From assembly GCA_965199495.1 (NCBI GenBank), contig CBDASK010000003.1, positions 3,040,001 to 3,104,000 on the forward strand: a stretch of 64,000 nt of DNA, written 5' to 3'. The notes beneath the pieces were generated by a model. It had not been told where the DNA came from and searched no databases. It saw only the letters and a list, made by a program, of their open reading frames with translations. The stretch's first letter is position 1, and the number at the start of each line of letters is the position of its first letter. This document shows positions 1 through 64,000 of this stretch, piece by piece. This DNA comes from Abditibacterium sp. (lineage in GTDB: Bacteria > Armatimonadota > Abditibacteriia > Abditibacteriales > Abditibacteriaceae). Made by a program: the position numbers and the translations under genes.

Positions 1-1296
1 GTGACTGGGCCGCTCAGCATCGTGACCACACGGGGCATCGGCCCGGCTTCGCAGACGAGCTTCACCGTGGTGAATGCTTCCGCGGGTAGCCTGCGATTCG
101 GCGATAACCCGGATAACAATCCGATTCTCGAAGGATCAACGGGGACAATCTCGCAACCTGTGCGCAACTTCAATGGCGCTGGCGACACGACGTTCCACCG
201 TTTGTATCAGGTGTTTGTCAATCCGGCGGTTCAGACGAGCGGCCCCAATGCCGGACAGCCGCTCACGCCGCAAACCCCGATTACGGTTCGCATCGCGATC
301 TCGGCTAACGCCAACAGTGCGGCGGCTGGCGCGGCCACACCGCAAATCGCCGTGCGCGCTGACTTGATCGGTCGGGGAAGCGCAAACTTCCTGAAGTCCA
401 GCACCAACGGAATTGTGGATGTCGATCTACCAGCATCGTTCAATCCCGCGTCGCCTTTGGAAGTCGCCATCACCGCTTCGGGCGTGGATGACATCTCTCC
501 CGTTGAGGGACAGGCGGGCGCAACCGTGACGATTACGGCGACGATTGTCAAGACCGATTCGCCGGGCCTGTTCCCGATCACTCCGGCTGGACAAGTGCCT
601 TCGGTTTCCGTCGAGCGTCGCGAAGTCGTCACGCCCGGCAATCAGACCGCCATCGTGTTCGCTGCGAATACCAACACCGATTTCTCGGTGCCTTATTCGA
701 CCAACGGCACTGGCACTGTTTCTCAGACCGAGGTCTTCAATTCGGCGCCCGTCAGCACCAACGGTTTGACGCGCTTCTATCAGGTTTACCGCTTCAATGC
801 GGCCAACCAGTTGAACAATCGCACCCTTGCCAATGACTTTACGCCCCTCGGCAACGACGAGCGTTTGCAACGTGGAGTTGGCTATCGGTTAGTTGTTGGT
901 GACCGCGATGTGCGCCTCAATGCCAGAGGCACGAACCTGCAAGTCATTTCGGATCGTAGCTTCGCGCTCAACCTGACCCGCAATGTTCCTTTGGCAGCCA
1001 ATTCGTCGGCAATGGCGAACGCGACCAACGGTTACAACTACATCGGTTTCCCGTTCGATAATACCCAATTCGGCGGCGTGAACCTCAACAACTCGACGGT
1101 CACCGTAGATGGAGCCACGCGTTCCTTCAGCGATGCCGTCGCGGCTGGATTGATTAACTCGCAACTCTTCACAGTTAGCGCAGACGGCACTCTGACTGCG
1201 GTCGATGGTGCCCCGATCATCCGTCCGTTCAAGGCTTACTTTGTGCAGATTTACCGTAATAACCTTACGCTAACTTTGAACAACCCGACGCCGTAA
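1..1296 (+). CDS. C-terminal part of a large secreted/surface protein (5' end outside window)
   Basis: Frame open from base 1 to TAA 1294-1296; Thr/Asn/Gly/Val-rich beta-strand composition; ends in a GYNYIGFPF...PFKAYFV segment; followed by a terminator. Confidence 0.75.
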   Translation: MTGPLSIVTTRGIGPASQTSFTVVNASAGSLRFGDNPDNNPILEGSTGTISQPVRNFNGAGDTTFHRLYQVFVNPAVQTSGPNAGQPLTPQTPITVRIAISANANSAAAGAATPQIAVRADLIGRGSANFLKSSTNGIVDVDLPASFNPASPLEVAITASGVDDISPVEGQAGATVTITATIVKTDSPGLFPITPAGQVPSVSVERREVVTPGNQTAIVFAANTNTDFSVPYSTNGTGTVSQTEVFNSAPVSTNGLTRFYQVYRFNAANQLNNRTLANDFTPLGNDERLQRGVGYRLVVGDRDVRLNARGTNLQVISDRSFALNLTRNVPLAANSSAMANATNGYNYIGFPFDNTQFGGVNLNNSTVTVDGATRSFSDAVAAGLINSQLFTVSADGTLTAVDGAPIIRPFKAYFVQIYRNNLTLTLNNPTP

Positions 1297-1309
1297 GATG
1301 CAGTGAAAC

Positions 1310-1347
1310 CAGAAAGGCGGGGCAACAGTTGTTGCCCCGCCTTTCTG
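1310..1347. terminator. Stem-loop terminator after the first gene
   Basis: CAGAAAGGCGGGGCAACA-GT-TGTTGCCCCGCCTTTCTG, perfect 18-bp stem. Confidence 0.75.
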
Positions 1348-1579
1348 TCGTCTGGCCCGCAGGTTAGTCGGGTAATGCACGCTCACAAATATAGCTCTTG
1401 CCACTGCGGATGCCACTGCGAATGCTACTTCTATCAATCTTCGTGCGAAGGAAAATATCGGTTGGAAAAGGGCGCAATCCACGACCGTATAACCTCTGCA
1501 TTATGAAGCGCTATTATATGCAAATCTCCCAAATTGACTAAACGTTGCTCCCAACCCAGTCCGTCCTAAACTAAACCCG

Positions 1580-2131
1580 ATGAAACCTTCCGCAATCTTC
1601 TTCGCTGGCATGGCGCGCGCCGTGGCTCTGCTGGGCATCGGCATCTGGGTTGGCGGCATGACGTTCTTTGGCGCTGTGACCGCGCCGCTGATGTTTCGCG
1701 CCGCGCGTGCCAGTGCCGCGCCCGAACTGGCGCCGATTTTAGTCGGTCAAATGCTGGGGCGCTTCACTTACGTCACATATATCTGCGGCGCACTGATGCT
1801 GTTAGGCTGGCTCATTGATGGCCTAATTATGCGCGACCATCGCTGGCTCTGGCAAATACAGGGTTTATTCACCATCGTTTGCGTTGGGTTGGCCATTTTT
1901 CTGGGCACCGCGATTTTGCCGCGCACCATCGCGCAACAGGGCGCCATCGTGCCGTTATTTGTGAAGGACGCGCGTCATCAATCGCTCACGCCCGCCGAGA
2001 AAGCGCGGCGCGCGGCCTTCGATGTCGGCCACGAAGATTACCAAAAATTAGGCGCTGCCAACGTCTATATTTTGATCGGTTTATTGTGTATCATCGTCGC
2101 GCGCACGCGCGTCGTCGAAACCAAACGCTAA
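1580..2131 (+). CDS. DUF4149/TMEM205-like membrane protein
   Basis: Four hydrophobic helices; WVGGMTFFGAVTAPLMF and AFDVGH motifs typical of the family. Confidence 0.7.
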   Translation: MKPSAIFFAGMARAVALLGIGIWVGGMTFFGAVTAPLMFRAARASAAPELAPILVGQMLGRFTYVTYICGALMLLGWLIDGLIMRDHRWLWQIQGLFTIVCVGLAIFLGTAILPRTIAQQGAIVPLFVKDARHQSLTPAEKARRAAFDVGHEDYQKLGAANVYILIGLLCIIVARTRVVETKR

Positions 2132-2251
2132 ATTTGTTGGCTTCCGGCGCGAGATATTTGCGGCTGCTAATCAAGTAAACGCGACGGTCAGACGTTAATT
2201 TTGTTGGCCTCCCACCTTTATGCCCGCGCCTTTATCTTCTATCCTTTCTCA

Positions 2252-2869
2252 ATGGCTTCTTATTCCGACCCTTCCTCGTCCGCCTCGCCTTCGTGGGTGA
2301 GCGGGCCTCGCGCCGAAATTGCCGATGAACGTTGGTCAGGCGTGCAATTGCTTGCGTGCGATGTGGACGGGGTTTTGACCGATGGTAGTCTGGCGTTCGA
2401 TGAAGAGGGCCGTTTGATTCAAACCTTTTATGTGCGCGACGGTTTCGGTCTGGTTGCGGCGCGGCGCGCGGGCATCAAGGTCGCCTGGGTTTCGGGACGC
2501 CCATCCAAAGTCGCGCAAAAACGTTTTGATGAATTGGGCCTCGATCATTGCTTGTTGGGATGCGACGACAAAGCGCGAGCGTTGCGCGAATTACAGGCAG
2601 AACTGGGCATTGAACCCGCCGCTTGCTGCTTCATCGGCGACGATATTCCCGACCTTTCGGCCTTCGCGGTGTGCGGCCTCAATGTCGCCGTGGCTGATGC
2701 CGAGCCGGTTGTCGTAGCGCGCGCCGATTACATCACACGCGCGCGCGGCGGGCGCGGCGCGGTGCGCGAAATCATTGACCTGATGTTGACTTCGCGCGGC
2801 TACTTCGACATGATGGTAGATATGTTCGAGCGCCCCGATTCGCCCGACCCGGACAACTTGCAACGATAA
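2252..2869 (+). CDS. kdsC: 3-deoxy-D-manno-octulosonate 8-phosphate phosphatase (HAD, YrbI family)
   Basis: DVDGVLTDG, RDGFG, IGDDIPDL and GGRGAVREIID motifs; start moved to ATG 2252. Confidence 0.9.
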   Translation: MASYSDPSSSASPSWVSGPRAEIADERWSGVQLLACDVDGVLTDGSLAFDEEGRLIQTFYVRDGFGLVAARRAGIKVAWVSGRPSKVAQKRFDELGLDHCLLGCDDKARALRELQAELGIEPAACCFIGDDIPDLSAFAVCGLNVAVADAEPVVVARADYITRARGGRGAVREIIDLMLTSRGYFDMMVDMFERPDSPDPDNLQR

Positions 2870-2879
2870 AAAGCCCAAA

Positions 2880-2981
2880 ATGAAAAACGAATTTTCGCCG
2901 CTCGATGTCGCGCTCTCGCTGTGGCTGTTGGTCATGTTCGGGATTTTCTTCGGCTTCTCCGGGCCATTGCTGAATTTGTGA
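2880..2981 (+). CDS. Putative 33-aa single-pass membrane protein (below ORF-track cutoff)
   Basis: ATG 2880 to TGA 2981 reads MKNEFSPLDVALSLWLLVMFGIFFGFSGPLLNL; fills the gap between two co-oriented genes. Confidence 0.5.
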   Translation: MKNEFSPLDVALSLWLLVMFGIFFGFSGPLLNL

Positions 2982-3034
2982 TTTTGGTTTGAATTATTCC
3001 GCGAAATCCATCCCAATTCTAAAACCTCTGCCCG

Positions 3035-4978
3035 ATGCCCTATCTCGCCGACGCATTCCTATTCACATTCTTTGCTCTCGCGTTGCTCTCGCTGGGATTG
3101 GGGGCTTTTACGCCACAATGGTCGCTACTCGAATCGCTGATTTTGCCCGCGCTCGCCACGCTGGGCGCGCTGGGGTTGGCCATCTGGATCGTCGGCTCGC
3201 TGGGCGTTTTTCGCGGCGCTCTCTGGGCGGTAATTTTCGTCGTCGGCTGGCTCATCTGGATGATCTGGCGCCGCGATTTAGTTCGTCAAAACGCGCGACG
3301 CATTTTACCGGCGCTGCTCACTTTAAGCGCGACCGAAAAACTGTTGGCGCTTTATCTATTGGCGACGTGGGCGCTGATTTTTGTCTTATCTCTGGCACCG
3401 CCGGAGGGCGCCGATTACGATAGTCTGGTCTATCATCTGGCCGTCCCCGCGCAATACAGCCACGCCGGGCGCATCGAGCAGTTGGCGTTCGATCATCACT
3501 CGTATTTTCCGTTCACGATGGAGATGCTTTACGGCGTCGCGCTACAATTGCGCGGGCCGGTTTTCGCCAAATTATTCCACTGGCTGATGCTGCCGTTGGG
3601 CGCTCTAACTCTCGTTGCATTCGGCCAACGCGCCCAATCGCGCGTCGGCGGATTGTTGGCGGCGTGCCTCTTTACTTCGTTGCCGATGACGCTCACCGAA
3701 GCCTCGACGGCCTATGTAGACCTCGCGTTTGTCGCGTTTTCTGTCGCCGCCGTTTTGTGTTTCGCGGGCGCGCCGACGACCAATCGCACGCACAATCTGT
3801 TGTGGAGCGGCGCGTTTTGCGGGTTCTGTCTGGGCACCAAATATTTCGGTTGGCTCATCTTCGGTTTTCTGGGAGTTTGGCTGCTCGCCGAAACACTCAA
3901 AACTAAACCGCCAGACGGCGCGCGCGGCGTTTGGTTATTCGGCTTGAGCGCGCTCGCCATTGGCGGCGGATGGTATGCGCGCAACTGGATTTGGACGGGC
4001 AATCCGGTTTATCCGTTCGCCTATGGCCTTTTCGGTGGGCGCGGCTGGACGGCGCAAATGGCGACGCTTTACGATCAATCGCAAGCGATTTACGGTTTTG
4101 GCCGCTCGCCATTTGATTTGATTGCGCTGCCGTTTCGCCTCGCCATGACGCCAGTCAACGTCGGCGGTTTTGAAGGTCTGGGCGTGCGCGGTCAACCGCT
4201 GTGGCCTTTAATCCCCGGCCCGGTCGGCACCGCCGATCCGAATTCGCTCACCGGGATTTTTGAAGTGCCCGGCCTGTTTTTAGTCACGTTCCCTGGCCCG
4301 GCGATTTTCGCGTTCGGCTGGCCCGCGCTTCTGGGCCGCGATAAACCGCGCCCGATTTTAATCGCGGCGTCGCTGTTTATTTTTCTGTGGATATTCTGGG
4401 CGCTGACCAGCCAACAGGTGCGCTATCTGTTTCCGGCGTTGGCGCTGTTGGCGGTCGTAGCCGGGTGGGGCATGGCGAAATGGGCGCCCCAATTAACGCT
4501 CGCTCGCTGGATTGGCGCCGCCGCTCTGGCGGCGTGGCTGCTGCTGGCGCCGCTGTTTATCGCGCGCAATGCGAGCGGAATATCGCGCGTTATCAGTGGC
4601 GCGCAAACGCCCGATGATTATCTGACGCGCAGCTTCGCGGGTTACAGCGCGATGCAATGGATCAACCTCAACACGCCCAAAACCGCGCGAGTTGCGGTTT
4701 ACGGCGAGCCGCGCGATTTCTATTTGAACCGCTCTTACTTTTGGGCCGACGACGCGCACAACCAACTAATTGATTATCCGAACATTTCGACTGGAGCGCA
4801 GTTGGCCGCCGCGCTCAAAGCGCAGGGCGCGACCATCGTTTTGGCGAACTTCGCTGCCGCGCGCAACGGCGGCGCCTTTGGCCCGCCCCAACCTTTGTTC
4901 GACGCGATGGTGAGTTCGGACGATGCCACTCTGATTTTCGATAACGAACGCGGTTATCGCGTTTACCAGTTGAAGTAA
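3035..4978 (+). CDS. GT-C fold membrane glycosyltransferase (ArnT/PMT-like)
   Basis: Many TM helices; DYDSLVYHL, YVDL, GTKY, WYARNWIWTGNPVYPF and QVRYLFP motifs. Confidence 0.8.
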   Translation: MPYLADAFLFTFFALALLSLGLGAFTPQWSLLESLILPALATLGALGLAIWIVGSLGVFRGALWAVIFVVGWLIWMIWRRDLVRQNARRILPALLTLSATEKLLALYLLATWALIFVLSLAPPEGADYDSLVYHLAVPAQYSHAGRIEQLAFDHHSYFPFTMEMLYGVALQLRGPVFAKLFHWLMLPLGALTLVAFGQRAQSRVGGLLAACLFTSLPMTLTEASTAYVDLAFVAFSVAAVLCFAGAPTTNRTHNLLWSGAFCGFCLGTKYFGWLIFGFLGVWLLAETLKTKPPDGARGVWLFGLSALAIGGGWYARNWIWTGNPVYPFAYGLFGGRGWTAQMATLYDQSQAIYGFGRSPFDLIALPFRLAMTPVNVGGFEGLGVRGQPLWPLIPGPVGTADPNSLTGIFEVPGLFLVTFPGPAIFAFGWPALLGRDKPRPILIAASLFIFLWIFWALTSQQVRYLFPALALLAVVAGWGMAKWAPQLTLARWIGAAALAAWLLLAPLFIARNASGISRVISGAQTPDDYLTRSFAGYSAMQWINLNTPKTARVAVYGEPRDFYLNRSYFWADDAHNQLIDYPNISTGAQLAAALKAQGATIVLANFAAARNGGAFGPPQPLFDAMVSSDDATLIFDNERGYRVYQLK

Positions 4979-4993
4979 AATTTCTTCGCGCCC

Positions 4994-5088
4994 GTAGAGA
5001 CGCCGATTTATCGCGTCTAAAATGGTTTGCTCGTCTTATACGTAAACGCAAGTTTGACATTTTAGACGCGATAAATCGGCGTCTCTAC
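4994..5088. repeat. GTAG-type REP doublet (REPIN-like)
   Basis: Perfect 31-bp inverted arms GTAGAGACGCCGATTTATCGCGTCTAAAATG (4994-5024 / 5058-5088). Confidence 0.85.
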
Positions 5089-5101
5089 AAAAGAAAATTC
5101 C

Positions 5102-6379
5102 ATGTTTCGCCACCCGCTTTTTCTCTTGCTGCTGATATTTCTCGCGCTGGGCGCCGCGCTCATCGCGCGCGTGCCGCTCGACAAATCGCCCGACGAAGCG
5201 GCGCACTGGCAATACATCGAATACCTTGCGGCCAATCATGCGCTGCCGGTTTTTCGCGGCGAAGTGCCGCCCGCGCCCGGCTACGAATTTCACCAACCGC
5301 CGCTTTATTATGCTTTGGCCGCGCCCGGTTGGGCGATTTTACCGGCGGGCGCGCAAAATTATTGGGCGCGTCTGGTTTCGCTATTGTGCGGCGCCGCGAC
5401 TCTGATTTTCATCTGGAAAAGCGCGCGTTTGTTGTTTGCCGATGACCGCACTATCGCGATATTAGCGACGGCTTTTGCCGCGTTGTGGCCGTTGCATTTG
5501 GCCGTAAGTTCCGGCGCCAACAACGACGCTCTGGCCGGATTGTGGTCGGCGGCGCTATTTTGGTGCGGCACGCGCGTTACAATGCGCGGCTCCAATTTGC
5601 GCGACGCCGCGCTGATGGGCGCTTTAATCGGTTTGGGCGCTTTGACCAAAAACACGGTTTTGGTGGTCGGGTTTGTCGCTTTGGTGGCGCTTTGGGTGGC
5701 GCCATCCTCCGAAAAATCGCCTTCGCGTGCGATTCAATTGTTGGTCGCGCTGGCAACGATGACGATTATCGCCGGGCCTTGGTGGGCGCGCAACATCTTC
5801 GTCTATGGCGACCCTTTAGCGTTTCGCGCATTTTCGGAGGCCGCGACTAAAGGCACGCCAGGGCTGGCTCAATTGCCTTTCGATATGTTCACTTATCTGG
5901 TCTACTGGCGTGGCATGGCGTGGCTTTTGTTGATGACGGCGTGGGGATTTTTCGGCGGTGTCAACACCGCCTTGGACAAGACCTCCGCCTTTTCGCCCGA
6001 TGGCCCCGTCATGCGGCAGTTATGGCTTTTACCGTTCGTTGCAGTCTTCGCGTTGGCGCCGTTGGCCGCGCTCGTGGGTTGGCGCAAATTGCGCGGCGAA
6101 GCCGAATGGACGCCCGCGCAAAAACTTGTGCTTCGTTTTTGGAGCATCGGTTTTGTGCTCGTTTTTCTGGCGTGGTTGCAATTCGTTTACGGACATTTTT
6201 CGGGAGGCCAAGCGCGCTATCTGCACGCCGCACTGCTGCCGATGTCCGTTCTGCTCGCCGCCGGATGGCGCGGATTGTGGAGCCAAAATCGCGCGCTAAA
6301 CATCGCTTCCTGTGCGCTGGCGGCGCTGCTGCTGACGATGACGTTGCTCAATTTACTCGTATGGAAAACTCTGGTTTAA
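5102..6379 (+). CDS. GT-C fold membrane glycosyltransferase (PMT_2/DUF2142-like)
   Basis: PDEAAH, YEFHQPPLYY, NNDAL, WWARNIFVYGDP and QARYL motifs; multi-TM. Confidence 0.8.
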   Translation: MFRHPLFLLLLIFLALGAALIARVPLDKSPDEAAHWQYIEYLAANHALPVFRGEVPPAPGYEFHQPPLYYALAAPGWAILPAGAQNYWARLVSLLCGAATLIFIWKSARLLFADDRTIAILATAFAALWPLHLAVSSGANNDALAGLWSAALFWCGTRVTMRGSNLRDAALMGALIGLGALTKNTVLVVGFVALVALWVAPSSEKSPSRAIQLLVALATMTIIAGPWWARNIFVYGDPLAFRAFSEAATKGTPGLAQLPFDMFTYLVYWRGMAWLLLMTAWGFFGGVNTALDKTSAFSPDGPVMRQLWLLPFVAVFALAPLAALVGWRKLRGEAEWTPAQKLVLRFWSIGFVLVFLAWLQFVYGHFSGGQARYLHAALLPMSVLLAAGWRGLWSQNRALNIASCALAALLLTMTLLNLLVWKTLV

Positions 6380-7101
6380 CGATTTTACAAAAGCGTGCGG
6401 CGCTGGCCTTCACACTCATTCTCGCAATCCCAATTCAAGCCGCGCCCGCGACAAATCCCGCCAAACTCTTCGAGCGCGCCGCCACAATTTACGGCGACGC
6501 CCAATCATTGTCGCTCGATTATCGTATCACGTCCGATAACCAAGCCGCGATTCCACTTAATGAACGCGGCCAAATTCTGTGGAGCAAACCCAAACTCTAC
6601 GCGCAGAGCTGGACGTATTCCGGCGGACGCGGCCACGTCGCCGCCGATGATGAACAGATTTACTCGACCGACGTTGACGGCAAATCCGCGCGCCAGAATT
6701 GGAGCGGCGATTTCGGTTTCTGGACGAGCTTGCCGTGGCCGATTCCAGGCAATTTAGAATTTTTATTGCGCGGCCAAAAAATCTCGATGCGCGGCGCCGT
6801 TACACGCCCGCTCGCGCCGCAAAAACTCGAAGGCATTTTGTGCGATGGCGCCACGCTCGATTTGCGCCGCGTCAACGGCGACACGATTCGCTTCTGGTTC
6901 GCGCGAAAAACCGGATTATTAATGCGAGAAAGTTGGGCGGTGTGGCTGCCCGATTCGACGCAAATCGTGCAAGTGCAAACGCGCTATTTTAATATCCGGC
7001 TCAATCCGAAATTAGAACGCCGCGATTTCGTGCGCGCGGAAGAGGAAACGGCGCTGTTACTTGAGCAACCACTTTCCCAAAACGACGGAGCCGCTAATTA
7101 A
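6361..7101 (+). CDS. Secreted LolA-like (DUF2092-type) protein
   Basis: Signal peptide from ATG 6361; YGDAQSLS, WSKPKLY, FWFARKTGLL and NIRLNPKL pattern of the LolA fold. Confidence 0.6.
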   Translation: MENSGLTILQKRAALAFTLILAIPIQAAPATNPAKLFERAATIYGDAQSLSLDYRITSDNQAAIPLNERGQILWSKPKLYAQSWTYSGGRGHVAADDEQIYSTDVDGKSARQNWSGDFGFWTSLPWPIPGNLEFLLRGQKISMRGAVTRPLAPQKLEGILCDGATLDLRRVNGDTIRFWFARKTGLLMRESWAVWLPDSTQIVQVQTRYFNIRLNPKLERRDFVRAEEETALLLEQPLSQNDGAAN

Positions 7102-7917
7102 GGCGGCGCACGAGAGCAAAGCGAGGGGCAAACCGAAAAACTGTAATCCGACCGAAATCATGCCGATGCAACCCAGCACGTTTCCCAAAACTAAACCGAC
7201 GATTGGGCTGAGGCGATAGGTTTGCTCGGCGGCGATGGGACTTTGTTTGAACCGCGCGCTGAACTGCCAGGGACGGTCGGCGCGCTCGCGCTTATAAAGC
7301 CAAAAGTAAAGCGACGAGCAGAGCATTATGAAGACGAAAATCCCTCGTGTTCGCCATGTTCCGCCCCAATCATAATTTCCGCTAATATCCACGAGGCAAT
7401 TCGCTCCCAGCAGGTAAGAAGAAAATAAACCAACAATCATTGAAGGTTTCAATCCTCCGCTTTTTCGAGCATCGGATACGATTCCAAAGAAAGGACAACC
7501 AAAATAAATCGCCGCGAGAACTGGAATTTGCCAACCCGTGTTATTCTTTGGCGAGACGGCCAGCGTCGCGAACGCATAAACCACAACGCAAGCTACAACT
7601 GGCAACACAAATATCCACCATTTGCGTTTTAGCGAAAGCGGCACGCCTTCGCTTTCCAACTGTGCCGAATCCGCCCACTGCCGACGCAATTCGCGCCCGA
7701 CTTTTTCGGGTTCGCCAAACTCCGCCGCCGTTTGCAGCCACACCGCCTCTGCATCCAAACCGTCGGCGCGTTTGGCTTCGACCATCGCGTGCAAATGCGC
7801 GCGCACTTCGTCCATGAACTCGGCGCGGCGCACGGCGGGCACGTCGCGCAGAGACTTTTCCAGCGCGGCGAAGTAAATCTCCTGCTCGCACTTTAAATTC
7901 GATTCTTTGTCAATCAT
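7057..7917 (-). CDS. HAAS-domain membrane protein, paralog 2
   Basis: N-terminal YFAALEKSLRDVP..EFMDEVRAHL..FGEPEKVGREL followed by TM helices. Confidence 0.75.
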   Translation of the reverse strand: MIDKESNLKCEQEIYFAALEKSLRDVPAVRRAEFMDEVRAHLHAMVEAKRADGLDAEAVWLQTAAEFGEPEKVGRELRRQWADSAQLESEGVPLSLKRKWWIFVLPVVACVVVYAFATLAVSPKNNTGWQIPVLAAIYFGCPFFGIVSDARKSGGLKPSMIVGLFSSYLLGANCLVDISGNYDWGGTWRTRGIFVFIMLCSSLYFWLYKRERADRPWQFSARFKQSPIAAEQTYRLSPIVGLVLGNVLGCIGMISVGLQFFGLPLALLSCAALISGSVVLGKWLLK

Positions 7918-7950
7918 ATCGCGTCTCCTTTGGCGTTTGAACCAAACAAT

Positions 7951-8766
7951 TCACTTTTGCAGCCACCATCCAAAAATAATGGCGCCACCGATTGTCCCAA
8001 CGCACGGAAGCAGCGCCGAAGTCAAACCGAAAATCGAAATTAATCCAGCACAACCCATTGTCGTCCCTATTGCCAAACCAATAAGTGGACTGAGCCGGTA
8101 TTCCTGTTCTGCGGCGACGGGACTACTTTTGAAAAGCGCGCTCCACTGCCACGGACGGTTGGCTCTATCGCGCTTCCAAAGCCAAATCATAAACAGACCA
8201 ATTCCCAGTGCTGTTGGCGGCCCCAAATCGCCCATGTCAAAGGCAGGCCACTGCATGTGCGCGACTGGCTCCATCATCAGCACAAACGCGAACAAATAAG
8301 CCACGATGTTATAAATCGTCCATTGTTTGCCTTGGCGCTGGAAACGAAAAATCCAAAATCCAAAGATCGCCAATATAAGTGCCACATAATCCGAAGGCTT
8401 GCTCAATTGCTCCCACGCAGATTCCGGGAGAGTCACTGCTGCTGTTCCAATTGCCGTAACGGCAACCAATCGCCAACCAAACTTACGCGCGAAATCCCAC
8501 TTCGACAACGGCACGCCTTCGGTTTCCATTTGCCCCGAACTTGCCCACTGCCGACGCAAATCGCGCCCGACTTTATCGGGTTCGCCGAACTCGCGCATCG
8601 AATGCAGCCACGCCGTGGCTGCATCGAAGCTGTCGGCGCGTTTGGCTTCCCACTGCGCGTGTAAATGCGCGCGAACTTCGTCCATAAACTCAGCTTTGCG
8701 CGCGGCGGGCACGTCGCGCAATTGCGCTTCGATGGCGGCCAAATACGATTCGAGATTATTTTCCAT
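7951..8766 (-). CDS. HAAS-domain membrane protein, paralog 1
   Basis: Start ATG 8766 (MENNLESYL) overlaps the padR stop; same HAAS motif as the neighbour. Confidence 0.75.
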   Translation of the reverse strand: MENNLESYLAAIEAQLRDVPAARKAEFMDEVRAHLHAQWEAKRADSFDAATAWLHSMREFGEPDKVGRDLRRQWASSGQMETEGVPLSKWDFARKFGWRLVAVTAIGTAAVTLPESAWEQLSKPSDYVALILAIFGFWIFRFQRQGKQWTIYNIVAYLFAFVLMMEPVAHMQWPAFDMGDLGPPTALGIGLFMIWLWKRDRANRPWQWSALFKSSPVAAEQEYRLSPLIGLAIGTTMGCAGLISIFGLTSALLPCVGTIGGAIIFGWWLQK

Positions 8767-9103
8767 GTTTCGCCTCCGTCGCCGTGGGCGCCATAATTTC
8801 CGAAACCGCCGCCGAAAACTTCGCCCACACACCGCGTCGCCGTTCCAAATCGTCAGAACCCGCGTCGGTCAAACGGTAGGTTTTGCGCGACGGCCCGCGC
8901 TCGACGGTTTCCCATTGCGCGCTCACAAATCCTTGATCTTCCAAAGCGTGCAGCGCCGGGTAAAGCGTGCCTTCTTTGAACGACAAAGCCGCGCCGCTCC
9001 GCCGCTCGATTTCGCGCGCGATGGCGTAACCGTGCAGCTCGCCATCGGCCAAAACCGCCAGAATCAGACCGGGCACGTTGCCCTTAATTAGCTGTTTATC
9101 CAT
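8756..9103 (-). CDS. PadR family transcriptional regulator
   Basis: LHGYAI, EGTLYPALHALE and RKTYRLTDAG motifs. Confidence 0.92.
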   Translation of the reverse strand: MDKQLIKGNVPGLILAVLADGELHGYAIAREIERRSGAALSFKEGTLYPALHALEDQGFVSAQWETVERGPSRKTYRLTDAGSDDLERRRGVWAKFSAAVSEIMAPTATEAKHGK

Positions 9104-9292
9104 TGTTCATATCCTTTCGACTTGCATCGGAAAACTATGTATAAGATAACGGGATGAGTTTGTCAACAGGTTAAACTTGAGTGGCTTATCGATGTAAGTC
9201 ATACGGCAAATGTAAAGCGGTGATTAGTAACTGGAGAAATGTCAAAAGTTAGAGTCAACGAATTTTACCAGTTTTCCCCCGACTACTTAACT

Positions 9293-10015
9293 ATGAAACT
9301 CAGCGTTTTGATGCCGGTGTGGAACGAGTCCGCCACGCTCGAAGAAATTTTACGGCGCGTGCAAGCGGTAGATTTGGACAAAGAAATTATCATCGTGGAC
9401 AACGTTTCGAGCGACGGCACGCGCGAGATTTTGCAGGCTATGCTCGACAACAGCCACGCCGGGTCAGCCGATAGTTCGGCGCGTATTCGCATCGCGTTTC
9501 AAGAGGAAAATTTGGGCAAAGGCGCCAGCGTGCGGCGCGCGCTCGAATTGGCGCGCGGCGATTGGGTGATCGTGCAAGACGCCGATTTGGAATACGATCC
9601 GCGCGATTATCTGCGCTTGATGAAAGCGGCGCAAAAGCGTAAGTTGGATGTGGTTTTCGGCACGCGACTTAAAGGCGATACGCGGGCGGGGCAACCGCGT
9701 ACTTCGTTTTTTTACGGGCGCGTTGGTTTGTCGGTCTTCTTCCGATTGCTTTACGGTTCCCCGCTTTCGGACGTGGCGACTTGTTACAAACTGCTCAAAC
9801 GCCCGTTCGCCCAGACGCTCGATTTGCAAAGTAGCGGTTTCGACTTGGATTTTGAAATCGCCGCCAAAGTCGCGCGCGCGGCGCGCAAACGAAAAATTCG
9901 CGTCGGAGAAATCCCGATTTCTTATGCGCCGCGCACCGAACTCGAAGGCAAAAAAATCCGTGCCGTCCACGACGGTTGGCGCGCGGCGCGGGCGTTATTG
10001 AAATTTCGTTGGTAG
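9293..10015 (+). CDS. Family 2 glycosyltransferase (DPM-synthase-like)
   Basis: LSVLMPVWNE, SSDGT, GKGAS, QDADLEYDP and DVATCYK motifs. Confidence 0.9.
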   Translation: MKLSVLMPVWNESATLEEILRRVQAVDLDKEIIIVDNVSSDGTREILQAMLDNSHAGSADSSARIRIAFQEENLGKGASVRRALELARGDWVIVQDADLEYDPRDYLRLMKAAQKRKLDVVFGTRLKGDTRAGQPRTSFFYGRVGLSVFFRLLYGSPLSDVATCYKLLKRPFAQTLDLQSSGFDLDFEIAAKVARAARKRKIRVGEIPISYAPRTELEGKKIRAVHDGWRAARALLKFRW

Positions 10016-10025
10016 GATTGGCTCA

Positions 10026-10182
10026 AGCCACAGAGGACGCAGAGAACACCCAGAAAAACACAGAGGGGGGAAAAAGAGAGTAGAAACGAAGCAATGGAAA
10101 AATAGGGTTTCTTTCTTGATTTATTTGCTCTCTTTTTCCCCCTTCTGTGTTTTTCTGGGTGTTCTCTGCGTCCTCTGTGGCT
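10026..10182. repeat. Long inverted repeat built of CACAGAG/CGCAGAG-type subunits
   Basis: 55-bp arms 10026-10080 / 10128-10182 with one mismatch. Confidence 0.85.
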
Positions 10183-10190
10183 AAAAAATT

Positions 10191-11903
10191 ATGAATCGTC
10201 TCACTTCTCTCGCTCTTTTTGCCGCGCTCGCGGGCGGTTGCGCGCGCTCGGATTTGGGCGAGCGCGCGGCCTCGGAAGTGGTGAAATCTGCCGTCAAAGA
10301 AGAAGCGGGCAAAGCCAAATCGAGTCTGCAGAAGATCGGCAACGTGACAATGAAGGACTCCAAATTTGTCGGTGCCGATGCCAAAGGCAATCCGTTGTGG
10401 GAAGTCGGCGCCAAGTTAGTGGTGACCAAAGACCAGGTGCAGAGCGGCACTCCCAAACGCGCGACGCTGTCCGATGCGACGGTCAAGCTCTATCACGAAG
10501 GCAAACTCGAATCTACTTTTGCGGCGCCGCTCATCGAGTTTTTTAACACCGACAAAGGTCTGCGTTTGTCCATGACCAAAGGTGTTAAAGCCTCGAACGT
10601 GGGCGCGTTGGGCAAAGATGGCGTGCCGATTCAGGTCGCGGCGCCGCGCGGCGATGTGGATGTCGCCAAACGTTTAGTCAGTCTGAGCGGCGGCGCGCGC
10701 GTGGTGCGCGGGCCGATTACCGTGACTGGAAAAACGCTGCGCACCCAAACCGATCTGGCGCGCGCAAATTTGATCGGCGATGTCTTGGCGCAATCTCCGC
10801 AGGGGCAAACCAAAGCGAAGGACGCGATTTTCGCGTGGAAAGCCAACACGCTCGCGGCCAACGGCGTGACGTTTATTCGGCCCGATTTGACACTCACTGG
10901 CGATAAACTCAGCGCCGACACCGCCGCCGAAAAAGGCACCTTAACTGGCAACGTCCGCGCCGTGGCTGTTGGTGCGGGCGTGACTTCGAGCGCGACGGCG
11001 CCGAGCGTGGATTTCGATTGGAAAGCCGACATGATTCGCGCGGCCAACGCGAATTTGTCGCGCGAGGGCGCGCAGATGGAGACGGCGCAGTTGCAAACCG
11101 ATTCCAAACTGAAAGTCGCCGATGCACAGGGCGTGACGATTCGCAAAGATGGCGCGACTTTAAAAGCCGCCAGCGCGCGCGGTTTCGACGGCTTGAAGCA
11201 ATTGACTGGAACCAAAGTCATCATCGTGCGCGACGGCACGACGCTGACGGCGGCGAGCGCCAAAGCCGACAATTGGAGCGCGAGTTCGGGCACAATTACG
11301 GGGAGCGGTGGCGTGACCGCGACCAATGCCGATGGCAAACTCAACGCGCAAAGCGCGGTTTGGAGCGGCGGCAAAGACGGGCAAATCACGGCGTCGGGCG
11401 GCGTCGAAATCGTCTCCAAAGGCACCACGATTCGCGGCGCGCGCGGCACCAGCGACGCGAGCATGAACGTCGCGAATTTGAGCGGCGATGTGCGCGCGAC
11501 GCTCAAAGACGGCTCGACTTTGCGCGCGCCCGTCGTGCGCAAAAGCGGCGATCAAATCGTGGCGAGCGGCGGAACGACAGCGCAGTTCAAGACGCAAGAT
11601 CAATTGCTTACCGTCCAAGCGCCGCGTGTCGAAACGACCGTCGGTGGCCAAACCGCGCGCGCATCGGGCGGCGTGAACTTGAAAAGTTCCAGCGGCGCCA
11701 CAGCCACGGCGCCGACGGCGACGTTTAATCGCGCGACGCAACAAGTCGTGGCGAGCGGCGGGGTGAAATATACCGATCCGAAAATGGGCACGCTCAACGG
11801 CAAAACGCTGCGCGCCAATCTGCGCTTGCAAAGCGCGGTGATGGACAATGGTAGCGCTCAGATTAACAGCGATTTCTTTGGCGATAAAGGTTTGTTTAAT
11901 TAA
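10191..11903 (+). CDS. LptC/LptA (OstA)-like beta-jellyroll repeat lipoprotein
   Basis: Lipobox ALAGG-C; GNPLWEVGAK LptC-like start; many repeats of LSG/ASGGV..G.TL.A. Confidence 0.65.
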   Translation: MNRLTSLALFAALAGGCARSDLGERAASEVVKSAVKEEAGKAKSSLQKIGNVTMKDSKFVGADAKGNPLWEVGAKLVVTKDQVQSGTPKRATLSDATVKLYHEGKLESTFAAPLIEFFNTDKGLRLSMTKGVKASNVGALGKDGVPIQVAAPRGDVDVAKRLVSLSGGARVVRGPITVTGKTLRTQTDLARANLIGDVLAQSPQGQTKAKDAIFAWKANTLAANGVTFIRPDLTLTGDKLSADTAAEKGTLTGNVRAVAVGAGVTSSATAPSVDFDWKADMIRAANANLSREGAQMETAQLQTDSKLKVADAQGVTIRKDGATLKAASARGFDGLKQLTGTKVIIVRDGTTLTAASAKADNWSASSGTITGSGGVTATNADGKLNAQSAVWSGGKDGQITASGGVEIVSKGTTIRGARGTSDASMNVANLSGDVRATLKDGSTLRAPVVRKSGDQIVASGGTTAQFKTQDQLLTVQAPRVETTVGGQTARASGGVNLKSSSGATATAPTATFNRATQQVVASGGVKYTDPKMGTLNGKTLRANLRLQSAVMDNGSAQINSDFFGDKGLFN

Positions 11904-11939
11904 CATCCGAAAGCCGAAAAACCCGTCAAACTAAATCGC

Positions 11940-12884
11940 GTGTTAAATTCCGCACTTTCTTCGCCCAAGCGTCTGGCTTTGGGCTGCATGGGCATGGCTG
12001 GTTCCGGCCCCGCCGACGATCTTTCGCCGATTCGCATCAAGAACGCCATTGAAGCGTTCGAGGCCGCTTTGGTTTCGGGCATTACGCTCTTCGATCACGC
12101 CGATATTTATGGCGGTGGCGCCTGCGAAAGCGTTTTCAAATCGTGTCTCGAAGCCCTCCCCGATGCGCGCGAGCGAATCCAAATTTGGAGCAAAGGCGGC
12201 ATTCGCGCCGGGCATTATAATTTGTCCAAAGATTACTTGCTCGAATGTATCGAACGCTCGCGCTCGCGCATGGGCATTGATAAAATTGATCTGTTCCAGT
12301 TGCATCGTCCCGACCCGGTGGCTCATCCGTCCGAGACCGCCGAAGCGCTCAATCAAGCGCTCAAGGCCGGGCACATCGGCGCGATTGGCGTTTCCAATTA
12401 TTTCCCCGAACAGACGCGCGCGCTGCAAAAATATCTCGATGCGCCGATTGTTTCCAATCAATTCGAGATCAACGCGCTTCGTCTGGCGCCGTTTTACGAA
12501 GGTTGGGAAGTGCCCGCGTTCAAAGGTTATAGCGGCGGCACTGGCACCATCGGCGACGGCTTGCTCGATTTCTGTATGGCCAACGAGATCACGCCGCTCG
12601 CCTATAGCCCGCTTGCGCGCGCGACGTTATCGAAAGCCGAATCGCAGGATGGGCGCGAACAGGACACGCTCGACGTTATCGGCGAACTCAGCCAGAAATA
12701 CGAGGCCACGCGCACCCAAATCGCTCTGGCGTGGCTGCTGACGCACCCGGCGGGCATTATTCCAATTGTCGGCAGCAACAATCCCGCGCACATCTTCGAG
12801 GCGGCCCAGCGCAACGATTTGCGTTTGGAACGTGAAGATTGGTATCGCATTTGGACGGCTTCGTGGGGCCGTAACGCGCCGTGA
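11940..12884 (+). CDS. Aldo/keto reductase (YdhF-like)
   Basis: LGCMG, FDHADIYG, LHRPD, IGVSN, AYSPL and PIVGS motifs. Confidence 0.9.
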   Translation: MLNSALSSPKRLALGCMGMAGSGPADDLSPIRIKNAIEAFEAALVSGITLFDHADIYGGGACESVFKSCLEALPDARERIQIWSKGGIRAGHYNLSKDYLLECIERSRSRMGIDKIDLFQLHRPDPVAHPSETAEALNQALKAGHIGAIGVSNYFPEQTRALQKYLDAPIVSNQFEINALRLAPFYEGWEVPAFKGYSGGTGTIGDGLLDFCMANEITPLAYSPLARATLSKAESQDGREQDTLDVIGELSQKYEATRTQIALAWLLTHPAGIIPIVGSNNPAHIFEAAQRNDLRLEREDWYRIWTASWGRNAP

Positions 12885-12889
12885 TTTTT

Positions 12890-12952
12890 CGGTTTCTCGC
12901 AAAGTCACGCAAAGAAAACAAGCAAACCTTTGTGTGGCTTTGTGAGAAACCG
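12890..12952. repeat. Short inverted repeat of the CGCAAAG/CACAAAG family
   Basis: 25-bp arms 12890-12914 / 12928-12952 with three mismatches. Confidence 0.7.
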
Positions 12953-13007
12953 CCATCTAAAAATTGCCACTTTGATGGCGCGAGCGTTTCTGATTAAATC
13001 TCCCGCG

Positions 13008-13790
13008 ATGCGTTTACTTTTACTGCTTCCGTTTATTTTTGCTGCGCCCGTTTGGGCGCAAGACGCCAATCCAACACCGCCCACTGGCATGGTTTACGTT
13101 CCGGCGGGCGAATTCACGATGGGCACCAACGCTGCCGACGGCAGCGATTTCAACCAGCGCGACAACACGCCGCTCAGTGCCAACGACGCCCGCCCGCAAC
13201 ACAAAGCCACGACGGGCGCGTTCTTCATGGATAAAACCGAAGTCACCAACGCGCAATACCAAAAATATTGCGAAGCGACGGGCGCACTCGTGCCGCCCTA
13301 TTGGATTGGCGGCAAAATTCCCGATGGCCAAGCCGATTTCCCGGTTCACCACGTCAACTGGTATGAAGCCAGCGCCTACGCCAAATGGGCGGGCAAGCGT
13401 TTGCCGACCGAAGCCGAATGGGAAAAGGCCGCGCGCGGAACCGACGGGCGAAATTTTCCGTGGGGCAACGATTTTGACGGGAACAAAGTCGCCAATGGCG
13501 GCGACGGGCCGCAGGCTGTCGGCGCGCATCCGGGCGGCGCGTCGCCTTATGGCGCGCTCGATATGTCGGGCAATGTCAATGAGTGGACGACGACATGGTT
13601 TGATGGCTATCCCAACTCGCCGACAAAGCAGCCGGATTTTGGCACCAAATATAAAGTCGTGCGCGGCGGCGCTTGGTGGAGCGGCGAGCAATTGGGCCAA
13701 ACGTGGTATCGCGAAGTCGCCCGCCCGCAAACGCGCATCACTATGATCGGTTTTCGCTGCGTCCAAGACGTTCAGAAAAACGTTCAATAA
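13008..13790 (+). CDS. Secreted formylglycine-generating-enzyme (SUMF1/FGE-sulfatase) domain protein
   Basis: Signal peptide; GEFTMG, EVTNAQY, RLPTEAEWEKAARG, DMSGNVNEW and IGFRC motifs. Confidence 0.88.
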   Translation: MRLLLLLPFIFAAPVWAQDANPTPPTGMVYVPAGEFTMGTNAADGSDFNQRDNTPLSANDARPQHKATTGAFFMDKTEVTNAQYQKYCEATGALVPPYWIGGKIPDGQADFPVHHVNWYEASAYAKWAGKRLPTEAEWEKAARGTDGRNFPWGNDFDGNKVANGGDGPQAVGAHPGGASPYGALDMSGNVNEWTTTWFDGYPNSPTKQPDFGTKYKVVRGGAWWSGEQLGQTWYREVARPQTRITMIGFRCVQDVQKNVQ

Positions 13791-13804
13791 ATCAGATTTT
13801 CGCC

Positions 13805-14272
13805 ATGTCAAACGCAACGCAATGGGGTTTGCCCGCCGATTTCACGCCCGCGCGCTTTCCGATTCCCGACGAAGCCAAATCCGCCGTTCGTCCTTTGCTG
13901 ACGCCCGGCGATCCGGTCGTTATTTCGCTCGCCAACGACGAAGACGCCCTCGTTTTGGTCGGCACGCCGCAGCGATTGTTGGTCGTCAAACTCAGCGGAC
14001 TATCGGCGGGCGCGGCGGGCGTGGCTGTGCGCGAGTTCCCGTGGGAAGGCATCACGCGCATTGTCGCCACGCCCTTATCGTTTCAACTCAAAATCGCGTT
14101 GCATTTCCGTTCCAGCAACGGGCGCACCGTCGAAGTCGGGCGGCGCGCACAGTTGGGCAAACCGGGCGTCGAGAATTTGGCCGGATTCGATTTAGATAAC
14201 GGCAACACCGTTTTGGCGGCGATAATGCAAATCTGGGAAAGCAAACGCGACGACAATCTGCTCAGCGACTAA
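13805..14272 (+). CDS. Hypothetical protein (possibly PH-like fold)
   Basis: ATG 13805, 14 nt after the upstream stop; typical codon usage; LVGTPQRLLVVK..FPWEGIT pattern. Confidence 0.6.
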   Translation: MSNATQWGLPADFTPARFPIPDEAKSAVRPLLTPGDPVVISLANDEDALVLVGTPQRLLVVKLSGLSAGAAGVAVREFPWEGITRIVATPLSFQLKIALHFRSSNGRTVEVGRRAQLGKPGVENLAGFDLDNGNTVLAAIMQIWESKRDDNLLSD

Positions 14273-14289
14273 AAAGCGTGAATTTCAGT

Positions 14290-14652
14290 TCACCAGTCGC
14301 GCCATTCGGTGACAGTTTCTTCTTCCTCGTCCACGTCAATTCCGGCGGCCTGACCGATTTGATTGAGCAGTTCACACAGCTCTTCGCGCTCGCCGGTTTC
14401 GATCAAATCGGTTTGATCGTTCAAACCGTTGAGCGCTTCGACGGCGTGCTGAAACAAAACGATTTTCTCGTCTTCGCTGGCGTCTTCGCCCAGTTCGATG
14501 AGCGATTCGATCAGATCATCGAAAATCGTGGCAGCGGCTTCGCAGTTGGGGCGCGTATATTGTTCCATGCCCTCTTCACCTTCGCTGTAGGTGAGCCACT
14601 TTTCAAAGGGATAATTTTTCTTGGTGGCGAGCAATTTCGCTTGGTAATCCAT
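14290..14652 (-). CDS. Small acidic hypothetical protein
   Basis: 120 aa directly downstream of rnhB; IETGEREELCE..EWRDW. Confidence 0.7.
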   Translation of the reverse strand: MDYQAKLLATKKNYPFEKWLTYSEGEEGMEQYTRPNCEAAATIFDDLIESLIELGEDASEDEKIVLFQHAVEALNGLNDQTDLIETGEREELCELLNQIGQAAGIDVDEEEETVTEWRDW

Positions 14653-14679
14653 TTTAATCTCCGGGAAATGTAAAGGCCT

Positions 14680-15348
14680 TTAGATGGAATTTATTTCGTC
14701 GCGTTCCAAAACAGCGCGCACTGGCCCAAACGTTTTGCGATGAATCTCGCACGCCCCCAATTCATCGAGTACGGCATAATGGGCGCGCGTTGGATAACCT
14801 TTATGCGTCGCAAAACCGTAGCCGGGAAACTGCGCATCGAACTCGATCATCATCTCATCGCGCGCGACTTTGGCTAAAATCGAAGCCGCAGCAATCGAAA
14901 AACTGCGCGCATCGCCTTTGACGAGCGCTTCGTAAGGCCACGGCCACGCGATTTCGCGGGCGGCTAAACCGTCAGCCAAAACGAAATCAACCGCGCCAAA
15001 GCGCGTTTCCAAATCTTCGATGGCGCGCCGCATCGCCAGCCACGACGCGACTCGAATGTTGATTTTGTCAATCTCGCTCGCATTGCAAATGCCGATGCCC
15101 CACTGCGCGTGTTGTCGAATCTGCTGCGCTAACCGCTCGCGAACTGTGGACGTTAGTTTTTTGGAATCGTTAAGTTGGGCAGTGAACGCATGAGCCACGT
15201 CGCGCGGCAACAACGCCGCGCCCGCCACGACCGGCCCCGCCAGCGGCCCGCGCCCGGCTTCGTCAACGCCGCAGACGCGCGCATAATCGCGAGCGAGCAG
15301 GGCGTCTTCGTGGGCGAAATCGGGGACATAGGCTGCAATTTTGGGCAC
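14680..15348 (-). CDS. rnhB: Ribonuclease HII
   Basis: GVDEAGRGPLAGPVVA, NDSKKL, KGDARSFSIAAASILAKVARD and HKGYPT motifs. Confidence 0.96.
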   Translation of the reverse strand: MPKIAAYVPDFAHEDALLARDYARVCGVDEAGRGPLAGPVVAGAALLPRDVAHAFTAQLNDSKKLTSTVRERLAQQIRQHAQWGIGICNASEIDKINIRVASWLAMRRAIEDLETRFGAVDFVLADGLAAREIAWPWPYEALVKGDARSFSIAAASILAKVARDEMMIEFDAQFPGYGFATHKGYPTRAHYAVLDELGACEIHRKTFGPVRAVLERDEINSI

Positions 15349-15407
15349 GATGGGCAGGTGTGAAAATAGCGGAGCAAATGCCCCGCTATTTAAAAGCTAA
15401 ATTATTT

Positions 15408-16259
15408 TCACTGCACCGGAATCGCTTCGCCCTCGGCGTTGCGTTGTTCTGGCGCGCGCGGATGAAAGCTCAAACTGTCCACCAAACCCAGGCGCGTCGG
15501 CGGCCAAAACACGCAAATCGCTTTGCCGACGACATTCTCGCGCGGCGTAAAACCCCAGACGTGGCCGTCGTTGGAATTGGAACGATGGTCGCCCAGCATC
15601 AGTAGATGACCGGCGGGCACCGGGCCGGGTTTGGCGGCATCAATCTGTTTCTGGTCAGCATCAGCCGCGACCAGATTATTCTTTGCCCACGCTTCGGGCT
15701 TGTTAATCGCGTAATACTCGCGCGAATAAACCGCGCCGTCCACGATTTTCATATCGTAAGAAATCGTCGGGCCGTTCCACAATTTATACGGTTCTTGAAC
15801 GAATTTGCCGTTGCGATAAAACTTGCCGTTGCGCATTTCGACGACATCGCCGGGCGTGCCCATGCAGCGCTTGATGAAATCGGTGTGCGGTGGCTGCGCG
15901 GCGGCAGGCGGCGCCTCGAAAACCACGACATCCTGAAATTGCGGGTCTTTCATGCGATAGACCAAGCGCGAAACCAGCAAGCGGTCGGAGATGCGTAATG
16001 TGTCTTCCATCGAACCGGACGGAATGAAAAACGCCTGCAAAATGAACGGCTGAATCACGAACAAGACCAGACCAATGGCAATCGTCGCCGAATCGAGCGT
16101 TTCGATGAGCCACTTGCTGGTCTCATTGGCCTCGGAAATTGTCGCGCCGCTGCCAACTTTAATTTCGCGCGGCGAAAGCAGACGCACGAACTCGCGCATG
16201 CCCAGCAAACCCGCGACGATAGCGAGTTTCCATAAAGGATTTTCGATGTTGAATTCCAT
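15408..16259 (-). CDS. lepB: Signal peptidase I (copy 2)
   Basis: IPSGSM, DFIKRC and GDHRSNSNDG motifs; start ATG 16259. Confidence 0.92.
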   Translation of the reverse strand: MEFNIENPLWKLAIVAGLLGMREFVRLLSPREIKVGSGATISEANETSKWLIETLDSATIAIGLVLFVIQPFILQAFFIPSGSMEDTLRISDRLLVSRLVYRMKDPQFQDVVVFEAPPAAAQPPHTDFIKRCMGTPGDVVEMRNGKFYRNGKFVQEPYKLWNGPTISYDMKIVDGAVYSREYYAINKPEAWAKNNLVAADADQKQIDAAKPGPVPAGHLLMLGDHRSNSNDGHVWGFTPRENVVGKAICVFWPPTRLGLVDSLSFHPRAPEQRNAEGEAIPVQ

Positions 16260-16282
16260 GATTAAAAGGGAGCTTCTACAAT

Positions 16283-17077
16283 TTAAGGCGCTACGCGCGG
16301 ATTGCGCGTCATCTCGTCCAGTAATCCGAAGCGACGCGGCGGCCAAAACACGCACATCGCTTTGCCAATGACTTTTTCTCGCGACACAAAGCCCCAGAAG
16401 TGTCCGTCCAACGAATTGGAACGATGGTCGCCCAACATTAAGAGTTGACCGTTGGGCACGCGTCCAGGTGTCGCGGTCGAAATCAAGAATTGATTGGCGG
16501 CGGGCACAACGAGTTGATTTTGCTGCCACGCGCCGGGCAGATTGGGCGCGTAATAATCGCGCGAATAGACCGCCCCTCCCACAATTTTCATATCGTAGGG
16601 CAACGTGGGACTATTCCATAATTGATAAATTTCGGGCACCGCGCGGCCATTGCGAAACAAAACGCCCCGGCGCATTTCGATGACATCGCCGGGCGTGCCG
16701 ATGCAGCGTTTGATGAAATCGGTGCCAGCTTCCTGATGCGCGGCGGGTGGAGCTTCAAAAACGACGACATCTTGAAAATGTGGCTCCTGCAACCGGTAAA
16801 TCGCGCGCGAAACCAACACGCGGTCTTGCTCGCGCAAGGTGTTTTTCATCGAACCCGTCGGTATAACGAACGCTTCGGCGATGAACGGCTGAACCACGAA
16901 GAAAACCACTGCCAGAGCGATTGTCGCCGAGTTGAGCGTCTCGATTGTCTCTTTACTCTCCTCGCGCGAGCGCACCGTTTTGCGACGCAACCACAAACCA
17001 ACCGCCGCCAGCACCACGACAACGGCGATCTTCCACCAGAATCCTTCGATATCATGCTGCATGAGATTATTTTCCAT
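16283..17077 (-). CDS. lepB: Signal peptidase I (copy 1)
   Basis: IPTGSM, DFIKRC and GDHRSNSLDG motifs. Confidence 0.92.
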   Translation of the reverse strand: MENNLMQHDIEGFWWKIAVVVVLAAVGLWLRRKTVRSREESKETIETLNSATIALAVVFFVVQPFIAEAFVIPTGSMKNTLREQDRVLVSRAIYRLQEPHFQDVVVFEAPPAAHQEAGTDFIKRCIGTPGDVIEMRRGVLFRNGRAVPEIYQLWNSPTLPYDMKIVGGAVYSRDYYAPNLPGAWQQNQLVVPAANQFLISTATPGRVPNGQLLMLGDHRSNSLDGHFWGFVSREKVIGKAMCVFWPPRRFGLLDEMTRNPRVAP

Positions 17078-17088
17078 TCTCGAAACTA

Positions 17089-17127
17089 AAAAAGGGCACG
17101 AATCGCCAATGGATTCGTGCCCTTTTT
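17089..17127 (-). terminator. Rho-independent terminator after rplS
   Basis: AAAAAGGGCACGAATC-N7-GATTCGTGCCCTTTTT. Confidence 0.8.
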
Positions 17128-17502
17128 CTATGCGGCCTTGCGTGCGCCACGACCCTTTTCTTTGATGCGGATGGCTTTCGAGCCGACGCGGTCGCGCAGA
17201 TAATACAGCTTGGCGCGACGGACTTTGCCTTTGCGGCGCACTTCGATGGAATCAACGCGCGGCGAATGCACGGGAAACGTGCGCTCGACGCCGACGCCCG
17301 ACGCGATGCGGCGCACGGTGAAAGTCGCGTTGGTGCCGCCACCGTCGCGCGCGATGCAGGTGCCCTCGAACGCCTGAATGCGCTCGCGCGTGCCTTCGAC
17401 AACTTTCACGTTGACGCGCAGAGTGTCGCCCGGCCAAAAGCCGGGGACTTCGCTTTTCAAATGTCTCGCTTCAACCGAGCGAACCAAATCTTGTTTGTTC
17501 AT
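17128..17502 (-). CDS. rplS: 50S ribosomal protein L19
   Basis: [23 protein letters not shown] and [11 protein letters not shown] motifs; start ATG 17502. Confidence 0.97.
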
Positions 17503-17522
17503 ATTCGTAATATCTTCCTCTT

Positions 17523-18311
17523 TTATTCCGGCGATTCGCTCGCCTGATCTCGCTCCCAAACCTCTTTCATTTCCTGACAAATTTTCGTCTGTCCCGCCGT
17601 CAACGCGCCATTTTGCAACGCCGCGTCAATCAAATCGGGCCGCCGTTCCAGCGTGCGCTGCACGCCCTGCCGAAACCGCCACTCCTCGATCTTCGCGTGA
17701 TGACCACTCATCAAAATCTCCGGCACATCGTGGCCGCGCCACTGCGCCGGACGCGTGTAATGCGGCGTTTCGAGCAAACCGTTGGCAAACGAATCGCCCG
17801 GCGCCGAATTTTCGTTGCCCAAAACTTCGGGCACGAACCGAGCGACAGCTTCGATGAGAATCGCCGCCGCGCCTTCGCCGCCAGTCAACACAAAGTCGCC
17901 CAGCGAGATTTCGTTGGTCACGCAACTTTGGATCGCGCGTTCGTCCACGCCTTCGTAATGTCCGCACAGCAGCGCGAGGCGCGGCAGAACGGCGAGTTCG
18001 TTGACAATATTTTGATTCAAGGTGCGACCCTGCGGCGATAAATAAATTATCGGGCAAGGCGGAGCGGAGACGCCAACATCAAAATTTAACACACTTTCCA
18101 GTGCGCTTGCCACTGGCTCGGCTTTCATCACCATGCCAGCGCCACCGCCAAACGGATAATCGTCGGTTACCCGATGCTTATCCGTTGCCCAATTGCGAAT
18201 GTCATGCAGCCCAACTTCAATCGCGCCTTTCTCGATGGCGCGCGCCAAAATCGAAGTCGAAAGCGGCCCCTCGAAGTAAGCGGGAAACAGCGTGAAAACG
18301 TCAAAACGCAT
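17523..18311 (-). CDS. trmD: tRNA (guanine-N1)-methyltransferase
   Basis: [23 protein letters not shown] and [11 protein letters not shown] motifs. Confidence 0.97.
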
Positions 18312-18316
18312 GAACT

Positions 18317-18826
18317 TTAACTACGAAGACCCGGATCGTCGCGCACGATGACGGCTTGTTTTTCGCCGTCAATGCGCACGATCCATTCGGGCACATCGGG
18401 CACCATCGCTTGCGCCGTCACGTAAGTGTCGTGCGAAGGCGATTCCATGATTTCCTCGATGGCGCCCAAATCCTCGCCGTTTTCCGTCACGATGTGCATG
18501 CCGATGATCTGATCCGGGTAAAACTCGCCCGGCCCCAGTTCGGGACGCATCGAGACGTGAACATAAACTTCGCCCCGCACCAGCGCCTCGGCCTCTTCGA
18601 CGGTGCGCAAATCGCAATCGCAAATCCACAAGCCGTTTTTGCTTTCGGATTCGCGAATTTTCAGCAGACGGCGCGGCCCTTCGACGGGCGAGACGGCCAA
18701 CGTGGCTCCTGCGGCGAAGCGGCCTTCGACTTCCGAAAACGGCTGAATGCGCAGTTTGGCGTGATCCCAGCGGCCCTTGACGCGGCCCACTAAAACGTCC
18801 CAACTGTCTAAATCGGTTTGGCTCAT
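18317..18826 (-). CDS. rimM: 16S rRNA processing protein RimM
   Basis: Lies between khpA and trmD; EEAEAL..GEFYPDQIIG..LGAI PRC-barrel pattern. Confidence 0.88.
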   Translation of the reverse strand: MSQTDLDSWDVLVGRVKGRWDHAKLRIQPFSEVEGRFAAGATLAVSPVEGPRRLLKIRESESKNGLWICDCDLRTVEEAEALVRGEVYVHVSMRPELGPGEFYPDQIIGMHIVTENGEDLGAIEEIMESPSHDTYVTAQAMVPDVPEWIVRIDGEKQAVIVRDDPGLRS

Positions 18827-18904
18827 GTAATTTGTGATGAAAATTTCCCCACGCAAAACAAAGGGCGAACTTGGGAGTTCGCCCCGCTTTGCGCCGACAG
18901 ATTC

Positions 18905-19234
18905 TCAATCGTCTTCGGTTAGAACCTCGACGGTGACGTGCGTGCCAACTTTAGTCGCCGCCGCTTTGGCCAAATTGCGGAGCGCCCCCGCGACGCGCCC
19001 TTCGCGTCCGATGACGCGACCGGTATCGTCGGGATGCACGCGCACGCCATAGACGAGGCCCGCGCTATCGGTGAACTCCTCGACTTCGACATCTTCGGGA
19101 TGCTCGACGATGCCCTGCACCAGAAAACCGACCAACTCAATCACGCGCGATTCTTCATCGGAAGATGAAATATCGCGCGTCATTGAATTATCGGTTTCGG
19201 GCAATTGCTGCGCGGAAGTTTCGAGGGCGTCCAT
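18905..19234 (-). CDS. khpA: KH-domain RNA-binding protein
   Basis: VHPDDTGRVIGREGRVAGALR; downstream of rpsP; true start may be further downstream. Confidence 0.9.
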   Translation of the reverse strand: MDALETSAQQLPETDNSMTRDISSSDEESRVIELVGFLVQGIVEHPEDVEVEEFTDSAGLVYGVRVHPDDTGRVIGREGRVAGALRNLAKAAATKVGTHVTVEVLTEDD

Positions 19235-19256
19235 GACAGAGAAGGGCAGCTAAAAT

Positions 19257-19805
19257 TTACGCGGATGCGTCGGCGGGCGCCGGTGCGGGTTCGGCGGATT
19301 CAACGTTGGGCATGACCTGTTCGGCGTCGGGCGCGGCGGGCGTCGCGACGGGCGAATCGGGGTTGGGCATCTCGTGTTCCGGGTTGGGCGCCGGATCGGC
19401 GATAACTTCGCCGACGGGCGCGTCATCCGCAGCCACGGGCGCTTCGGCAACAGGCGCTTCCACGGCGGGCGCTTCGGCCACGACTTCAGCGGCGGGCGCT
19501 TTTTTGGGCGCGACGGCTTTGGGTTCCGGGGCGGGCGTGCCTTCGGGCGTGATTTTGTTGTTGCTGTCCAAAATGCCTTTCTGGCGCAAAAGGCCAGCGG
19601 CGGTGTCGGACGGCTGAGCGCCTTTGCCCAACCATTCGCGGGCTTTGGCCTCGTTGATTTCAACAACGTGCGGTTGACGGGTGGGCAGATAGTGACCGAT
19701 CGTTTCGATGAAGGCGCCATCGCGCGGAGCGCGTTGGTCGGCGACAACGAGACGATAAGTCGGATTATTTTTCGCGCCGGTGCGGCGCAGACGAATGCGA
19801 ACCAT
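19257..19805 (-). CDS. rpsP: 30S ribosomal protein S16 with acidic Ala/Pro-rich C-terminal extension
   Basis: [28 protein letters not shown]. Confidence 0.96.
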
Positions 19806-19960
19806 GAAAGTTTGTGTGACTCCTAAGTCTTCTTACTCTGAACTCTTTCCGATAAACGGCGCAACGCCCATTGCGTTTCGTGCCATTTGACCTTGATTTT
19901 GTGTAACGACGGAAAATGTTGCCTTTATATTTTGCCGCAAAGCGCGCCGCATTGCAACTG

Positions 19961-20120
19961 TTTCGGATTTCGGATAACGGATTTCAGATGTCAGATAACG
20001 CGTTTGTGCGCCGAACCACGATGCAATCGCGCGCCGGAAAAAGACAAACGCGGCCACGAAAATGGCCGCGTTTGCTTTGGAATATCCGAAATCTGAAAAC
20101 CGGCATCCGATGATCCGAAA
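19961..20120. repeat. Inverted blocks of heptamer tandem repeats (TTTCGGA...TCCGAAA)
   Basis: TTTCGGA TTTCGGA TAACGGA TTTCAGA TGTCAGA at 19961-19995; complementary TCCGAAA TCTGAAA.. at 20085-20120. Confidence 0.7.
20036..20074 (-). terminator. Terminator for the porin gene
   Basis: CAAACGCGGCCA-N6-TGGCCGCGTTTG hairpin followed on the minus strand by TCTTTTT. Confidence 0.65.
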
Positions 20121-20121
20121 T

Positions 20122-21375
20122 TTAAAACGACGCCTGAAAAGCGGTGCGCAGTTCGGTGCCTTTGTTCTGGCCGCTCGCGCCCGAATCGCCGTTGTGGTCA
20201 ATCAAGTTGACCTGCACTTTGGCCTCGTTGCCCTTGAGGAAATAGTTCAATCCCAGCGTGTAATCCTGGAGCGTCGTGTTGCCTTTGCTGCGGTCGGTAT
20301 CGAAATTATCGTAGCGGAACAGACCCTGCAATTTGGGCGTGAACATATAACCGACAGCGGCATAATAACCTTCGATGTCGCGGCCCGCCGCCGTGACGCC
20401 GGGCGTCCCGCCGCTGGCTGGCGTCAGCGTAATCGGCACCGCGTCGCCGCGCAGATATTCGCTGGCCGCGTAGATTTTGTTCTTATTATAGGCCGCGAAC
20501 AGGTTGAACAAAGTGCGGTCGGCGCGGCGCGTTTGCGAGACGGCGCCCGACGTGGCTGTGACGCCCGTATTACCCGCGCCACCCGAAACGCCAAATGTCA
20601 GGTTTTTTACGCCGTTATAGGCCAAATGGGCCAAAATCGCCTTGTTATCGGACAATGCCAGCGCATTCTGGCGGTCGCCGATGCCGTTGAAAACGCCGAC
20701 TTTCAAATCGAAATCGTCGAACGTTGAGTTCAACTGCACGCCGGTATCGCGCACATCGCCATAACCGCCGTCGAACGGATCGCGCGAGGTAAAAATCAGC
20801 GGGCGCTCGACAAATGGCAACGCGGCGGAAGAAACCAGACTCTCGTAGCCGACCGGAATTTTGAACTGGCCGACATCCACCGAATTGCTGTTGGTTTTGG
20901 TTTTGTTGAGCTGATAGGACAGCACGATTTCCTGTAAGATATTGTTGCGCGCGCGGCTGGACGTGGTGTCTTTGGCCGGATCGAACATCACCGTCGCCGA
21001 GACTTTGTCGGTGATCTGCGGCGCGGTAATGCGCAGTTCGCCACGACGCAAGCGAAAGGTATCGGCGCGGCGCGAATTGCTGGTGCCGCCCTGATTCAAA
21101 TAATCGAGCGTTTGCACCTGTAATAAACCCGAAATTTTGATCGGCGTTTTTGTCGAGACGACCGGTTTGGCGTTTTTGATGGTTTTGTCGGTCTCTTTTT
21201 GCGCGGCATCAAGCGCATCAAGGCGCTTTTGCAAATCGGCGATTTGCTGGCGCAACGCGTCCATATCGGATTGTTGCGCTTGCGCCTGAGCGGGCGCACC
21301 ATAAAACGCGGCGCTGGCTCCGACGAGAGCAGCCACGGCCAGGACGCGGCGAGCAGAATGTGTTGAGAAATTCAT
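20122..21375 (-). CDS. Outer-membrane porin, phosphate-selective OprO/OprP-like
   Basis: Signal peptide, N-terminal coiled coil, FRLRRGEL, VGQFKIP, RDTGV and terminal Phe. Confidence 0.75.
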   Translation of the reverse strand: MNFSTHSARRVLAVAALVGASAAFYGAPAQAQAQQSDMDALRQQIADLQKRLDALDAAQKETDKTIKNAKPVVSTKTPIKISGLLQVQTLDYLNQGGTSNSRRADTFRLRRGELRITAPQITDKVSATVMFDPAKDTTSSRARNNILQEIVLSYQLNKTKTNSNSVDVGQFKIPVGYESLVSSAALPFVERPLIFTSRDPFDGGYGDVRDTGVQLNSTFDDFDLKVGVFNGIGDRQNALALSDNKAILAHLAYNGVKNLTFGVSGGAGNTGVTATSGAVSQTRRADRTLFNLFAAYNKNKIYAASEYLRGDAVPITLTPASGGTPGVTAAGRDIEGYYAAVGYMFTPKLQGLFRYDNFDTDRSKGNTTLQDYTLGLNYFLKGNEAKVQVNLIDHNGDSGASGQNKGTELRTAFQASF

Positions 21376-21481
21376 GGAAGTTGGTGAAAATCGCCCGCGC
21401 GTTTCATGCGTAACGCTCCCATCTTTCAGGTCGAGCGCAGCTGTTACGTCAGGGGAATCGCCCTAATCTCAACCAAAGCGA

Positions 21482-21522
21482 CTTAACTTTCTTTTAAAAA
21501 AAGATTAAGCCCATGTTAAATT
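21482..21522. promoter_or_regulatory. Putative Pho box: four TTAA cores at 11-bp period
   Basis: TTAA at 21483, 21494, 21505 and 21516, between the divergent porin and PhoB-like regulator. Confidence 0.65.
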
Positions 21523-21682
21523 GAATCTTTTGAAGCGCTGGCAACAACGCGCCGTGTTCCTGCTGTGGATCGTTGCGATAATCGGGCGCGGCCTGATTTC
21601 AGAGAAAAAATTCGATTTTAAACTGCTCTTAATAACTGCGTGCGCGCTCTGCCTTACACTTCGCCTCGAACAATTCCGCACT

Positions 21683-22393
21683 ATGAGCGCCACAATTTTA
21701 GTCGTTGACGACGAGCGCATGCTCGCCGAAACCATTTCGTTCAATCTCGAAAAAGAGGGATTCACGGTCATAACCGCGCACGATGGCGAAGCCGCGCTCG
21801 CGCAGTCGCAGGCGCACACGCCCGATTTAGTCGTACTCGATTTGATGTTGCCCAAAATATCCGGTTGGGAAGTCTGCCGCGCGCTCCGTCAAAGCGCCGA
21901 ATACAAGCTCGATTCGCCGATTTTGATGCTGACCGCGCGCGGCGAAGAGGCCGACAAAGTGTTGGGTTTGGAACTGGGCGCCGACGATTATCTGGTCAAA
22001 CCGTTCGGCATGCGCGAACTCGTCGCGCGCGTGCGCGCTTTGCTGCGCCGCTCGATCAAAGCGCCCGAATTGGGCGGCGAGATTTTGCGCGCCTCGCGCG
22101 TCGAAATGGACACTGCGCGCCACGAAGTGCGCGTCACCGACAAAAACGGCGGCGTGCGCGAGATTAATCTGTCGCTCAAAGAGTTCGAGTTACTGCGCGT
22201 TTTGCTGGGCAAGGCGGGCCACGCCGTGCCGCGCGAGATGCTGCTCGAACGCGTGTGGGGCGACGATTTTACCGGCGACGAACGCACGCTCGACGTTCAT
22301 GTGCGCTGGCTGCGCGAAAAGTTGGAAGAACACCCGTCGCAACCGGAGTTTCTGCTGACGGTGCGCGGCGTGGGCTATAAATTTAAAGCGTGA
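21683..22393 (+). CDS. OmpR/PhoB family response regulator (PhoB/SphR/RegX3-like)
   Basis: ILVVDD, LDLMLP, GADDYLVKPF and RTLDVHVRWLREKLE..LTVRGVGY motifs; start ATG 21683. Confidence 0.9.
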   Translation: MSATILVVDDERMLAETISFNLEKEGFTVITAHDGEAALAQSQAHTPDLVVLDLMLPKISGWEVCRALRQSAEYKLDSPILMLTARGEEADKVLGLELGADDYLVKPFGMRELVARVRALLRRSIKAPELGGEILRASRVEMDTARHEVRVTDKNGGVREINLSLKEFELLRVLLGKAGHAVPREMLLERVWGDDFTGDERTLDVHVRWLREKLEEHPSQPEFLLTVRGVGYKFKA

Positions 22394-22441
22394 GTTACAG
22401 CACCTTGACTTTCTAATCCGACATTGGGGCAAGCTAATGTT

Positions 22442-22639
22442 TAGCGGGGCTGACGCCCAAGGCAAACGCACACCAAATTGAGCGTGAAACGTAGGGTCAC
22501 CGGCTTGCCGTGACCGCAAACGTCACGGCTTCAGGTCGATCAAGCTCTTGTCAGGCAACAAATTCAATTGACGTTTGCGGTCACGGCAAGCCGGTGACCC
22601 TACATTTCACGCTCAATTTGGTGTGCGTCAGCCCTGCTA
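22442..22639. repeat. Nested REP-type long inverted repeat
   Basis: 60-bp arms 22466-22525 / 22569-22628 (one mismatch) containing GTAGGGTCACCGGCTTGCCGTGACC; outer TAGCRGGGCTGACGC pair. Confidence 0.85.
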
Positions 22640-22666
22640 CTTCAATCCGATTATTACAGACGAAGA

Positions 22667-24046
22667 TCATTTCGCCGCCACGGGCAAGTTATCTTTCACG
22701 ACCGAACTCAAGAAATACGGCGATTTGGTCAGCGAGCGATAAACGTCCAATTCCTGCTGCTTATAGGGGCTGACCTGATCGCGAGCCACGCCGCCGCCGA
22801 TGCGATAATCGGCCCATTCGTTCTCGAACCACACGAATTTGCCGTCGGGCCGTTGCGCTGGGACGAATTCGCGTTTGGCGATTTGAAACCAAACCACAGC
22901 TTTGATCATCGGAAACGTCGTGTCAATCGGATCTAAAAACTTCATCGCCGGATAACTCGATGTGCCGTAAACCGCCGGGAGCCAGCCGTATTCGTTGGAG
23001 TTCCAGTAGCCGACGCGCCAATCGCGCGACATTTGCGCGCGCTGCGCCAAAGTCAAATCGGTGCGAAACGAGAGTGTTGCGCTCGTTTCGCAAATCATAA
23101 TCGGCTTGCGTTTCCACTGGCCGTACAATTGGTAAAAATCAACGCTTTCGTTTTTCGGCGTTTTGGTGTCGTCGGCCATGTCGTGCGTCAGGTTATAAGC
23201 GAACTGGCCGCCCCACAAATGGGCGCCCGGTTGCGGCATCGTCCAGCCGCGCTCGTAAACGTCCAGGCCGACCCAATCCACTACGTCGTCGCCCGGATAA
23301 AAAGGCCGAAAAACATCGCGTTTGTCGCCGCCCAAAAGTCCCGAATTGGGACACCAGATCAAAGCCGCGTTGGGCGCGTATTGCCGAAACATCAGCGCGA
23401 CGTTGCGATACATCTGAACGTAATCGGCGGCGGTAAAACCGGTTTCTTCGCCCGGATCGCGGCGCATATTTTTGTTGAGATCGTTCCACTCGCTCCACGG
23501 ATACCACGAACCGTTCATCTCGTGAGCGAACCGGATGAAAACCGGTTTGCCCCAATTGCCCGCGCCCTGCGCGAACGCCTTGGTCGCTTCGTAACTGCGG
23601 CTGCCCGGCTTCCAATCCAAAAACGATTTGGGCGCGAACGGCTCCATCGTGATAATCGGCGTCGCGCCAACTTTAGCCGTCGCATCGGCGAAAGTCGCCG
23701 CCGAAATCCAGCCGTTGGCGTCTTTGTCCCACGTCCCGAACTCGCCTTCGAGATTGGGAAACTGCACGAAGTGCATGAAAAGCGCCTGCTTGCGGCCCGC
23801 CGCATCGAAATCGCTCATCGCGCCCGCCAGCGAAGTCGTCGCATCGCCGCTCGTCTCGGACGTATCGAGTGCCGCGCCCAGATAAACACCTGATTTCGGT
23901 TCATACATCGCCGGTTTGACTGGGCCAACTGGTTTATCGGCGGCAAACGGATCGAGCTTAATCGGCGGCGTGGCTGCCTTGGAGGCGCAGGCGCTCAGCA
24001 GACTGGTTAAGGCGAGCGCGGCGCACAAAAGCGGATGTTGTTTCAT
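22667..24046 (-). CDS. Glycoside hydrolase family 26 lipoprotein
   Basis: Lipobox LSAC; FIRFAHEMNGSWYPW, FYPGDDVVDWVGLD and KPIMICET motifs. Confidence 0.85.
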   Translation of the reverse strand: MKQHPLLCAALALTSLLSACASKAATPPIKLDPFAADKPVGPVKPAMYEPKSGVYLGAALDTSETSGDATTSLAGAMSDFDAAGRKQALFMHFVQFPNLEGEFGTWDKDANGWISAATFADATAKVGATPIITMEPFAPKSFLDWKPGSRSYEATKAFAQGAGNWGKPVFIRFAHEMNGSWYPWSEWNDLNKNMRRDPGEETGFTAADYVQMYRNVALMFRQYAPNAALIWCPNSGLLGGDKRDVFRPFYPGDDVVDWVGLDVYERGWTMPQPGAHLWGGQFAYNLTHDMADDTKTPKNESVDFYQLYGQWKRKPIMICETSATLSFRTDLTLAQRAQMSRDWRVGYWNSNEYGWLPAVYGTSSYPAMKFLDPIDTTFPMIKAVVWFQIAKREFVPAQRPDGKFVWFENEWADYRIGGGVARDQVSPYKQQELDVYRSLTKSPYFLSSVVKDNLPVAAK

Positions 24047-24175
24047 AAATTGGGCGGCGCGAATTAGCGGGCGAAAAAAGCGCGACATAAGCGAATCGGC
24101 GGGTAAGACGTTCTGTGCTGCGTCGGGTTACGAACGCTTTTGGCCACGCTCGATAGAAATGGCAATACTTCGCTC

Positions 24176-25177
24176 ATGTCAAACGAAACGTTGGAATTGA
24201 GCGAACACGAGTTATATTTTCTGCCACCCGGCACACCAGCCACGGCGCCCGCCACGCGCGTCGAAGTCGAAGTTAACGGCGAAATGCGCGTGTTTTTGGC
24301 GCGCTTGGAATGGCAGTATCAAGATATAGAAGACAGCAGTTTCTATTTTGTATTCTATAGAGACCGAGACATTGACGCTGAAAATTCGGTGATTTTAGGC
24401 AAAGGTTTTTATATTACTGCCGAAGAGTCTTTTGTATCGGAGCAAAAAAAGGCTGCGCGAATTCAACAATGTGTTGCTATGAGGCACTTCGAGCGTTTTT
24501 GGTGTGCGCCCAACGCTCAATTTGGGATACGCTTTCTTTTATCTGGAAAAGTAACGGTTATGTGGCGCGAGTCAGGGGGAATGTATGCGGAAGAAACTTT
24601 CATTGGACTCCACTGGGAAAAAGCCGTATTAAGAAGTTGGTCTCAATACGAATTTATTGAATTTTGCAAGCAGCTTTATGCTGACCAACAATCACAATTA
24701 CACTTCGTTCTGCACTGGCACAATATGCTTCCAGAAGAAAGAGACGAGATTGCTTTTGCATGCGAAAATAGCAATTGGGAAAATTTACGAAATCTATTTT
24801 CTTGCGCTTTGAAATTGATAACTTACCGAAGTGGTTTTTTTCCTCCTTCCTCTAAGTCATCTTCTTATTAGAGTTTCACGCGTGATTACGTTAGCACGTC
24901 CAGAACACTAAACCCACATAAATCCCTTTTGTGGGCCGACTTTTGGCGTAGCACTCTTTGTAATATCGTGCGTCCTTCATTTTGGAGAGATGAACCGTAT
25001 TGCATTTATTTATGGCGTATTCGCGCACCTCAACGCGAAAAACGTCTCTATGTAACTTGCACAATGCCAACCCATCACGAAGTTCTCGAAGCGCAACTTC
25101 AACTGCGCGAATTTCTGCGTCCGCATTTGTCCGACGACGAAATCGAGGCGTTGATGCGGCCCGAACCAATGGCATGA
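24176..25177 (+). pseudogene. Hypothetical gene with a single in-frame TAG at 24869-24871
   Basis: ORFs 24140..24871 and 24929..25177 share a frame and the sequence between them is open (SFTRDYVSTSRTLNPHKSL). Confidence 0.6.
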
Positions 25178-25253
25178 CAGTTTTATCGATAGAAGTTACG
25201 CAGTTGGCTGATGAACTCTCTGCTTTTCACGCTCAAATCAGCCTCATCATTGC

Positions 25254-25365
25254 GTTTCTGCAAGTGTCATGTGAGTGGGGCTTGCGCCTCCTTCCAATCA
25301 AGAATTCGCCTTCACACCCGATTGGAAGGAGGCGCAAGCCCCGCTCACATGACACTTGCAGAAAC
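25254..25365. repeat. Long inverted repeat, GGGGCTTGCGCCTCCTTCCAATC family, copy 1
   Basis: 46-bp arms 25254-25299 / 25320-25365 with one mismatch. Confidence 0.85.
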
Positions 25366-25495
25366 CTAAAATTCGCTCATTGCCGCCCTTTTCAAGCCGT
25401 AAGCGTGTTCCGTCCTCAGAATGACAGACAAAGCCAATTGCGTGACGATTTTATCGAATCAAATATAATTTCCGTTGTATTTTTAACTCCGATTC

Positions 25496-28075
25496 ATGCT
25501 CGCCCAATTCGGCTCGCTCTTTTCCATTTTACGCACGCTCGCGCGCCCGTTGCGCTTTCGTCCGATGCTGTGGATGGCGCTATGCGCTTTGATCGGCATC
25601 GCGCTGGGCGGCGCGTTGGCGATGAGTCTGGGCGTGCCAAACGATGTCACGCGCGCCGATGGACGTTTGATTTGGCCATTGCCGCTCGCGATTATCGCGC
25701 TGGCGATTGCATTCGTGATGCGCCAGCACGCTTTGTGGTGGCGCGTGGCTGTGGCGGGCGCGCTCATTCTCGGTTTCGCCGCGCACGCCGCGCGTCGAGT
25801 TGCGCCTCCGGCGGGCGATATTTCGCGCTTGGCGCGTTTGCCCGCGCGCGTGAATGGCCCGTTGGTTGCGCCCGTGGCTGTGGTGCGCGGCATCGTCGCC
25901 GATTATCCCCGGCGCGCCGAATTTAACACGCAGTTTCCGCTCGATTGTCGAGGCCAATATGCGGGCCGCGTCTGGGTGCGCGCGCCGTTCGATTTTTCGG
26001 CGCGCGTTGGCGACGAAGTCGAGATGCAATTGGAACTCAAGCCGCTTCAAAGTGCGACCAATCCCGGCGAGCGCGACGATTTTTGGAGTTCGATTGGCGC
26101 CAATTGTTGGGTCGAAGGCAATCTGTATCGCGCGCCGCGCCAACGCGCGCAGTGGCGCATCGTCCGGCGCGGCGCGGCTTTGCCGGTCGCGCGCGCCGTT
26201 GACCTTTGGCGTAGCGCGATTTTGAATCGCTACGAAACCGTATTTCGCGGGCGAGACAGCGCGCCGTTTCCCGGTCGGCCCTTTCCCTCAGCCACGGCGC
26301 AGTTGCTCACGGCGATGGTGTTTGGCGAAGGCGGACTTTCGCGCCCTTTGCCGCGCGAATTGCGCGATAATTTTCGCGCGGCGGGTTTGTCGCACTTGCT
26401 TGTCGCCAGTGGAACGCAGGTCACGTTCATCGCGGGCGCGCTTATTTTCGGATTGCAGGCGTTGGGCGTGCGGCGCTTTTGGTTGGTTGTGGGCGTGTTG
26501 CCGGGACTTTTGGCCTATGCGCTGTTGGCGGGCACGGCGCCCTCGATTTGGCGCGCGACGTTGGGCGGAGTTTTGGTGGCGTTCGCGCTCGCGAGTGGGC
26601 GCGAAGTGGACGGATTATCGCTGTGGGGCGCGGCGTTGCTGGCGCTTTTACTGATCGATCCAGCTTTGGCGTGGAGTTTGTCGTTGCAACTCACGTTTGC
26701 CGCGACGTGGGGTTTAATCTGTTTGTCGCCGGTCATTTTACGTTTGATTCGCCACGTCGCCGATGGTTACCTGGCGCAGTTGGCGGCGCTTTCGCTGGGC
26801 GCGCAGTGGGCGACGTTACCGATTTCGCTGTTTCATTTCGGCACTTTCAGCATCGTCGGTTTGGGCGCCAATTTCTTCGCCGTGCCGCTCGCGGGCGTCT
26901 TGGTTTTTACCGGCGCTCTGGGTTTGATAATTCCCGCTTTCGTCACGCTGAATTATTGGCAGACGCGCGCTATCGAAGGTGTCGCGCAGGGTTTTGCCCA
27001 GTTGCCGGGCGCGGGCGTGCAGGGCAGCAACGTGAAAATCGCGTGGGTTTTCGTCTGTTATGGTCTATGTTTACTTTCGATGGCGACGGTCTATTCCGAA
27101 GAACCCGGCGCGTGGGGCCGCGCTGTTATCTGGCTTCGGTATCGTTGGAACAAACTCAAATCGAGCGATCCGCGTCCGTATCTGGCGCTCGCAGTTTTGG
27201 CGGGCGCCGGTCTGTTGTGGTGGCGATTTGCCCCGGCGCCGCAGACACTACGCGCCATCGTTTTGGATGTCGGGCAGGGCAACGCCACGCTAATCATTTC
27301 GCCGCGCGGACGCGCGATTTTGGTGGATGCCGGAACCGGCGATGGGCGCGCTGACGTCGGGCAATCTGTTGTTTTGCCCGCGCTCAAAGAGTTGGGCGTC
27401 GAGCGTTTGGACGCGGTTTTCGTGACGCGTTCCGACGCCGCGCATTGCAGCGGTTTGCCCGCCGTGTTACGCGAAATCCCCGTCGCGATGCTGGTGGACG
27501 GTGCGCAGGCCGCAGAAATTCAACGTCCGCCATCCGAATTGGATTTATTGGCGCCCGATCCGTCCGAAGTGGATTATTTGGCGTTGCGACAAATCGCGCA
27601 AACGCAAAAAATTCCGCTCGTGGTTCCGCGCGCCGGGCAAGGTTACGATTTCGATGGTGTCGCCGTGCGCGTGTTGGCGCCGACGATTCCGCCGCTGCAA
27701 ACGAGCGGCGATAATTCGCTGGCGTTGCGCATCAGTTGGGGCGCGTCCTCGATTTTGATGCCGGGCGATTTGGAAAACGCGGGCGAAGAACGCTTGCTAC
27801 GGCGCGGCGGCGAATTGCGCTCGACGGTTTTAATCGTCGGTAATCACGGCGGAAATCAAAGTTGCAGCGCCGACTTCCTGCGCGCCGTGGCTGCTCGCAT
27901 CGCGCTGATTCCGGTCGGCAAGTATAATCGCGAAAAAACTCCGACGCGCGGCGTTTTGCAACGCCTGAACGCCGCGCGCGCCGTGGTTTTGCGCACCGAT
28001 TTGGATGGCGCATTGAGCGTCGAATGTTCGCGCGAGAATTGTAGCGTCAGCGCGGCGCGGCAAGCGGGACAATAG
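25496..28075 (+). CDS. comEC: DNA internalisation competence protein ComEC/Rec2
   Basis: TM + OB region (TNPGERD), competence domain (FRAAGLSHLLVASG, PSIWRA, SLQLTFAA), C-terminal MBL-like domain (LDVGQG, ILMPGDLE, RTDLDGA). Confidence 0.88.
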   Translation: MLAQFGSLFSILRTLARPLRFRPMLWMALCALIGIALGGALAMSLGVPNDVTRADGRLIWPLPLAIIALAIAFVMRQHALWWRVAVAGALILGFAAHAARRVAPPAGDISRLARLPARVNGPLVAPVAVVRGIVADYPRRAEFNTQFPLDCRGQYAGRVWVRAPFDFSARVGDEVEMQLELKPLQSATNPGERDDFWSSIGANCWVEGNLYRAPRQRAQWRIVRRGAALPVARAVDLWRSAILNRYETVFRGRDSAPFPGRPFPSATAQLLTAMVFGEGGLSRPLPRELRDNFRAAGLSHLLVASGTQVTFIAGALIFGLQALGVRRFWLVVGVLPGLLAYALLAGTAPSIWRATLGGVLVAFALASGREVDGLSLWGAALLALLLIDPALAWSLSLQLTFAATWGLICLSPVILRLIRHVADGYLAQLAALSLGAQWATLPISLFHFGTFSIVGLGANFFAVPLAGVLVFTGALGLIIPAFVTLNYWQTRAIEGVAQGFAQLPGAGVQGSNVKIAWVFVCYGLCLLSMATVYSEEPGAWGRAVIWLRYRWNKLKSSDPRPYLALAVLAGAGLLWWRFAPAPQTLRAIVLDVGQGNATLIISPRGRAILVDAGTGDGRADVGQSVVLPALKELGVERLDAVFVTRSDAAHCSGLPAVLREIPVAMLVDGAQAAEIQRPPSELDLLAPDPSEVDYLALRQIAQTQKIPLVVPRAGQGYDFDGVAVRVLAPTIPPLQTSGDNSLALRISWGASSILMPGDLENAGEERLLRRGGELRSTVLIVGNHGGNQSCSADFLRAVAARIALIPVGKYNREKTPTRGVLQRLNAARAVVLRTDLDGALSVECSRENCSVSAARQAGQ

Positions 28076-28081
28076 GTTCTC

Positions 28082-28533
28082 GTAAAGACGCAGATTTATC
28101 GCGTTTAAAGCGTTAGAATTGCCCTCACATATCGCGGTTTCTACGTTTTAAGTGCCCGGTAAAAATAGGCCCGGCTCTTACTGCACCAGCCAATTCACCT
28201 ATGGCGGGGCTTGCGCCTCCTTCCAATCGAGATTCCCTCCGCACCCGATTGGAAGGAGGCGCAAGCCCCGCCATAAGTAGTGCAGCAAATATTTGGCGGT
28301 AGAATGCGATATAAAATCGCAGCCAAGGAAGTCGTCGGCCTTCGCCGACAGAAGAAAGTTCAAACTGTCGGCGAAGGCCGACGACTTCCTTGGCTGCGAT
28401 TTTATATCGCATTCACAAACTTGGCGAATTACCGGTTTTCTTTTCCCTGATTACTTAAGTGAATCAACCTTCACGAGAATGGTTTAACTTAAATGTGTCA
28501 GACCACTTATGACGCGATAAATCGGCGTCTCAC
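28082..28533. repeat. Composite repeat: degenerate REP pair enclosing two other palindromes
   Basis: REP halves at 28082-28106 and 28511-28533 (family of 4994); 30-bp-arm IR 28200-28275 (family of 25254); perfect 50-bp-arm IR 28302-28414. Confidence 0.8.
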
Positions 28534-28580
28534 CAGTTGCGCCCCGTAAACTCTGAGGCACGTCGAAGCCCTTTAATTCA

Positions 28581-29585
28581 ATGGAAACCGTTCCTTTATC
28601 AACCGAAGAAGCCGCCATCGCGCGCGATGGGATGCGCCGCGTTATCGCCCAAGTCGAGCGCGTTATTGTTGGCAAACGCAGCGTCGTCGAATTGTGCGCT
28701 CTGGCTTTGCTGGCGCGCGGCCACGTTCTCATCGAAGATGTGCCGGGCACTGGCAAAACCATGCTCGCCAAAGCGTTCGCGCGCGCGATGGGCGGCGAGT
28801 TCAAGCGCATTCAGTTCACGCCCGATCTGCTGCCGGGCGATGTGACCGGGCTTTCGATTTACAGCCCGAAAACCGGCGATTTTTCGTTTGTGCCCGGCCC
28901 GATTTTCGCTCACGTTTTGCTGGCCGACGAAATTAATCGCGCCACGCCCAAAACGCAGGCGGCGCTTTTGGAAGCGATGGAAGAAGCGCAAGTCACCAAC
29001 GACGGCCAGACGCGCGCTTTGCCGCGCCCGTTTTTGGTGTTGGCCACGCAAAATCCCATCGAATATCGCGGCACTTACCCGCTGCCCGAAGCGCAAATGG
29101 ACAGATTTTTGTTGCGCGTCGGTTTGGGCTATCCGACGAGAGCGCAGGAAATCGAAATGGTCTCGCGCCACGTCCATTCGGGCGCGGGCGCCAGCGAGCG
29201 GGGCGCCCTCGCCGGACAAGCTGGATCGTTGCTCAACGCCGTCGAACCGATTTTGTCGGTTGAGGAAGCGCGGCGTTTTCAGGCCGACCGAATGCGCGTT
29301 CAAATCGCGCCCGAACTGCACGAATATCTGGTGGATTTAGTTCACGCCACACGCAGCCACGTCGCCGTGGCTCTGGGCGCCTCGCCGCGCGCGACGCTGG
29401 CGCTGCAACGCGCGGCGCAGGCCAACGCGTTGCTCGATGGCCGCACTTATGTCGTGCCCGAAGACATCAAAACTCTGGCGCCTCATGTGTTGTCGCACCG
29501 TCTGATTTTGCACGGCGAAAGCGGTAACCCGCGCGCCTCGCACGATTTGGTATGCGCCATTTTAGACGAAGTCGCCGTCAGGTGA
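28581..29585 (+). CDS. MoxR family AAA+ ATPase
   Basis: GHVLIEDVPGTGKT, RIQFTPDLLP, LADEINRA, ATQNPIE and GASPRA motifs. Confidence 0.95.
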   Translation: METVPLSTEEAAIARDGMRRVIAQVERVIVGKRSVVELCALALLARGHVLIEDVPGTGKTMLAKAFARAMGGEFKRIQFTPDLLPGDVTGLSIYSPKTGDFSFVPGPIFAHVLLADEINRATPKTQAALLEAMEEAQVTNDGQTRALPRPFLVLATQNPIEYRGTYPLPEAQMDRFLLRVGLGYPTRAQEIEMVSRHVHSGAGASERGALAGQAGSLLNAVEPILSVEEARRFQADRMRVQIAPELHEYLVDLVHATRSHVAVALGASPRATLALQRAAQANALLDGRTYVVPEDIKTLAPHVLSHRLILHGESGNPRASHDLVCAILDEVAVR

Positions 29586-29606
29586 ATGTCGGCTTGACAG
29601 ATATTG

Positions 29607-29756
29607 GCGCGACACGTCATTTCGAGCGAAGCCGAGAAATCTTGCGGCCCCGCGCCAGCGGAAATGATGCGCGAGCTTAAACGTAAAGATCGCTTCAACC
29701 TGCGCTGCCGCGCGGGCGAAAGATTTCTCGGCTTCGCTCGAAATGACGTGTCGCGC
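29607..29756. repeat. Long inverted repeat, GTCATTYYGAGCGA family, copy 1
   Basis: Perfect 37-bp arms GCGCGACACGTCATTTCGAGCGAAGCCGAGAAATCTT (29607-29643 / 29720-29756). Confidence 0.85.
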
Positions 29757-29780
29757 TCACATCCGATTATCCGATAAATT

Positions 29781-30449
29781 ATGAAAAGCATTAAATATCC
29801 GCGCACTTTGCATTTGCCGTGGAGCGATACCATCGGGCCGGACGGCGATCACGTTTTGGCAAGTGCCGAAGTTTTCGCGGGCCAGGAAGTCGTGGTGACC
29901 GAGAAGTTGGACGGCGAAAATACCACGATTTATCGCGATCACCAGCACGCGCGTTCGCTCGATTCGGGACATCACATTTCGCGCGGTTGGGTCAAAAATT
30001 TCGGCGCGCGCATCGGGCCGCACATTCCCGACGACGTTCGCATCAACGGCGAAAATATGTTCGCGCTCCACTCGATTGCTTACGACGATTTGCCGTCGTA
30101 TTTTCTGGTCTTCGCCGTTTGGCGCGGCGAGACTTTGCTTGCGTGGGACGAAAGCGCCGATTTATGCGCACAAATCGAACGCGACGGTGGCGAAAAACTT
30201 CCGTTAGCGCCGGTGTTATATCGCGGCGTGTGGAACGAGAAAACCGTGCGCGCTTTATACGATGTGGACAATCCGTCCGCCTCGCGCTTTGGCCCGGCCA
30301 GCGAAGGTTATGTCGTACGCTTGGCGCGCGCTCTCAATCGCGACGAATGGGAGCGCGGCATCGCCAAATATGTCCGTCCGCGCCATGTGCAAAGTGGGTC
30401 GCACTGGATGCTCAAACCGGTCGAGAAAAATGGACTCCGCACCCCTTAA
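29781..30449 (+). CDS. RNA ligase family protein (ATP-dependent nucleotidyltransferase)
   Basis: KYPRTLHLPWS, motif I TEKLDGENT, GENMFALHSI, EGYVVR and AKYVR motifs. Confidence 0.85.
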   Translation: MKSIKYPRTLHLPWSDTIGPDGDHVLASAEVFAGQEVVVTEKLDGENTTIYRDHQHARSLDSGHHISRGWVKNFGARIGPHIPDDVRINGENMFALHSIAYDDLPSYFLVFAVWRGETLLAWDESADLCAQIERDGGEKLPLAPVLYRGVWNEKTVRALYDVDNPSASRFGPASEGYVVRLARALNRDEWERGIAKYVRPRHVQSGSHWMLKPVEKNGLRTP

Positions 30450-30900
30450 ATTGCCCGAAATCTGGCGTTATCTGCGCGGCGCGCGCGTTTACGTGGACGC
30501 CAACGCGTGGATTTACGCGCGCGAACCGTTGCCGAAATGGGACGATTTGCGTTTGTTTTTGCAACTGGCGCACGCCGGATATTGGCGTTTGGTGACGAGC
30601 GAACTTTCGCTCGCCGAAGCGCTCGTGCACCCGATTCGCGACCGCGACCGCCGCGCGCAATCCGAGTTCGGGCGCGCCCTGCAAAGCGACGAACAGTTGG
30701 CGGTGGCTGCTGTTTCGCGCCCAATATTAATCGAGGCCGCGACACTTCGCGCCACGCGCGGCCTCGAAATGCCCGACGCGATTCACGCCGCGACCGCCAA
30801 AATCGCGCGCTGCACGCACTTTCTGACCGGCGACGAAGCCTTAGCGCGCGCCGTTCACTTGCCGGTTTTGCGCGTCGAAAATTTGCGCGGCGACGCGTAA
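30430..30900 (+). CDS. PIN-domain (VapC-like) ribonuclease
   Basis: YVDANAWIY, SELSLAEALV, PDAIHAATA and FLTGD acidic residues; start ATG 30430 overlaps the ligase 3' end. Confidence 0.85.
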   Translation: MDSAPLKLPEIWRYLRGARVYVDANAWIYAREPLPKWDDLRLFLQLAHAGYWRLVTSELSLAEALVHPIRDRDRRAQSEFGRALQSDEQLAVAAVSRPILIEAATLRATRGLEMPDAIHAATAKIARCTHFLTGDEALARAVHLPVLRVENLRGDA

Positions 30901-30902
30901 CT

Positions 30903-31054
30903 TTTGGAGCGCGGGCTTTAGCCCGTCCGAAAATAGACTTCTTGCAAACGTGCCAGCGAATAAATTCGCTGGCACGTTTGCAAAAGTCTATTTAGAAATC
31001 GCTTGAATCGAAGTCAATAAACGGAATTTTACGGGCTAAAACCCGCGCTCCAAA
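30903..31054. repeat. GGAG-type REP doublet enclosing a second palindrome
   Basis: TTTGGAGCGCGGGCTTTAGCCCGT at 30903-30926 / 31031-31054; inner IR 30931-30993 centred on CCAGCGAATAAATTCGCTGG. Confidence 0.8.
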
Positions 31055-31068
31055 CAACTTTTCAATCC

Positions 31069-32433
31069 ATGCCACTGCTCAATAAAAATCGGCTTGTTTT
31101 GCTGATCGCGATTCTGTCGGCGGCGGCGGGCGCGCTCGTTTTCAAAACGCCCGCCGTGCTGTTTTTGTTGGCGACGCTGGTTTGCGCGCCGATTTTGGCG
31201 AGCGCGATTGGTCGCTTGATGTCGCGCGGCTTGAAAATTTCGCGGCAGATGCCGCTCGTCGCCAGTGTGGGCGATGAACTGCGCGCGCGCTTAACCGTGC
31301 GCAACGTCGGGCCGCTCCCGGCGCTTTTGGTTCATGCGCAGGGGCGTGGTAGCGACGAACCAATCCGATCTGCGTCGTGGCGCCAGCGCAAATCCGAAAC
31401 GCGCGTCAATAACGCGAGCGTTCCCTTTTACGAAGTTGTGGGCGAGGCCGAATTGGTGGTGCCGGTGCTGATGCCGGGCGCGAGTTTTACGGGCGAAGTC
31501 GTCTGGAAACTGACGCGGCGCGGCGTTTATCCGTGGCCCGGCGCGCGCGCGGGCACGCTCGACCCGGTCGCGCTGAGCGACTTGCTGCGCGCGTGGAGCG
31601 CGCCCGCCGAGCTGACGGTTTGGCCGCGTCCGCTCAAGCTACGCCGTTTTCAGTTGGGCGGCAGCTCGCCCAGCGTTCAGCCGCACCGAAGAGCCACGGC
31701 GTCCGCCGATGCCGCCGAAGTTCACGGCGTGCGGCCCTATCAGGCGGGCGAAGGCGGGCGGCGCATTCACTGGCGCGCGACGGCGCGCACTGGCGAACTG
31801 CACGTCATCGAATGGGAAGAAGATTCCGCCGCCGACCTGACGATTTTATTGGACGTTCAAGCCGCTTTGGTCGCCGGAACGTCGGGGCAGGATTCGCTGG
31901 AAATGGCGATTGTGGCGGCGGCTTCGGTGGCGGCGTTCACGCTGGAAAATGGCCAGCGCGCCCGCATTTTCTGGTGGGCCGACGACCCGGCGAACCCAAA
32001 CGGTGCCGCGCGTTTGATGCGCGTCGAGTCGCGTCATCAGGCGGGATTGGCGCAGATTCTGACGGCTTTGGCTGTAATCGTGCTGTGTCACAGTTCGAGC
32101 GCGACGTTGCCCGCGCTTAGCGCGCGCGTGCAACGCGAAACCGGCGACGAAAGTGCGCTCTTGCTCGCCAGCGACCGCGCCAATTGGAGCGCGGCGCTGG
32201 CGCCGTGGCTGGGCGCGCGCGGTAGAATTGGCGCGCAGGGTTTGGCGTTCGAGGCCGTGTCGTTCGAGAGCGAAGAAAAGGCCGGATTTGCCCTGCGCGC
32301 GGGCGACGCCGTGCTGGCAACCCTGCAACGGGCCAGCGCGTCCAAAGTTGGGGCAACGCCGGATTTGCCCGCCTCCGTGCGCCGCATCAAACGCGACGAT
32401 TCCCTCGTCGAAACGCTGGAACGCAACTTCTGA
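31069..32433 (+). CDS. DUF58 domain protein
   Basis: RRGVY, VWPRP, HGVRPYQAGE..RRIHWRATARTGELHVIE and ILLD motifs. Confidence 0.88.
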   Translation: MPLLNKNRLVLLIAILSAAAGALVFKTPAVLFLLATLVCAPILASAIGRLMSRGLKISRQMPLVASVGDELRARLTVRNVGPLPALLVHAQGRGSDEPIRSASWRQRKSETRVNNASVPFYEVVGEAELVVPVLMPGASFTGEVVWKLTRRGVYPWPGARAGTLDPVALSDLLRAWSAPAELTVWPRPLKLRRFQLGGSSPSVQPHRRATASADAAEVHGVRPYQAGEGGRRIHWRATARTGELHVIEWEEDSAADLTILLDVQAALVAGTSGQDSLEMAIVAAASVAAFTLENGQRARIFWWADDPANPNGAARLMRVESRHQAGLAQILTALAVIVLCHSSSATLPALSARVQRETGDESALLLASDRANWSAALAPWLGARGRIGAQGLAFEAVSFESEEKAGFALRAGDAVLATLQRASASKVGATPDLPASVRRIKRDDSLVETLERNF

Positions 32434-32523
32434 TTTTTCGCGTCAGGCGTTAAACGAATATTTCCCCTCTTTGATTTTACAGGCGCAACACCGCGCTTCA
32501 ACGTTCTTCTCTTCCGCATCGCC

Positions 32524-34809
32524 ATGAATTTTCCACGCCGCTCCATCTCCGCTTCGCTGGGATCGTGGTGTGTGCAACTGGTTTACAAACCGCGCTCGCC
32601 GGAAGAATCTATCGCGGCGGGGACGGGCGAAGCGCCTTTTCGCTTGCAACGCGCGCTCTTGCCCGCGTTTCTCGCGATTTTCATTGCGAGCGGCGCGGCG
32701 TGTTATGCGTTGGCGCACTTCATCGGTTTGCCCGTCGCCGGGCGCGTTTTGACGTTGATTTTGTGCGTCGCGACTTTTGTCGCGTGGGGCGCGCGTTGCG
32801 GCGCGCCCGCGCTACGCCGAATTTGTCTGGCGATGCGCTGGCCGCTCGCGGTTACGCTCTCGGTTTTCACGCTGTCACTGCGGTGGAGCGATGAGTTCGC
32901 CGCGCTCCTGAGGGGCGAACCCAATATGCAGGCCGCGATTTTTTGCGGGTTCATCACGCTACTGAGCGTTTTGCTCATCGGCGCGCGTTCGGGCGGGCGC
33001 CTCGTGCCGGTGGCTGCTCCGCTCGTGCCAGCGCTTTCGCTGCTGGGGTTGCTCTGTCTGGTGGCGGTTGATGGCATCACGCAGGCGTGTTTTTTATTGT
33101 TTTGTGCGGCGGCACTTTATGTCAAATGTTACGACTATTTTTTGCGCACCGCCGCGCCCGATTTGAGTTCGGGCGTGTGGAATATCGCGCCGCGCGCGCG
33201 CCGTGTCGCGCGCGGCGATGCGCCCGCGTGGGCGCTGCAATCGGTTTTGGTGAGCAGCGTTTGGTTCGCGCTTTTTCTGGGCGGTGGCGCCCTCTTATTT
33301 TGGCCGTTGCAGGCGCTTTTGCCCAAAATCTCGGCGCCGCGTTGGGAGCGCGGGCAGAGCGATAGCGGCGCGCGCAAACTCGATTATAGCGGCGGCGCGG
33401 GCGTGATGGAACTGCGCGGCGGCACGCACGCTTTATCCAACCGCGTTTTGCTGCGTGTGACGCCGATTCGCGGACGCCAGACCGGTTTGTGGCGCGGTCG
33501 CGTTTACGAATTATACGACCGCTCGCTGTGGAGCGAACGCATTCCCGCCCGTAAAACTGACGAGGAAATCCAGACATCCAACCGTTTGGTAGTTCATCTG
33601 GTGCGCCCTCGCCCCCTGGGCACTTGGGTCGCCAGTTTGCCGCAACTAGCGCCCCAACTCGGTCGCGTCGAGCGTATCACCGAGTTAATCGAACCTTTGG
33701 GCAGCGTCGCCAACGTGATTTATTCGTCGGGTTTGCCCCTCCGCATTGACGATCGCAAAGACGTTTTCGACGCGAGCGATCCGGCGCGCGCCGGCGATTT
33801 GACGCGCTCGCAGATGCCTTATGTGGCGCGCTCTTTCACCGTCGAACCCAATCTGCTCGTTTTGGATCAAACGCGCGGTTTCGATCCCGCAGCCGACAAC
33901 TCAAAAATCGCGCCCACCCTGCTCCAAAATTTGCGGCTCAATCTCGCGTTGCCACCGGAAAAATCAACGCGCGCCGTTCTGGCCAGCCTGACCAGCCAGA
34001 TCGAAGCGGGCCGTTTGCCCACGCGCACGCCCTCGGAAAAAGCGCGCGCCGTCGCCGATTATTTGCATCGCACCTGCGTTTATTCTTTGCAGGCGCCCGC
34101 CGTGCCGGTCGCTTCGGATGCGACGGTTTTCTTTTTGACCGACGCGCGTAGCGGCGCCTGCGATATGTTCGCTTCGTCGGCGACGTTGCTCTTGCGCGAA
34201 ATGGGCGTGCCCGCGCGCGTAGCCACCGGCTTCTTAGACCCGCAAAATGACGAATCCGCCGCCAATTTTAATGGCAAAGCTGTCACCGTTTTGCGCGAGC
34301 GCGACGCGCACGCCTGGGTCGAGTATTATGTGCCCGATTACGGTTGGCTCACGCTCGATCCGACGCAAGGCACGCGCGAGGCGCCCGTTACTTTGGCCAG
34401 CAAACTGGCCGCATTGTTCGATCTGTCCCACCTCAAAATAGCGCCCGTTTTGTTAGTGTTGCCGCTCGCCGGTTTCGCTCTGCTCATCGCCGGATTGCTG
34501 TGGCAACGCCGCGAAAACCGTGATGCAAGCGCCGACGAAAACGAGCGCCAACTCATCGAAGCCGCCTATGCCAGAGCGTTGCATCTGCTGCGCCGTCGCG
34601 CCTCTTATGCTCCCGCGCTCACGCCCGGCGAATACGAGACGCGCGTTTTGCAATCGGACGCGCCCGCCGCCGCTAAACAAGAGTTCGCCGCGCTGACTCA
34701 TCTTTATCTGGCCGCTCGCTACGGCCCGGCGCCCGGTGCCAATCGCGAGCAAATCGAAGCGAGTTTGGCGCGCCTGAAATCGGCGCTCAAGCGCGGCAAT
34801 AAAACGTAA
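32524..34809 (+). CDS. Membrane transglutaminase-like protein (TgpA type)
   Basis: TM N-terminus; Cys-His-Asp triad GACDMFAS / HAWVEYY / LDPT; C-terminal TPGEY..YLAARYG. Confidence 0.85.
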   Translation: MNFPRRSISASLGSWCVQLVYKPRSPEESIAAGTGEAPFRLQRALLPAFLAIFIASGAACYALAHFIGLPVAGRVLTLILCVATFVAWGARCGAPALRRICLAMRWPLAVTLSVFTLSLRWSDEFAALLRGEPNMQAAIFCGFITLLSVLLIGARSGGRLVPVAAPLVPALSLLGLLCLVAVDGITQACFLLFCAAALYVKCYDYFLRTAAPDLSSGVWNIAPRARRVARGDAPAWALQSVLVSSVWFALFLGGGALLFWPLQALLPKISAPRWERGQSDSGARKLDYSGGAGVMELRGGTHALSNRVLLRVTPIRGRQTGLWRGRVYELYDRSLWSERIPARKTDEEIQTSNRLVVHLVRPRPLGTWVASLPQLAPQLGRVERITELIEPLGSVANVIYSSGLPLRIDDRKDVFDASDPARAGDLTRSQMPYVARSFTVEPNLLVLDQTRGFDPAADNSKIAPTLLQNLRLNLALPPEKSTRAVLASLTSQIEAGRLPTRTPSEKARAVADYLHRTCVYSLQAPAVPVASDATVFFLTDARSGACDMFASSATLLLREMGVPARVATGFLDPQNDESAANFNGKAVTVLRERDAHAWVEYYVPDYGWLTLDPTQGTREAPVTLASKLAALFDLSHLKIAPVLLVLPLAGFALLIAGLLWQRRENRDASADENERQLIEAAYARALHLLRRRASYAPALTPGEYETRVLQSDAPAAAKQEFAALTHLYLAARYGPAPGANREQIEASLARLKSALKRGNKT

Positions 34810-34823
34810 AAATAAAATAACCC

Positions 34824-34852
34824 TTGACTTAATTAACACCGTTAATTAAAAT
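34824..34852 (+). promoter_or_regulatory. Sigma70-type promoter overlapped by a palindromic TetR operator
   Basis: TTGACT-17 bp-TAAAAT with TTAATTAACACCGTTAATTAA (34829-34849) in the spacer. Confidence 0.7.
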
Positions 34853-34862
34853 ATCTGCAACG

Positions 34863-35552
34863 ATGAATCAAATCACGGTTTCGACGCGCCACCAGCGGAC
34901 GCGCACCGCCAGCCAAGAGCGGCGCGAGCAACAGAAAGTCGAGTTGCGCGCGGCGATCTTGCGCGCGGCGGACGAAGAATTTTCCGCTCACGGTTACGAA
35001 GATTTTTCGCTGCGCCGTGTGGCCGAGCGCATCGGTTACTCGCCGACGACGATTTATCTTTATTTCAAAAATAAAGATGAATTGCTGTTGCAAACCGTGA
35101 AAAGCGGATTCGCCGCCTTCGATGCCGCGATTCAAAACGCCGCTCAGGGCGCGGGCGAACCGTTGCAAAAGTTGGAAGATTTGGGCCGTGCTTATCTCGA
35201 ATTCGGCATCGAAAATCCGACGCTCTATCGCATGATGTTCATGCAGCCCGCCGATTTTCATCTGCTGCCACGCTTGCTCGGCAGTGGCACGCCCGATGAA
35301 GAAAAACAGAGCGAAAACGCCAACGCCCATCGCGTGATCGCGCAGGAATTGTTGGTCGAGGCCGTCCAGCGCGGCATTGACGAGGGCACCCTGCGCGCGG
35401 GCGACGCGTTACTAATGGCCGACGCGTTGTGGGCCAGTGTTCACGGTTTGGTCTCGCTCGCCGCCAGCCCATTAATGGAGCCAGATCACGCGCGCAAAGT
35501 CGCCGCCCCGTTGCTGCAAACCATCATCGCCGGGCTGCGAAACGCGGGATAA
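34863..35552 (+). CDS. TetR/AcrR family regulator (WHG-type C-terminus)
   Basis: FSLRRVAERIGYSPTTIYLYFKNKDEL HTH; AYLEFG..P.LYRMMF; WASVHG. Confidence 0.92.
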   Translation: MNQITVSTRHQRTRTASQERREQQKVELRAAILRAADEEFSAHGYEDFSLRRVAERIGYSPTTIYLYFKNKDELLLQTVKSGFAAFDAAIQNAAQGAGEPLQKLEDLGRAYLEFGIENPTLYRMMFMQPADFHLLPRLLGSGTPDEEKQSENANAHRVIAQELLVEAVQRGIDEGTLRAGDALLMADALWASVHGLVSLAASPLMEPDHARKVAAPLLQTIIAGLRNAG

Positions 35553-35593
35553 ATTCGGGAATTACGCAATAAAACCTTCGTTTTGAACTCAAC

Positions 35594-35606
35594 TTAACGC
35601 CGTTAA
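35594..35606 (+). promoter_or_regulatory. Second copy of the putative TetR operator
   Basis: TTAACGCCGTTAA matches TTAACACCGTTAA at 34833-34845. Confidence 0.65.
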
Positions 35607-35616
35607 TTTAATAACA

Positions 35617-38600
35617 ATGGAAAACCTAAATTCTGCCGACACAATCGAAGCGCGTCTGGATAAGTTAGAAGCGCAAATGCTGCGCGTCGAGCGACGTTTG
35701 CACCTTGACGCGCCTGCCATTGTGATGGACGCGCTACCAGCCACGCCGCCAGTATCGCCGCCGCCCGTGGCTGGGCCAACTTCGTTTGCACCGACCATTG
35801 TCGTGCCTTCCGCGAAGCCGGAAAATGTGGCGGTTGAAGCGCTCGCCAAATCCGCAGAATCACCAGTTTCTGCGCCCGCGCCGCGTCCTCAAATTCCAGC
35901 GCCAGCCTCTGCCTCCGTGCCGATTCCATCGAATGAACCAGCGAGAGCGGCAGTTTCTCTGCTCGCTTGGGAGCAGTTAGTCGGCGGCAAATGGGCGTTG
36001 TGGGCGGGATTGTTGTCGGTTTTCGGCGCCATCGCTTCGTTTTTGGCGTATACGTGGCGCTACTTTTCGCCCGAATCAAAAGTGGCGTTGGGGCTGTTCA
36101 TCGGCATCGCGTTTTTAGTGGCGGGCGAGTGGACGCGCAAGCGCGCGCAGCGTTGGTTTAGCGAAGGCGTTTCGGGCGCTGGCTTGGGATTTTGCTTTTT
36201 GAGTTTATGGGCGGGCGGCGCGCACTTCTCGATTTTCGGGTTCGGCCTCACTTTCGGCGCGATGGCTTTGGTTTGCGCGCTGGGCGTGTGGCTGGCGGTG
36301 CGCTACGACGCGCTCGGCCTCAACATTTTGAGCGTCATCGGCGGCTTTGCCACGCCGATGTTGTTGCGCGGCGACGCGGCGGGCGGGCACGGCGCGGCGG
36401 TTTCGTTGTTGGTTTACCTCGCGATTTTGAACGCGGGCGCCCTGGGCGTTTCGCTGTTCAAGCGTTGGCGCGCCTCGGTCTGGCTGAGTTTCGGCGCGAC
36501 TTTGACGCTGCTGTTTTTCTGGTTGCCCGATTCCAACATTGACGCGATGCGGCTCACGGTCTGGGCGTTTTTCAGCCTCCATTTTGCGCTTTATGTCGGC
36601 GCAGCGTGCTTTTACAGCTTGGCGCGCCGCGAACAGACCACGCCCGAAGACATCGGTTTAATTTTGGCGGCGACCACGATTTACGCGCCGTTCGCGCACG
36701 ATTTGCTGTTGCCAATCGCGGGCGCATTTCCGGGCGCGTTCATGCTGGTTTTCGCGGTTTTCTGGAGCGCGTTGTGCGCCTTGGTGGCGCGGTTGGCACC
36801 CGCCAATAAATTATTGCGCGACGTGACGGGCGCGCTCGGACTTTTGGCGTTGACGGTCGCGATTCCGATTCAGGTTTCGCAGCCGTGGCTCGGCATCGCG
36901 CTGATGGGCGAAGCCGCCGTGTTGGCGGGCTTGGCGAATCGCCATCGCGACGCCCAATTGTTGCGGCGCGCCGGACAAATCGTGTGGGCGTTGGCGCTTT
37001 TGCCGCTCGTCGCCGGTTTGGTTTCGCCCGCCGGTAGCGTGCGATTTGGACTTTACGAAGGCAGTTGGCCGATGCTTTTTGGCGTCGCGGTCAGCGCGTG
37101 GCTGGCGTGGAGCGCGCATTGTCAAAGCGCCCGCGAAAATAACGTTAAAGCCGAAGAATTGGTTGATTATTATGTCACAGCCGCCGTCGCGAGTAGCGCG
37201 TGGCTGCTCGCGCGTGAGCTGTTGGCGCGCGGATTCGCGCCGCAAAGCGCGATAATGGCGGTCGGGTTTTTGGCGGTTGCCGTCTTTATTTTGGGTGCCA
37301 AAACGCGTTTTGTCGCCGTGCAAATTTGCGCGTTGGTGGGGGCGGTTTGCGTCGCGACGGCGGCGATTATGCTCGATTCATCGCAAGCCGCGCCCGCAGT
37401 TTTGCCGCTTAGCAACGCGCGCTTTGTGGCGCTCATTGGCACGGCGGGCGCGCTCTATGTTTTGACGTGGCTGGCGCGCCAAAACCAGAATGAACTGCTG
37501 CGGCGCGCTGGACAAATTATCTGGGTTTTGGCGTCGCTGCCGTTGTTTCAGGGCACGCTGTTTTCGGCGAGCGCGGCGCAGTGGGGCTTGCATTGCGGCG
37601 GCTGGCCGGGTGTGTTCGCCATTTCAATGACGGCGGCACTGGCGTGGAGCGCGCACCGCCACACCAAAAACGCCGACGAACTGCGCAACGTTTACGCGGG
37701 CATCGCCGTCGTGGGCGGCGCGTGGCTGATCGGGCGCGAGACGCTGGCGTGGACGCACGACGCCAACGGCGTTACGATGGCGCTTTCACTCTTCGCGGTC
37801 GCGATTTTCGCGGTCGGCGCGACGGCGCGCTTCGCGATGCTGCGCGCGTGCGCGGGCGTTTTGGCGGCGGGCGCGGCTTCGGCGGTTTTGTGGTTGGCGT
37901 GGTCGCATCCGTCGCCCGAATTGTTACCATTCTGGAACGCGCGCTTCGTCGCGATGACGATAACGCTGGGCGCGTTAGTGGCGATTTATCAAATCGCGCG
38001 CACGGTAGATTATCCATTGCACGACGCCGAAAAAGTGGCGGCGCGCGCGCTGCCCGTCGCCGTGGCAACGCTCGCGCTGGCGGCGTTTTCGAGCGAGATT
38101 TATTTCGGGTTCGCCCATTTCGCGCCGCCGCAATGGGCCAATCGCGCTTATTTCGTGTTAGCCATCGGCTGGAGTTTGTCCGCGCTGGGCGCGTTATCGG
38201 TCGGATTGCAAACGCGCAATATCAGTTGGCGCGTGTGGGCTTATGTCGTGGGCGGCGTGGCGTTGGCGTCTTTGCCAATTAATGCGTTGACCGGCGACGC
38301 GTTGGGAATGCCATTTCTCAACCTGCGATTCGCCGCGTTTGCCGTTGCCATCGCGGCTTTGTGCGTGGCCGCGTGGCGGCTGCGCACAGGCGAAATCGCG
38401 GGCGCGATTTCCGAGGGCGAGGCCGAAGCCATCGGCGCGGCGGCGAGCGCGGCTTTGGTGTTGGCGCTGTTTTCCTTGACGCAGGAAACCTGGGAAGCCG
38501 GGCGCTATTTGGCGCCGCGCGGCAGCGATTGGCAACGCGGCGCGCAGCTGGCGATTTCCCTCGTCTGGTCGCTGTTCGGCGCGCTTTTGCTGGCGGGCGG

Positions 38601-38793
38601 CGTGCAGTTCCGCGTACAGGGCGCACGTTTGGGCGCCTTAGTGCTGTTGGCGTTCACCGTCTGCAAAGTTTTTCTGTTCGATTTGAGTTTCTTGGATGGC
38701 GCCGGACGCGCGCTTTCGCTGGGCGGATTGGGCATGGCGCTGATTTTTATCTCGTGGCTTTATGGACGGTTCGGTCGGGTTTCGGTGAATTGA
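35617..38793 (+). CDS. DUF2339 family large membrane protein
   Basis: Pro-rich linker, WEQLVGGKW, GGFATPML and KVFLFDLSFL motifs; many TM helices. Confidence 0.85.
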   Translation: MENLNSADTIEARLDKLEAQMLRVERRLHLDAPAIVMDALPATPPVSPPPVAGPTSFAPTIVVPSAKPENVAVEALAKSAESPVSAPAPRPQIPAPASASVPIPSNEPARAAVSLLAWEQLVGGKWALWAGLLSVFGAIASFLAYTWRYFSPESKVALGLFIGIAFLVAGEWTRKRAQRWFSEGVSGAGLGFCFLSLWAGGAHFSIFGFGLTFGAMALVCALGVWLAVRYDALGLNILSVIGGFATPMLLRGDAAGGHGAAVSLLVYLAILNAGALGVSLFKRWRASVWLSFGATLTLLFFWLPDSNIDAMRLTVWAFFSLHFALYVGAACFYSLARREQTTPEDIGLILAATTIYAPFAHDLLLPIAGAFPGAFMLVFAVFWSALCALVARLAPANKLLRDVTGALGLLALTVAIPIQVSQPWLGIALMGEAAVLAGLANRHRDAQLLRRAGQIVWALALLPLVAGLVSPAGSVRFGLYEGSWPMLFGVAVSAWLAWSAHCQSARENNVKAEELVDYYVTAAVASSAWLLARELLARGFAPQSAIMAVGFLAVAVFILGAKTRFVAVQICALVGAVCVATAAIMLDSSQAAPAVLPLSNARFVALIGTAGALYVLTWLARQNQNELLRRAGQIIWVLASLPLFQGTLFSASAAQWGLHCGGWPGVFAISMTAALAWSAHRHTKNADELRNVYAGIAVVGGAWLIGRETLAWTHDANGVTMALSLFAVAIFAVGATARFAMLRACAGVLAAGAASAVLWLAWSHPSPELLPFWNARFVAMTITLGALVAIYQIARTVDYPLHDAEKVAARALPVAVATLALAAFSSEIYFGFAHFAPPQWANRAYFVLAIGWSLSALGALSVGLQTRNISWRVWAYVVGGVALASLPINALTGDALGMPFLNLRFAAFAVAIAALCVAAWRLRTGEIAGAISEGEAEAIGAAASAALVLALFSLTQETWEAGRYLAPRGSDWQRGAQLAISLVWSLFGALLLAGGVQFRVQGARLGALVLLAFTVCKVFLFDLSFLDGAGRALSLGGLGMALIFISWLYGRFGRVSVN

Positions 38794-38850
38794 AATTTTT
38801 GAGGCAACTCATCGGGAACATAAATTTCGAGCGTAGGGTCAAGGCGCCTG

Positions 38851-41307
38851 ATGAAATCCCTTCTATTTCTCCTCCCGCTCGCGGGCGCCGGACTTTTCGC
38901 CGCCTGTTCGCAAACACAACCGCGCATTGTGCCCGCCGTGGCTGCTCCAAACCAGCAACCGATGCTGCGACAAATCCAATTCGAGAAAATGCCCAACCAG
39001 CCCGCGCCAAATGTGCCGCAGTTCGGGCTGTCGGTCGTGGACGACGCAGGCAAGGCTCTGGCGATTTGTCCGCTCCAGCGCACCGACGTGAAATCCGACA
39101 TCTCCGGGCAGATGGCGCGCGTCGTGGTGACGCAGCACTTCTCCAATTCGTCCGAGACGCCGATTGAGGCGCTTTATACTTTCCCGTTGCCGCACGATGC
39201 CGCCGTTGACGGCATGACTTTCAAAATCGGCGAGCGCACCATTAAAGGCGAAATCAAAAAGCGCGAGGAAGCCGCGCAGATTTACCAACAGGCCAAAGCC
39301 AACGGACAAAACGCGGCGTTATTGGATCAAGAGCGGCCCAATATCTTTTCGCAGCGCGTGGCCAACGTGATGCCCGGCCAGCAAATTCAGGTCGAAATTT
39401 CGTTTACCCAGCCCGTCGTCTATCGCGCCGGGCACTACGAATGGGAATTTCCCACCGTCGTCGGCCCGCGCTATACCACGCCGCAAACGCCCGACGCCGA
39501 CAAAATCACGCCGCCGGTTACGCCCGAAGGAACCAAAGCCGGGCACGATTTGACGATGCAGATTCATCTGACTTCGCCGGTCGCGCTGGGCGAAATCAGC
39601 TCGGCGCTGCACCCGATTACAATTGACAAAAGCGGCGACAACGAAGCCAATATCGCCTTGAAAGACGGCGCGACTTTGCCCAATAAAGATTTTATCTTGC
39701 GATTCGCGCCGCGCGATAACGCCCTCCAAACCGGTTTAGTGACGCGATCCGATGGCGAAGGCGGCGGCTGGTTTCAGTTGGTCGTGCAGCCACCGGCGCA
39801 GGCGCCCCAGTCGGGAATCGCGCGCAAAGAAATGGTTTTTGTGATTGACCAAACCGGCTCGCAGGCGGGCGCGCCCATCGAAAAAGCCAAGGAAACGATG
39901 CGCTATTGCATCCAAAATCTCAACGCGGGCGACACTTTTCAATTGCTCGGCTTCAACACCGATGTTCACCCGTGTTTTCCCAAGCCCGTCGAAGCCACGG
40001 CGGCTAACATCGCCAAAGCCAAAGCGTTTTTGGCGCCCTTAAACGGCAACGGCGGCACGGATATTCTCAAGGCGACCAATTACGCGCTTCAGATTCCCGC
40101 CGACCCGGATCGTCCGCGCATCGTCTGTTTCATGACCGATGGCTATGTCGGCAACGAAGCGGAAATCACCAAATTTATTCACGACAAAGGCAAAAGCGTA
40201 CGCATGTTTCCGTTTGGCGTGGGCAACTCAGTCAACCGTTTTCTGATCGATTCGATGGCGCGCGAAGGGCGCGGCGTGCCCGAATACGCGCTCTTGAATG
40301 AAGACGGGAAAAAGTTAGCGCAGCGTTTTTATAATCGCGTCGCGAACCCGGTTTTGTTGGACGTGAAACCCAATTGGAACGGCTTGCCCGTCGCCGAGGT
40401 TTACCCGAAAACCGTGCCCGATGTGTTCGAGAGCGGCCCCGTCGTTTTGACCGGACGTTTCACGCGCCCGGTCGCGGGCGAACTGATAGTGCGCGGTCGC
40501 TCGGCGGGCAAAGAATGGAGCAAACGCGTGCCGGTGGATTTCTCGCGCGCCGACCAAAAGAGCGGCGCCGGTTTGCCATCCGCGTGGGCGCGCCAGAAAA
40601 TCGAGGATTTGACCAATACTTCGCCCACCCAAACATCGGGCGAAACCGCCGACGATTTGCGCGCGCAAATCACCAATGTCGCGCTCGATTATCATCTGAT
40701 GAGCCAATACACCAGCTTCGTCGCGGTTGAACCGACGGTTGTCAACGTCGGCGGTCAGCAGAAAACCGTCGAAGTTCCCGTTGAGATGGCCGATGGCGTG
40801 AGTTACGAAGGCATCTTTGGCGCGCGCGGCGACGCCGTCGGTTCGCTGAGTTTGGCGCGTAGTTCGTTCGCTAATGGCAAGGCGACCGCGATGGCGGGCG
40901 CGGCGCCGATGATGCCCGCGACAGCCATGAAATTTCGCGCTAACATTGCCACCGATGGAATCGCGCTCAACGATAAAGAGACCGAGTTGCCCACGCCCGC
41001 GCAACTCGCGCAGATGACGCCCGCGCAACGTATCAAAACCGGGCGCGCCGCCAAGATGAGCGGGGCCGTCGCCAAACTCGCGGCGCAAACGCCCGCCGCG
41101 AAAGTCACGGTTCAACTGTGGCTTGCGCCTTTGGCAAACGAGGCTGCGCGCGCGCAATTCGCGGCGAAGTTGAAAGAGTTGGGTTGGACGCAAAGCGCGG
41201 TTTTGACGCCGGGCAAACTGGTTTTAGGCGAAATTTCGAGCGACCAACTCGACGCCGTGGCTGCGTTGCAGGGCGTGAAGTTGATCGAAACGCCGAAGTT
41301 CAAATAA
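38851..41307 (+). CDS. VIT + von Willebrand factor A domain lipoprotein
   Basis: Lipobox FAAC; EALYTFPLP, LLDQERPNIF; MIDAS DQTGSQ..GGT..MTDG; LMSQYTSFVAV. Confidence 0.88.
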   Translation: MKSLLFLLPLAGAGLFAACSQTQPRIVPAVAAPNQQPMLRQIQFEKMPNQPAPNVPQFGLSVVDDAGKALAICPLQRTDVKSDISGQMARVVVTQHFSNSSETPIEALYTFPLPHDAAVDGMTFKIGERTIKGEIKKREEAAQIYQQAKANGQNAALLDQERPNIFSQRVANVMPGQQIQVEISFTQPVVYRAGHYEWEFPTVVGPRYTTPQTPDADKITPPVTPEGTKAGHDLTMQIHLTSPVALGEISSALHPITIDKSGDNEANIALKDGATLPNKDFILRFAPRDNALQTGLVTRSDGEGGGWFQLVVQPPAQAPQSGIARKEMVFVIDQTGSQAGAPIEKAKETMRYCIQNLNAGDTFQLLGFNTDVHPCFPKPVEATAANIAKAKAFLAPLNGNGGTDILKATNYALQIPADPDRPRIVCFMTDGYVGNEAEITKFIHDKGKSVRMFPFGVGNSVNRFLIDSMAREGRGVPEYALLNEDGKKLAQRFYNRVANPVLLDVKPNWNGLPVAEVYPKTVPDVFESGPVVLTGRFTRPVAGELIVRGRSAGKEWSKRVPVDFSRADQKSGAGLPSAWARQKIEDLTNTSPTQTSGETADDLRAQITNVALDYHLMSQYTSFVAVEPTVVNVGGQQKTVEVPVEMADGVSYEGIFGARGDAVGSLSLARSSFANGKATAMAGAAPMMPATAMKFRANIATDGIALNDKETELPTPAQLAQMTPAQRIKTGRAAKMSGAVAKLAAQTPAAKVTVQLWLAPLANEAARAQFAAKLKELGWTQSAVLTPGKLVLGEISSDQLDAVAALQGVKLIETPKFK

Positions 41308-41443
41308 ACGGATTTCACACAAAGAAACAAAGATCGCACAAAGAAATACAAAGGAAATGAAGAAGATATTAACGACAACTCTCTTCAAACTCTTTGTATT
41401 TCTTTGTGCGATCTTTGTTTCTTTGTGTGAAATCCGTTTATTT
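41302..41443. repeat. Long inverted repeat of CACAAAG-type subunits between convergent genes
   Basis: Perfect 52-bp arms 41302-41353 / 41392-41443. Confidence 0.88.
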
Positions 41444-41445
41444 CG

Positions 41446-42426
41446 TTACTGCTGTTGCTGAACCATCTCTTCCATATCGTCGGCGAAATTAAGCGCGCTA
41501 TCGGGAATGGACATCCAGGCGGCGGCGCCAACTGGCTCCATCTCTTCGGGCTTGGGCGCATCGGCGAGCGTGACAGTCACGGCGACTTGCAGTTCGGCTT
41601 TGGTCTTGCCGCGATAAATGCCGTGCGTCGGCGGCACATCGGCGTAGTCGCGGCCAATTGCGGTGCGAATGTGACGGCCCGTCGCGAACAATTTATTCGT
41701 TGGGTCGAAACCGATCCAACCACTGCTGCCCTCAACGTCGCCGGGAAAAAGCGCCTCGACCCACGCGTGCGTGGCATCGGCCACGCTGCGGTCGGCGGAG
41801 TTTTCGCGGTGATACAAATAGCCCGAAACATAGCGCGCTGGCACGCCCAAATCGCGCAACAACGCGATCATGATGTGACTGAAATCCTGGCAGACGCCCT
41901 TGCGCGCTTCCAGAGCCACGTCAATCGGCGAATCGGCGCGCGTGTAACGCTGCACGTAGGCGAATTTTTCGTAAACCGCTTCGTTCAAATCAATCGCGAC
42001 TTGAAGGGGATTCGCACTGCGACTCAGACCGATTTCGGTTTTGAATTCCTGCAATAGAGGCGTCATAAAACAGAACTTCGACGGCGTCAGGTAATCCCAA
42101 TTGTCGGCGTTTTGATTCATGGCATCGAGCGCGTCCCAACCGGGCGCGCCGTCGGGTTGCGGCAACAATCCGTCGTCGTCCACTTCGACTAACGTTTCGG
42201 CGATGATGTTGAGCGCCGTGTGCGCGCCGGGAATATCGAAGTGATGCACGATGTTGCCCAAAAAATCGCGCCGCGCGAAAATGCGCGCGCGCGGATCGGT
42301 CGTCAACTCAAATTGGCGAACGGCCTGCGCCGCTTCGGAGCGCGGCTGCATCACGACTTCCATGACGCTCTGGCGCACAGGCTCGGAGTAACGGAATCGG
42401 GTGGAATGGCGGATGGAATAGAACAT
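41446..42426 (-). CDS. Transglutaminase family protein (bacterial N-terminal domain + TGc)
   Basis: IRHSTRFRYSEPV, DFLGNIVH, GVCQDFSH, HAWVE, GFDPTN and GRDYADV motifs. Confidence 0.92.
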   Translation of the reverse strand: MFYSIRHSTRFRYSEPVRQSVMEVVMQPRSEAAQAVRQFELTTDPRARIFARRDFLGNIVHHFDIPGAHTALNIIAETLVEVDDDGLLPQPDGAPGWDALDAMNQNADNWDYLTPSKFCFMTPLLQEFKTEIGLSRSANPLQVAIDLNEAVYEKFAYVQRYTRADSPIDVALEARKGVCQDFSHIMIALLRDLGVPARYVSGYLYHRENSADRSVADATHAWVEALFPGDVEGSSGWIGFDPTNKLFATGRHIRTAIGRDYADVPPTHGIYRGKTKAELQVAVTVTLADAPKPEEMEPVGAAAWMSIPDSALNFADDMEEMVQQQQ

Positions 42427-42430
42427 TTTT

Positions 42431-42560
42431 TAGGGTGGCAAGTGGCAAGTGACAGGTTTCAAGTGGCAGGAGCCGGACAGTCGAAGGCGCCAAAGTTACC
42501 CCGAAAGGCCGCGCTCTTTACCGCTTGTCACTTGTTACCTGACACTTGTCACCTTCCCTA
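42431..42560. repeat. Inverted blocks of heptamer repeats (GTGGCAA...CTTGTCA)
   Basis: TAGG GTGGCAA GTGGCAA GTGACAG GTTTCAA GTGGCAG ... CTTGTCA CTTGTTA CCTGACA CTTGTCA..CCCTA. Confidence 0.7.
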
Positions 42561-43508
42561 CGCCACCATCGCGGATTCGACGGTGTAGCCGATGTAGGCG
42601 CCAAAAAGCGCGCCGTGAATTTGGCCGCATTGGCCGCGCACATCGGTCAAAAATTCGGGCAAGTCGCCCGACATAATATCTTCGACGCTGGAATAATAGA
42701 GCATCGCGCGCAGTTTGCCCGCCGCGCGCAACAATCGCGTGTCTTTGCGGCGGCCCGTCAGCGTGGCGATGCCTTCGAGCGCGTGTTCGATTTGGTCGGC
42801 GCAAAACCGCACGCTACGCGGCGTTTCCTCGTCCAAAAGCATAAATTCGATAATGCGTTTAGGCCGCAAATCGGCGGTGTATTGGCGACAATACGCCTCG
42901 AAACTGGTGCAGCCACGCAGCAAACCGACCCATTCCAAATACGACGACTCGGAAGAGCCACCGGCAGTGAGCGAGGGCGCGTGAACGCGAATCATGTTGG
43001 TCGTGGCTGAGGCGCGCTCCAGGTTTTTGCCGACGCGAAGGAACAGATACGCCTCGCCGTGCGCGAAAGTTTCTTCGGTCACGCCGTGAATCAGGTGCAT
43101 CGCCTCTTTGACATCGGCGTAGAAATCGCCGGGCGATTCGGCCCAGGTTTTCTGAATATCGGGCGCGCGCACCTTGAGATACAACCGGTTGAGCTTTTCG
43201 TACATATCGGTCGAAATCTGCTCGCGAATCTGGCGGGCGTTTTCGCGCGCCGAGCTGATGGATTTCACGATGGAATTATCGGCCTCAAACGTCAGATAAC
43301 GCGCCAAAGCGTTGGCATCGTCCAGCGAACGATCTTCGGGCAATTGAACGTTGAGACCTTCGACCAACAGCGATTGCAGGTTGGCGCCCGAATACTGCCC
43401 TTGATCGAGCATCAGGTTGAGATGAACGTCCACCACGCGCGCCTTAAATTCGGCGCGTTCGAGGTAGCGGCTCATCCAGTAAAGACTGTCAGCGACTCGT
43501 GAAAGCAT
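42558..43508 (-). CDS. Alpha-E domain protein (DUF403)
   Basis: MLSRVADSLYWMSRYLERAE, ARENARQIRE, GKNLERA and PRSVRF motifs; start ATG 43508. Confidence 0.92.
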   Translation of the reverse strand: MLSRVADSLYWMSRYLERAEFKARVVDVHLNLMLDQGQYSGANLQSLLVEGLNVQLPEDRSLDDANALARYLTFEADNSIVKSISSARENARQIREQISTDMYEKLNRLYLKVRAPDIQKTWAESPGDFYADVKEAMHLIHGVTEETFAHGEAYLFLRVGKNLERASATTNMIRVHAPSLTAGGSSESSYLEWVGLLRGCTSFEAYCRQYTADLRPKRIIEFMLLDEETPRSVRFCADQIEHALEGIATLTGRRKDTRLLRAAGKLRAMLYYSSVEDIMSGDLPEFLTDVRGQCGQIHGALFGAYIGYTVESAMVA

Positions 43509-43545
43509 AGTTTTTGGGGGATTGGAGATTTGGTGGTGAATTTGA

Positions 43546-43710
43546 CGTTTTTCCCTCACCCGGCTTCGTTCCTCAGCCACCCTCTCCCGGAGGGAGAAGG
43601 TTTTCTGGCGCTTCATCGTTTGAGAAATCTCTTGGTGATTGAGGTCGCAAAGTAACCTTCTCCCTCCGGGAGAGGGTGGCTGAGGAACGAAGCCGGGTGA
43701 GGGAAAAACG
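43546..43710. repeat. Long inverted repeat, CCCTCACCC...CCTCTCCC family
   Basis: Perfect 57-bp arms 43546-43602 / 43654-43710; degenerate half copy at about 48150-48190. Confidence 0.88.
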
Positions 43711-43721
43711 CCCGCATTTGT

Positions 43722-45233
43722 TTATTCGTAAAGCACCCACGTATCTTTCGACCCGCCGCCCTGCGACGAGTTGACGACCAGACTACCGCGCTTGAACGCC
43801 ACGCGCGTCAAACCGCCCGGCACCAGTTGCACGCGTTCGCCAAACAAAACGAACGGGCGCAAATCAATGCAACGTGGCTCGACGCGGCCATCAATAAAGC
43901 AGGGCGCGCGCGACAGCGAAATCGTCGGTTGCGCGATGTAATTGCGCGGGTCGGCTTTAATCTTTTCGGCGAACTCGTCTTGCTCGGCTTTGGTCGAATG
44001 CGGCCCAATCAACATTCCGTAGCCGCCCGCTTCACCGACGGCTTTGACGACCAATTTGTCGAGATTTCCCAAAACATAACTTAATTCGTTCGGGTTCGCG
44101 CACAAAAACGTTTTGACGTTGGGCAAAATCGCATCTTGATCGAGATAATACTTGATAATCGCCGGAACATACGCATAGACCGCCTTATCATCAGCCACGC
44201 CGGTGCCAAGGGCGTTGGAAAGTCCGACGTTTCCGGCGCGATACGCGTTGAGCAAGCCAGGCACGCCCAGACTCGAATCGGGACGAAAGGCGAGCGGATC
44301 GAGAAAATCGTCGTCAATACGGCGATAAATTACGTCAACGCGCCGCAAACCGGCGGTCGTGCGCATATAAACCACGTTATCGTGAACCAACAAATCGCGT
44401 CCTTCGACCAATTCAACGCCCATCTGACGCGCTAAAAACGTATGCTCGAAATAAGCCGAATTGTAGGCGCCCGGCGTTAAAACCACAACCGTCGGATCGG
44501 AAACGTGAGTCGGTGCGAGCGCGCGCAACGTGGACAATAAAACCTGCGCGTAATGATCAATCGGGCGGACGGCGTAATTGCGAAACAGTTTGGGGAAAAC
44601 CTGTTTGATGATCTGCCGCGAAGTCAGCATATAACTGACGCCCGATGGCACGCGTAGATTATCTTCCAAAACGGTGAAAGTGCCCTGTTCGTCGCGAATG
44701 ATGTCCGAGCCGCAAATCGAAACCCAGATGTCGTTGGGCGGACGCACGCCGCGCAGTTCGCGGCGATAATGTTTGCAGCCGTAAATCAATTCGCGCGGAA
44801 TAATGCCATCTTTGAAGATTTGGCCTTCGCCGTAAATATCTTTGAGAAACAGATTGAGCGCCGTTAAACGCTGCGCCAGACCTTTCTCGATAACGCTCCA
44901 CTCGTCCGAAGTGATGATGCGCGGCAGCAAATCGTAGGGAAAAATTCGTTCGGTTCCGCCATCGTTGCCGTAAACCGTAAAAGTGATGCCCTGATTGAGA
45001 AACGACAGATCGGCGGTCTTTTGATATTCTTCGAGTTCGCCGGGTTCGATGTCGCTCAACCGGTTTTGCAGCGGCGCATACGATGCCCGTGGCTCCTCGG
45101 ATTGCGCGAACATTTCGTCGTAGAACTTCGGATCGAAGTCGTAATTCGCGAAGGGCGAGCCAGCATTTTGCAACGGGTGCATCGGCTCAAACTTATTGAA
45201 GGGCGCAAATTCGAGCGGCGTAATATCGGACAT
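43722..45233 (-). CDS. Circularly permuted type 2 ATP-grasp protein
   Basis: [35 protein letters not shown] and [15 protein letters not shown] motifs. Confidence 0.93.
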
Positions 45234-45343
45234 ATTTGTGTGAGGGTTGCGTAGAACGCGTGCCTCCAGTGTAACGAGACAAAATTACGGGAATGTTTCG
45301 GCCAGTTAAAGAATTACTTTGGCGCCGCGAGTAAACTTGGCCT

Positions 45344-46363
45344 ATGAAACGTCGCGTTTTGATGGTTTTAGCTGTTGTAGTTCCGCTCGCGCTATTTTTA
45401 GTAGCGCGTCGGGCGGCGAGTTTGCGGCCCGCGTTAATGGCAAAGGGTTCGTTCGATGCTTTGATGGTAACTACACCAATCGGTAATTCAACGCGTTCGC
45501 GTTCAGGCCGGTTTGTGGTCATAGATGATTATCGTTCGCCCCTTTGGCTGTTGGACGCCATAATCCCGAATAAACGCCGCGCCATCAAGCGTGGTCTGCC
45601 GGTTTTCTCGTCCGATGAGAAGATGTTGGCTATCGTAATTCCGCACAATACTTCTATGCCTCTTGCTTCTTCTGTTATGCTTCCGCAAACGCAATCGGCG
45701 CTTCGCGTCTATATTCGAGACTTGCAAACGGGTCGCGAAAGGCAGTTGCAAAGCGTTCCACTGGCCCTTAATTCTCGGCCCACATTCTTCATTCAAGATG
45801 CGGCGTTTTCGATGGATAACGCCACATTTGCTGTTTTGGCTGTTGGCACTACAGTTTTTCGATGGGATGTTCAAAGCGGCAACTTGCTGACGAAAACCAA
45901 AGGCCAATTTGACTATAATCTTGGACAGACGCGGTTGTTTGATGAAAGCGAGAAAATTTGGAAAGGCAGTGCGTCGGGCGTCACGATTTATAACGCCCGA
46001 ACTGGCAAAGTGGAGCGCACTCTAAAACAAAACGGCGTGCTGATGCGCGATGAGAATTTCTACTGGAGTTTGGATCCTTCCATGAAGATGGAAACAAGAA
46101 TTTACCGCGTTTCCGACGGCGCAATCGTGTTCCATTATAAACCGGCGACTGCGCCCGTTGTCTCGCCCGATGGCCGTTGGATTCTCGTCCCGCGCAGTTC
46201 GCCTTTTTCCACGCCTATTAAGGTGGAACTCCGCGAAGTTGGAACCTGGCATTTAATCGCCACAAGAGAGCTTACTGGCGGCGACAGATGGGAATTCGAT
46301 GGCCCCAATCACGTTCTCACGCTCAATAACAAAGGCCAAGTTTATCGTTGGCGTCTGCGTTAA
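45344..46363 (+). CDS. Membrane-anchored WD40-like beta-propeller protein
   Basis: N-terminal hydrophobic anchor; FSSDEKMLA, FSMDNATFA, WDVQSG and VSPDGRWI blades. Confidence 0.6.
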   Translation: MKRRVLMVLAVVVPLALFLVARRAASLRPALMAKGSFDALMVTTPIGNSTRSRSGRFVVIDDYRSPLWLLDAIIPNKRRAIKRGLPVFSSDEKMLAIVIPHNTSMPLASSVMLPQTQSALRVYIRDLQTGRERQLQSVPLALNSRPTFFIQDAAFSMDNATFAVLAVGTTVFRWDVQSGNLLTKTKGQFDYNLGQTRLFDESEKIWKGSASGVTIYNARTGKVERTLKQNGVLMRDENFYWSLDPSMKMETRIYRVSDGAIVFHYKPATAPVVSPDGRWILVPRSSPFSTPIKVELREVGTWHLIATRELTGGDRWEFDGPNHVLTLNNKGQVYRWRLR

Positions 46364-46751
46364 TGCGCCAGCGATGCCGCGATTTGGCGCGCGATTTCGT
46401 CCAACTCGCTCGCCATTTTTTCTAATCCAACGTAACGCCCGAACGTCTGCGACGGCCAACTGTAATTGCACTGTGTCCCGCTTTCTGTCTCGCGAATCAC
46501 GAACTTCATCGGCGCTTCGATGACGGCGTCGGGCGCGGTTTTAACGACGAAGGCTTCCAGCGCGGATGAAAATAAAGCAGTTGCCGCACGCCGGGAATTT
46601 CTATGCCGCCACGCCGCACGATGGCTTGCGTGTCGATTTCGTGCAAGATCATCATATCGGCGGCGACGATGGCGCCGCGCAGAATTTCGACGGTTTTCTC
46701 GAACGAGTCGGGAATGTTTCGGGCGGCCAAAAATTAGCGTTCTGATTTCAC
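46360..46751 (-). pseudogene. DUF302-like gene with a nonsense codon and a frameshift
   Basis: GTG 46751 MKSER* then FLAARNIPDSFEKTV..HEIDTQ..LLYFHPRW; continues in another frame (..EAPMKFVIRE..) after about 46555. Confidence 0.6.
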
Positions 46752-46766
46752 ATAGAAAACTTTGGC

Positions 46767-47810
46767 TTAGCGTTGGAACATTTGTTCCAACGGATCGCGG
46801 ATTTTGCCCCAACTCGCCGTCCATTGGGTGTAGTCGTCGTGCGTCGCACTTTTCAAAAACGAAAAATCTTCGCCCTGACTTTTCCAGTTTTCGTTTTTAT
46901 CGAGCGCGCGCAACGAAAACACGCCCGGCATTCCTGCCATCAGCGCGGCTTCGCCTTCTTTTGAGGCGATGGCATCGAAGAGTTTGCGCGCGTTTTCGGG
47001 ATGCGGCGCGCCTTTGATAAGAGCCACGGCGCCGGGCATCAAGATGTTATTGGTTTGAATAGGCGACAACCCAATCGGTTTGCCGCGCTTTTTCTGTTCC
47101 AGATAATCGTCGGTATCCGTCCAACCCAAATCCAAATCGCCGTCGGAAACCGCGCGCGCGACATCGCCGTTGCCGGGCGTAATGCGCACGCCCGCCGCCT
47201 TCAAACTTTGATACCATTGCAAAGTTTTGGCGGCATCGCGCGAATATAATGCGGCGGCTTCGTCGCTGGCTAACCCGAACTGCGGGTTGGAATGTCCGCT
47301 CTTTTGGCCAGCGACGGGCGTATACATCAAATCGGTGATTACCGGTTTAAAATCGCTCGCCGTCACCAAAATGCGCGCCCGCGTGCCGACGCCGACCCAG
47401 CCTTGGCCGCGAAAACGCGGCGCCAAATCTTGCGCGGCGGGCGAATTGTAGGTGTCGAGAAAACCATCTTGTTCGAGCAATAACGTTTGCAAGAGCGCCG
47501 AAGTCCACAACACATCGGCGCGCACGCGCGATTTTTCGCTGCGAATGCGCGTCGTCAAACCGGCGGTTTTGGTGGATTCGGTATCGAAGAGCGGCACAAT
47601 ATCCAAACCGGTGCGCTGTTTGAGTTTTTCGATCATCGGTTTGGCATAAACATCGTCAACCGAGCAATAAAGCACCACGCGTTTGTCGGTGGGCGCGCCC
47701 GATTCGGACGCCGTGGCTGCTGTTGGCGGCGCAGTTGCGGTTTGCGTTTTGGGCGCGCAACCGGCGATGGCCAGCGCGCCCAGAGCGGCGAGGAAATAAC
47801 GGCGATTCAT
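46767..47810 (-). CDS. ABC transporter substrate-binding lipoprotein (Fe3+ AfuA/FbpA-like)
   Basis: NRRYFL..IAGC signal; VVLYCS, DTESTKTAGL, GWTDTDD and IKGAPHPENA motifs. Confidence 0.8.
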   Translation of the reverse strand: MNRRYFLAALGALAIAGCAPKTQTATAPPTAATASESGAPTDKRVVLYCSVDDVYAKPMIEKLKQRTGLDIVPLFDTESTKTAGLTTRIRSEKSRVRADVLWTSALLQTLLLEQDGFLDTYNSPAAQDLAPRFRGQGWVGVGTRARILVTASDFKPVITDLMYTPVAGQKSGHSNPQFGLASDEAAALYSRDAAKTLQWYQSLKAAGVRITPGNGDVARAVSDGDLDLGWTDTDDYLEQKKRGKPIGLSPIQTNNILMPGAVALIKGAPHPENARKLFDAIASKEGEAALMAGMPGVFSLRALDKNENWKSQGEDFSFLKSATHDDYTQWTASWGKIRDPLEQMFQR

Positions 47811-47890
47811 AAAGAATTATAGTTTTGCAAAACGGCGCATTGTGACGGAAATTACGGAAAAGTTTTTGAAAATTTTCAACTTATCGAACG

Positions 47891-47924
47891 ACAAAAAGCG
47901 CCGCATATTAACGGCGCTTTTTGT
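47891..47924. terminator. Bidirectional terminator-like hairpin
   Basis: ACAAAAAGCGCCG-N8-CGGCGCTTTTTGT. Confidence 0.7.
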
Positions 47925-47958
47925 TTCGTATTAAAATCGAGATCAACGTTCGCTGTTC

Positions 47959-48125
47959 GTTAGTGTCTCAACGTGAGTTGAAACGTTTGATGCAGTAAAA
48001 ATTGTCATTGATAAGAAACCGAGATGTCTGAAGTGCCAGAGCCAGTCTTTAGAGAAGAAAAGCGTCTGCGAAACAATGCGAGCAATTCTCTGGCGCAGAG
48101 TCAGATTAAAGCGCTCGACGGGGTG
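47959..48125 (-). mobile_element. IS1-family transposase 3' remnant with probable terminal IR
   Basis: Minus strand from 48119 reads VERFNLTLRQRIARIVSQTLFFSK, matching the InsB ERFN.TLRQR..R.VR.TL.FSK pattern; GTTAGTGTC at 47959 resembles GGTAGTG ends. Confidence 0.65.
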
Positions 48126-48208
48126 AATCTCTCCTTCTAACTCCGATTTGAGGGTGCCTGAATTTTACGAAGTTGGGTGAGGGAAAAACGTAAAATTCGC
48201 TCCATTGC

Positions 48209-48919
48209 TTAATTATCCATCTTATCCGGCGTCGTGGGCATCGTCGTGGTGCCCGGCGTCGTGCCGTTCATCGCGGGCGTTTTGGTCGGATCCATCATCA
48301 TGCCGTTGTTCATCGCTGGTTTGGGCAGTTTCGCTAACTCTTTGCTGGCCATATCGAGATGGTTTTGCTCGGTTTTGGCATACGTTTCCATCAAACTGGT
48401 GAACTCTTTATCCGTGCTGGCTTTGATGGCGTCATTGGCTTTGCGCACATCGTCGGCGTTGATGTTGACGGCTTCTTGCAGATACGCGCGGTCGAAATCG
48501 TCGCCCGCGTTGTCGTCCATCAATTTTTGCAATTTGCTCTGGTTGTCATCCGTCATCGTCAGAGGCAACGTGAGGCCGCGCTTATTGGCCTGCATAAACA
48601 GCATTTTATTCAGGCGCGTATGATCGTCCATCAAGCGGAGCGCATATTTTTGCACGTCTTTGCCCTGCGCTTTTTGCACCGCCAGCTCGGAGGTAGCCTG
48701 ATCGTAGACGCTGCCCTGCGCGGTCTCCATCAAAAACTGTTTGTCGGCGTCGCTGGTCATCATGGATTTGTCCATCATGCCGGTCGCCATCGTCGTCGAG
48801 GACATCGCCTCGTTTTGCATTGTGTCGGCGGTGCCGGTGGCTGTTTGCGCGCCGGCGATGCCGCACAAAATCGTGGTGCCCAAAAGAGCAATTGCGGAAG
48901 GGGAAAGGGTCTGTTTCAT
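48209..48919 (-). CDS. DUF4142 domain secreted protein (ferritin-like)
   Basis: Signal peptide from ATG 48919; DKQFL..ELAVQKA..VQKYA..DDHT..FDRAYL..HLDMA. Confidence 0.85.
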   Translation of the reverse strand: MKQTLSPSAIALLGTTILCGIAGAQTATGTADTMQNEAMSSTTMATGMMDKSMMTSDADKQFLMETAQGSVYDQATSELAVQKAQGKDVQKYALRLMDDHTRLNKMLFMQANKRGLTLPLTMTDDNQSKLQKLMDDNAGDDFDRAYLQEAVNINADDVRKANDAIKASTDKEFTSLMETYAKTEQNHLDMASKELAKLPKPAMNNGMMMDPTKTPAMNGTTPGTTTMPTTPDKMDN

Positions 48920-49241
48920 TGGATTTAACCTGCTTATCCAGAAATCGTTCGAGCGTTGATCGCGAATCTTAAAATTCAAACGACAACCTCTTGCCCGGCT
49001 TCTTTGCACCTGTCGTGCCTCAAGTTGTCAATGCGCCAGAAAACCAAGAGTTTTCTTGGAAACGCAAAAAAGAACGCGCTTAAATCGCTGTTTTGGGCCA
49101 CTCGTGAAAAACAGCATTTGTAATTCCACAAATGTCAGAGAGCTTGAGATAACTTTTTGTGTCGCTTTGGCAATTACGTTTCAAATACAGGGTTAGCCCT
49201 TGCTCTCGCGCTCCATTTTGGCGCGATGGCGAGCTATTGCC

Positions 49242-49769
49242 ATGAAGAACACTCTTTTTTTCCAACCGCGTCTCTGGGGCGCACTGACGCTCTCGATTTT
49301 GACGATGGCTCCGTTACCGTTTGTGTTAGCGGTGCCCGGCGCTTCCACTGTGGCGCCGATTGTCAAAGCGCAGTTGCAGGCTTTCAAAGTTCTGCTGCAA
49401 AAAGATGGCGACGAAAAGCTGGCTGCTGCCGACATCGCCAATCCCGGCGATGTCATCGAGTATCAGGCGACCTATTCCAACGATAGCCAGCGCGCCGCGA
49501 CCAATCTCAACGCCACGTTGCCAATTCCCGCCGCGCTATCTTATGTGCCCAACACAGCCACGCCGAGTGGGTTCATGGCCTCGACCGACGCCAAGACCTT
49601 CGCGCCCGCGCCGCTCAAGCGCGCGGTTAAAGACGCCAATGGCAAAACCGTGACCGTTCTGGTGCCGTTTTCCGAATATCGCGCGTTGCGTTGGAACGTG
49701 AAACAGTTGGCGCCCGGCGCCGATTTCAAGGTCAGCGCGCGCGCCAGCGTGCCCAAAGTCGGCAAATAA
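49242..49769 (+). CDS. Small secreted single DUF11-like domain protein (putative pilus chaperone/cap)
   Basis: Signal peptide from ATG 49242; PGDVIEYQATYSN..IP..LSYV..LRWNVKQLAPG. Confidence 0.75.
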   Translation: MKNTLFFQPRLWGALTLSILTMAPLPFVLAVPGASTVAPIVKAQLQAFKVLLQKDGDEKLAAADIANPGDVIEYQATYSNDSQRAATNLNATLPIPAALSYVPNTATPSGFMASTDAKTFAPAPLKRAVKDANGKTVTVLVPFSEYRALRWNVKQLAPGADFKVSARASVPKVGK

Positions 49770-49889
49770 AATCGCGTTGAAGTAACGCCTTTCCCTCGGT
49801 TTCCCCGGCCCGAAATTCAAACAAGTTGCCCTTGTTTTTAGTTTCGTGCGCCGCATTTTTTTGAAACAATTTAGAAAACCTTTTTCAAC

Positions 49890-52538
49890 ATGACCCAAAC
49901 TCCTTCTCCCTCGCGTTTAAAAACGCTCAAGCGCGCCATGCCCTTCGTGGCATTGGCCATGTCCGCTGGCTTTGTGGCCGCGCCCGCGTGGGCACAGGCT
50001 CCGCGCGCTGGAACTTCCATCGGCAACCAGGCGACCGCCACCTATAACGACGGCTCCAACATCCCGCGCGACGTGCAGTCGAACAGCGTGACGACCCTCG
50101 TTCAGCAGGTCGCTGGCGTTGACCTGACCGATCCGCGCACCATCAACGCGGCGCCCGGCGCGCCCATCGCGTTCCCGCACACCATTCAGAACACGGGCAA
50201 CGGCAACGATTCGTTCAACATCGGCGTGACCGAAAGCACGGGCGATGACTTCAATATCGGTTATCAGGTCTACGCCGACGCCAACCAGGACGGCGTGCCC
50301 GACAATAACACGCCCATCACCGTGACGCCGTCGTTGCAGCCGGGCGAGAAGTTCAACTTCGTCGTCGTCGGCACGGTGCCCGCGAATCAGGCGGCGACCA
50401 AAAACGCCAGCATCACCGTCACCGCGACTTCGACGACGACCAGCACGACCAACGACGCCAACGCCGACAAGGTGATCGTCACCAGCAATGCGGTTATCAA
50501 CGTGGTGAAATCGGTGAGCGCGCCGGTTATCAACACGACGACCAAGGTCGCGACCTATACCTACACGCTGACCTATACCAACAACTCGAACGTGAATTCT
50601 GGCGCCGTTGCCCTGAGCGACACGCTGGATGCGCGTTTGGCTTATAAAGCCGCTTCGGGTTTGTGGAGTGTTTCGGGCACGACGGCGCTGGGCGACAACG
50701 CTGGCAACGCCGACGATCCAGCGGGCATCACCTATGCTCGCAACGCGCAGTTGATTACGGCGACCATCGCGAACGTTCCGGCGCGTAGCACGGGCCGCGT
50801 TTCGTTCTCGGTGGACGTGGCTCCCACGACGGCTCCGGGCTTGATTCCCAACTTCGCCACCTTCGCCTACGACGACGACAACGATGGTAACACCGCCACG
50901 ACCGGGACGGCTTCGGTCAATGGCACGACCAACACGGTAGATGTGAACGTCGGTCAGGCGCCCCTCGTCGCCATCACCAGCCAATCGCAAGGCCCGGTGC
51001 CTCAGGGTTCGACGGTTGTGTTCACCAACACCGTGACCAACAACGGTAACGGTAACGATGTCTTCAACATCACCCTTTCGCCATCGGGCACGCCGTTCCC
51101 TGCGGGCACCGTCTTCCAGTTGTTCCAGCCCGGCGGCGCGGCGGCTTTGCTCGATTCCAATGGCGATGGCATTCCCGATACCGGCCCGATCCTCGCTGGC
51201 GGCACCTATAACGTGATCGTCAAGGCGATTTTGCCTCCGACGACCTCCGGCACCGGCCCCTTCGTCGAAAACGTGATCGCGACCTCGACGACCGGCGCCA
51301 AACCCGCCGCAACCGGCACCGACACGGTGACTTCAATCACCAAATCGGCGGTGGACATCACCAACCGCGACGCCAGCAACAACCGCATTGACGAAACCAC
51401 CCCCGGCGTCACCAATCCGGTTTTGACGCGCACCAGTGGCCCCGGCACCGTCGTGACCTTCCCGCTGTCGGCCAACAACAAGTCGGCTGTCAACGATAAC
51501 TATGCGCTGTCGTTTGTGCCCAACCCGGCTCTGCCCGCCGGCTTTAGCGTCGTCTTCAAAGACCTCAACGGCAAAGTCATCACCAATACCGGCAACATCG
51601 CGCCCGTTGTTCCCGATCCGGCAAATCCAGGCAGCTTCACCAAAGGCGGCTTCTTCGATTATGTCGCCGAAGTCACCATTCCCGCCGGTGCCACGCCGCA
51701 GGACATCGCATTGGCTTTCGCCATCACGTCGGGCGCGTCGGGCGCGACCGATACCGTTAACGACAAATTGACCGTTAGCCCGTTCAACGCGCTGACGATC
51801 ACGCCCAACAACCAAGGCCAGGTCTTCCCCGGCTCGTCGGTCAACTATGCGCACGTCATCACCAACGATGGCAACACCGACGAAACCAACGTCGTCGTGA
51901 CGGCGACCGATTCCCTGGCGGGCTTCTCGTCGGTCATCTACGCCGACAATGGCGCTGGAACCCACGCGGGTAACGGCATCCTCGATCCCGACGAATTGGC
52001 GGCTGGCCCATTGGCAGCCACCGGCATCCCTACGCTCGCTCCCAAAGCGAACTTCCCGATTATCGTTGTGGTCTTTGGCCCCTCGAACCAGTTCACATCG
52101 GGCGCCGTTGACACCACGACCGTGACGGCGACCTCCGCCGGTGGCCGCACAGCCACGGCGACCGACACCACCACGATTGTGGCGGGCGATGTCGTGATGA
52201 CCAAATCGCAATCGGTCAATGGCGCCGCCGCCACGCAGGGCAACGCCGTTGCCAAGCCCGGCGATGTCATTCGCTACACGATTACCGTGCGCAACACCGG
52301 TGGCGCTCCGGTCAACACCGTCGTGGTTTCGGACACCACCCCGGCGTTCACGACCTACAGCGACACCAACAGCGCTGGCACCGCCGATCCGGCTTCGTTC
52401 ACCATCGGCACCGCCGCCGCCGTGGCTGCCACCTCCGCTCCGACCAACGGCGTGGCGGGCACCATCAAATGGACGATTCCCACGCTCAACCCCGGCGAAG
52501 TCGCCACAGTGACCTTCAACGTGAAGATCAACAAATAA
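49890..52538 (+). CDS. Secreted multi-Ig DUF11-repeat protein (putative shaft pilin)
   Basis: Signal peptide ending AWA; Thr/Asn-rich Ig repeats; DxNxDG loops; strongly C-ending codons suggesting high expression. Confidence 0.85.
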   Translation: MTQTPSPSRLKTLKRAMPFVALAMSAGFVAAPAWAQAPRAGTSIGNQATATYNDGSNIPRDVQSNSVTTLVQQVAGVDLTDPRTINAAPGAPIAFPHTIQNTGNGNDSFNIGVTESTGDDFNIGYQVYADANQDGVPDNNTPITVTPSLQPGEKFNFVVVGTVPANQAATKNASITVTATSTTTSTTNDANADKVIVTSNAVINVVKSVSAPVINTTTKVATYTYTLTYTNNSNVNSGAVALSDTLDARLAYKAASGLWSVSGTTALGDNAGNADDPAGITYARNAQLITATIANVPARSTGRVSFSVDVAPTTAPGLIPNFATFAYDDDNDGNTATTGTASVNGTTNTVDVNVGQAPLVAITSQSQGPVPQGSTVVFTNTVTNNGNGNDVFNITLSPSGTPFPAGTVFQLFQPGGAAALLDSNGDGIPDTGPILAGGTYNVIVKAILPPTTSGTGPFVENVIATSTTGAKPAATGTDTVTSITKSAVDITNRDASNNRIDETTPGVTNPVLTRTSGPGTVVTFPLSANNKSAVNDNYALSFVPNPALPAGFSVVFKDLNGKVITNTGNIAPVVPDPANPGSFTKGGFFDYVAEVTIPAGATPQDIALAFAITSGASGATDTVNDKLTVSPFNALTITPNNQGQVFPGSSVNYAHVITNDGNTDETNVVVTATDSLAGFSSVIYADNGAGTHAGNGILDPDELAAGPLAATGIPTLAPKANFPIIVVVFGPSNQFTSGAVDTTTVTATSAGGRTATATDTTTIVAGDVVMTKSQSVNGAAATQGNAVAKPGDVIRYTITVRNTGGAPVNTVVVSDTTPAFTTYSDTNSAGTADPASFTIGTAAAVAATSAPTNGVAGTIKWTIPTLNPGEVATVTFNVKINK

Positions 52539-52544
52539 TGGATT

Positions 52545-52588
52545 GCGTTACAGGCTTTGGCGACTTCGGTTGATAAAGCCTGTAACGC
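52545..52588 (+). terminator. Stem-loop directly after the putative pilin gene
   Basis: GCGTTACAGGCTTT-N16-AAAGCCTGTAACGC; no clear U tract. Confidence 0.5.
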
Positions 52589-52597
52589 CGATCGCGT

Positions 52598-52776
52598 ATT
52601 TATAGCTCTTACCCACTCCATTGTCATTCTGAGCGAGAGAGGAACGAACGGAGTCGAAGAATCCATGACGTAAGGATTTCGACAAAAGTCAAGTTCAATC
52701 GCAACCTATGGATTCTTCGACTCCGTTCGTTCCTCTCTCGCTCAGAATGACAATGGAGTGGGTAAGAGCTATAAAT
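52598..52776. repeat. Long inverted repeat, GTCATTYYGAGCGA family, copy 2
   Basis: Perfect 69-bp arms 52598-52666 / 52708-52776. Confidence 0.88.
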
Positions 52777-52898
52777 CAAATTTCCCACCCAAACCCCAAC
52801 CGAACTCATTTGACGCGAGCGTGGAACGCGGTTCCAGTCCCTCCTCTTTCGCTTCAAATGTCCGTTTCGGATATTGCCCATTTTATCGCTTCGCCCCC

Positions 52899-55800
52899 AT
52901 GAACGTTTTTGCTGCTCGCATCGCTCACCTCATTCGTCCCGCCACTTGCGCCCTGTTGGGCGCTGCCCTGATGGCCACTTTGGGCGGCGTGGCTGATGCC
53001 CAGACACCCAGCGCCGGAGTCGCGATCTCCAATCAGGCGAGCGCGAGCTACGAATTGGGCGATGTCATCGTCAACCTGCTTTCCAATCGCGTGCAGGTCA
53101 CCGTCGCGCCCGTCGAAGGGTTGCGCCTCACCGCCGACAACGCCAAACAGGTGCCCATCGGTGCGCCGGTTTCGTTTCCCCATCGCCTGACCAATACCGG
53201 CAACGTCGCGACTTCCTACAACTTCAACGTGAGCAACCAAACCGGCGACGATACCGATCTGTCGGATTTGCGCATTTATGGCGACCTTAACGGCAACGGC
53301 ATCGTGGACGAGGGCGAACCGCGCCTCGACAATGGCGCCGCGCCGGTTGGGTTGGAAGCCGGTCAATCCACCGATTTGTTGGTGACCGGCACCGTGCCCG
53401 TCACTGCCAGCGCCGGGCAAAGCGCGCGCGTCCAGCTCGAAGCCGTGACGCAAAACGCGACGGCGCGCGCGCAAAACGTGGACACAGCCACGGTGGCGCT
53501 GGGCGCCTCGGTCGAAGTGCGCAAAGAAGCCTCGCGCCAGAACGCTTCGCGCGGCGACCAGATTAGCTACGATTTGACCGCGATTTCGCGCGGCGGCGTC
53601 GCGCCCACGCCGACCAATTTAACCGTGGACGGCGCCGCGCGTGCCCTGGTTTTACTGCGCGATAGCGTGCCCGCCAACACGACGTTGGTCAGTTGGACCA
53701 AAACCGGCAACGGCCTGTTGCTCTATCATCGCATCGGCGACGCCGCCAACGCCTACGTCACCGCGCAACCCGATAGCGCCGCTGGCGTTATCACCGATGG
53801 CGTCGCGCTGGGATTGGACAACTTTATTCCCAACTCGACGGTGCGCGCCACGCTCACGGTGCGCGTCAATAACAACGCCAGCGGCAGTTTCGATAACACC
53901 GCCGATGTGATTTATCGCGAGGCGGGCGCCGACCGTACCATCAGCGCGCCGTCGAACACCGTGGGTGTCGCCGTGCCCATCGCGCCGCCGACATTGGCCT
54001 ATTACACGAGCGCGGGTTACACGCGCGAGGCGACGGTGACCGGTTTGAATCGCCCGCTGTTTTTGCAGGGCGACAGCGCCGCCTGTAACGTTGACCCGAC
54101 TGCCGTTGAGCGCGTGACGCTGACGTTGACTTCGACTTTGACCGGCGATTCGATTCGCACGCAGATGATCGAAACCGGCCCCAATACGGGCATTTTTCGC
54201 GTCGAAAATCCGATTCCCACCTCCGACGGCGCCGCCGTGGCTGATGATGGCGTCTTGCAGATTTTGCGCGACGACGTTTTGCAAGCGCGCCTGAGCGGTT
54301 GCGGCACCGCCGACGCCGTCGCGCGCATTTTGGTTGACCCGCTCGGCGTGGTTTACGACGCGCGCACCAACCAACCCGTGAGCGGCGCGCGCGTCACTTT
54401 AATTGACGCCGCGACCGGCCAACCTGCGCGCGTCTTCGATTTTGATGGCGTGACGTCACGTCCATCAACAGTGACAACCGGCGCCGATGGCGTGTTTCAG
54501 TTCCCGCAGGTCGCGCCCGGTCGCTATCGTTTGCAAATCGAGCCGCCCGCCAATTATCTGTTTCCCTCGAAATTGGCGCCCGCCAACCAGCCACCGGGTC
54601 GCACGATTGACGCGTCGGGTTCCTATGGCGGCGAGTTCGCCGTTGACGCCGCGACTGGCGCCGTCGTTTTGGATGTGCCGCTCGATCCGCCGCAGGGCAC
54701 CGGATTGTTCGTGGACAAAATCGCCCGCTCGCGCGACGCCGAAATCGGCGGCACGGTGGATTATCAGGTCACCATTCGCAACGTCGCGGGTGTCGCCGTC
54801 AACAACGTTCAATTATTGGACGGTCTGCCGCGCGGCCTGACCTACGTCGCGGGCAGCGCCCGCCGCCAGAGCGCGAGCGGCGCCAACGGCACGCCCGGCA
54901 TTTTCGCCGCGTTGCCCGATCCGCGCATCGAAAACGTGCGCGCTTTGACCTTTAATATCGGCACATTGGCCAAAGACGAATCGGCAATTATCACCTATCG
55001 CACACTGATCGGCCCCGGCACGCCGACCGGCAAAGTGCGCAATAGCGCGCGCGCCACCGGTGCCACAAACTTTGATTCGTATACATCCAACACGGCCAGC
55101 GCGATTGTCGAGATTCGCGGCGGCGTCTTCACCACGCGCGGCGTTTTGATGGGCCGCGTCTTCGTGGACTCCAATAACAATGGTCGCTTCGACCGCGACG
55201 AATTGGCGGTGCCCGGCGCGCGCATCTTTTTGGAAGATGGCACTTACGCCGTCACCGACGGCGACGGACAATGGACGATTTACGGCGTTTTGCCCCTGAC
55301 GCACGTCGTCAAAATTGACCGCACCACGTTACCAATCGGCGCCACGCTCAAACCGCTCACGGTGAATTACGCGGGCAAAGGCGATTCGGTTTTCGCCGAC
55401 CTGAAAAACAGCGAACTCCAGCGCATCAACTTCGCGCTGAGTAGCACCACCGAGGCTCAAATTGCCGACGTGAAAGCGCGCATCGCCAAGGGTCAAAACG
55501 AGGCGCCCGAAATCACCACGCAACTGCAAAATACGCTCACGACTACGCCCAACACGCAACTCGGCGACACCCGCGCGCAACCCGCGACCGGCGTTGTCGG
55601 CGGCGTGGCTGGCCCGACGAACCAGAATCAGACCTCGCGCACCGTGCAATCGAACGCGCCCGCAGGCATTGACGCGCGCCCGCTTCGCACGGCGGGCGAT
55701 GGCCCGCTCGACGGCCAGTTCGCCCCAGCCACGGCGCCTTCGCTGGAAGCGGGCGCGCGCGAAATCGAAGAGCTTTTGGCGACGCTGCAACCCGGCATCG

Positions 55801-58800
55801 GCATTTTGGGCTACAAAGACGGCGACACTTTGCTGAGCGATCAGATCAACGTGCGCGTCAAGGGCGACGCGGGCACCACGCTGAAACTGACGCTCAACGA
55901 CAAAGCGGTGGACGATGACCGCATCAGCGTGCGTTCGGAAGATAGCAAGCGCGGCGTGCAGGTTCGCGAATATATCGGCCTGAAACTGCGCGCGGGCGAG
56001 AATAATTTGCAACTCAGCCAGATCGATTCGTTTGGCGTGGCGCGCGGCGAAGCGTCGGTGAAGCTCGTTGCCCCCGGTTCGTTGGGCCGCTTGAAATTGA
56101 CGGTGCCAAACGTTGGCGTGCCCGCCGACGGACAGACGGGGACGAAAATTAACGTCGAGTTGGTGGACGACAAAGGCGTGCGCGTCACGGCCCGCACGCC
56201 GATCACGCTCGAAGCCAGCGCGGGCCGTTGGAATGTGCGCGACCTCAACGACACGCAGCCCGGCGTGCAGGTTTTCATCGAAGGCGGGCAGGGCAGCTTT
56301 GAACTGATTCCGCCGTTTGAACCCGGCCAGGCCGTCGTCAAAGTCGCGGCGGGCATTATTTCAGCCGACGCCAAAGTGTCGTTCGTGCCGTATTTGCGCC
56401 CGGTTGTGGCGGCGGGCATTTTCGAGGGCCAATTCGGCTTCAAGGCCAAAGGCGCTTCGCAAATGCCCATCGCGGCTTTCGAGCGCGAATTGCAATCCAT
56501 CACCGGCAACGGCGGCGGACGCGCGGCGGGCTATATTAAGGGCCGCATTCAGGGCAAATATCTGTTGTCAATGCGCTTCGATACGCAGTCAGCCGAAGAC
56601 AACCGGCTATTTCGCGACATTCAGCCCGACGAGTTTTATCCGGTTTATGGCGACAGTTCGACCAAAGGTTTCGACGCGCAGTCCACCGGCAAACTCTACA
56701 TTCGCGTGGACAAAGATCATTCCTACGCGCTCTATGGCGATTTCACGACTTATGCGGCGGACGGATCGGAATCGCTGGGACGCTACGGGCGCGCTTTAAC
56801 CGGCGGTCAAATTCACAGCGAGGACGACAAGTATTCGGCGACGGCGTTTGTTTCGCGCACCAGCGCTTCGCGTATCGTGCAGGAAAAGCGCGCCAATGGC
56901 ACGAGCGGCGTTTACCAACTGGGCGTTTCGGATATTCGCCCGCAATCGGAAATCGTCGAGATTATTGTTCGCGACCGCAACAATCCGGGCCGCGTCATCA
57001 GCGCCACGCAGCAGACGCGTTTCACCGACTACACGCTCGACGGCTTTACTTACGGTCTGCTGTTTCGCCGCCCGATTCCGTCGTTTGACGAAGATGGCAA
57101 TCCGATCTTCATCCGCGTGACCTACGAGCGCGAAACCGGCGGGCCCGACTTCACCGTCTCCGGCGTGGCTGCTCAATATAAAATCGGCAACCGTTTGCAG
57201 GTTGGCGCGGGCGTCGTGCAGGACGACGACCCGACGCGCAAGATGAATATGCGCTCGGTCAACGGCGCGTTGCGTTTGAGCGACGACACGATTTTGGTCG
57301 CCGAATACGCCCAAACCGACACGCCCGAATTCGGTACCGCCGGGGCTTCGCGCTTTGAACTGCGCAAAGACGGCGCGAATTTTCAGGCGCGCGCTTATAC
57401 CGGCACGGCATCGCTCGGCTTCAACAATCCCGAATCGGCCTTGACGCGTGGACGCAGCGAAAGCGGCGTGCAGTTGTCGGCCAAAATCGGCGCCAAAACG
57501 CAGGTCAGCGCCGAAGCGATTCGCACCAAAGACGGCCAGAGCGGCGCCCAAACGCAGGGCGTGCAAGTCGGTTTGGATCACGCGTTTACCAACGATATTC
57601 GCGGCGGCATCGGCATCCGCAACGCCAGTGGCGATGCGTCGGCCAGCTTCGGCGGAACCGGGCAGGACAACTTGAGCTTCACCTCGATTTACGGGCGCTT
57701 GAACGCGCGCGTCGGAGCCAAATCGAACGCTTTCACGCGTTACGAGCAGCAACTGGGCGGCGGCAATCGCTCGCTTTCCCTTGGCGCCGATTATCAGATC
57801 GCACCGCAAACGCGACTCTACGCGATTCACGAATTCTTCGATTCGCCGCTCTCGCTTTACGCTTTGGGCGATACGCAGCGCCGCTACGGCACGCGTCTGG
57901 GCATCGAGACGGCGTATATGCGCGGCGGCACTTTGTTCAGCGAATATCGTCTGGCGGGCGGCGTTGACGGGCGCACCGCGCAGGCGGCGATTGGGCTGCG
58001 CAACCAGTGGAAGTTGGGTCAGGGCATCGGCGTTTCGACCAGTCTGGAGAACACGCGTAATTTGAATGGCGGCATCAATAACGTTGGTTCAACCGCTAAT
58101 TTGGGCGGCGACAATGGCACGGCGGCTTCGATTGGTTTCGAGTCGCTCGGCTCGGACAAATTGAAGTGGACGACGCGTTTGGAAGGTCGCGATGGACAGA
58201 GCAAGACCTTAACAGCCACGGCGGGCGCGGCCTATCAGGCGTCGCGCGATTTGACGATGCTGGGCCGCGCGGCCTACGCCAAATCGAGCGCGGGCGGGTT
58301 CACCGGCACTGGCGGCGTGGCTGCTGTTGGCGGCTTCGACCAGAAGCAGACGCGCGTGCAGTTCGGGCTGGCTTATCGGCCCGTTAAAAGCGACCGTTTT
58401 GTGGCGCTACTCAAATATGAACTGCGCGATGGCGACGATCCGTCGGGCATCGGCGTGCGCTTGCAGCGCCGCCAGAACATCATCAGCGCCGACGCTAACT
58501 ATTTGGTTTCGCAGTCGTTGCAGGCGCGCCTGCACTACGCGTTCAAAAACAGCCGCGACAACACCGATGGCTTGCTGACATCCAGCTCGGCGCACTTGCT
58601 GAGCGGGCGTTTGTCCAAAGACATTACGCGCCGATTGAACCTGTCGCTTTTGGGTTCGACGCTGTGGAACGGCGATTCGCGTCAGGTCGCTTACGGCATC
58701 GAAGCCGGTTACGGTTTGACCGATAATCTGCTGCTCTCGCTCGGTTATAATTTCAGCGAACTGCGCAACCGCGACTTCGCCGACGAGACGCTGGGCAAAG

Positions 58801-59027
58801 GTTTTTATCTGCGCATGCGACTGAAATTCGACGAAGATTTGTTTAGCAACGTGAAAGCGTTCCAGCGCGCGCCCATCGCCAGCAACGCGCAGCCGTTTGT
58901 GCCAGTCACGCAGGGCGGTTTTGGCGGCGGCATCATCGGCAGCAGCGAGTCGGCGGGGTTGGATAGTTTTTCCGGCACGGCGGCGCCCAGAATTGGCGGC
59001 GGCAACGCTATCGGAGGTGTCCGTTAA
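52899..59027 (+). CDS. Large outer-membrane protein: DUF11 and SdrD-B-like domains plus C-terminal beta-barrel (putative pilus anchor/usher)
   Basis: Signal peptide from ATG 52899; GRVFVDSNNNG domain; long amphipathic-strand region ending LSLGYNF..GFYLRMRLKFDE. Confidence 0.82.
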   Translation: MNVFAARIAHLIRPATCALLGAALMATLGGVADAQTPSAGVAISNQASASYELGDVIVNLLSNRVQVTVAPVEGLRLTADNAKQVPIGAPVSFPHRLTNTGNVATSYNFNVSNQTGDDTDLSDLRIYGDLNGNGIVDEGEPRLDNGAAPVGLEAGQSTDLLVTGTVPVTASAGQSARVQLEAVTQNATARAQNVDTATVALGASVEVRKEASRQNASRGDQISYDLTAISRGGVAPTPTNLTVDGAARALVLLRDSVPANTTLVSWTKTGNGLLLYHRIGDAANAYVTAQPDSAAGVITDGVALGLDNFIPNSTVRATLTVRVNNNASGSFDNTADVIYREAGADRTISAPSNTVGVAVPIAPPTLAYYTSAGYTREATVTGLNRPLFLQGDSAACNVDPTAVERVTLTLTSTLTGDSIRTQMIETGPNTGIFRVENPIPTSDGAAVADDGVLQILRDDVLQARLSGCGTADAVARILVDPLGVVYDARTNQPVSGARVTLIDAATGQPARVFDFDGVTSRPSTVTTGADGVFQFPQVAPGRYRLQIEPPANYLFPSKLAPANQPPGRTIDASGSYGGEFAVDAATGAVVLDVPLDPPQGTGLFVDKIARSRDAEIGGTVDYQVTIRNVAGVAVNNVQLLDGLPRGLTYVAGSARRQSASGANGTPGIFAALPDPRIENVRALTFNIGTLAKDESAIITYRTLIGPGTPTGKVRNSARATGATNFDSYTSNTASAIVEIRGGVFTTRGVLMGRVFVDSNNNGRFDRDELAVPGARIFLEDGTYAVTDGDGQWTIYGVLPLTHVVKIDRTTLPIGATLKPLTVNYAGKGDSVFADLKNSELQRINFALSSTTEAQIADVKARIAKGQNEAPEITTQLQNTLTTTPNTQLGDTRAQPATGVVGGVAGPTNQNQTSRTVQSNAPAGIDARPLRTAGDGPLDGQFAPATAPSLEAGAREIEELLATLQPGIGILGYKDGDTLLSDQINVRVKGDAGTTLKLTLNDKAVDDDRISVRSEDSKRGVQVREYIGLKLRAGENNLQLSQIDSFGVARGEASVKLVAPGSLGRLKLTVPNVGVPADGQTGTKINVELVDDKGVRVTARTPITLEASAGRWNVRDLNDTQPGVQVFIEGGQGSFELIPPFEPGQAVVKVAAGIISADAKVSFVPYLRPVVAAGIFEGQFGFKAKGASQMPIAAFERELQSITGNGGGRAAGYIKGRIQGKYLLSMRFDTQSAEDNRLFRDIQPDEFYPVYGDSSTKGFDAQSTGKLYIRVDKDHSYALYGDFTTYAADGSESLGRYGRALTGGQIHSEDDKYSATAFVSRTSASRIVQEKRANGTSGVYQLGVSDIRPQSEIVEIIVRDRNNPGRVISATQQTRFTDYTLDGFTYGLLFRRPIPSFDEDGNPIFIRVTYERETGGPDFTVSGVAAQYKIGNRLQVGAGVVQDDDPTRKMNMRSVNGALRLSDDTILVAEYAQTDTPEFGTAGASRFELRKDGANFQARAYTGTASLGFNNPESALTRGRSESGVQLSAKIGAKTQVSAEAIRTKDGQSGAQTQGVQVGLDHAFTNDIRGGIGIRNASGDASASFGGTGQDNLSFTSIYGRLNARVGAKSNAFTRYEQQLGGGNRSLSLGADYQIAPQTRLYAIHEFFDSPLSLYALGDTQRRYGTRLGIETAYMRGGTLFSEYRLAGGVDGRTAQAAIGLRNQWKLGQGIGVSTSLENTRNLNGGINNVGSTANLGGDNGTAASIGFESLGSDKLKWTTRLEGRDGQSKTLTATAGAAYQASRDLTMLGRAAYAKSSAGGFTGTGGVAAVGGFDQKQTRVQFGLAYRPVKSDRFVALLKYELRDGDDPSGIGVRLQRRQNIISADANYLVSQSLQARLHYAFKNSRDNTDGLLTSSSAHLLSGRLSKDITRRLNLSLLGSTLWNGDSRQVAYGIEAGYGLTDNLLLSLGYNFSELRNRDFADETLGKGFYLRMRLKFDEDLFSNVKAFQRAPIASNAQPFVPVTQGGFGGGIIGSSESAGLDSFSGTAAPRIGGGNAIGGVR

Positions 59028-59049
59028 GCGCTCGCGCTCGGAGAATATC

Positions 59050-62000
59050 ATGAACCTCAAACGTTTCAAACAACTCGTGGCGCGCGCGGCTCTGGGCCTG
59101 ACTCTGGTGGCGGCTTCGCTGGGCAACGCGCGGGCGGCGCGCGCGGTTTGCGGCACGCCCGGCAAAGATGGGCCATTTACCGGCGGCGGCGTGGTCAACT
59201 CCTATTTCGCTTCGGCGCAGTCGGCCTCGGCGGGCGACCGAACCGTCATTTTGTCGTCGTCGCCGCGCGCTGACGGAGCGCAGACCGGCATCAGCGTGGG
59301 CGACTTGCTGCTGCTGTGGCAAACCCAGGGCGCCACCATTAACTCGACCAACAACGAAAGTTACGGATCGGGCAATGCCGCCAACAATGCGCGCGGTTAC
59401 ACCTCGCTCAACGGCGCGGGCAACTACGAATTCGTGCGCGTTACGGCGGTTAATGGCGGCACTCTCACCGTCGCGGGCGATGGCGCGGGCGGCGGTCTGC
59501 GTTTTTCTTATAGCTACGATCCGACGGCGATTCCGCGCCAGACGTTTCAGGTCGTGCGCGTGCCGCAGTATTCGAGCATGACTTTGACGAGCGCGCTGGC
59601 GCCGGTCAAGTTCGATGGCACCACGGGCGGCGGCATTTTCGTGGATGTTGCGGGCACCGTCACCTTCAGCACGACGACGGGCGCCAGCGTCTATCAGACC
59701 GGTTTTCGCGGCGGTTTCGCGCCGATCAACGACGCGGTCAACTCCAACTCCAATTCGGTCTATCCGATTCCCAACAAGCCGCGCAACGGCGCGGGCAAAG
59801 GCGAGGGCATCGCCGGGCGCCCGCGTTTCGTGTGGAACGAAACGACCGACACCGACAACGGCGTCGAGGGTTATCCCGGCGGCGACGGCGGGCGCGGCGC
59901 GCCCGGCAACGCGGGCGGCGGCGGCAACGCGCACAACTCGGGCGGCGGCGGCGGCTCGAATTCGGGCGCGGGCGGGCGCGGTGGCTATCCGTGGGAAGGC
60001 CAGCCCAGCCAGGCGGGCACCGTCTTCGACACCGTGGCCAACACCAATGGCACCACACGCCAGGTGCCGCGCGCCTGGGGCCAGGGCGCGGCGGCCTTGC
60101 TCAACGGCGGCGCGGCTTTTACCGATCATCTGTTTATGGGTGGTGGCGGCGGCGGCGGCGACGCCAACAATGCCACGACCGGCGTCAAGGGCGGCGTCGG
60201 CGGCGGCGTGATTATCCTGCGCGCGGGCAGTTTCGCGGGCGCCACGACCATTGATGCGCGCGGCGACGCCGGAGATCGCGGCGTCTTTGCCAACGCGCCC
60301 GACGGCGCGGGCGGCGGCGGCGCGGGCGGCACCGTGATTTTGGTTTCGCGCAATTCCAGTTCGGCCTCGATTACCGTCAACGCGCAGGGCGGCGCGGGCG
60401 GCAATACGGTCAACGATCCAATCGATCCGGGTTCGGGCGCCAACAACGGCACGACCTCGCACGGGCCGGGCGGCGGCGGCGGCGGCGGCACCGTGATCTA
60501 TTCGGGACTCAGCGTCACGGCCAACCTCGCGGGCGGCACGGCGGGCAAAACCAACGACGGCGGAACCGGCTCCATTTCGCACGGCGCGGCGGGCGGCGCG
60601 ACGGGTTTGACCGCGCCGCTCACTGCGGGGCAGGGCAATGGACTGACCGATAACGGCGACGGTTGCGCCGCGACTCTCACGGTCACCAAATCTACCACGA
60701 CGCCCTCTGTGGCTGCTGGCACCAACGCGACTTATCAGGTCACTATTGCCAACACGGGCACGGGGAGCGCGGCGGGCGTCGTGGTTGACGACGCGTTGCC
60801 GGTTCCTTTTGCCTACGATCCGGCCTCGCCCGCGACCATCATTTATACGGTGGGCGCGAGTGGCCCGGCGACGTTGGCGGGCACCAACAACACCGCTAAT
60901 GGCGTGACGACCACGCGTTTTGGCACGGCGGGTGACAGCACCAAAACCTTCTTCGTCGGCGCGGGCGCCAGCCTAACGCTGACTTTCGCGGTCAAAACCA
61001 CGGGCGCTCTGCCCGCCAAATACGATAACTCAGCGACCGTGCGTTTCGCTGAACCGCGCCGCACCGATGCCACAATTTTGGTTTCGCCTGGTGGCAAATA
61101 CGCCAATGGAACGACCGTTACGGGTTCCAATTACAACGGAACTCTGGCTGCCAACACCGCCGAAGACGTGACGATTCAGGGCAGCGTGAGCGGCACGGTC
61201 TATCTCGACGCCAACCGCAACGCCACGCTCGATAGCACCGAAAGCGGCGCGAATATCAACAATCTGTTCGTTAAAGCCGTTTTGTCGGGCCAAGCCAGCG
61301 CCGCGCAGGCCGTGCCGGTAACTGCCGCGACGGGCGCGTTCAGTTTCAGCGGGTTAGCGCCCGGTAATTACACGCTCGTGCTGGACGACAACGCGACTTT
61401 GACCGACATCACGCCCGCGCTTCCCGCCGGATATATCGGCACCGAATCGCCGGGCGGCACGCGGCAAATTACCGTCGCCAATCAGGCGCTTCAAAACCAG
61501 AACTTCGGTTTGTTCAACGGCGCGCAGATTAGCGGCAGCGTCTTCGAGGACGGCGGCAACGGCACTGGCCCCGGATTGGGCGGCGTCAAAGTCAATTTGA
61601 CCAAGGCCGACGGCACCATCATTGACACCACGACGACCGATGCCAGCGGCAATTTCGCCTTCAAAGTGCCCAACTCGGTCGGCGCGGGCGTGCTCAAAGT
61701 CGTCGAGTTCAACCTCAGCGGCTACAACTCGGTGAGCGGCAACATCGGCACAACCGGTGGCACTTACGATCAACCGACCGACATAATTTCGTTCCCCTAT
61801 GCGGCGGGTTCGACTTATACCGGACTCAAATTCGGCGATTCGCGCGGCATTACGTTTATTGGCGAAGACGCGAAAACCGGAACGGCGGGTTCGTCGGTGT
61901 TCTATCCGCACGTCTTCGCTTCGCAAACTGCGGGCAACGTGACTTTTACCACGGCGCAACTGCCGACGCCCGCCAACACGGGCTGGAGCGTGGTGACTTT

Positions 62001-62529
62001 CCGCGATAGCAACGGTAACGGCGTTTTGGATGGCGGCGACGCGCAGATCACCGGGCCGGTCGCCGTGGCTGCTGGCGTGCCGATCACGATATTCCTGCAA
62101 AACTTCATCCCGACAACCGCCGCCAATGGCGCGCAGGATAAGCTGACGGTGACAGCGAACTTCACGCCAACAACGGGCGCGGTTCAGTCCATCGCGCGCT
62201 CAGACTTGACGACTGTCGCCGCCAATCAAGGTTTGCTGTTGAGCAAAGCCGTGGACAAAACGACCGCCAAAAGCGGCGACGTTCTGGTTTACACCATCAC
62301 CTATCGCAATACGGGCGCCGAGGCTTTGACCAACCTCGTCGTCAAAGACGCGACGCCTTCTTACACAACATTCCAGAGCGCAACCACCGGGCCGCTCCCG
62401 ACTGGTTTAACGGCGCCAACGATCGCCGCGCCGAGCGCCAACGCCAAAGGCGCCGTGACGTGGACGTTCGGCGGCATTTTGAATCCGGGCCAGAGCGGAA
62501 CGGTGACATTTAATGTGAAGGTTCAGTAA
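59050..62529 (+). CDS. Secreted Gly-rich adhesin with DUF11 and SdrD-B-like stalk (putative tip adhesin)
   Basis: GGAG RBS then ATG 59050; signal peptide; GGGGG-rich head; SGTVYLDANRN and SGSVFED domains; C-terminal DUF11. Confidence 0.82.
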   Translation: MNLKRFKQLVARAALGLTLVAASLGNARAARAVCGTPGKDGPFTGGGVVNSYFASAQSASAGDRTVILSSSPRADGAQTGISVGDLLLLWQTQGATINSTNNESYGSGNAANNARGYTSLNGAGNYEFVRVTAVNGGTLTVAGDGAGGGLRFSYSYDPTAIPRQTFQVVRVPQYSSMTLTSALAPVKFDGTTGGGIFVDVAGTVTFSTTTGASVYQTGFRGGFAPINDAVNSNSNSVYPIPNKPRNGAGKGEGIAGRPRFVWNETTDTDNGVEGYPGGDGGRGAPGNAGGGGNAHNSGGGGGSNSGAGGRGGYPWEGQPSQAGTVFDTVANTNGTTRQVPRAWGQGAAALLNGGAAFTDHLFMGGGGGGGDANNATTGVKGGVGGGVIILRAGSFAGATTIDARGDAGDRGVFANAPDGAGGGGAGGTVILVSRNSSSASITVNAQGGAGGNTVNDPIDPGSGANNGTTSHGPGGGGGGGTVIYSGLSVTANLAGGTAGKTNDGGTGSISHGAAGGATGLTAPLTAGQGNGLTDNGDGCAATLTVTKSTTTPSVAAGTNATYQVTIANTGTGSAAGVVVDDALPVPFAYDPASPATIIYTVGASGPATLAGTNNTANGVTTTRFGTAGDSTKTFFVGAGASLTLTFAVKTTGALPAKYDNSATVRFAEPRRTDATILVSPGGKYANGTTVTGSNYNGTLAANTAEDVTIQGSVSGTVYLDANRNATLDSTESGANINNLFVKAVLSGQASAAQAVPVTAATGAFSFSGLAPGNYTLVLDDNATLTDITPALPAGYIGTESPGGTRQITVANQALQNQNFGLFNGAQISGSVFEDGGNGTGPGLGGVKVNLTKADGTIIDTTTTDASGNFAFKVPNSVGAGVLKVVEFNLSGYNSVSGNIGTTGGTYDQPTDIISFPYAAGSTYTGLKFGDSRGITFIGEDAKTGTAGSSVFYPHVFASQTAGNVTFTTAQLPTPANTGWSVVTFRDSNGNGVLDGGDAQITGPVAVAAGVPITIFLQNFIPTTAANGAQDKLTVTANFTPTTGAVQSIARSDLTTVAANQGLLLSKAVDKTTAKSGDVLVYTITYRNTGAEALTNLVVKDATPSYTTFQSATTGPLPTGLTAPTIAAPSANAKGAVTWTFGGILNPGQSGTVTFNVKVQ

Positions 62530-62539
62530 AAGTAGCGCG

Positions 62540-62580
62540 ACAAAAAAGAGCCAGCGAGACTGTTCGCTGGCTCTTTTTGT
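62540..62580. terminator. Bidirectional terminator between convergent genes
   Basis: AAAAAGAGCCAGCGA-N6-TCGCTGGCTCTTTTT. Confidence 0.8.
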
Positions 62581-63783
62581 TTAATTGTTCGAGGCCGACG
62601 CGCCGATGGAAAATATCAGGAACAAACGCAGCAACGCGAAAGCTAATCCCATCATCCAGCCCGCTAAGGCCACGTTGACCAGACGATTATTCTGTTCATC
62701 GAAGTAGCGCCACAGGAAAATGCCGAGCGGAAAACACGAAGCGCAAAAAACGAAAGTGAGGGCCGAAAAAACAAAGCGGTGCGCTAATTCGACGACATCA
62801 ATGGGCGCTTTGGTCGAATGCGGCGTGCGCTGGTTGAACCCGGCATAGCGCGCTATGCCGGGCAAGTGGCCCAGAAACGCGAAGCCGTTAAGACAAACGC
62901 CGATCCAGCACAATCCCGAATATGCCAGCATCCAAAACCCCCAGCCCAACTTTTCAGATGTCGCGTTGGAACGCGAGAAGGAAGGGAATAATCCATAGGT
63001 ATAATCGTTGGCCGAATCAACGAAGTCGCGAAGTATCAAAGTGAGCATCGCCAGCGTCAAAATAGTCGCCGCTCCGCTCGCGAACTTTTGGATGTCGGAG
63101 CGCTCGGCCAAAAATGCGACCACAACTCCAATAAACGGCAGCAGCATCAACACCACAAACGCGGGCGAGTAGACGAACAACGCCATCCCATTAGAGCTGC
63201 CGTAATATATTTTGATAGTCACCGGCAGGAAGGCAGCCACGGCGAGGCTTACAACTGCAAAGGCGCCCAGCACATAGACGGGCAACATCGCGCGCGAATC
63301 GGCCTGTAATCCCAGTGGATGGGTTGGGAGTTGGAACTGAATTTTGGGAAACAAATTCGGTCGCGCGATGTTGGGCAACTCCTCTTTGCGGAGCGCTACA
63401 ACCAAGGCAAAGGCTGCGGAAACGGCCAGCAGAAATTCTATCTGGCTGTTCTCGATGCGAAATGCGCCCCGATTTCCGTTGCTAAAGACTTCAAACGCGC
63501 GGTAGAGACAAGCCATAGCGAAAATTATCGTGATCGCCCAGGCGGCCCGACGAAAAATTTTGTCGTTCACGCAAGCGCCATAAAACATCGCGCCGAGCGC
63601 CGACAAACCCAATCCAATCAAACCGACAAAATACAATGTCTGCAAATTACCGGTCAGCATATCTTGGAAGACGTAACTGAAAAAACCGAGAGATTTCCAC
63701 TCGAAAACTCCCCTTATCAAGGGAAAAGTCAGAGCCACTAACCCAATTATAAACGACAATACCGCACACAATAATCGAACCAT
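62581..63783 (-). CDS. Hypothetical multi-pass membrane protein
   Basis: 400-aa ORF with about 10 hydrophobic segments; more AT-rich than its neighbours. Confidence 0.65.
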   Translation of the reverse strand: MVRLLCAVLSFIIGLVALTFPLIRGVFEWKSLGFFSYVFQDMLTGNLQTLYFVGLIGLGLSALGAMFYGACVNDKIFRRAAWAITIIFAMACLYRAFEVFSNGNRGAFRIENSQIEFLLAVSAAFALVVALRKEELPNIARPNLFPKIQFQLPTHPLGLQADSRAMLPVYVLGAFAVVSLAVAAFLPVTIKIYYGSSNGMALFVYSPAFVVLMLLPFIGVVVAFLAERSDIQKFASGAATILTLAMLTLILRDFVDSANDYTYGLFPSFSRSNATSEKLGWGFWMLAYSGLCWIGVCLNGFAFLGHLPGIARYAGFNQRTPHSTKAPIDVVELAHRFVFSALTFVFCASCFPLGIFLWRYFDEQNNRLVNVALAGWMMGLAFALLRLFLIFSIGASASNN

Positions 63784-63819
63784 AATTCAACAGTAAAACA
63801 AACTCGCGTGCGCCGCCAC

Positions 63820-64000
63820 TTACTTCAACTTCACCCGAAACAGCGTGCGCGACAGATAGCCCAAAACGCCGATGAACATCATCGCGCCCGCGAAAGCGGC
63901 GCCCAATCGTTTCATGCCCATCGAAGCGAACGATTGCTCGAACTGTATCAATTGCTGGTCATCCACGCGAAAGCGCAGTTCGCCATCGCTTAATCGCGTT
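63820..64000 (-). CDS. 3' end of a gene entering from the right edge (C-terminal membrane helix)
   Basis: Minus frame open from the edge: ..TRLSDGELRFRVDDQQLIQFEQSFASMGMKRLGAAFAGAMMFIGVLGYLSRTLFRVKLK*. Confidence 0.5.
   Translation of the reverse strand, partial: TRLSDGELRFRVDDQQLIQFEQSFASMGMKRLGAAFAGAMMFIGVLGYLSRTLFRVKLK

Follow-up and report, generated by a model that had tools for sequence, protein, structure and literature searches.

The described systems closest to the word reported here are the uptake sequences of the Neisseriaceae (DUS), whose receptor is the minor pilin ComP, those of the Pasteurellaceae (USS), and HIP1 of the cyanobacteria. The DUS is described as an asymmetric word of 10 to 12 nt that occurs in thousands of copies on both strands, lacks replichore bias, takes variant forms in related species, is scarce on foreign DNA, can form close inverted pairs, and is spaced on a scale of ~1 kb, corresponding to the size of conversion fragments, ~1.1 kb (PMC2397512). 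About half of classical uptake sequences, DUS included, are reported to lie in terminators (bioRxiv 10.1101/2025.10.24.684340). For the USS, the majority of copies are reported to be coding (65% in Haemophilus influenzae), uptake by this species is reported to be unaffected by orientation (PMC1939737), and the word is described as shaping the encoded peptides (PMC2817400). HIP1 (GCGATCGC) and the alternate cyanobacterial palindromes are reported at a 15- to 300-fold excess, as conserved both inside and between ORFs, and as replaced by other words in particular lineages (PMC5861425, PMC4390886). HIP1 is now tied to transformation (10.1101/2024.09.10.611283; PMC13756078), which it is reported to boost in a methylation-dependent manner (bioRxiv 10.1101/2024.09.10.611283).

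In the 64-kb stretch of Abditibacterium DNA that we analyzed (the window; genome G000), the 8-mer CGTGGCTG occurs 47 times, 28 on the + strand and 19 on the − strand, and both the counts and the positions of the original prediction hold. In 100 dinucleotide-preserving shuffles of the window, the mean is 2.23 and the maximum 7, so the chance value is ~2 rather than the ~4 estimated earlier from a zero-order model. An extension to GSCGTGGCTG was correctly recognized in 33 of the 47 copies (0.49 expected), and the inverted pair noted at 8605-8621 is real. On the 4.72-Mb chromosome, there are 3083 copies of CGTGGCTG compared to 234 expected from an order-3 Markov model, giving it the top observed/expected ratio among all chromosomal 8-mers with at least 150 copies. 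Only 2 of 471 chromosomal 10-kb windows lack a copy, and thus the enrichment is not confined to the window. The full word has 12 nt, CG-V-CGTGGCTG-C, and is asymmetric, G/T-rich, and non-palindromic; ten of its positions are specified, and it is 50- to 180-fold over-represented. Its boundaries are sharp: the 12-mer CGCCGTGGCTGC is present in 690 copies versus 3.9 expected, whereas variants with one mismatch at positions 1, 2, or 4 to 10 number 0 to 26 each. Beyond the 12 nt, nothing is conserved around the G000 copies, and no flanking AT-rich segments were seen, which sets the word apart from the USS. These data confirm that the word is hyper-abundant and genome-wide in Abditibacterium, and they support its earlier placement in the density class of DUS, USS, and HIP1. 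Among the literature matches listed, no description of this word, or of such a word in this group, was found.

The copies in the window are given below, where "full flank" denotes that the CG-V flank is present and "core only" denotes the 8-mer with a flank other than CG-V. As claimed, the word is embedded in coding sequence in several reading frames (46 of 47 copies in ORFs; five of the six strand/frame classes used). The gene comEC does lie in the window, as noted earlier, and is included.

2689..2696, +, full flank: sense, AVAD, ORF 2252-2869(+)
3457..3464, −, full flank: antisense, YSHA, ORF 3035-4978(+)
4533..4540, +, full flank: sense, AWL, ORF 3035-4978(+)
8605..8612, −, full flank, left arm of inverted pair 8605-8621: sense, AWL, ORF 7951-8766(-)
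8614..8621, +, full flank, right arm of the same pair: antisense, AAT
9451..9458, −, full flank: antisense, NSHA, glycosyltransferase ORF 9239-10015(+)
10961..10968, +, full flank: sense, AVAV, ORF 10191-11903(+)
11701..11708, −, full flank: antisense, TAT, ORF 10191-11903(+)
12730..12737, +, core only: sense, AWL, aldo/keto reductase ORF
14020..14027, +, core only: sense, GVAV, ORF 13805-14272(+)
15037..15044, −, core only: sole copy outside the ORF set used
19430..19437, −, core only: sense, PVAA, ORF 19257-19805(-)
20551..20558, +, full flank: antisense, TAT, porin ORF 20122-21375(-)
21330..21337, −, core only: sense, AVAA, porin ORF 20122-21375(-)
23969..23976, +, full flank: antisense, AAT, GH26 ORF 22667-24088(-)
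24237..24244, −, full flank: antisense, PAT, ORF 24176-24871(+)
25496-28075, +, comEC (Pfam Competence 6.8e-48, Lactamase_B, DUF4131), holding four core copies
25744..25751, +, core only: sense, RVAV, comEC
25873..25880, +, core only: sense, PVAV, comEC
26289..26296, −, full flank: antisense, SAT, comEC
27886..27893, +, full flank: sense, AVAA, comEC
29354..29361, −, full flank: antisense, RSHV, MoxR ATPase ORF
32204..32211, +, full flank: sense, PWL, DUF58 ORF
35738..35745, −, full flank, inverted neighbor 28 nt off: antisense, PAT, DUF2339 ORF 35617-38793(+)
35766..35773, +, core only: sense, PVAG, DUF2339 ORF 35617-38793(+)
37097..37104, +, core only: sense, AWL, DUF2339 ORF
37199..37206, +, core only: sense, AWL, DUF2339 ORF
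37466..37473, +, core only: sense, TWL, DUF2339 ORF
37721..37728, +, core only: sense, AWL, DUF2339 ORF
38937..38944, +, full flank: sense, AVAA, VIT/VWA ORF 38851-41307(+)
41256..41263, +, full flank: sense, AVAA, VIT/VWA ORF 38851-41307(+)
42910..42917, −, core only: sense, RGC, Alpha-E ORF 42558-43616(-)
43002..43009, +, core only: antisense, SAT, Alpha-E ORF 42558-43616(-)
44192..44199, −, full flank: sense, GVAD, ATP-grasp ORF 43722-45233(-)
47712..47719, +, full flank: antisense, AAT, ORF 46767-47810(-)
49555..49562, −, full flank: antisense, TAT, ORF 49242-49769(+)
52150..52157, −, full flank: antisense, TAT, DUF11 ORF 49890-52538(+)
52421..52428, +, full flank: sense, AVAA, DUF11 ORF 49890-52538(+)
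52988..52995, +, full flank: sense, GVAD, giant ORF 52899-59027(+)
53485..53492, −, core only: antisense, TAT, giant ORF 52899-59027(+)
54236..54243, +, full flank: sense, AVAD, giant ORF 52899-59027(+)
55604..55611, +, full flank: sense, GVAG, giant ORF 52899-59027(+)
55726..55733, −, full flank: antisense, PAT, giant ORF 52899-59027(+)
57164..57171, +, full flank: sense, GVAA, giant ORF 52899-59027(+)
58213..58220, −, full flank: antisense, TAT, giant ORF 52899-59027(+)
58316..58323, +, full flank: sense, GVAA, giant ORF 52899-59027(+)
62064..62071, +, full flank: sense, AVAA, ORF 59050-62529(+)
63234..63241, −, full flank: sense, AVAA, ORF 62581-63783(-)

The original prediction did not extend to the 12-nt limit, the versions and unrelated words of relatives, the origin of sites by point mutation in place, or the same-strand exclusion zone. 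It did propose that the word lacks the strand polarity of Chi or KOPS and, indeed, no replichore polarity is evident on the chromosome when the GC-skew extremes are taken as borders (522 + and 556 − copies between them, 1003 + and 1002 − outside). The word is scarce on DNA regarded as foreign: its density is near chance on two small contigs (2 and 6 copies versus 1.0 and 2.4 by chance), and low-GC 10-kb windows carry 0.15 to 0.31 copies per kb versus 0.62 to 0.69 in typical windows. In these respects, as in its shape, abundance, spacing scale, and close inverted pairs, the word resembles the DUS.

Copies on the same strand are depleted 3- to 10-fold up to ~1.2 kb, whereas copies on opposite strands are not. 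The observed/expected ratio for same-strand pairs is 0.09 to 0.44 up to 600 nt and reaches ~1 at 1.25 to 1.5 kb, compared to ~1 for opposite-strand pairs. At distances of 36 to 600 nt, the strict word forms 52 direct pairs and 266 inverted ones, where 300 orientation shuffles give 160±8.5 direct pairs with a minimum of 137. This depletion is present both within genes and across gene borders and recurs in the related genome G011, whereas eight other abundant 8-mers give values of 1.20 to 1.67. Convergent and divergent pairs behave alike, and the overall CV of the gaps between copies is 0.93. The avoidance of same-strand neighbors within ~1 kb suggests a strand-reading machine, most likely in DNA uptake and recombination. 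Such exclusion is not described for the DUS in the sources cited above, and, given the reported indifference of H. influenzae uptake to orientation (PMC1939737), strand-specific spacing is not a known property of uptake sequences. A palindrome such as HIP1, unlike the asymmetric G000 word, cannot reveal it.

Among 27 Abditibacteriaceae genomes, the core is enriched only in G000, G011, and G004, which form one clade. G004 carries the flank version GACGTGGCTGGT (1671 copies; control count 1), of which ~40% are paired as inverted doublets at a distance of 33 nt; these have a GTAG-like head and are mostly located outside ORFs. G001 has an unrelated 13-mer (2035 copies), and G032 to G035 have a 10-nt palindrome (1834 to 3166 copies), for which the exclusion zone in G035 is ~450 nt. 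A HIP-like palindrome, WTCGAGTACTCGAW, occurs in the family at ~1 per kb, and the sister genus bears a true palindrome of the HIP1 kind. Some close relatives have no such word. The variant forms recall the DUS; however, the Abditibacterium word belongs to a different phylum, is unrelated in sequence, and is swapped for an unrelated word within one genus, which means that specificity turns over faster than for known DUS variants.

Comparing G000 with G011, we find identity at 118 of 173 and at 118 of 152 sites versus 31% of in-phase flanking 8-mers, and the retention of word sites is double that of flanking controls. The majority of sites that are not shared can be aligned to relatives free of gaps, with 1 to 5 mismatches (gaps at 4 to 20 of the 100 to 173 sites per comparison). 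Non-shared sites have an amino-acid identity of 0.70 for G011 (controls, 0.88) and of 0.735 for G004 (controls, 0.83). As read from these alignments, word sites are born in place by point mutation, evidently at the expense of codon preference and, in places, of the encoded amino acid. Where G000 is highly identical to G011 or G004, windows show no enrichment of the word, and thus no trace of recent exchange.

We give roughly even chances to the proposal that the word is a self tag akin to DUS, USS, and HIP1 that is read on a single strand and owes its spread to drive linked to transformation; on the comparisons above, this lineage-specific 12-nt word would belong to the same class. A putative sequence-specific factor would read the word during uptake and recombination of same-species DNA, such that word-bearing donor molecules are preferentially taken up or integrated and, therefore, word-creating point mutations are over-transmitted against codon and sometimes amino-acid choice. 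The molecular-drive model of the USS, with one effective site per fragment, may be applicable. Accumulation would end at ~1 copy per 3 kb on each strand. One copy per molecule would suffice: a second same-strand copy within ~1.2 kb would bring no gain, whereas an opposite-strand copy would be independent. From this combination we infer a reader that sees one strand, either single-stranded DNA after translocation or DNA under a directional tracking enzyme. G000 encodes a type IV pilus operon and a competence set (ComEC, ComEA, DprA, secretins, PilB/T/C/D, and prepilins). Counting against a self tag, these genes are generic, with ComEC and the pilus operon equally present in congeners that have no word. 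The presence of comEC in the window, offered earlier as a hint to function, therefore carries no weight, as the word is genome-wide and the competence genes are ordinary. No reader protein was found in G000, and the ComP_DUS profile has no match there, although the control was also matched nowhere. Among the matches listed from the Abditibacterium literature, no experiment showing that members of this phylum are competent or take up DNA in a biased way was found. Also counting against a self tag, 2803 of the 3083 copies (91%) are inside ORFs, a coding majority as for the USS, and genes rather than terminators hold 82 of the 99 close inverted pairs, unlike the DUS. The strand-specific spacing, the swift turnover of words within the genus, and the lack of word enrichment in high-identity windows likewise weigh against it.

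If the word arose simply from how amino acids, dipeptides, or codons are used (AVA/AWL/TAT peptides), the prevalence of alanine-rich peptides at its coding sites (AAT, 517; AVAA, 255) would be expected. However, when codons are shuffled synonymously, with each protein and the codon counts of each gene unchanged, 242±15 ORF copies are left versus 2602 observed. The excess therefore lies at the DNA level, as had been argued, and persists where the original prediction allowed that it might vanish. The word also occupies all six strand/frame classes genome-wide, has an intergenic density (0.37 per kb) several times chance, and is absent from relatives with similar proteins, and this explanation, refuted by the shuffle, retains a negligible probability. 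The claim that the word uses uncommon codons is correct for GCT (10% of Ala), GCA (6%), and ACA (9% of Thr) but not for GTG (35%), GCC (33%), and ACG (44%), which are common. It is also very improbable that the word is a small mobile repeat, remnant or active, such as a REP/REPIN mobilized by a RAYT transposase or a MITE. The G004 doublets do resemble REPINs in their head and location, and G000 encodes Y1 transposases. For G000, this origin is largely refuted by single, mostly intragenic copies without common flanks past 12 nt, by the mostly gap-free alignments, and by a genuine REP family of different sequence (294 copies, 269 outside ORFs).

Possible but doubtful is a Chi-like intracellular signal, whereby a helicase-nuclease tracking one strand from a break would recognize the word in one orientation and switch to recombination, the word being kept by selection for break repair with no role in uptake. 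Like the Chi of RecBCD/AddAB, the word is asymmetric, G/T-rich, over-represented in the core genome, and perhaps read on one strand, and the exclusion zone would suit such a reader if one site per stretch is enough. The G004 version contains GCTGGTGT, which we take to differ by one letter from Escherichia coli Chi, and a 1421-aa protein with PD-(D/E)XK nuclease and SF1 helicase is restricted, in the genus, to the three core-word genomes. As these form a single clade, shared ancestry confounds that pattern; moreover, the protein is also present in word-less G016 and G017, is absent from G001 and G032 to G035, which bear other words, and looks broken in G011. Known Chi sites have 5 to 8 nt, a few-fold excess, and replichore skew, whereas this word is much longer, far more enriched, and unskewed. 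RecC was not found in G000 and only two PDDEXK_1 matches are present, so no canonical RecBCD or AddAB is seen. A Chi-like effect is also invoked for HIP1 (10.1101/2024.09.10.611283). We regard as rather unlikely the model proposed for HIP1, in which a methyltransferase marks the word and methylation-dependent short-patch repair turns near-matches into matches, with no uptake role. Elhai reportedly put forward such a repair model for highly iterated palindromes. The palindrome in the same family and the rapid swapping of words, reminiscent of methyltransferase specificity turnover, would fit it, and G000 has genes for two C5 methyltransferases and one D12-class enzyme. However, methyltransferases seldom have asymmetric sites of 12 nt, local repair patches leave the ~1.2-kb exclusion unexplained, and the only Vsr match is partial and under the cut-off (24.5 bits). 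Unlike the iterated palindromes tied to cognate methyltransferases in Elhai's account (PMC4390886), the G000 word has no cognate enzyme identified: the adjacent C5/D12 pair is not tied to it, and its D12 member was found in neither G011 nor G004. Xu et al. argue that HIP1 is maintained by selection, not biased repair (PMC5861425). It is quite unlikely, in turn, that selection keeps regularly spaced sites on each strand for binding by a chromosome-organizing protein, either nucleoid-associated or acting as an oriented barrier or loader. Even spacing, strong same-strand exclusion, and conservation between G000 and G011 would suit such sites, and a role in nucleoid structure has been proposed for HIP1 (PMC5861425). 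Selection would nonetheless be weak on ~3000 individually dispensable sites, yet near-miss variants are almost absent; convergent and divergent pairs do not differ, close relatives do without any such word, and amino-acid changes are tolerated for site creation.

Within the window, the four same-strand copies without flank in the DUF2339 ORF (37097-37728), which encode AWL or TWL, are probably driven by protein sequence. The copy at 29354..29361 looks conserved in place in two relatives, whose ComEC proteins are 91% and 77% identical, as a near-identical copy is present in each at the same distance downstream of comEC.

The word GSCGTGGCTG, which the original prediction described as iterated on both strands of the window, is indeed present at the numbers claimed. 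Its 8-mer core, CGTGGCTG, occurs 47 times (28 + and 19 −), with every position originally listed recovered exactly, and dinucleotide-preserving shuffles of the window contain a mean of 2.23 copies (maximum 7 in 100 shuffles). Extension to GSCGTGGCTG is seen for 33 of the 47 copies, where 0.49 would be expected, and 32 of the 47, as counted from the printed sequence contexts, are preceded by the full flank CG-V. The use of several reading frames was likewise borne out, as 46 of the copies lie in ORFs and five of the six strand/frame classes are occupied, and comEC does reside within the window, at positions 25496-28075.

The enrichment also extends well past the window. The source genome (G000) is assembled as 4.81 Mb in three contigs, with the window at G000:C3:3040001-3104000, and its chromosome (contig C3; 4.72 Mb, 55.7% GC) carries 3083 copies of CGTGGCTG (1525 + and 1558 −), or 0.65 per kb, and only 2 of 471 10-kb windows are without a copy. 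Relative to the 234 copies expected from an order-3 Markov model, this is a 13-fold excess, which ranks top among 8-mers with at least 150 copies. Under the same model, the 10-mer GCCGTGGCTG is found 1131 times versus 22.5 expected, and the 12-mer CGCCGTGGCTGC, the commonest 12-mer of the entire genome, 690 times versus 3.9 expected (~180-fold). The commonest 10-mer of the genome is CGCCGTGGCT (1374 copies), and words derived from the motif top the rankings of maximal-order Markov models at k = 6, 7, and 8.

A protein-preserving shuffle had been named in the original prediction as one means of its refutation. With ORFs called by our own heuristics and a minimum length of 200 codons, 2787 ORFs cover 78% of the chromosome and contain 2602 copies. 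Permutation of synonymous codons within each gene, which preserves every protein and the per-gene codon counts, leaves 242±15 copies (maximum 279 in 20 runs), and a codon-order shuffle leaves 174±12. Thus, the excess survives this shuffle, and there is next to no chance that the word is an artefact of coding.

Alignment of all 3083 chromosomal copies limits the information to positions −3 to +9, with a consensus of C (75%), G (82%), V, the 8-mer, C (58%), and T (49%) and no signal farther out. When the consensus 12-mer (690 copies) is compared with its one-mismatch neighbors, substitutions at positions 1, 2, and 4-10 are represented by 0-26 copies each. Position 3 tolerates C (690), G (357), and A (276) and disfavors T (27), and positions 11-12 are less strict. 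The sharpness of this table defines the G000 word as CG-V-CGTGGCTG-C, a non-palindromic sequence in which about ten positions are specified.

Most copies reside in genes. When ORFs are called more broadly (3433 in number, 84% coverage), they take in 2803 copies out of 3083 (91%), at 0.71 per kb; outside them the density falls to 0.37 per kb, with similar values in tandem, divergent, and convergent spacers. All six strand/frame classes are occupied on the chromosome, unequally: the sense reading xxC GTG GCT Gxx accounts for 1105 copies and the antisense reading GCA GCC ACG for 771, and the commonest encoded peptides are AAT (517), AVAA (255), DVAA (152), and AWL (148). The proposal that the word employs otherwise uncommon codons holds for GCT and GCA (10% and 6% of alanine codons), but not for GTG, GCC, and ACG, which are common. 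Because 82 of 99 close inverted pairs are entirely intragenic, these pairs are not mainly terminators. One local cluster in the window (37097-37728, +), in a gene for a DUF2339 membrane protein, consists of four same-strand bare 8-mers that lack the CG-V flank and all encode AWL or TWL; these look like by-products of the protein's own repeats and not like genuine word copies.

As originally proposed, the word lacks the strand polarity of Chi or KOPS. KOPS and architecture-imparting sequences have a strong polarity that switches at the terminus, of which the word shows no sign. In each 200-250-kb bin, the two strands carry nearly the same number of copies, with 522 + and 556 − copies between the extremes of cumulative GC skew and 1003 + and 1002 − copies outside them. 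GC skew is very weak throughout the 4.72 Mb (no 250-kb bin exceeds 0.015), as is gene-strand bias, and so the origin and terminus are not confidently placeable from skew. On the two smaller contigs, there are 2 copies versus 1.0 expected from composition (24.7 kb) and 6 versus 2.4 (64.6 kb). Where the GC content of a chromosomal 10-kb window is below 52%, the density is 0.15-0.31 copies per kb, compared with 0.62-0.69 in typical windows, and the largest gaps between copies (up to 18.5 kb) are grouped in low-GC stretches at 1.12-1.22, 1.35, and 2.76 Mb.

The chief new result of this analysis is a strand-specific exclusion zone, which emerges when all copy pairs are counted by distance and relative orientation.

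Observed/expected ratios for direct (same-strand) pairs of word copies
35 nt or less: 0.09
36-99 nt: 0.14
100-399 nt: 0.29-0.30
400-599 nt: 0.40-0.44
600-799 nt: 0.65
800-1249 nt: ~0.8
1250-1499 nt: 0.94
more than 1500 nt: ~1

Opposite-strand pairs remain at a ratio of ~1 at all distances above 35 nt, and at 35 nt or less they are enriched 2- to 2.7-fold (83 versus 35 expected). For the strict word CG[ACG]CGTGGCTG (2112 copies), 52 direct and 266 inverted pairs are found at 36-600 nt, where a Poisson expectation gives 267 of each and 160±8.5 direct pairs remain after the orientation labels are shuffled (minimum 137 in 300 shuffles). Exclusion is slight among the 971 flankless copies (36 direct versus 52 inverted). 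The related genome G011 yields 9 direct and 42 inverted pairs at 36-599 nt, versus 36 expected for each, whereas eight other abundant non-palindromic 8-mers of G000 exhibit mild clustering (direct observed/expected 1.20-1.67). The fraction of direct pairs is low both within genes (0.26) and across gene borders (0.28-0.43), opposite-strand genes included, which establishes that exclusion is a property of the DNA and not of transcripts or proteins. Together, these counts show that word copies compete solely with copies on the same strand, over ~1.2 kb. Pair statistics can resolve the strand because the word is asymmetric, which palindromic words do not permit. We found no description of same-strand exclusion for the uptake sequences of Neisseriaceae (DUS) or Pasteurellaceae (USS) in the extracts of the literature examined.

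Two relatives that share the core permit the history of individual sites to be traced, from alignments to G000 that cover 227 kb in G011 (85.0% identity) and 254 kb in G004 (80.2%). At orthologous places, 118 of 173 G000 sites are identical in G011 and 118 of 152 G011 sites are identical in G000, versus 31% of in-phase flanking control 8-mers. The corresponding values with G004 are 42 of 173 and 42 of 100, versus 19% of controls. Sites on alignment gaps number 4-20 per comparison, and non-shared sites are mostly gap-free and differ at 1-5 letters, a pattern that shows copies to be gained and lost in place via point mutation, not insertion. Amino-acid identity is 0.96 (G011) and 0.91 (G004) at shared sites. 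At non-shared sites it is 0.70 versus 0.88 for controls (G011) and 0.735 versus 0.83 (G004), and therefore gain or loss of a copy often alters the protein. Windows of 200 nt with at least 95% identity to G000 (13 of 1068 for G011 and 14 of 1155 for G004) are not richer in the word, and these high-identity windows give no trace of recent exchange between G000 and either relative.

Among 27 genomes of the family Abditibacteriaceae, the 8-mer is enriched in three (3091 copies in G000, 2676 in G011, and 3503 in G004), at about 10 times the reversed-word control. The remaining 24 are near the control level, many of them below it, and the highest reach ~1.3-1.6 times the control (G036, G016, G038, and G018). 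Some of the relatives carry words of their own.

Hyper-abundant words among Abditibacteriaceae genomes
G000 and G011: CG-V-CGTGGCTG-C; 0.65 per kb, and 0.57 per kb in a 398-kb sample of G011
G004: T[AG]GGACGTGGCTGGTGTC; 1671 copies of the 12-mer GACGTGGCTGGT (control 1), which has 37 copies in G000 and 33 in G011
G001, same genus (records L082-L101): CTTCATTTTTTGTGGAA; 2035 copies of the 13-mer (control 0)
G032-G035, four of six sister-genus genomes: palindrome WTCGAGTACTCGAW; 1834-3166 copies of the central 10-mer (controls 0-2)

Relatives were sampled at 100-400 kb. In G035 (records L102-L121), 404 of 451 AGTACT hexamers fall inside GAGTACTC, and the palindrome has an exclusion zone of ~450 nt (observed/expected 0.11-0.22 at 36-299 nt). 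Stop-free frames make up 95% of the G001 sample, so that ORF coverage carries no information on the coding or intergenic placement of its word. Of 172 flank-version copies in 400 kb sampled from G004, 118 are arranged as inverted doublets, most of which lie outside ORFs, with a typical spacing of 33 nt; the doublets have a GTAG-like head and resemble REPINs, whereas single copies lie mostly within ORFs. Direct and inverted pairs are both depleted at 300-1200 nt in this genome, many of whose units are doublets that contain both orientations. No hyper-abundant dispersed word was seen in 100-kb samples each of G012, G010, and G002, and the sole repeat in 100 kb of G006 (L029-L033), a ~27-nt unit with 41 copies, is probably a CRISPR array. 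For G003, G005, G007, G008, and G009, the counts cover the known words only. Thus, there are at least four words among the 27 genomes, three of them within a single genus, and words differ, are unrelated, or are absent from one genome to another. A hyper-abundant word is therefore a recurrent, patchy trait of this family whose identity changes fast. Separately, in more distant genomes, the surroundings of comEC homologues contain local groups of short repeats, inverted or tandem (L016:731-1396, L005:1383-1512, and L015:17295-17353); these span a few hundred bases and, as seen from the loci alone, are not genome-wide words.

G000 encodes ComEC, a canonical ComEA with SLBB and HHH_3 domains, DprA, several secretins, PilB/PilT-type ATPases, and 48 prepilin-type proteins. 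Several loci on its chromosome bear on transformation or were considered as readers of the word.

Chromosomal loci of G000 considered in relation to the word, with a neighboring gene
G000:C3:861065-872591: type IV pilus operon with PilB, a 177-aa ORF, PilT, PilC, PilD, and four large prepilins
G000:C3:4111365-4115630 (−): nuclease-helicase of 1421 aa, with N-terminal PD-(D/E)XK and C-terminal SF1 helicase (AAA_11/AAA_12)
G000:C3:4115908-4117038 (−): bacterial type IB topoisomerase, adjoining the nuclease-helicase
G000:C3:4273367-4275940 (−): C5 cytosine methyltransferase of 857 aa, with an intein (Hint_2, LAGLIDADG_3, Intein_splicing)
G000:C3:4272516-4273403 (−): D12-class N6-adenine methyltransferase, adjoining the C5 enzyme

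Judged by its genes, this machinery should permit transformation, and it does not separate word-bearing from word-less genomes, since ComEC is widespread in the family and five congeners without the word (G012, G010, G009, G002, and G006) retain the pilus operon. All four of the unusually large operon prepilins (308, 618, 316, and 403 aa) are present in these five, and they were rejected as the receptor; the fastest-evolving of them (618 aa) has 50% identity between the word-sharing G000 and G011. The 177-aa ORF between pilB and pilT is without a Pfam family and evolves fast, with 90% identity in G011, 61% in G004, and 26-39% in other congeners. Dedicated receptors include ComP in Neisseriaceae, and ComN is predicted to serve in Pasteurellaceae. 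The ComP_DUS profile (PF16732) has no match in G000, and control genomes likewise gave none.

Among candidate readers of a Chi-like site, RecC (PF04257) has no match in G000 and neither of the only two PDDEXK_1 matches, one of them in the nuclease-helicase, is in an AddAB-like protein, so that no RecBCD or AddAB was seen in a search that covered these two profiles. Within the genus, the nuclease-helicase occurs only in G000, G004, and G011, and in G011 it is apparently broken (one TGA, with the first 707 residues unmatched). It was set aside as a reader, being present in the word-less G016 and G017 and not found in G001 or G032-G035, which have other words. As the three core-word genomes are one clade, presence/absence correlations weigh little, and the protein is a lead only. 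Neither G011 nor G004 yielded the D12 methyltransferase, which is sporadic across the family, and so the methyltransferase pair is not tied to the word. The Vsr profile gave one partial match (24.5 bits), below the cut-off.

The G000 word resembles words of the DUS, USS, and cyanobacterial HIP1 type. Like DUS and USS, it is short, is present in thousands of copies in both orientations without replichore bias, has variant forms among related taxa (G000/G011 versus G004), and coexists with genes for natural transformation, although these are non-discriminating. Its excess and the conservation of its sites are HIP1-like; unlike HIP1 it is non-palindromic, and the G032-G035 word is palindromic. 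HIP1-type words have cognate DNA methyltransferases, and the one methyltransferase pair of G000 that was compared with G011 and G004 is not common to them. About half of the copies and most inverted pairs of DUS and USS are in terminators, whereas the G000 word, judged by ORF position, is far more intragenic. Uptake sequences are defined by the preference of competent cells for DNA that bears the word, and no report of such a preference was seen in the extracts of the Abditibacterium literature searched. With the terminator association also absent, and the ComP_DUS profile silent in G000 and control genomes alike, we do not assign the word to the uptake-sequence family. We found no description of this word, or of any such word in Abditibacteriota, in the extracts of the literature searched; a search with the word gave unrelated matches.

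The excess of the word, its sharpness, the protein-costly origin of copies in place, their conservation, the flank versions, and the near-chance extrachromosomal density require a sequence-specific force that acts on DNA. The exclusion zone adds that this force saturates, with one copy per ~1.2 kb per strand being enough, and that opposite-strand copies are no substitute. This behavior fits a process whose substrates are kilobase-scale molecules or tracts and whose reading is confined to one strand.

By analogy, a transformation-linked drive with strand-specific reading could be this process, a reading that we favor and whose prospects we hold to be about evenly balanced. It is favored because, to our knowledge, no established mechanism other than biased uptake plus recombination gives rise to such words. 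Also in its favor, according to extracts of the published reports, the spacing between DUS agrees with conversion-fragment length (PMC2397512) and HIP1 raises natural transformation (10.1101/2024.09.10.611283); HIP1 was recently proposed as the cyanobacterial counterpart of uptake sequences (PMC13756078). Points against such a drive are the intragenic placement, the lack of any recent-exchange trace, and the finding, in extracts of the H. influenzae report (PMC1939737), that orientation was without effect on uptake.

A Chi-like repair signal could be read by the nuclease-helicase, whose restriction within the genus to the three core-word genomes is in accord with such a role. However, the word, unlike Chi, has no skew with replication direction, RecC was not detected, and in the rest of the family the nuclease-helicase and the words do not go together, which makes this explanation rather unlikely. 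That methylation and repair drive the word is unlikely, since the C5/D12 methyltransferase pair is not common to G011 or G004, the Vsr match is below the cut-off, and a local repair bias does not fit one-strand exclusion over ~1.2 kb. We consider it quite improbable that the word is an architectural binding site. A mobile repeat would spread by insertion, but copies arise in place via point mutation, and this explanation has very little chance of being correct.

Extending the transformation-linked drive to the family, it is conceivable, if doubtful, that Abditibacteriaceae possess a general system for tagging self-DNA, with a specificity that is quickly replaced and a reader that acts on a single DNA strand. 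The reader's substrate would be, for example, the single strand that has entered past ComEC, as opposed to the duplex present at the cell surface. If so, the ~1.2-kb exclusion zone would be a direct genomic readout of the length of the integrated strand, and uptake-sequence-like drive would be widespread across phyla and not peculiar to two proteobacterial families. In extracts of a recent preprint, Neisseriaceae and Pasteurellaceae are the only families credited with uptake sequences (bioRxiv 10.1101/2025.10.24.684340). Should transformation prove to be involved, recombination tract length would be measurable from a single genome, and the family would offer a route to a new kind of DNA receptor. 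The asymmetric word also imposes a mechanistic constraint, namely competition over ~1.2 kb between same-strand copies only. Abditibacteriota, which has a cultured representative, is added as a new phylum with a clean example of such a word, and sister species with the same core and different flanks, a different word, or none constitute a natural experiment in word origin and replacement.

The word also differs from REP/REPIN elements in that its G000 copies are 91% in ORFs and in the great majority single, whereas the G004 doublets are REP/REPIN-like in being extragenic, hairpin-forming, and GTAG-headed. A separate REP/REPIN family is present on the G000 chromosome (e.g., C3:83229, 161577, and 288497), with a sequence of approximately CGTAGAGACaCCGAyTTrTCGyGTCTAAAACGT. 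Its head, GTAGAGAC, has 294 copies, of which 269 are outside ORFs of at least 200 aa, and 79 inverted doublets are spaced 86-88 nt apart. G000 also has eight Y1_Tnp (RAYT-like) matches.

Follow-up and report, generated by a model that had tools for sequence, protein, structure and literature searches.

A split DUF11 domain in an Abditibacterium operon suggests a head-to-tail surface fibre with a giant outer-membrane barrel at its base

Organisation of the operon

The window analysed here is a 64,000-nucleotide stretch of Abditibacterium sp. DNA, in which four neighbouring genes for secreted proteins, here termed A, B, C and D, form an operon on the (+) strand between positions 49242 and 62529, with Sec-type signal peptides read by eye at the start of all four products. 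Gene A (49242..49769, +) encodes a secreted protein of 175 aa consisting of a single DUF11-like domain, which scores 23.5 bits against Pfam DUF11, just below the cut-off of 24.6, and 33 bits against TIGR01451. It lies inside the span covered by the initial annotation of this DNA, the text of which does not mention it.

The second gene, B (49890..52538, +), encodes the putative shaft pilin, an 882-aa protein in which Pfam matches, motifs and AF2 modelling delineate a signal peptide, the donor hairpin behind it, some five complete Ig-like domains and, at the C-terminus, a truncated DUF11 domain that we refer to as the acceptor. The AF2 model of the full-length protein is all beta, with a mean pLDDT of 88.5 and a pTM of 0.63, and of the homologues of B, which number more than 1,848, the 120 that were listed have lengths of 828-913 aa.

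Gene C (52899..59027, +) encodes a candidate anchor or usher-like protein of ~2,042 aa, assigned from Pfam, motifs and start analysis, in which a signal peptide and donor hairpin are followed by pilin-like Ig domains, a CarboxypepD_reg domain, SdrD_B and DUF11 domains and, at the C-terminus, a giant beta-barrel. Its internal DUF11 domain covers Pfam DUF11 positions 4-110 of 114 and aligns with PDB 9IFR (E = 0.0016). The barrel (56409..58829, +) is predicted to lie in the outer membrane on the basis of AF2, Foldseek and Atlas neighbours: AF2 modelling of the region from a 54-sequence alignment gave ~40 strands with a pLDDT of 80.0 and a pTM of 0.74, the first 10 Foldseek matches in the PDB are all outer-membrane barrels, at low TM-scores of at most 0.29, and its Atlas neighbours are labelled as outer-membrane barrels or TonB-dependent receptors. 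A small beta domain is inserted at 56907-57065, and the final residue of the last strand, YLRMRLKF (58806-58829), is Phe, as in a beta-signal. Gene D (59050..62529, +), delimited by Pfam, TIGR, start analysis and motif search, encodes the putative tip protein of ~1,159 aa, which combines a signal peptide, a Gly-rich region akin to the N-terminal domain of AgmC, and SdrD_B and prealbumin-like domains with a truncated DUF11 acceptor at the C-terminus. The open reading frames of C and D begin at 52758 and 58897, positions that we rejected as gene starts, the ATG codons at 52899 and 59050 being the most likely ones.

Between B and C, a perfect 14-bp hairpin (inverted repeat I2; 52545..52588, +) directly follows the B stop codon and could, as an attenuator or mRNA stabiliser, set the ratio of pilin to barrel. 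The same spacer holds a palindromic repeat element found by inverted-repeat analysis (52598..52776, no strand assigned), whose 69-nt arms are 100% complementary and separated by 41 nt; it belongs to a genome-wide repeat family with 81 matches elsewhere in the genome, both strands counted, and is probably not part of the fibre machinery. An intrinsic terminator with a 16-bp stem and a T run closes the operon (62543..62578, +). A Pfam scan of A, B, C and D returned no usher, PapD-like chaperone or fimbrial family.

A domain divided ahead of its last two strands

The undivided form of the domain can be seen within B itself, where motifs and conservation define an internal complete DUF11-type domain (aa 200-354; 50487..50951, +) with a full set of Lys207 in VVK, Asp244 in SDTL and, beyond the strand VSFSVDV (304-310), Asn321 in GLIPNFATF, before a final TNTVDVNV (347-354). 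Across aligned homologues K207 and D244 are conserved to at least 90% and N321 is invariant, and from its sequence this domain appears to be the template of the split one.

The terminal copies in B and D are cut short. The acceptor of B (aa 754-882; 52149..52535, +), identified by Pfam, conservation and a complex model, contains Lys772 (codon 52203-52205) and Asp815 (codon 52332-52334) and terminates immediately after the strand VTFNVKINK, its match to Pfam DUF11 stopping at HMM position 85 of 114. That of D (62236..62526, +), identified by Pfam DUF11 and motifs, contains the Lys of LLSK (codon 62245-62247) and the Asp of KDATP (codon 62347-62349), ends in VTFNVKVQ and matches positions 3-84. 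The final strand of A is the same one at which these acceptor domains end; A is without the acceptor Lys and has Thr or Leu at the position of the catalytic Asp.

The two-strand Asn hairpin missing from the terminal domains is found just behind the signal peptides of B and C. In B it spans aa 40-71 (AGTSIGNQATATY..SNSVTTLV; 50007..50102, +; Asn46 codon 50025-50027), as placed by homologue conservation and the complex model, and begins about five residues past the predicted AWA/Q signal cleavage site; in C a motif and a donor HMM match locate it at 53013..53105 on the (+) strand (AGVAISNQASASY..SNRVQVTV; Asn codon 53031-53033). Searches for the donor motif in A and D, and for the hairpin in A, found none. 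The N-terminal motif is also the tail motif of the internal complete domains (aa 44 against aa 319 in B, aa 43 against aa 323 in C), and the donor profile matches these internal tails as well, right behind acceptor-like matches. The initial annotation had read the ends of B and D as truncated DUF11 domains and the N-termini of B and C as the missing piece; the motifs and codons it listed in B, C and D all lie exactly at the positions it gave, and the Pfam matches bear out the truncation.

When the 41,754 six-frame ORFs of at least 60 aa in the genome were searched, the donor profile matched B and C only, and the acceptor profile matched only the four proteins of this operon. In B, N46, K772 and D815 are invariant in 120/120 aligned homologues, at a mean column identity of 40%, as are I44, A48, D54, S64, N65 and T69 of the hairpin, so that the conservation of Lys, Asp and Asn anticipated by the initial annotation is complete in this set.

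Modelled docking of the hairpin into the truncated domain

The initial annotation had also proposed predicting the structure of the truncated domain together with the donor peptide. A model of B748-882 in complex with B36-84 seats the peptide there confidently, with an ipSAE of 0.78 (runs at 0.74, 0.78 and 0.79) against 0.00 for the best of three controls, a partner pLDDT of at least 75 and agreement between runs on at least 96% of contacts. The docking mark was calibrated as one reached by 116/157 solved complexes and 2/215 mismatched pairs, counts that hold only roughly because the complex alignment was our own. Replacing the donor lowered the acceptor-chain pLDDT from 85-86 to 64-70. Contacts involve donor residues 44-58 and 62-74 and acceptor residues 764-774, 782-790 and 806-816; K772 touches residues 48 and 67, D815 touches 48 and 49, and Asn46 lies outside the 25 lowest-error contact pairs listed for the model.

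Related loci and natural fusions

The gene order of small protein, pilin, barrel protein and tip protein recurs across loci of many phyla. For 49 of the 56 barrel genes the gene directly upstream encodes a pilin and an A-like gene is also present upstream. Among the 26 with enough downstream DNA a complete D-like gene follows in 14, and in 9 more a long downstream ORF is cut off where the locus ends. The distribution of the two halves is conserved too. A donor near the N-terminus is combined with an acceptor ending at the stop codon in 66/80 B-like ORFs; barrel proteins have a recognisable donor in 52/56 cases (40 by profile or pattern, 12 more by eye) and a terminal acceptor in 0/56, and a donor occurs in 0/36 other acceptor-ending ORFs of these loci. 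The arrangement first proposed for this operon, with acceptor only at the tip, both halves in the pilin and donor only in the barrel protein, thus recurs in its relatives.

Each of the 102 terminal acceptors in the related loci reaches its stop codon within 0-5 residues of the end of the acceptor profile. The acceptor Asp is retained in 73/73 B-like and 29/29 D-like domains, and the Lys in 70/73 B-like ones. Aligned donors of barrel proteins have Asn in 37/42, Ser in 4 and Gly in 1.

The two halves also occur joined in one chain. Three polyproteins (P0121-P0123, and the L062 ORF) contain 3 to 5 pilin units in series, with the next donor 2-6 residues behind each acceptor and the Asn kept at the junctions printed. 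In addition there are four pilin-barrel fusions (P0124-P0127), P0124 being the only one in which the acceptor is directly followed by a donor match. These fusions place acceptor(n) ahead of donor(n+1), the head-to-tail topology predicted in the initial annotation.

Proposed assembly and competing explanations

Taken together, every computational test proposed with the earlier fibre interpretation that was run came out in its favour, and that interpretation is supported. From their sequences, it is probable that the split-domain proteins fit together head to tail as a surface fibre that has the giant outer-membrane barrel as its root, and that the joints of this fibre lock covalently. We put the probability of such an isopeptide-locked fibre, following a logic similar to that of chaperone-usher pili, at about 60%, which makes it the most likely reading. 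A CnaA-like DUF11/CLIPPER domain is divided in the loop ahead of its last two strands, such that the body with Lys and catalytic Asp forms the last domain of D and B and the Asn hairpin forms the mature N-terminus of B and C. The hairpin of one subunit would then complete the last domain of its distal neighbour, in the order D <- B <- (B)n <- C, with n presumably greater than 1. Docking is expected to unite Lys772, Asp815 and Asn46, and a Lys-Asn isopeptide bond would thereby form spontaneously with loss of NH3, as in undivided CLIPPER domains. Assembly would start with the acceptor-only tip, subunits bearing both parts would be added at the base, and the donor-only protein C would end the fibre and anchor it through its barrel of ~40 strands, which may double as the export pore.

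For A, its sequence suggests a candidate non-covalent donor-capping factor or a minor cap: acceptor-like but missing both the Lys and the Asp, it may keep donor hairpins reversibly bound in the periplasm. The 75 A-like ORFs upstream of pilin genes share the consensus '..ATLPIP..EYR.LRW..V.ARVRV', with no conserved Lys. Reading by eye, A has ~12 additional residues that possibly form an internal hairpin filling its own groove, in which case the chaperone idea would fall.

A rather unlikely alternative is a defined three-piece adhesin, in which a long modular stalk is put together, covalently or not, from a single copy each of D, B and C, and B does not homopolymerise in vivo. Such a stoichiometry would suit the operon, in which two donors (B and C) balance two Lys/Asp acceptors (B and D) at one copy each, and the pilin-barrel fusions P0124-P0127 imply that a single pilin unit ahead of a barrel protein is viable. 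However, B carries both halves, the modelled pair is B with B, and the serial units of the natural polyproteins imply that pilin-pilin junctions are used; the hairpin directly behind the pilin stop codon would moreover fit a higher expression of pilin than of barrel. It is also possible, although we consider it quite improbable, that the B hairpin completes the last domain of its own chain to give a cyclised, very stable monomer, leaving only C and D to pair in trans. The docking model and residue conservation fit cis and trans equally, and the pLDDT of 86-95 for the hairpin in the full-length B model, in which it may thus be docked in cis, would fit a closed ring, as would a pTM (0.63) that is fairly high for a six-domain chain. 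AF2 does, however, tend to model contacts between subunits as contacts within a single monomer, in the tandem fusions the acceptor of each unit n is connected to the donor of n+1 in linear series, and the AF2 strand list places the hairpin about five residues from domain 1, equal to the spacing between internal tandem domains, so that cis closure would need a strained six-domain ring.

The joints might instead be complemented without a covalent bond, Lys, Asp and Asn serving only in folding or hydrogen bonding, an explanation that we regard as distinctly doubtful. In its favour, Asn is missing from 5/42 aligned barrel-protein donors, which suggests that the basal link is not covalent in every lineage, and the available part of the CLIPPER survey describes some DUF11 domains without the bond (PMC12617251). 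Set against this are the invariance of the three residues in 120/120 pilins at so low a mean identity and the retention of the triad in the internal complete domain of B, while A keeps the same fold signature having lost Lys and Asp, which argues that these are not needed for the fold. Least probable, and in our view very much so, is that the barrel protein reads the N-terminal motif as a signal for sorting or secretion and that the terminal DUF11 is short simply as a compact variant, with no complementation at all. Sorting signals do frequently sit directly behind a signal peptide, but this motif shares homology with the two final strands of complete DUF11 domains, docks well above the controls and in the fusions lies mid-chain directly behind acceptors, where it cannot serve as an N-terminal signal.

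Relation to known systems

Literature searches found no published description of such a pilus. In Gram-positive sortase pili, pilins made of Ig-like domains are joined by covalent Lys-based isopeptide links. Unlike these, all four proteins here are devoid of an LPxTG-type motif, hence the description of the fibre as sortase-independent, and the sole sortase-family gene of the genome lies ~1.6 Mb from the operon. In SpyTag/SpyCatcher, a CnaB domain has been split by engineering, and the resulting peptide and body religate spontaneously; the operon would do naturally what that pair does, with a split in a CnaA-like domain and a Lys-Asn rather than a Lys-Asp bond.

Type 1 and P pili consist of a tip (FimH/PapG), a shaft (FimA/PapA) and a terminator (PapH), assembled by a chaperone (FimC/PapD) and an usher (FimD/PapC). 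In chaperone-usher pili generally, the incomplete Ig-like fold of one subunit is completed by an extension at the N-terminus of the next, as the available text of PMC11821415 also describes. As judged from sequence and models, the present system likewise has an acceptor-only tip and a donor-bearing fibre end, and its operon encodes a predicted outer-membrane barrel and a small, putatively periplasmic Ig-like protein. It differs in that the donor comprises two strands, a hairpin taken from a CnaA-like DUF11 domain, instead of a single strand, each subunit (882 aa) contains about six domains instead of one, terminator and barrel (~40 predicted strands) form one polypeptide, a covalent lock is predicted and the small protein A resembles an acceptor, not a strand donor.

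The proposed chemistry is that of undivided DUF11/CLIPPER domains (PF01345) of fibrillar adhesins, for which a Lys-Asp-Asn isopeptide bond is seen in the crystal structure PDB 9IFR, according to the portion of the paper available (PMC12617251). The domain family is the same by Pfam and TIGR01451, as is the set of Lys in the first strand, Asp, and Asn in the penultimate strand. The bond described in that portion, part of a survey of intramolecular bonds, lies within one complete domain, whereas the terminal copies here are cut before the Asn hairpin and would receive it from another protein, so that the bond would join two chains.

Two further fibres combine strand exchange with such a link. 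For BsaA of Clostridium perfringens, a member of the TasA family, the accessible text of a preprint describes 'exchange and lock', in which donor-strand exchange is followed by a spontaneous intermolecular isopeptide bond and mutation of the bond residues abolishes oligomers (bioRxiv 10.1101/2024.11.04.621531). Fibre subunits are predicted to be linked in the same two ways here, although BsaA, as presented there, has a TasA-like fold, a Gram-positive host, single-domain subunits, no outer-membrane barrel and an export tied to type IV pilus genes. For the archaeal thread filament Saci_0406, the available part of the report gives donor-strand complementation and proposes an intermolecular isopeptide bond formed with release of ammonia, with no sortase (PMC9715654), all of which is shared by the fibre predicted here. 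In the thread, on the same account, the N-terminal amino group of Asp24 is joined to Asn57 of subunit n+2 and the subunit has no Pfam domain, the system being archaeal and having no outer membrane, whereas the predicted Lys-Asn bond would form within one completed domain.

Organization of the operon

Four co-oriented genes, here A to D, occupy the forward strand between 49242 and 62529. A encodes a small DUF11-like secreted protein of 175 aa (49242-49769), B an 882-aa candidate shaft pilin (49890-52538), C a candidate barrel and anchor protein of ~2,042 aa (frame open from 52758, likely ATG at 52899) and D a Gly-rich candidate tip protein of ~1,159 aa (frame open from 58897, likely ATG at 59050). 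A terminator with a 16-bp stem (62543-62578) closes the set, of which the organism's own genome holds a single copy. Judged by eye, all four proteins start with a hydrophobic leader ending in a small-x-small site. The Pfam DUF11 profile (PF01345, cut-off 24.6 bits) is exceeded by B (46.7), C (43.5) and D (50.6), with A just under at 23.5, and each of the four proteins scores above 24, the cut-off of the NCBIfam model TIGR01451. CarboxypepD_reg, SdrD_B and SpaA-type prealbumin-like domains are additionally present in C and D, and the Gly-rich region of D is related to the AgmC N-terminal domain, at 104.9 bits, which is well below the family cut-off of 275.

A DUF11 domain apparently divided between subunits

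The initial annotation had read these genes as encoding a fibre built from split DUF11 domains and locked by isopeptide bonds, and every motif and codon position that it cited was correct on re-checking. The undivided layout is represented by the internal domain of B (aa 200-354), in which Lys207 and Asp244 are followed by the strand VSFSVDV, a short linker (APTTAPG) and a hairpin, LIPNFATFAY...TNTVDVNV, that includes Asn321. The same protein's C-terminal domain contains Lys772, Asp815 and the strand VTFNVKI, at which the chain ends, and its mature N-terminus, (Q)APRAGTSIGNQATATY...SNSVTTLV, consists of a linker and a hairpin. The Lys-Asp-Asn triad is present but divided, with K772 and D815 in the shortened terminal domain, termed the acceptor, and N46 in the N-terminal two-strand hairpin, termed the donor. 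The terminal copies in B and D, each with a stop codon directly after, cover only positions 7-85 and 3-84, respectively, of the 114-position Pfam profile and are not complete single-chain DUF11 domains, whereas the internal copies in B (200-354) and C (652-781; profile positions 4-110) are. The hairpin pattern matches only aa 44 and 319 of B and aa 43 and 323 of C (counted from the ATG), the search of A and D giving no match. Across the organism's own genome, matches to the donor profile are confined to B and C, and those to the acceptor profile to A, B, D and the internal domain of C.

The two halves were modelled together with ESMFold2 as a complex of B 36-84 with B 748-882, using an alignment that we built ourselves. 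This complex reached an ipSAE of 0.78 (0.74, 0.78 and 0.79 in three runs), against 0.00 for the best of three controls, with a partner pLDDT of at least 75 and agreement between runs for at least 96% of contacts. In a benchmark, 116 of 157 solved complexes attained this mark, as did 2 of 215 mismatched pairs; these counts hold only roughly here because the alignment was our own. The hairpin (44-58 and 62-74) contacts the acceptor at 764-774, 782-790 and 806-816, with residues 48-52 paired as a strand with 811-815; K772 is in contact with residues 48 and 67, and D815 with residues 48 and 49. N46 is on the same strand face as A48, two residues away, and is absent from the 25 lowest-error contact pairs listed. 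On replacement of the donor, the pLDDT of the acceptor, a model confidence score rather than a measurement, fell from 85-86 to 64-70. We consider it very likely that complementation of a split domain underlies this arrangement.

The acceptor and the internal domain of B found nothing useful in PDB sequence searches, in which only the internal DUF11 of C reached 9IFR, the crystal structure of the DUF11 intramolecular isopeptide domain known as CLIPPER. Foldseek with the full pilin model returned only generic Ig tandems, uninformative on the position of the hairpin.

Conservation and distribution of the two halves

The operon family is common, with more than 1,848 homologues of B among 8,000 candidates scored. 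In an alignment of the 120 homologues listed (828-913 aa, 38-100% identity), the mean column identity is 40%, and the hairpin residues I44, N46, A48, D54, S64, N65 and T69 and the last-domain residues K772, P790, N802, D815, P818 and T821 are invariant, so that N46, K772 and D815 are found together in 120 of 120. N321 is likewise invariant in the internal domain, where K207 and D244 are kept at 90% or more.

Scanning a single genome from each species gave 159 relatives, from which the 80 best loci were retained. These come from Pseudomonadota (Burkholderiales, Nevskia, Moraxella osloensis, Acinetobacter, Alpha- and 'Delta'-proteobacteria), Verrucomicrobiota, Acidobacteriota (Terriglobia), Bacteroidota, Balneolaceae, Nitrospirota and Candidatus Eisenbacteria, and cultured carriers include Ramlibacter pallidus HM2, Uliginosibacterium sp. 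H1 and Aquincola agrisoli MAHUQ-54. All stop-to-stop ORFs of the retained loci were searched with three profiles, one for the donor (B 38-76), one for the acceptor (B 760-882) and one for the pilin core. A donor near the N-terminus together with an acceptor ending at the stop codon is found in 66 of 80 pilin-like ORFs; the remaining 14 comprise four ORFs extended upstream, which places the donor beyond the position limit, five fragments or frameshifted pieces, one polyprotein, three Moraxella osloensis ORFs with a sub-threshold donor (seen by eye in locus L055) and one acceptor match that stops short of the profile end. No barrel-protein ORF ends in an acceptor (0/56). Profile or pattern recovers the donor in 40 of these 56, and among the other 16 a hairpin can be seen by eye in 12, one is ambiguous and three are truncated or masked, giving 52 of 56 with a recognisable donor. 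Acceptor-ending ORFs other than pilins, a set that combines tip-like proteins with a number of A-like ORFs and pilin fragments, carry no donor in any of 36 cases.

The residues proposed to react are similarly retained. The catalytic Asp is present in all terminal acceptors, both pilin (73/73) and D-like (29/29), and the Lys in 70 of the 73 pilin acceptors, the exceptions being a masked stretch and two alignment-shifting insertions. In the D-like proteins hmmalign left 17 of 29 tails unaligned at the Lys column; read by eye, all 19 printed tails show the Lys, in an h-x-h-x-K first strand. The stop codon falls 0-5 residues past the end of the acceptor profile in 102 of 102 terminal acceptors. 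At the Asn position of the barrel-protein donors, a relaxed alignment (42 of 56) gives N in 37, S in four (L063, L076, L013 and L017) and G in one (L059). The pilins of these five loci keep Lys and Asp, and to judge from the substituted residue fibre and barrel may be linked non-covalently in these lineages.

Gene order is also largely shared, in that 49 of 56 barrel genes are immediately preceded by a pilin gene and also have an A-like gene upstream. Where at least 4.5 kb of downstream DNA is available, a complete D-like gene follows the barrel gene in 14 of 26 cases, the other 12 consisting of nine with a long ORF running off the locus end, two with a different gene order and one with none. 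The N-terminal part of the D-like proteins varies between lineages: a query from the N-terminal part of D matched 7 ORFs, and one from its middle 28.

The cluster A-B-C is present in three Moraxella osloensis loci from cultured strains (L055, L069 and L075), which also contain another pilin-like gene, whose donor is divergent, ~6-9 kb upstream and adjoining further acceptor-ending ORFs; this additional gene suggests that these carriers have several pilin types per cell.

Natural fusions

In one Nitrospirota locus, a 3,456-aa ORF (L062:9914-20281) contains, in frame, three complete pilin units and a partial fourth one, with junctions at which the acceptor end (...LTFGVQIV) is followed by a linker, AGTPAGA, and then by the next donor, VSVDNQTSATYND...SNTVILVV. 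Three longer relatives (P0121-P0123, 3,437-4,139 aa) have 3 to 5 acceptor-donor junctions each, the donor lying 2-6 residues after the acceptor and the Asn being kept in the junctions printed. A further four (P0124-P0127, 3,120-3,387 aa) have one pilin unit each, joined to additional pilin-like domains; P0124 has its acceptor (770-901) ahead of a donor (904-935), and its C-terminal ...YVRLRYKFDE.. resembles that of C. These fusions embody, linearly and in a single chain, both of the junction types that the assembly would require, one between successive pilins and the other between a pilin and the barrel protein. The linear junctions favour pairing in trans, head to tail, which we regard as likely. 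They also count against a different interpretation, in which the N-terminal motif of these proteins is a sorting signal; we rejected it because the same motif is found mid-chain in the natural fusions.

The Nitrospirota polyproteins (L062 and P0121-P0123) retain one free N-terminal donor and end in two dockerin-/EF-hand-like repeats (..DLNCDGIV..DDLT.V..), with no acceptor there.

The barrel protein and the small protein A

Residues 1131-2035 of C, folded with a 54-sequence alignment, gave a model with a mean pLDDT of 80.0 and a pTM of 0.74. It consists, in order, of an Ig-like domain, eight long strands, an inserted small beta domain (model residues 254-306) and 32 more long strands, thus predicting ~40 strands in the barrel region, the last of which ends in ...YLRMRLKF. 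The first 10 Foldseek matches are all outer-membrane barrels, as are nearly all others; among these matches are MtrB, BtuB, Cir, SlpA, the T9SS translocon SprA and LptD. Their TM-scores are 0.29 or less, which implies that no close structural relative of this barrel has been solved. Atlas neighbours bear automatic labels such as outer-membrane barrel protein and have no Pfam family in common. The barrel would rank among the largest outer-membrane barrels so far predicted for a single chain, and on this model its lumen could pass folded Ig domains; a role for C as the export pore is a tentative proposal.

Related loci contain 75 A-like ORFs, in none of which a donor was found. Their domain aligns with the acceptor through the last strand (..V.ARVRV), after which the tail is variable, and has no conserved Lys and a Thr at the position of the catalytic Asp (ATLPIP). 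A itself has ~12 extra residues ahead of the EYR.LRW strand, and these might fill its own groove. The most attractive role for A, though on balance an improbable one, is that of a non-reactive decoy acceptor that would hold donor hairpins in the periplasm until assembly.

Proposed assembly and relationship to known systems

In the assembly that we propose, C would be inserted in the outer membrane after Sec export. As D has an acceptor without a donor, it could stand only at the fibre's distal end; B, having both halves, could follow D and other copies of B; and C, with a donor only, could stand only at the proximal end. Each docking would complete a CnaA-like domain and set Asn beside Lys and Asp. 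The CLIPPER study reports, from crystallography, that a Lys-Asn bond forms in undivided CLIPPER domains (PMC12617251), so the same chemistry would here link two chains. We lean towards formation of this covalent bond, and somewhat less firmly towards fibres with more than one pilin. The split-domain fibre of the initial annotation is supported as far as computation reaches, by docking, conservation, the distribution of donor and acceptor, and the fusions. On a bolder reading, to which we give a probability of about 0.4, the family would be a pilus class, widespread in outer-membrane bacteria and so far undescribed, that polymerises in the manner of SpyTag/SpyCatcher, the Asn hairpin of a CnaA-like domain being given to the previous subunit and locked by an autocatalytic Lys-Asn bond, with a single ~40-strand barrel protein as export pore, terminator and anchor and a Lys/Asp-less decoy acceptor as periplasmic chaperone for the reactive hairpins.

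Chaperone-usher pili have the same assembly logic but no family in common with the operon: a Pfam scan of A-D (E <= 0.01) did not list any family of ushers, PapD-like chaperones, fimbriae or autotransporters. A counterpart of the N-terminal donor that completes a neighbour's Ig fold in those pili is predicted by the docking model (ipSAE 0.78 vs 0.00), and the fusions support the order; their acceptor-only tip and donor-bearing terminator are both matched by the distribution of the halves (0/36, 0/56 and 52/56). CLIPPER and CnaA domains have the same chemistry, within one chain there and between chains in our proposal. Sortase-dependent pili rely on an LPxTG-type signal and a linked sortase gene, neither of which was found in the operon: A-D contain no LP.[TSA]G motif, and the single sortase-family match in the genome (PF04203, 85.4 bits; G000 contig C3 1485658-1486023, L091) lies ~1.6 Mb away. 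That a sortase-family gene occurs in this apparently outer-membrane-bearing genome is a separate observation. Classical autotransporters (type Va) have a 12-strand barrel, against the ~40 strands predicted in C, and only the order of passenger then barrel is in common.

Likeness to TasA/BsaA and archaeal threads is of mechanism only, as Pfam shows just DUF11-clan and prealbumin-like domains in the operon and no membership of their families. 'Donor-strand exchange and lock' has been published for Clostridium perfringens BsaA (bioRxiv 10.1101/2024.11.04.621531), and complementation plus an isopeptide bond for archaeal threads (PMC9715654); their folds are unrelated to that of the DUF11 fibre and the cells are without an outer membrane. 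A full-text literature search, with most subscription journals outside its coverage, turned up no account of this operon or of any fibre with split DUF11 domains. Two papers naming DUF11 beside pili concern other systems, namely haloarchaeal tat-fimbriae (the matched term being DUF1102) and the Litorilinea grappling-hook protein, and were set aside. In kind, the fibre would be one assembled by donor strands and locked by isopeptide bonds, a principle already known from other systems, and it is the machinery, namely the split CnaA-like domain, the fused terminator and giant barrel and the putative decoy acceptor, that is without a described relative.

To our knowledge, covalent sortase-built pili are regarded as Gram-positive, and the pili of outer-membrane-bearing bacteria as held together non-covalently. 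If the proposal is true, these bacteria would possess a covalently locked fibre and an additional assembly pathway beside the known pilus classes. Split-domain ligation of the tag/catcher type has been built artificially by protein engineers; the fibre would be its natural counterpart and thus a source of new orthogonal tag/catcher pairs.

Other features of the region

Directly 3' of the pilin stop codon, a 14-bp stem free of mismatches encloses a 16-nt loop (52545-52588); it has no T run and could stabilise or attenuate the transcript, so setting the pilin:barrel ratio. Between the pilin and barrel genes there is also a perfect palindrome with 69-nt arms and a 41-nt spacer (52598-52776), MITE- or REP-like in appearance. 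Its repeat family, ~135-180 nt in length, has 81 genome matches, both strands counted, at 73-88% identity, and because of these many copies across the genome the palindrome was rejected as a component of the fibre system. Elsewhere in the window, AT skew is strongly negative (-0.22 to -0.34) against a near-zero background at 2001-6000, 26001-28000, 32001-34000 and 36001-38000.

Follow-up and report, generated by a model that had tools for sequence, protein, structure and literature searches.

The window, a stretch of 64,000 nucleotides from an Abditibacterium sp. genome (contig CBDASK010000003.1, positions 3,040,001 to 3,104,000), carries a gene for a small protein at 49242-49769 on the plus strand, stop codon included. 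The gene was delimited from the list of open reading frames, a match to TIGR01451 and profile alignment (hhalign) to the acceptor domains described below. The reading frame coincides exactly with 49242-49769, starts with ATG and encodes 175 amino acids, and the homologues likewise start with MK. Three large genes, encoding the proteins referred to here as p882, p2089 and p1210, lie downstream on the same strand. Coordinates given below are on the plus strand except where the minus strand is stated.

The small protein begins with a signal-peptide-like N-terminus, and the remainder is one DUF11/CLIPPER-type domain. Residues 1-33 (49242-49340) were read by eye as a predicted Sec signal peptide, with K2 and R10 followed by a hydrophobic run and then VLA/VPG; pLDDT in the model of the protein ranges from <50 to 63 across this segment. 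A lipobox-like motif is found in just 6 of 146 relatives. Given the signal peptide seen by eye in the sequence, the protein is predicted to be exported and to reside in the periplasm.

The domain matches TIGR01451 (TIGR01451.2) over residues 62-110 with 33.0 bits (E 4.5e-8; cut-off 24), and Pfam DUF11 (PF01345) scores 23.5 bits, slightly below the cut-off of 24.6. According to the literature, DUF11/CLIPPER is a domain of fibrillar adhesins with an intramolecular isopeptide bond: catalysed by an Asp, a Lys of the first strand becomes linked to an Asn close to the end of the domain (Lys715, Asp748 and Asn806 in 9IFR); some members are without this triad (PMC12617251). The small family is single-copy in the Abditibacterium sp. 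genome, and its members are stand-alone proteins with a median length of 176.5 aa (n = 146). When longer proteins with fused domains were sought with an E-value limit of 1e-5, none came up, which is weak evidence. A PDB sequence search with the family profile gave no match below E 0.5, the Protein Atlas returned just the family's own unnamed or DUF11 clusters, and a promoter and terminator scan around the gene gave no signal exceeding that of shuffles.

Donor hairpins, acceptor domains and barrel of the downstream genes

The first of the three large genes, p882 (49890-52538), encodes a putative shaft subunit with a signal peptide and a donor hairpin, which are followed by Ig-like domains and, at the C-terminus, by a truncated DUF11. 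The hairpin follows directly after the signal peptide (...AGTSIGNQATATYNDGSNIPRDVQSNSVTTLVQQ...) and was placed at residues 36-80 (49995-50129, ...IGNQATATYNDGSNIPRDVQSNSVTTLVQQ...) using an alignment of 73 sequences. The C-terminal acceptor domain (52146-52538) has both Lys and Asp. Its DUF11 match breaks off at position 85 of the 114 positions of the Pfam profile, and does so on the last residues of the protein.

The second gene, p2089 (52899-59027; likely start ATG 52899, ~2042 aa), encodes a donor hairpin, several Ig-like domains, one complete DUF11 (profile positions 4-110) and a giant barrel. Its hairpin (53004-53132, ...ISNQASASYELGDVIVNLLSNRVQVTV...) was located by a match to the hairpin profile. 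The C-terminal 930 aa (56235-59024) were delimited based on the structure model, Foldseek and a conserved C-terminal motif; this region is all-beta and ends ...GFYLRMRLKFDEDLF. AlphaFold models it with ~40 long strands (pLDDT 71.6), and the best Foldseek matches are SlpA, MtrB, LptD, TonB-dependent receptors and SprA, with E values from 8e-8 to 1e-5 and a TM score of ~0.2. Pfam gave no match in these 930 residues, and the C-terminal motif ...G-x-Y-L-R-x-R-x-K-F-D-E is kept in relatives. Based on the model and its Foldseek matches, we would call the region a large outer-membrane barrel in general, and not specifically an usher.

The third gene, p1210 (59047-62529; likely start ATG 59047), encodes a putative tip with an AgmC_N-like head, no donor hairpin and a C-terminal acceptor domain. 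As in p882, the terminal DUF11 ends early, and Lys and Asp are found in the motif positions. The longest open reading frames of p2089 and p1210 start well upstream of the likely starts, at GTG 52758 and TTG 58897, respectively, and from TTG 58897 the p1210 frame would overlap that of p2089 by 131 bases. A stretch resembling a signal peptide comes after both ATG 52899 (MNVFAARIAHL...) and ATG 59047 (MNLKRFKQLV...).

The donor hairpin was characterized using an alignment of 73 p882-type proteins, comprising those of 72 other loci and that of the window. Its consensus after the signal peptide is AAPPAGT-x-IGNQA-x-ATY-x-D...SN-x-V-x-T-x-VQQVA, and N11, A13, D19 and S29 of the hairpin are invariant (73/73). 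Searched against the 4.8-Mb genome, the hairpin profile matches only p882 (E 1.5e-21) and p2089 (E 5.6e-7). The genome census lists two donors (p882 and p2089), two sockets with Lys and Asp in the motif positions (p882 and p1210) and one inert socket, the small protein. From the resemblance of the motifs we infer that the hairpin may be the missing end of the truncated DUF11, so that one domain would be split between two proteins. When the hairpin was compared with the complete DUF11 of p2089 using hhalign, the second strand alone was aligned, with an E value of 0.13, and Pfam gave no match, to DUF11 or otherwise, in the 73 hairpins.

Relation of the small protein to the acceptor domains

The small family was represented by an alignment of 146 members, mostly representatives at 50% identity, drawn from a search that yielded 1517 matches with an E-value threshold of 1e-3 and 724 with 1e-10. 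For the acceptors, we aligned 63 C-terminal domains that p882-type proteins of other genomes carry. Based on hhalign, the two alignments match with 95.3% probability and an E value of 2.3e-8, and residues 65-175 of the small protein align to acceptor residues 35-130. The last strands coincide, with ADFKVSARASV of the small protein placed on EVATVTFNVKI of the acceptors; thus, the small protein and the acceptors both end at the same strand. A sequence-only reading of this DNA had proposed that the small protein aligns to the terminal acceptor domains, and the profile comparison, with its matched last strands, bears this out. All of the strings quoted in that reading were recovered from the small protein: AFK at residues 47-49, PGDVIEYQATYSN at 68-80, LNATLPIP at 89-96, LRWNVKQLAPG at 149-159 and FKVSARASV at 162-170.

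The last strand corresponds to residues 161-169 (49722-49748) and contains R167, which is present in all 146 members of the small family. The median tail beyond R167 is 14 residues (n = 146), and the acceptor domains end 2-10 residues past their last strand. FKVSARASV is similar to VRNSARATG in the complete DUF11 of p2089 and was considered as an Asn strand in which the Asn had been replaced. This assignment was rejected because hhalign puts FKVSARASV on the last strand of the acceptors.

The site of the catalytic Asp is occupied by Leu93 (codon ttg, 49518-49520). In an alignment of four sequences, Leu93 aligns with the Asp of VVVSDTTP in p882, LVVKDATP in p1210 and VQLLDGLP in p2089, which agrees with the difference between LNATLPIP and the p882 and p1210 strings pointed out before. 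Across the small family this column holds L in 128 members, V in 11, I in 6 and M in one, and an acidic residue is found in 0/146, whereas the acceptors have Asp in 63/63. The loss of the Asp, for which the sequence-only reading had named an alignment of homologues as the check, thus extends to the entire family, and the check came out in favour of that reading.

The column of the reactive Lys of the acceptors has a different composition. In the small family it contains K in 100 members, R in 32, Q in 4 and other residues in 10 (K or R in 132 of the 146), and in the acceptors K in 60/63, the remaining three being alignment gaps. In the small protein of the window the residue is Lys49 (49386-49388). 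The equivalence of this position is taken from spacing only, because the local hhalign alignment begins at residue 65: K49 sits 19 residues ahead of the PGD motif and its p882 equivalent 18. Arg is unable to form an isopeptide bond. The full pattern of the Asn hairpin occurs in none of the 146 members, as had been claimed for the small protein itself, and a loose short match to the hairpin lies within the domain in one of them.

Compared with CLIPPER/DUF11 domains, the small protein passes the TIGR01451 cut-off and shares the motifs PGD-x-I-x-Y...N-x-G and (D/L)-x-x-P. It differs in having Leu in place of the Asp and no Asn strands, so that the triad is incomplete and the Lys position alone is kept. 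Furthermore, it has a 30-residue insertion and stands alone, whereas a CLIPPER domain closes on itself and is part of a stalk. Compared with the acceptor domains of p882 and p1210, the small family is alike by profile and by its end strand but is without the Asp and is not found at the C-terminus of a large, multi-domain secreted protein. Judged by its sequence, the small protein is a stand-alone acceptor-type CLIPPER/DUF11 domain in which Leu replaces the catalytic Asp.

The insertion (residues 118-147, 49593-49682) is ~30 residues long and specific to the family: it appears as a gap in the hhalign alignment, being present in the small family and absent from the acceptors, and it is modelled as a beta-hairpin. 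We delimited it from the hhalign gap, the model, column counts and direct coupling analysis (DCA). It contains nine of the 30 columns with an entropy of <1 bit (F120, P124, L125, R127, G134, V141, P142, Y146 and R147), and the well conserved and partly charged residues include R127, E145, Y146 and R147. The insertion possibly serves as a docking site, a lid or a clamp, and it is closely followed by R150, W151 and the invariant R167.

Conservation of the cassette across genomes

A scan of genome contigs for the small gene identified 80 loci. According to the record titles, they come from Abditibacteriota, Acidobacteriota, Nitrospira, Eisenbacteria and many beta- and gammaproteobacteria, and also from Mariprofundaceae, Geobacteraceae, Verrucomicrobiota and Balneolaceae, and thus from many diderm phyla. 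Among the culturable carriers named there are Curvibacter gracilis ATCC BAA-807, Thauera sinica CGMCC 1.15731, Glaciimonas immobilis DSM 23240 and several Variovorax and Massilia strains. A p882-like gene begins ≤1.5 kb downstream on the same strand at 76 of the 80 loci, and a barrel region is found downstream at 57 of the 61 loci having at least 8 kb of downstream sequence. The cassette is conserved and opens with the gene for the small protein, followed by those for the shaft, the giant barrel and, commonly, the tip. Four of the 80 loci are exceptions with regard to the shaft gene: one ends too early (L077), and three are outside a cassette (L047, L062 and L071). For these orphan small genes, neither a shaft nor a barrel gene lies within 10 kb, and two of the three are in assemblies that also carry a canonical cassette (L064 and L072).

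In a sample of 61 genomes from the phylum, the barrel occurs in five genomes and the small family in the same five, with E values of 1e-55 or better in four of them and 1.2e-13 in one. The sole other small-family match in this sample is weak and lies in a 724-aa frame. When the acceptor profile was used on five other genomes, the shaft socket was found, and in four of the five a large acceptor-ended open reading frame, like p1210, comes directly after the barrel gene. With a separate tip that has Lys and Asp here, and an acceptor-ended frame in those four genomes, a cap for the fibre appears to be already provided. In the genome of L049 (G065), contigs C48 and C89 carry three p882-type acceptor ends, the frames being 880, 906 and 915 aa long, so several shaft paralogues exist in some lineages.

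Rates of divergence were compared using the two nearest relatives, loci L001 and L002. The small protein is 94% identical to its counterpart in L001 and 77% to that in L002; the corresponding values are 92% and 75% for p2089 but 75% and 61% for p882. The small protein therefore diverges like the barrel protein and more slowly than the shaft, which fits a part of the machinery better than an exposed part of the fibre.

There is no generally conserved gene upstream of the cassette among the 56 loci with at least 4.5 kb of upstream sequence, the commonest family being found at 13 of them. This family is a GAF-PAS histidine kinase (Pfam GAF, PAS, HisKA and HATPase_c), located within ~1 kb upstream of the small gene (for example, L003:7779-9326) and absent from the window. 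It is possible that this kinase regulates the cassette in those lineages. In the window, the gene directly upstream of the small gene is divergent and encodes a DUF4142 protein (48209-49009, minus strand; PF13628, E 5e-23), whose position is not conserved at other loci. Further upstream, 41446-45233 on the minus strand is a three-gene set unrelated to the fibre cassette that encodes a circularly permuted ATP-grasp protein (PF14403, E 2.7e-168), an Alpha-E protein (PF04168) and a transglutaminase-like protein (PF08379 and PF01841). A protein of 818 aa that looks secreted and has VIT and von Willebrand A domains (PF08487 and PF13768) is encoded at 38851-41307.

Proposed role of the small protein and comparison with known systems

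The best explanation that we can offer, and one that we put forward tentatively, is that the small protein serves as a decoy socket, which would bind donor hairpins reversibly and escort them while they are in the periplasm. The N-terminal hairpins of p882 and p2089, with two strands and an invariant Asn, would supply what the truncated sockets miss. A plug would enter a socket, and Lys and Asn would then be joined with the Asp assisting. A chain of the form tip(p1210)-shaft(p882)n-anchor(p2089) would consume every plug and every Lys/Asp socket, and the inert socket would therefore have no permanent place in the finished fibre. The lack of a permanent place, together with the acid missing across the family, points to reversible binding of free plugs, as expected of an escort or chaperone.

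The small protein would present the same socket without the chemistry and would capture hairpins as they leave the Sec channel, the hairpin being presumably the first part of the subunit to come out. Capture would prevent a hairpin from closing onto the C-terminal socket of its own subunit, and it would also prevent polymerisation in the periplasm onto other subunits. At the barrel, the small protein would yield the hairpin to a reactive socket, where formation of the bond would make the transfer irreversible. K or R at position 49 and the Arg-rich insertion may provide a non-covalent grip or, alternatively, a docking site for the barrel protein. The first place of the gene in the cassette, its co-occurrence with the barrel gene, the existence of a separate tip and the slow divergence of the protein all fit a helper role. 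The three orphan loci without a cassette among the 80 count against this explanation, as do the E value of 0.13 between the hairpin and the complete DUF11 of p2089 and the lack of Pfam matches in the hairpins. The sequence-only reading had interpreted the protein as a non-covalent chaperone or cap that might bind donor strands reversibly in the periplasm, and this interpretation is partly supported by our analysis.

The features of a socket without chemistry apply equally to a protein that sits non-covalently on the free hairpin of the first shaft subunit, as a distal cap or initiator (a minimal tip or an opener of the barrel), and stays on the fibre. The first position of the gene in the cassette agrees with such a role, and fibres begun without p1210 would leave one hairpin unpaired. 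We nevertheless consider a cap or initiator unlikely, given that a dedicated Lys/Asp tip is encoded here and that a large acceptor-ended open reading frame follows the barrel gene in most of the other genomes compared. A covalent lock would be harmless for a permanent cap, yet the acid is kept in no member of the family; nothing would account for its loss in such a cap, and an escort is favoured. The divergence of the small protein is also barrel-like, unlike that of the exposed shaft.

The escort explanation must also be weighed against the predicted structure of the small protein. The AlphaFold model, made with 24 homologues, is a compact single domain of nine strands with pLDDT >90 at residues 41-170. 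Two of the strands, 126-130 and 136-140, derive from the insertion, and based on this model the extra hairpin could fill the socket in cis. Such a compact and confident stand-alone model counts against reading the protein as a hairpin socket. It speaks for a self-contained accessory domain that takes no hairpin, in which the insertion would complete the fold in cis and a conserved Arg/Tyr/Glu surface would bind another partner, for instance a periplasmic part of the barrel protein, peptidoglycan or a glycan; that the insertion is rich in the best conserved, partly charged residues (R127, E145, Y146 and R147) is in keeping with this. The truncation of acceptor type would then be left unexplained, and so would the retention of K or R at the Lys position in most of the family.

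Residue couplings bear on the same question. A mean-field DCA of 329 sequences (Meff 237), which is noisy, gives strand A a single neighbour, strand B. The insertion is coupled within itself (126/138 and 128/136) and lies near strands D and B. That no partner was found at the free edge of strand A argues against completion of the fold by the insertion and is weak evidence for an open edge. In the same noisy analysis, A166 is coupled to both L93 and K49, L149 to L93 and L156 to K49, which weakly suggests a buried K or R next to a hydrophobic replacement at the catalytic site. On balance, we regard the accessory domain as improbable.

Structure searches with the small-protein model returned matches of a general kind. 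Foldseek found none at E 1e-3 or better, and VIA searches gave generic Ig-like matches with Z <8 (best 7.7), including mu-homology domains, alpha-2-macroglobulin domains, Gram-positive pilins and TTHA1873; a literature search on TTHA1873 yielded nothing of use. With regard to the CnaA-like beta-sandwich fold of 9IFR, the beta-sandwich model scored E 1.5e-2 with Foldseek, and VIA-align gave a Z of 7.1 and an rmsd of 2.7 over 90 of 123 residues, tied with many unrelated Ig-like domains. The generic nature of the fold matches counts against the escort explanation.

It is very improbable that the small protein is a regulator of length or termination that masks the hairpin of p2089 and delays the end of the fibre and its anchoring; this hairpin is a distinct variant and the small gene co-occurs with the barrel gene, but such a regulator is a special case of the escort.

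A fuller form of the escort explanation is a possibility that we raise with still greater reserve. The small protein would be a natural 'SpyDock' and the first pilus chaperone that offers a groove: in a surface fibre of diderm bacteria that would weld itself from split CLIPPER domains, the unreactive socket would keep hold of the reactive plug hairpins and hand them over at the giant barrel, and the covalent bond would drive ATP-free assembly. SpyDock is SpyCatcher2.1 with the substitutions E77A and S49C; the catalytic Glu is removed, and the protein binds SpyTag reversibly with a Kd of 0.073-0.75 uM (PMC6465384). By its sequence, the small protein would likewise be the socket half of a putative split isopeptide domain without the catalytic acid. 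By analogy, the precedent that removal of the acid leaves a reversible, sub-micromolar binder supports the escort explanation. Unlike the small family, SpyDock is engineered, originates from CnaB2, binds a one-strand tag and has no biological role, whereas in the small family the loss of the acid is natural, fixed across the family and found in an operon.

To our knowledge, known fibre chaperones donate strands. PapD and FimC are similar to the small protein in predicted purpose, as small, Ig-like secreted proteins that are encoded with fibre subunits and an outer-membrane pore and keep the subunits unpolymerised. A PapD-type chaperone consists of two domains and fills the groove of the subunit with a strand of its own (PMC11821415). 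In contrast, the small protein has one domain and, judging from the sequence, would offer a groove to the donor strands of the subunit, with reverse polarity. A Pfam search of the small protein with E values up to 0.1 found DUF11 alone, with no PapD_N, PapD_C or other chaperone domain. The comparison with chaperone-usher pili is also limited by the barrel of p2089, which resembles large outer-membrane barrels generally and not ushers specifically.

The linkage proposed for the fibre has parallels elsewhere. In BsaA of Clostridium perfringens, 'donor-strand exchange and lock' has been described, in which an N-terminal strand enters the next subunit and an intermolecular Asn-Lys bond forms, catalysed by an acidic residue; there are also paralogues that do not have the triad, and the parts of that account drawn on here describe no socket-only helper (bioRxiv 10.1101/2024.11.04.621531). 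BsaA and TapA/TasA differ from the present system in having the TasA fold, monoderm hosts and no outer-membrane barrel, and TapA donates a strand. TapA is reportedly a strand-complementing helper for TasA, and an intermolecular 'exchange and lock' is said to occur in archaeal threads as well.

We know of two solutions to premature polymerisation of fibres, namely strand-donating chaperones (Pap/Fim and TapA) and self-capping prodomains. If the small protein is an escort, outer-membrane bacteria would have a third, a decoy socket without chemistry. The escort explanation would also provide a testable handle on a widespread cassette, and the cassette would hold naturally evolved reversible and irreversible partners for one peptide, of use to ligation tools of the Spy type. 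In literature searches, neither the cassette nor the small protein turned up in any paper. The DUF11 'grappling hook' of Litorilinea, a giant protein of tandem repeats, is distinct from the small protein described here.
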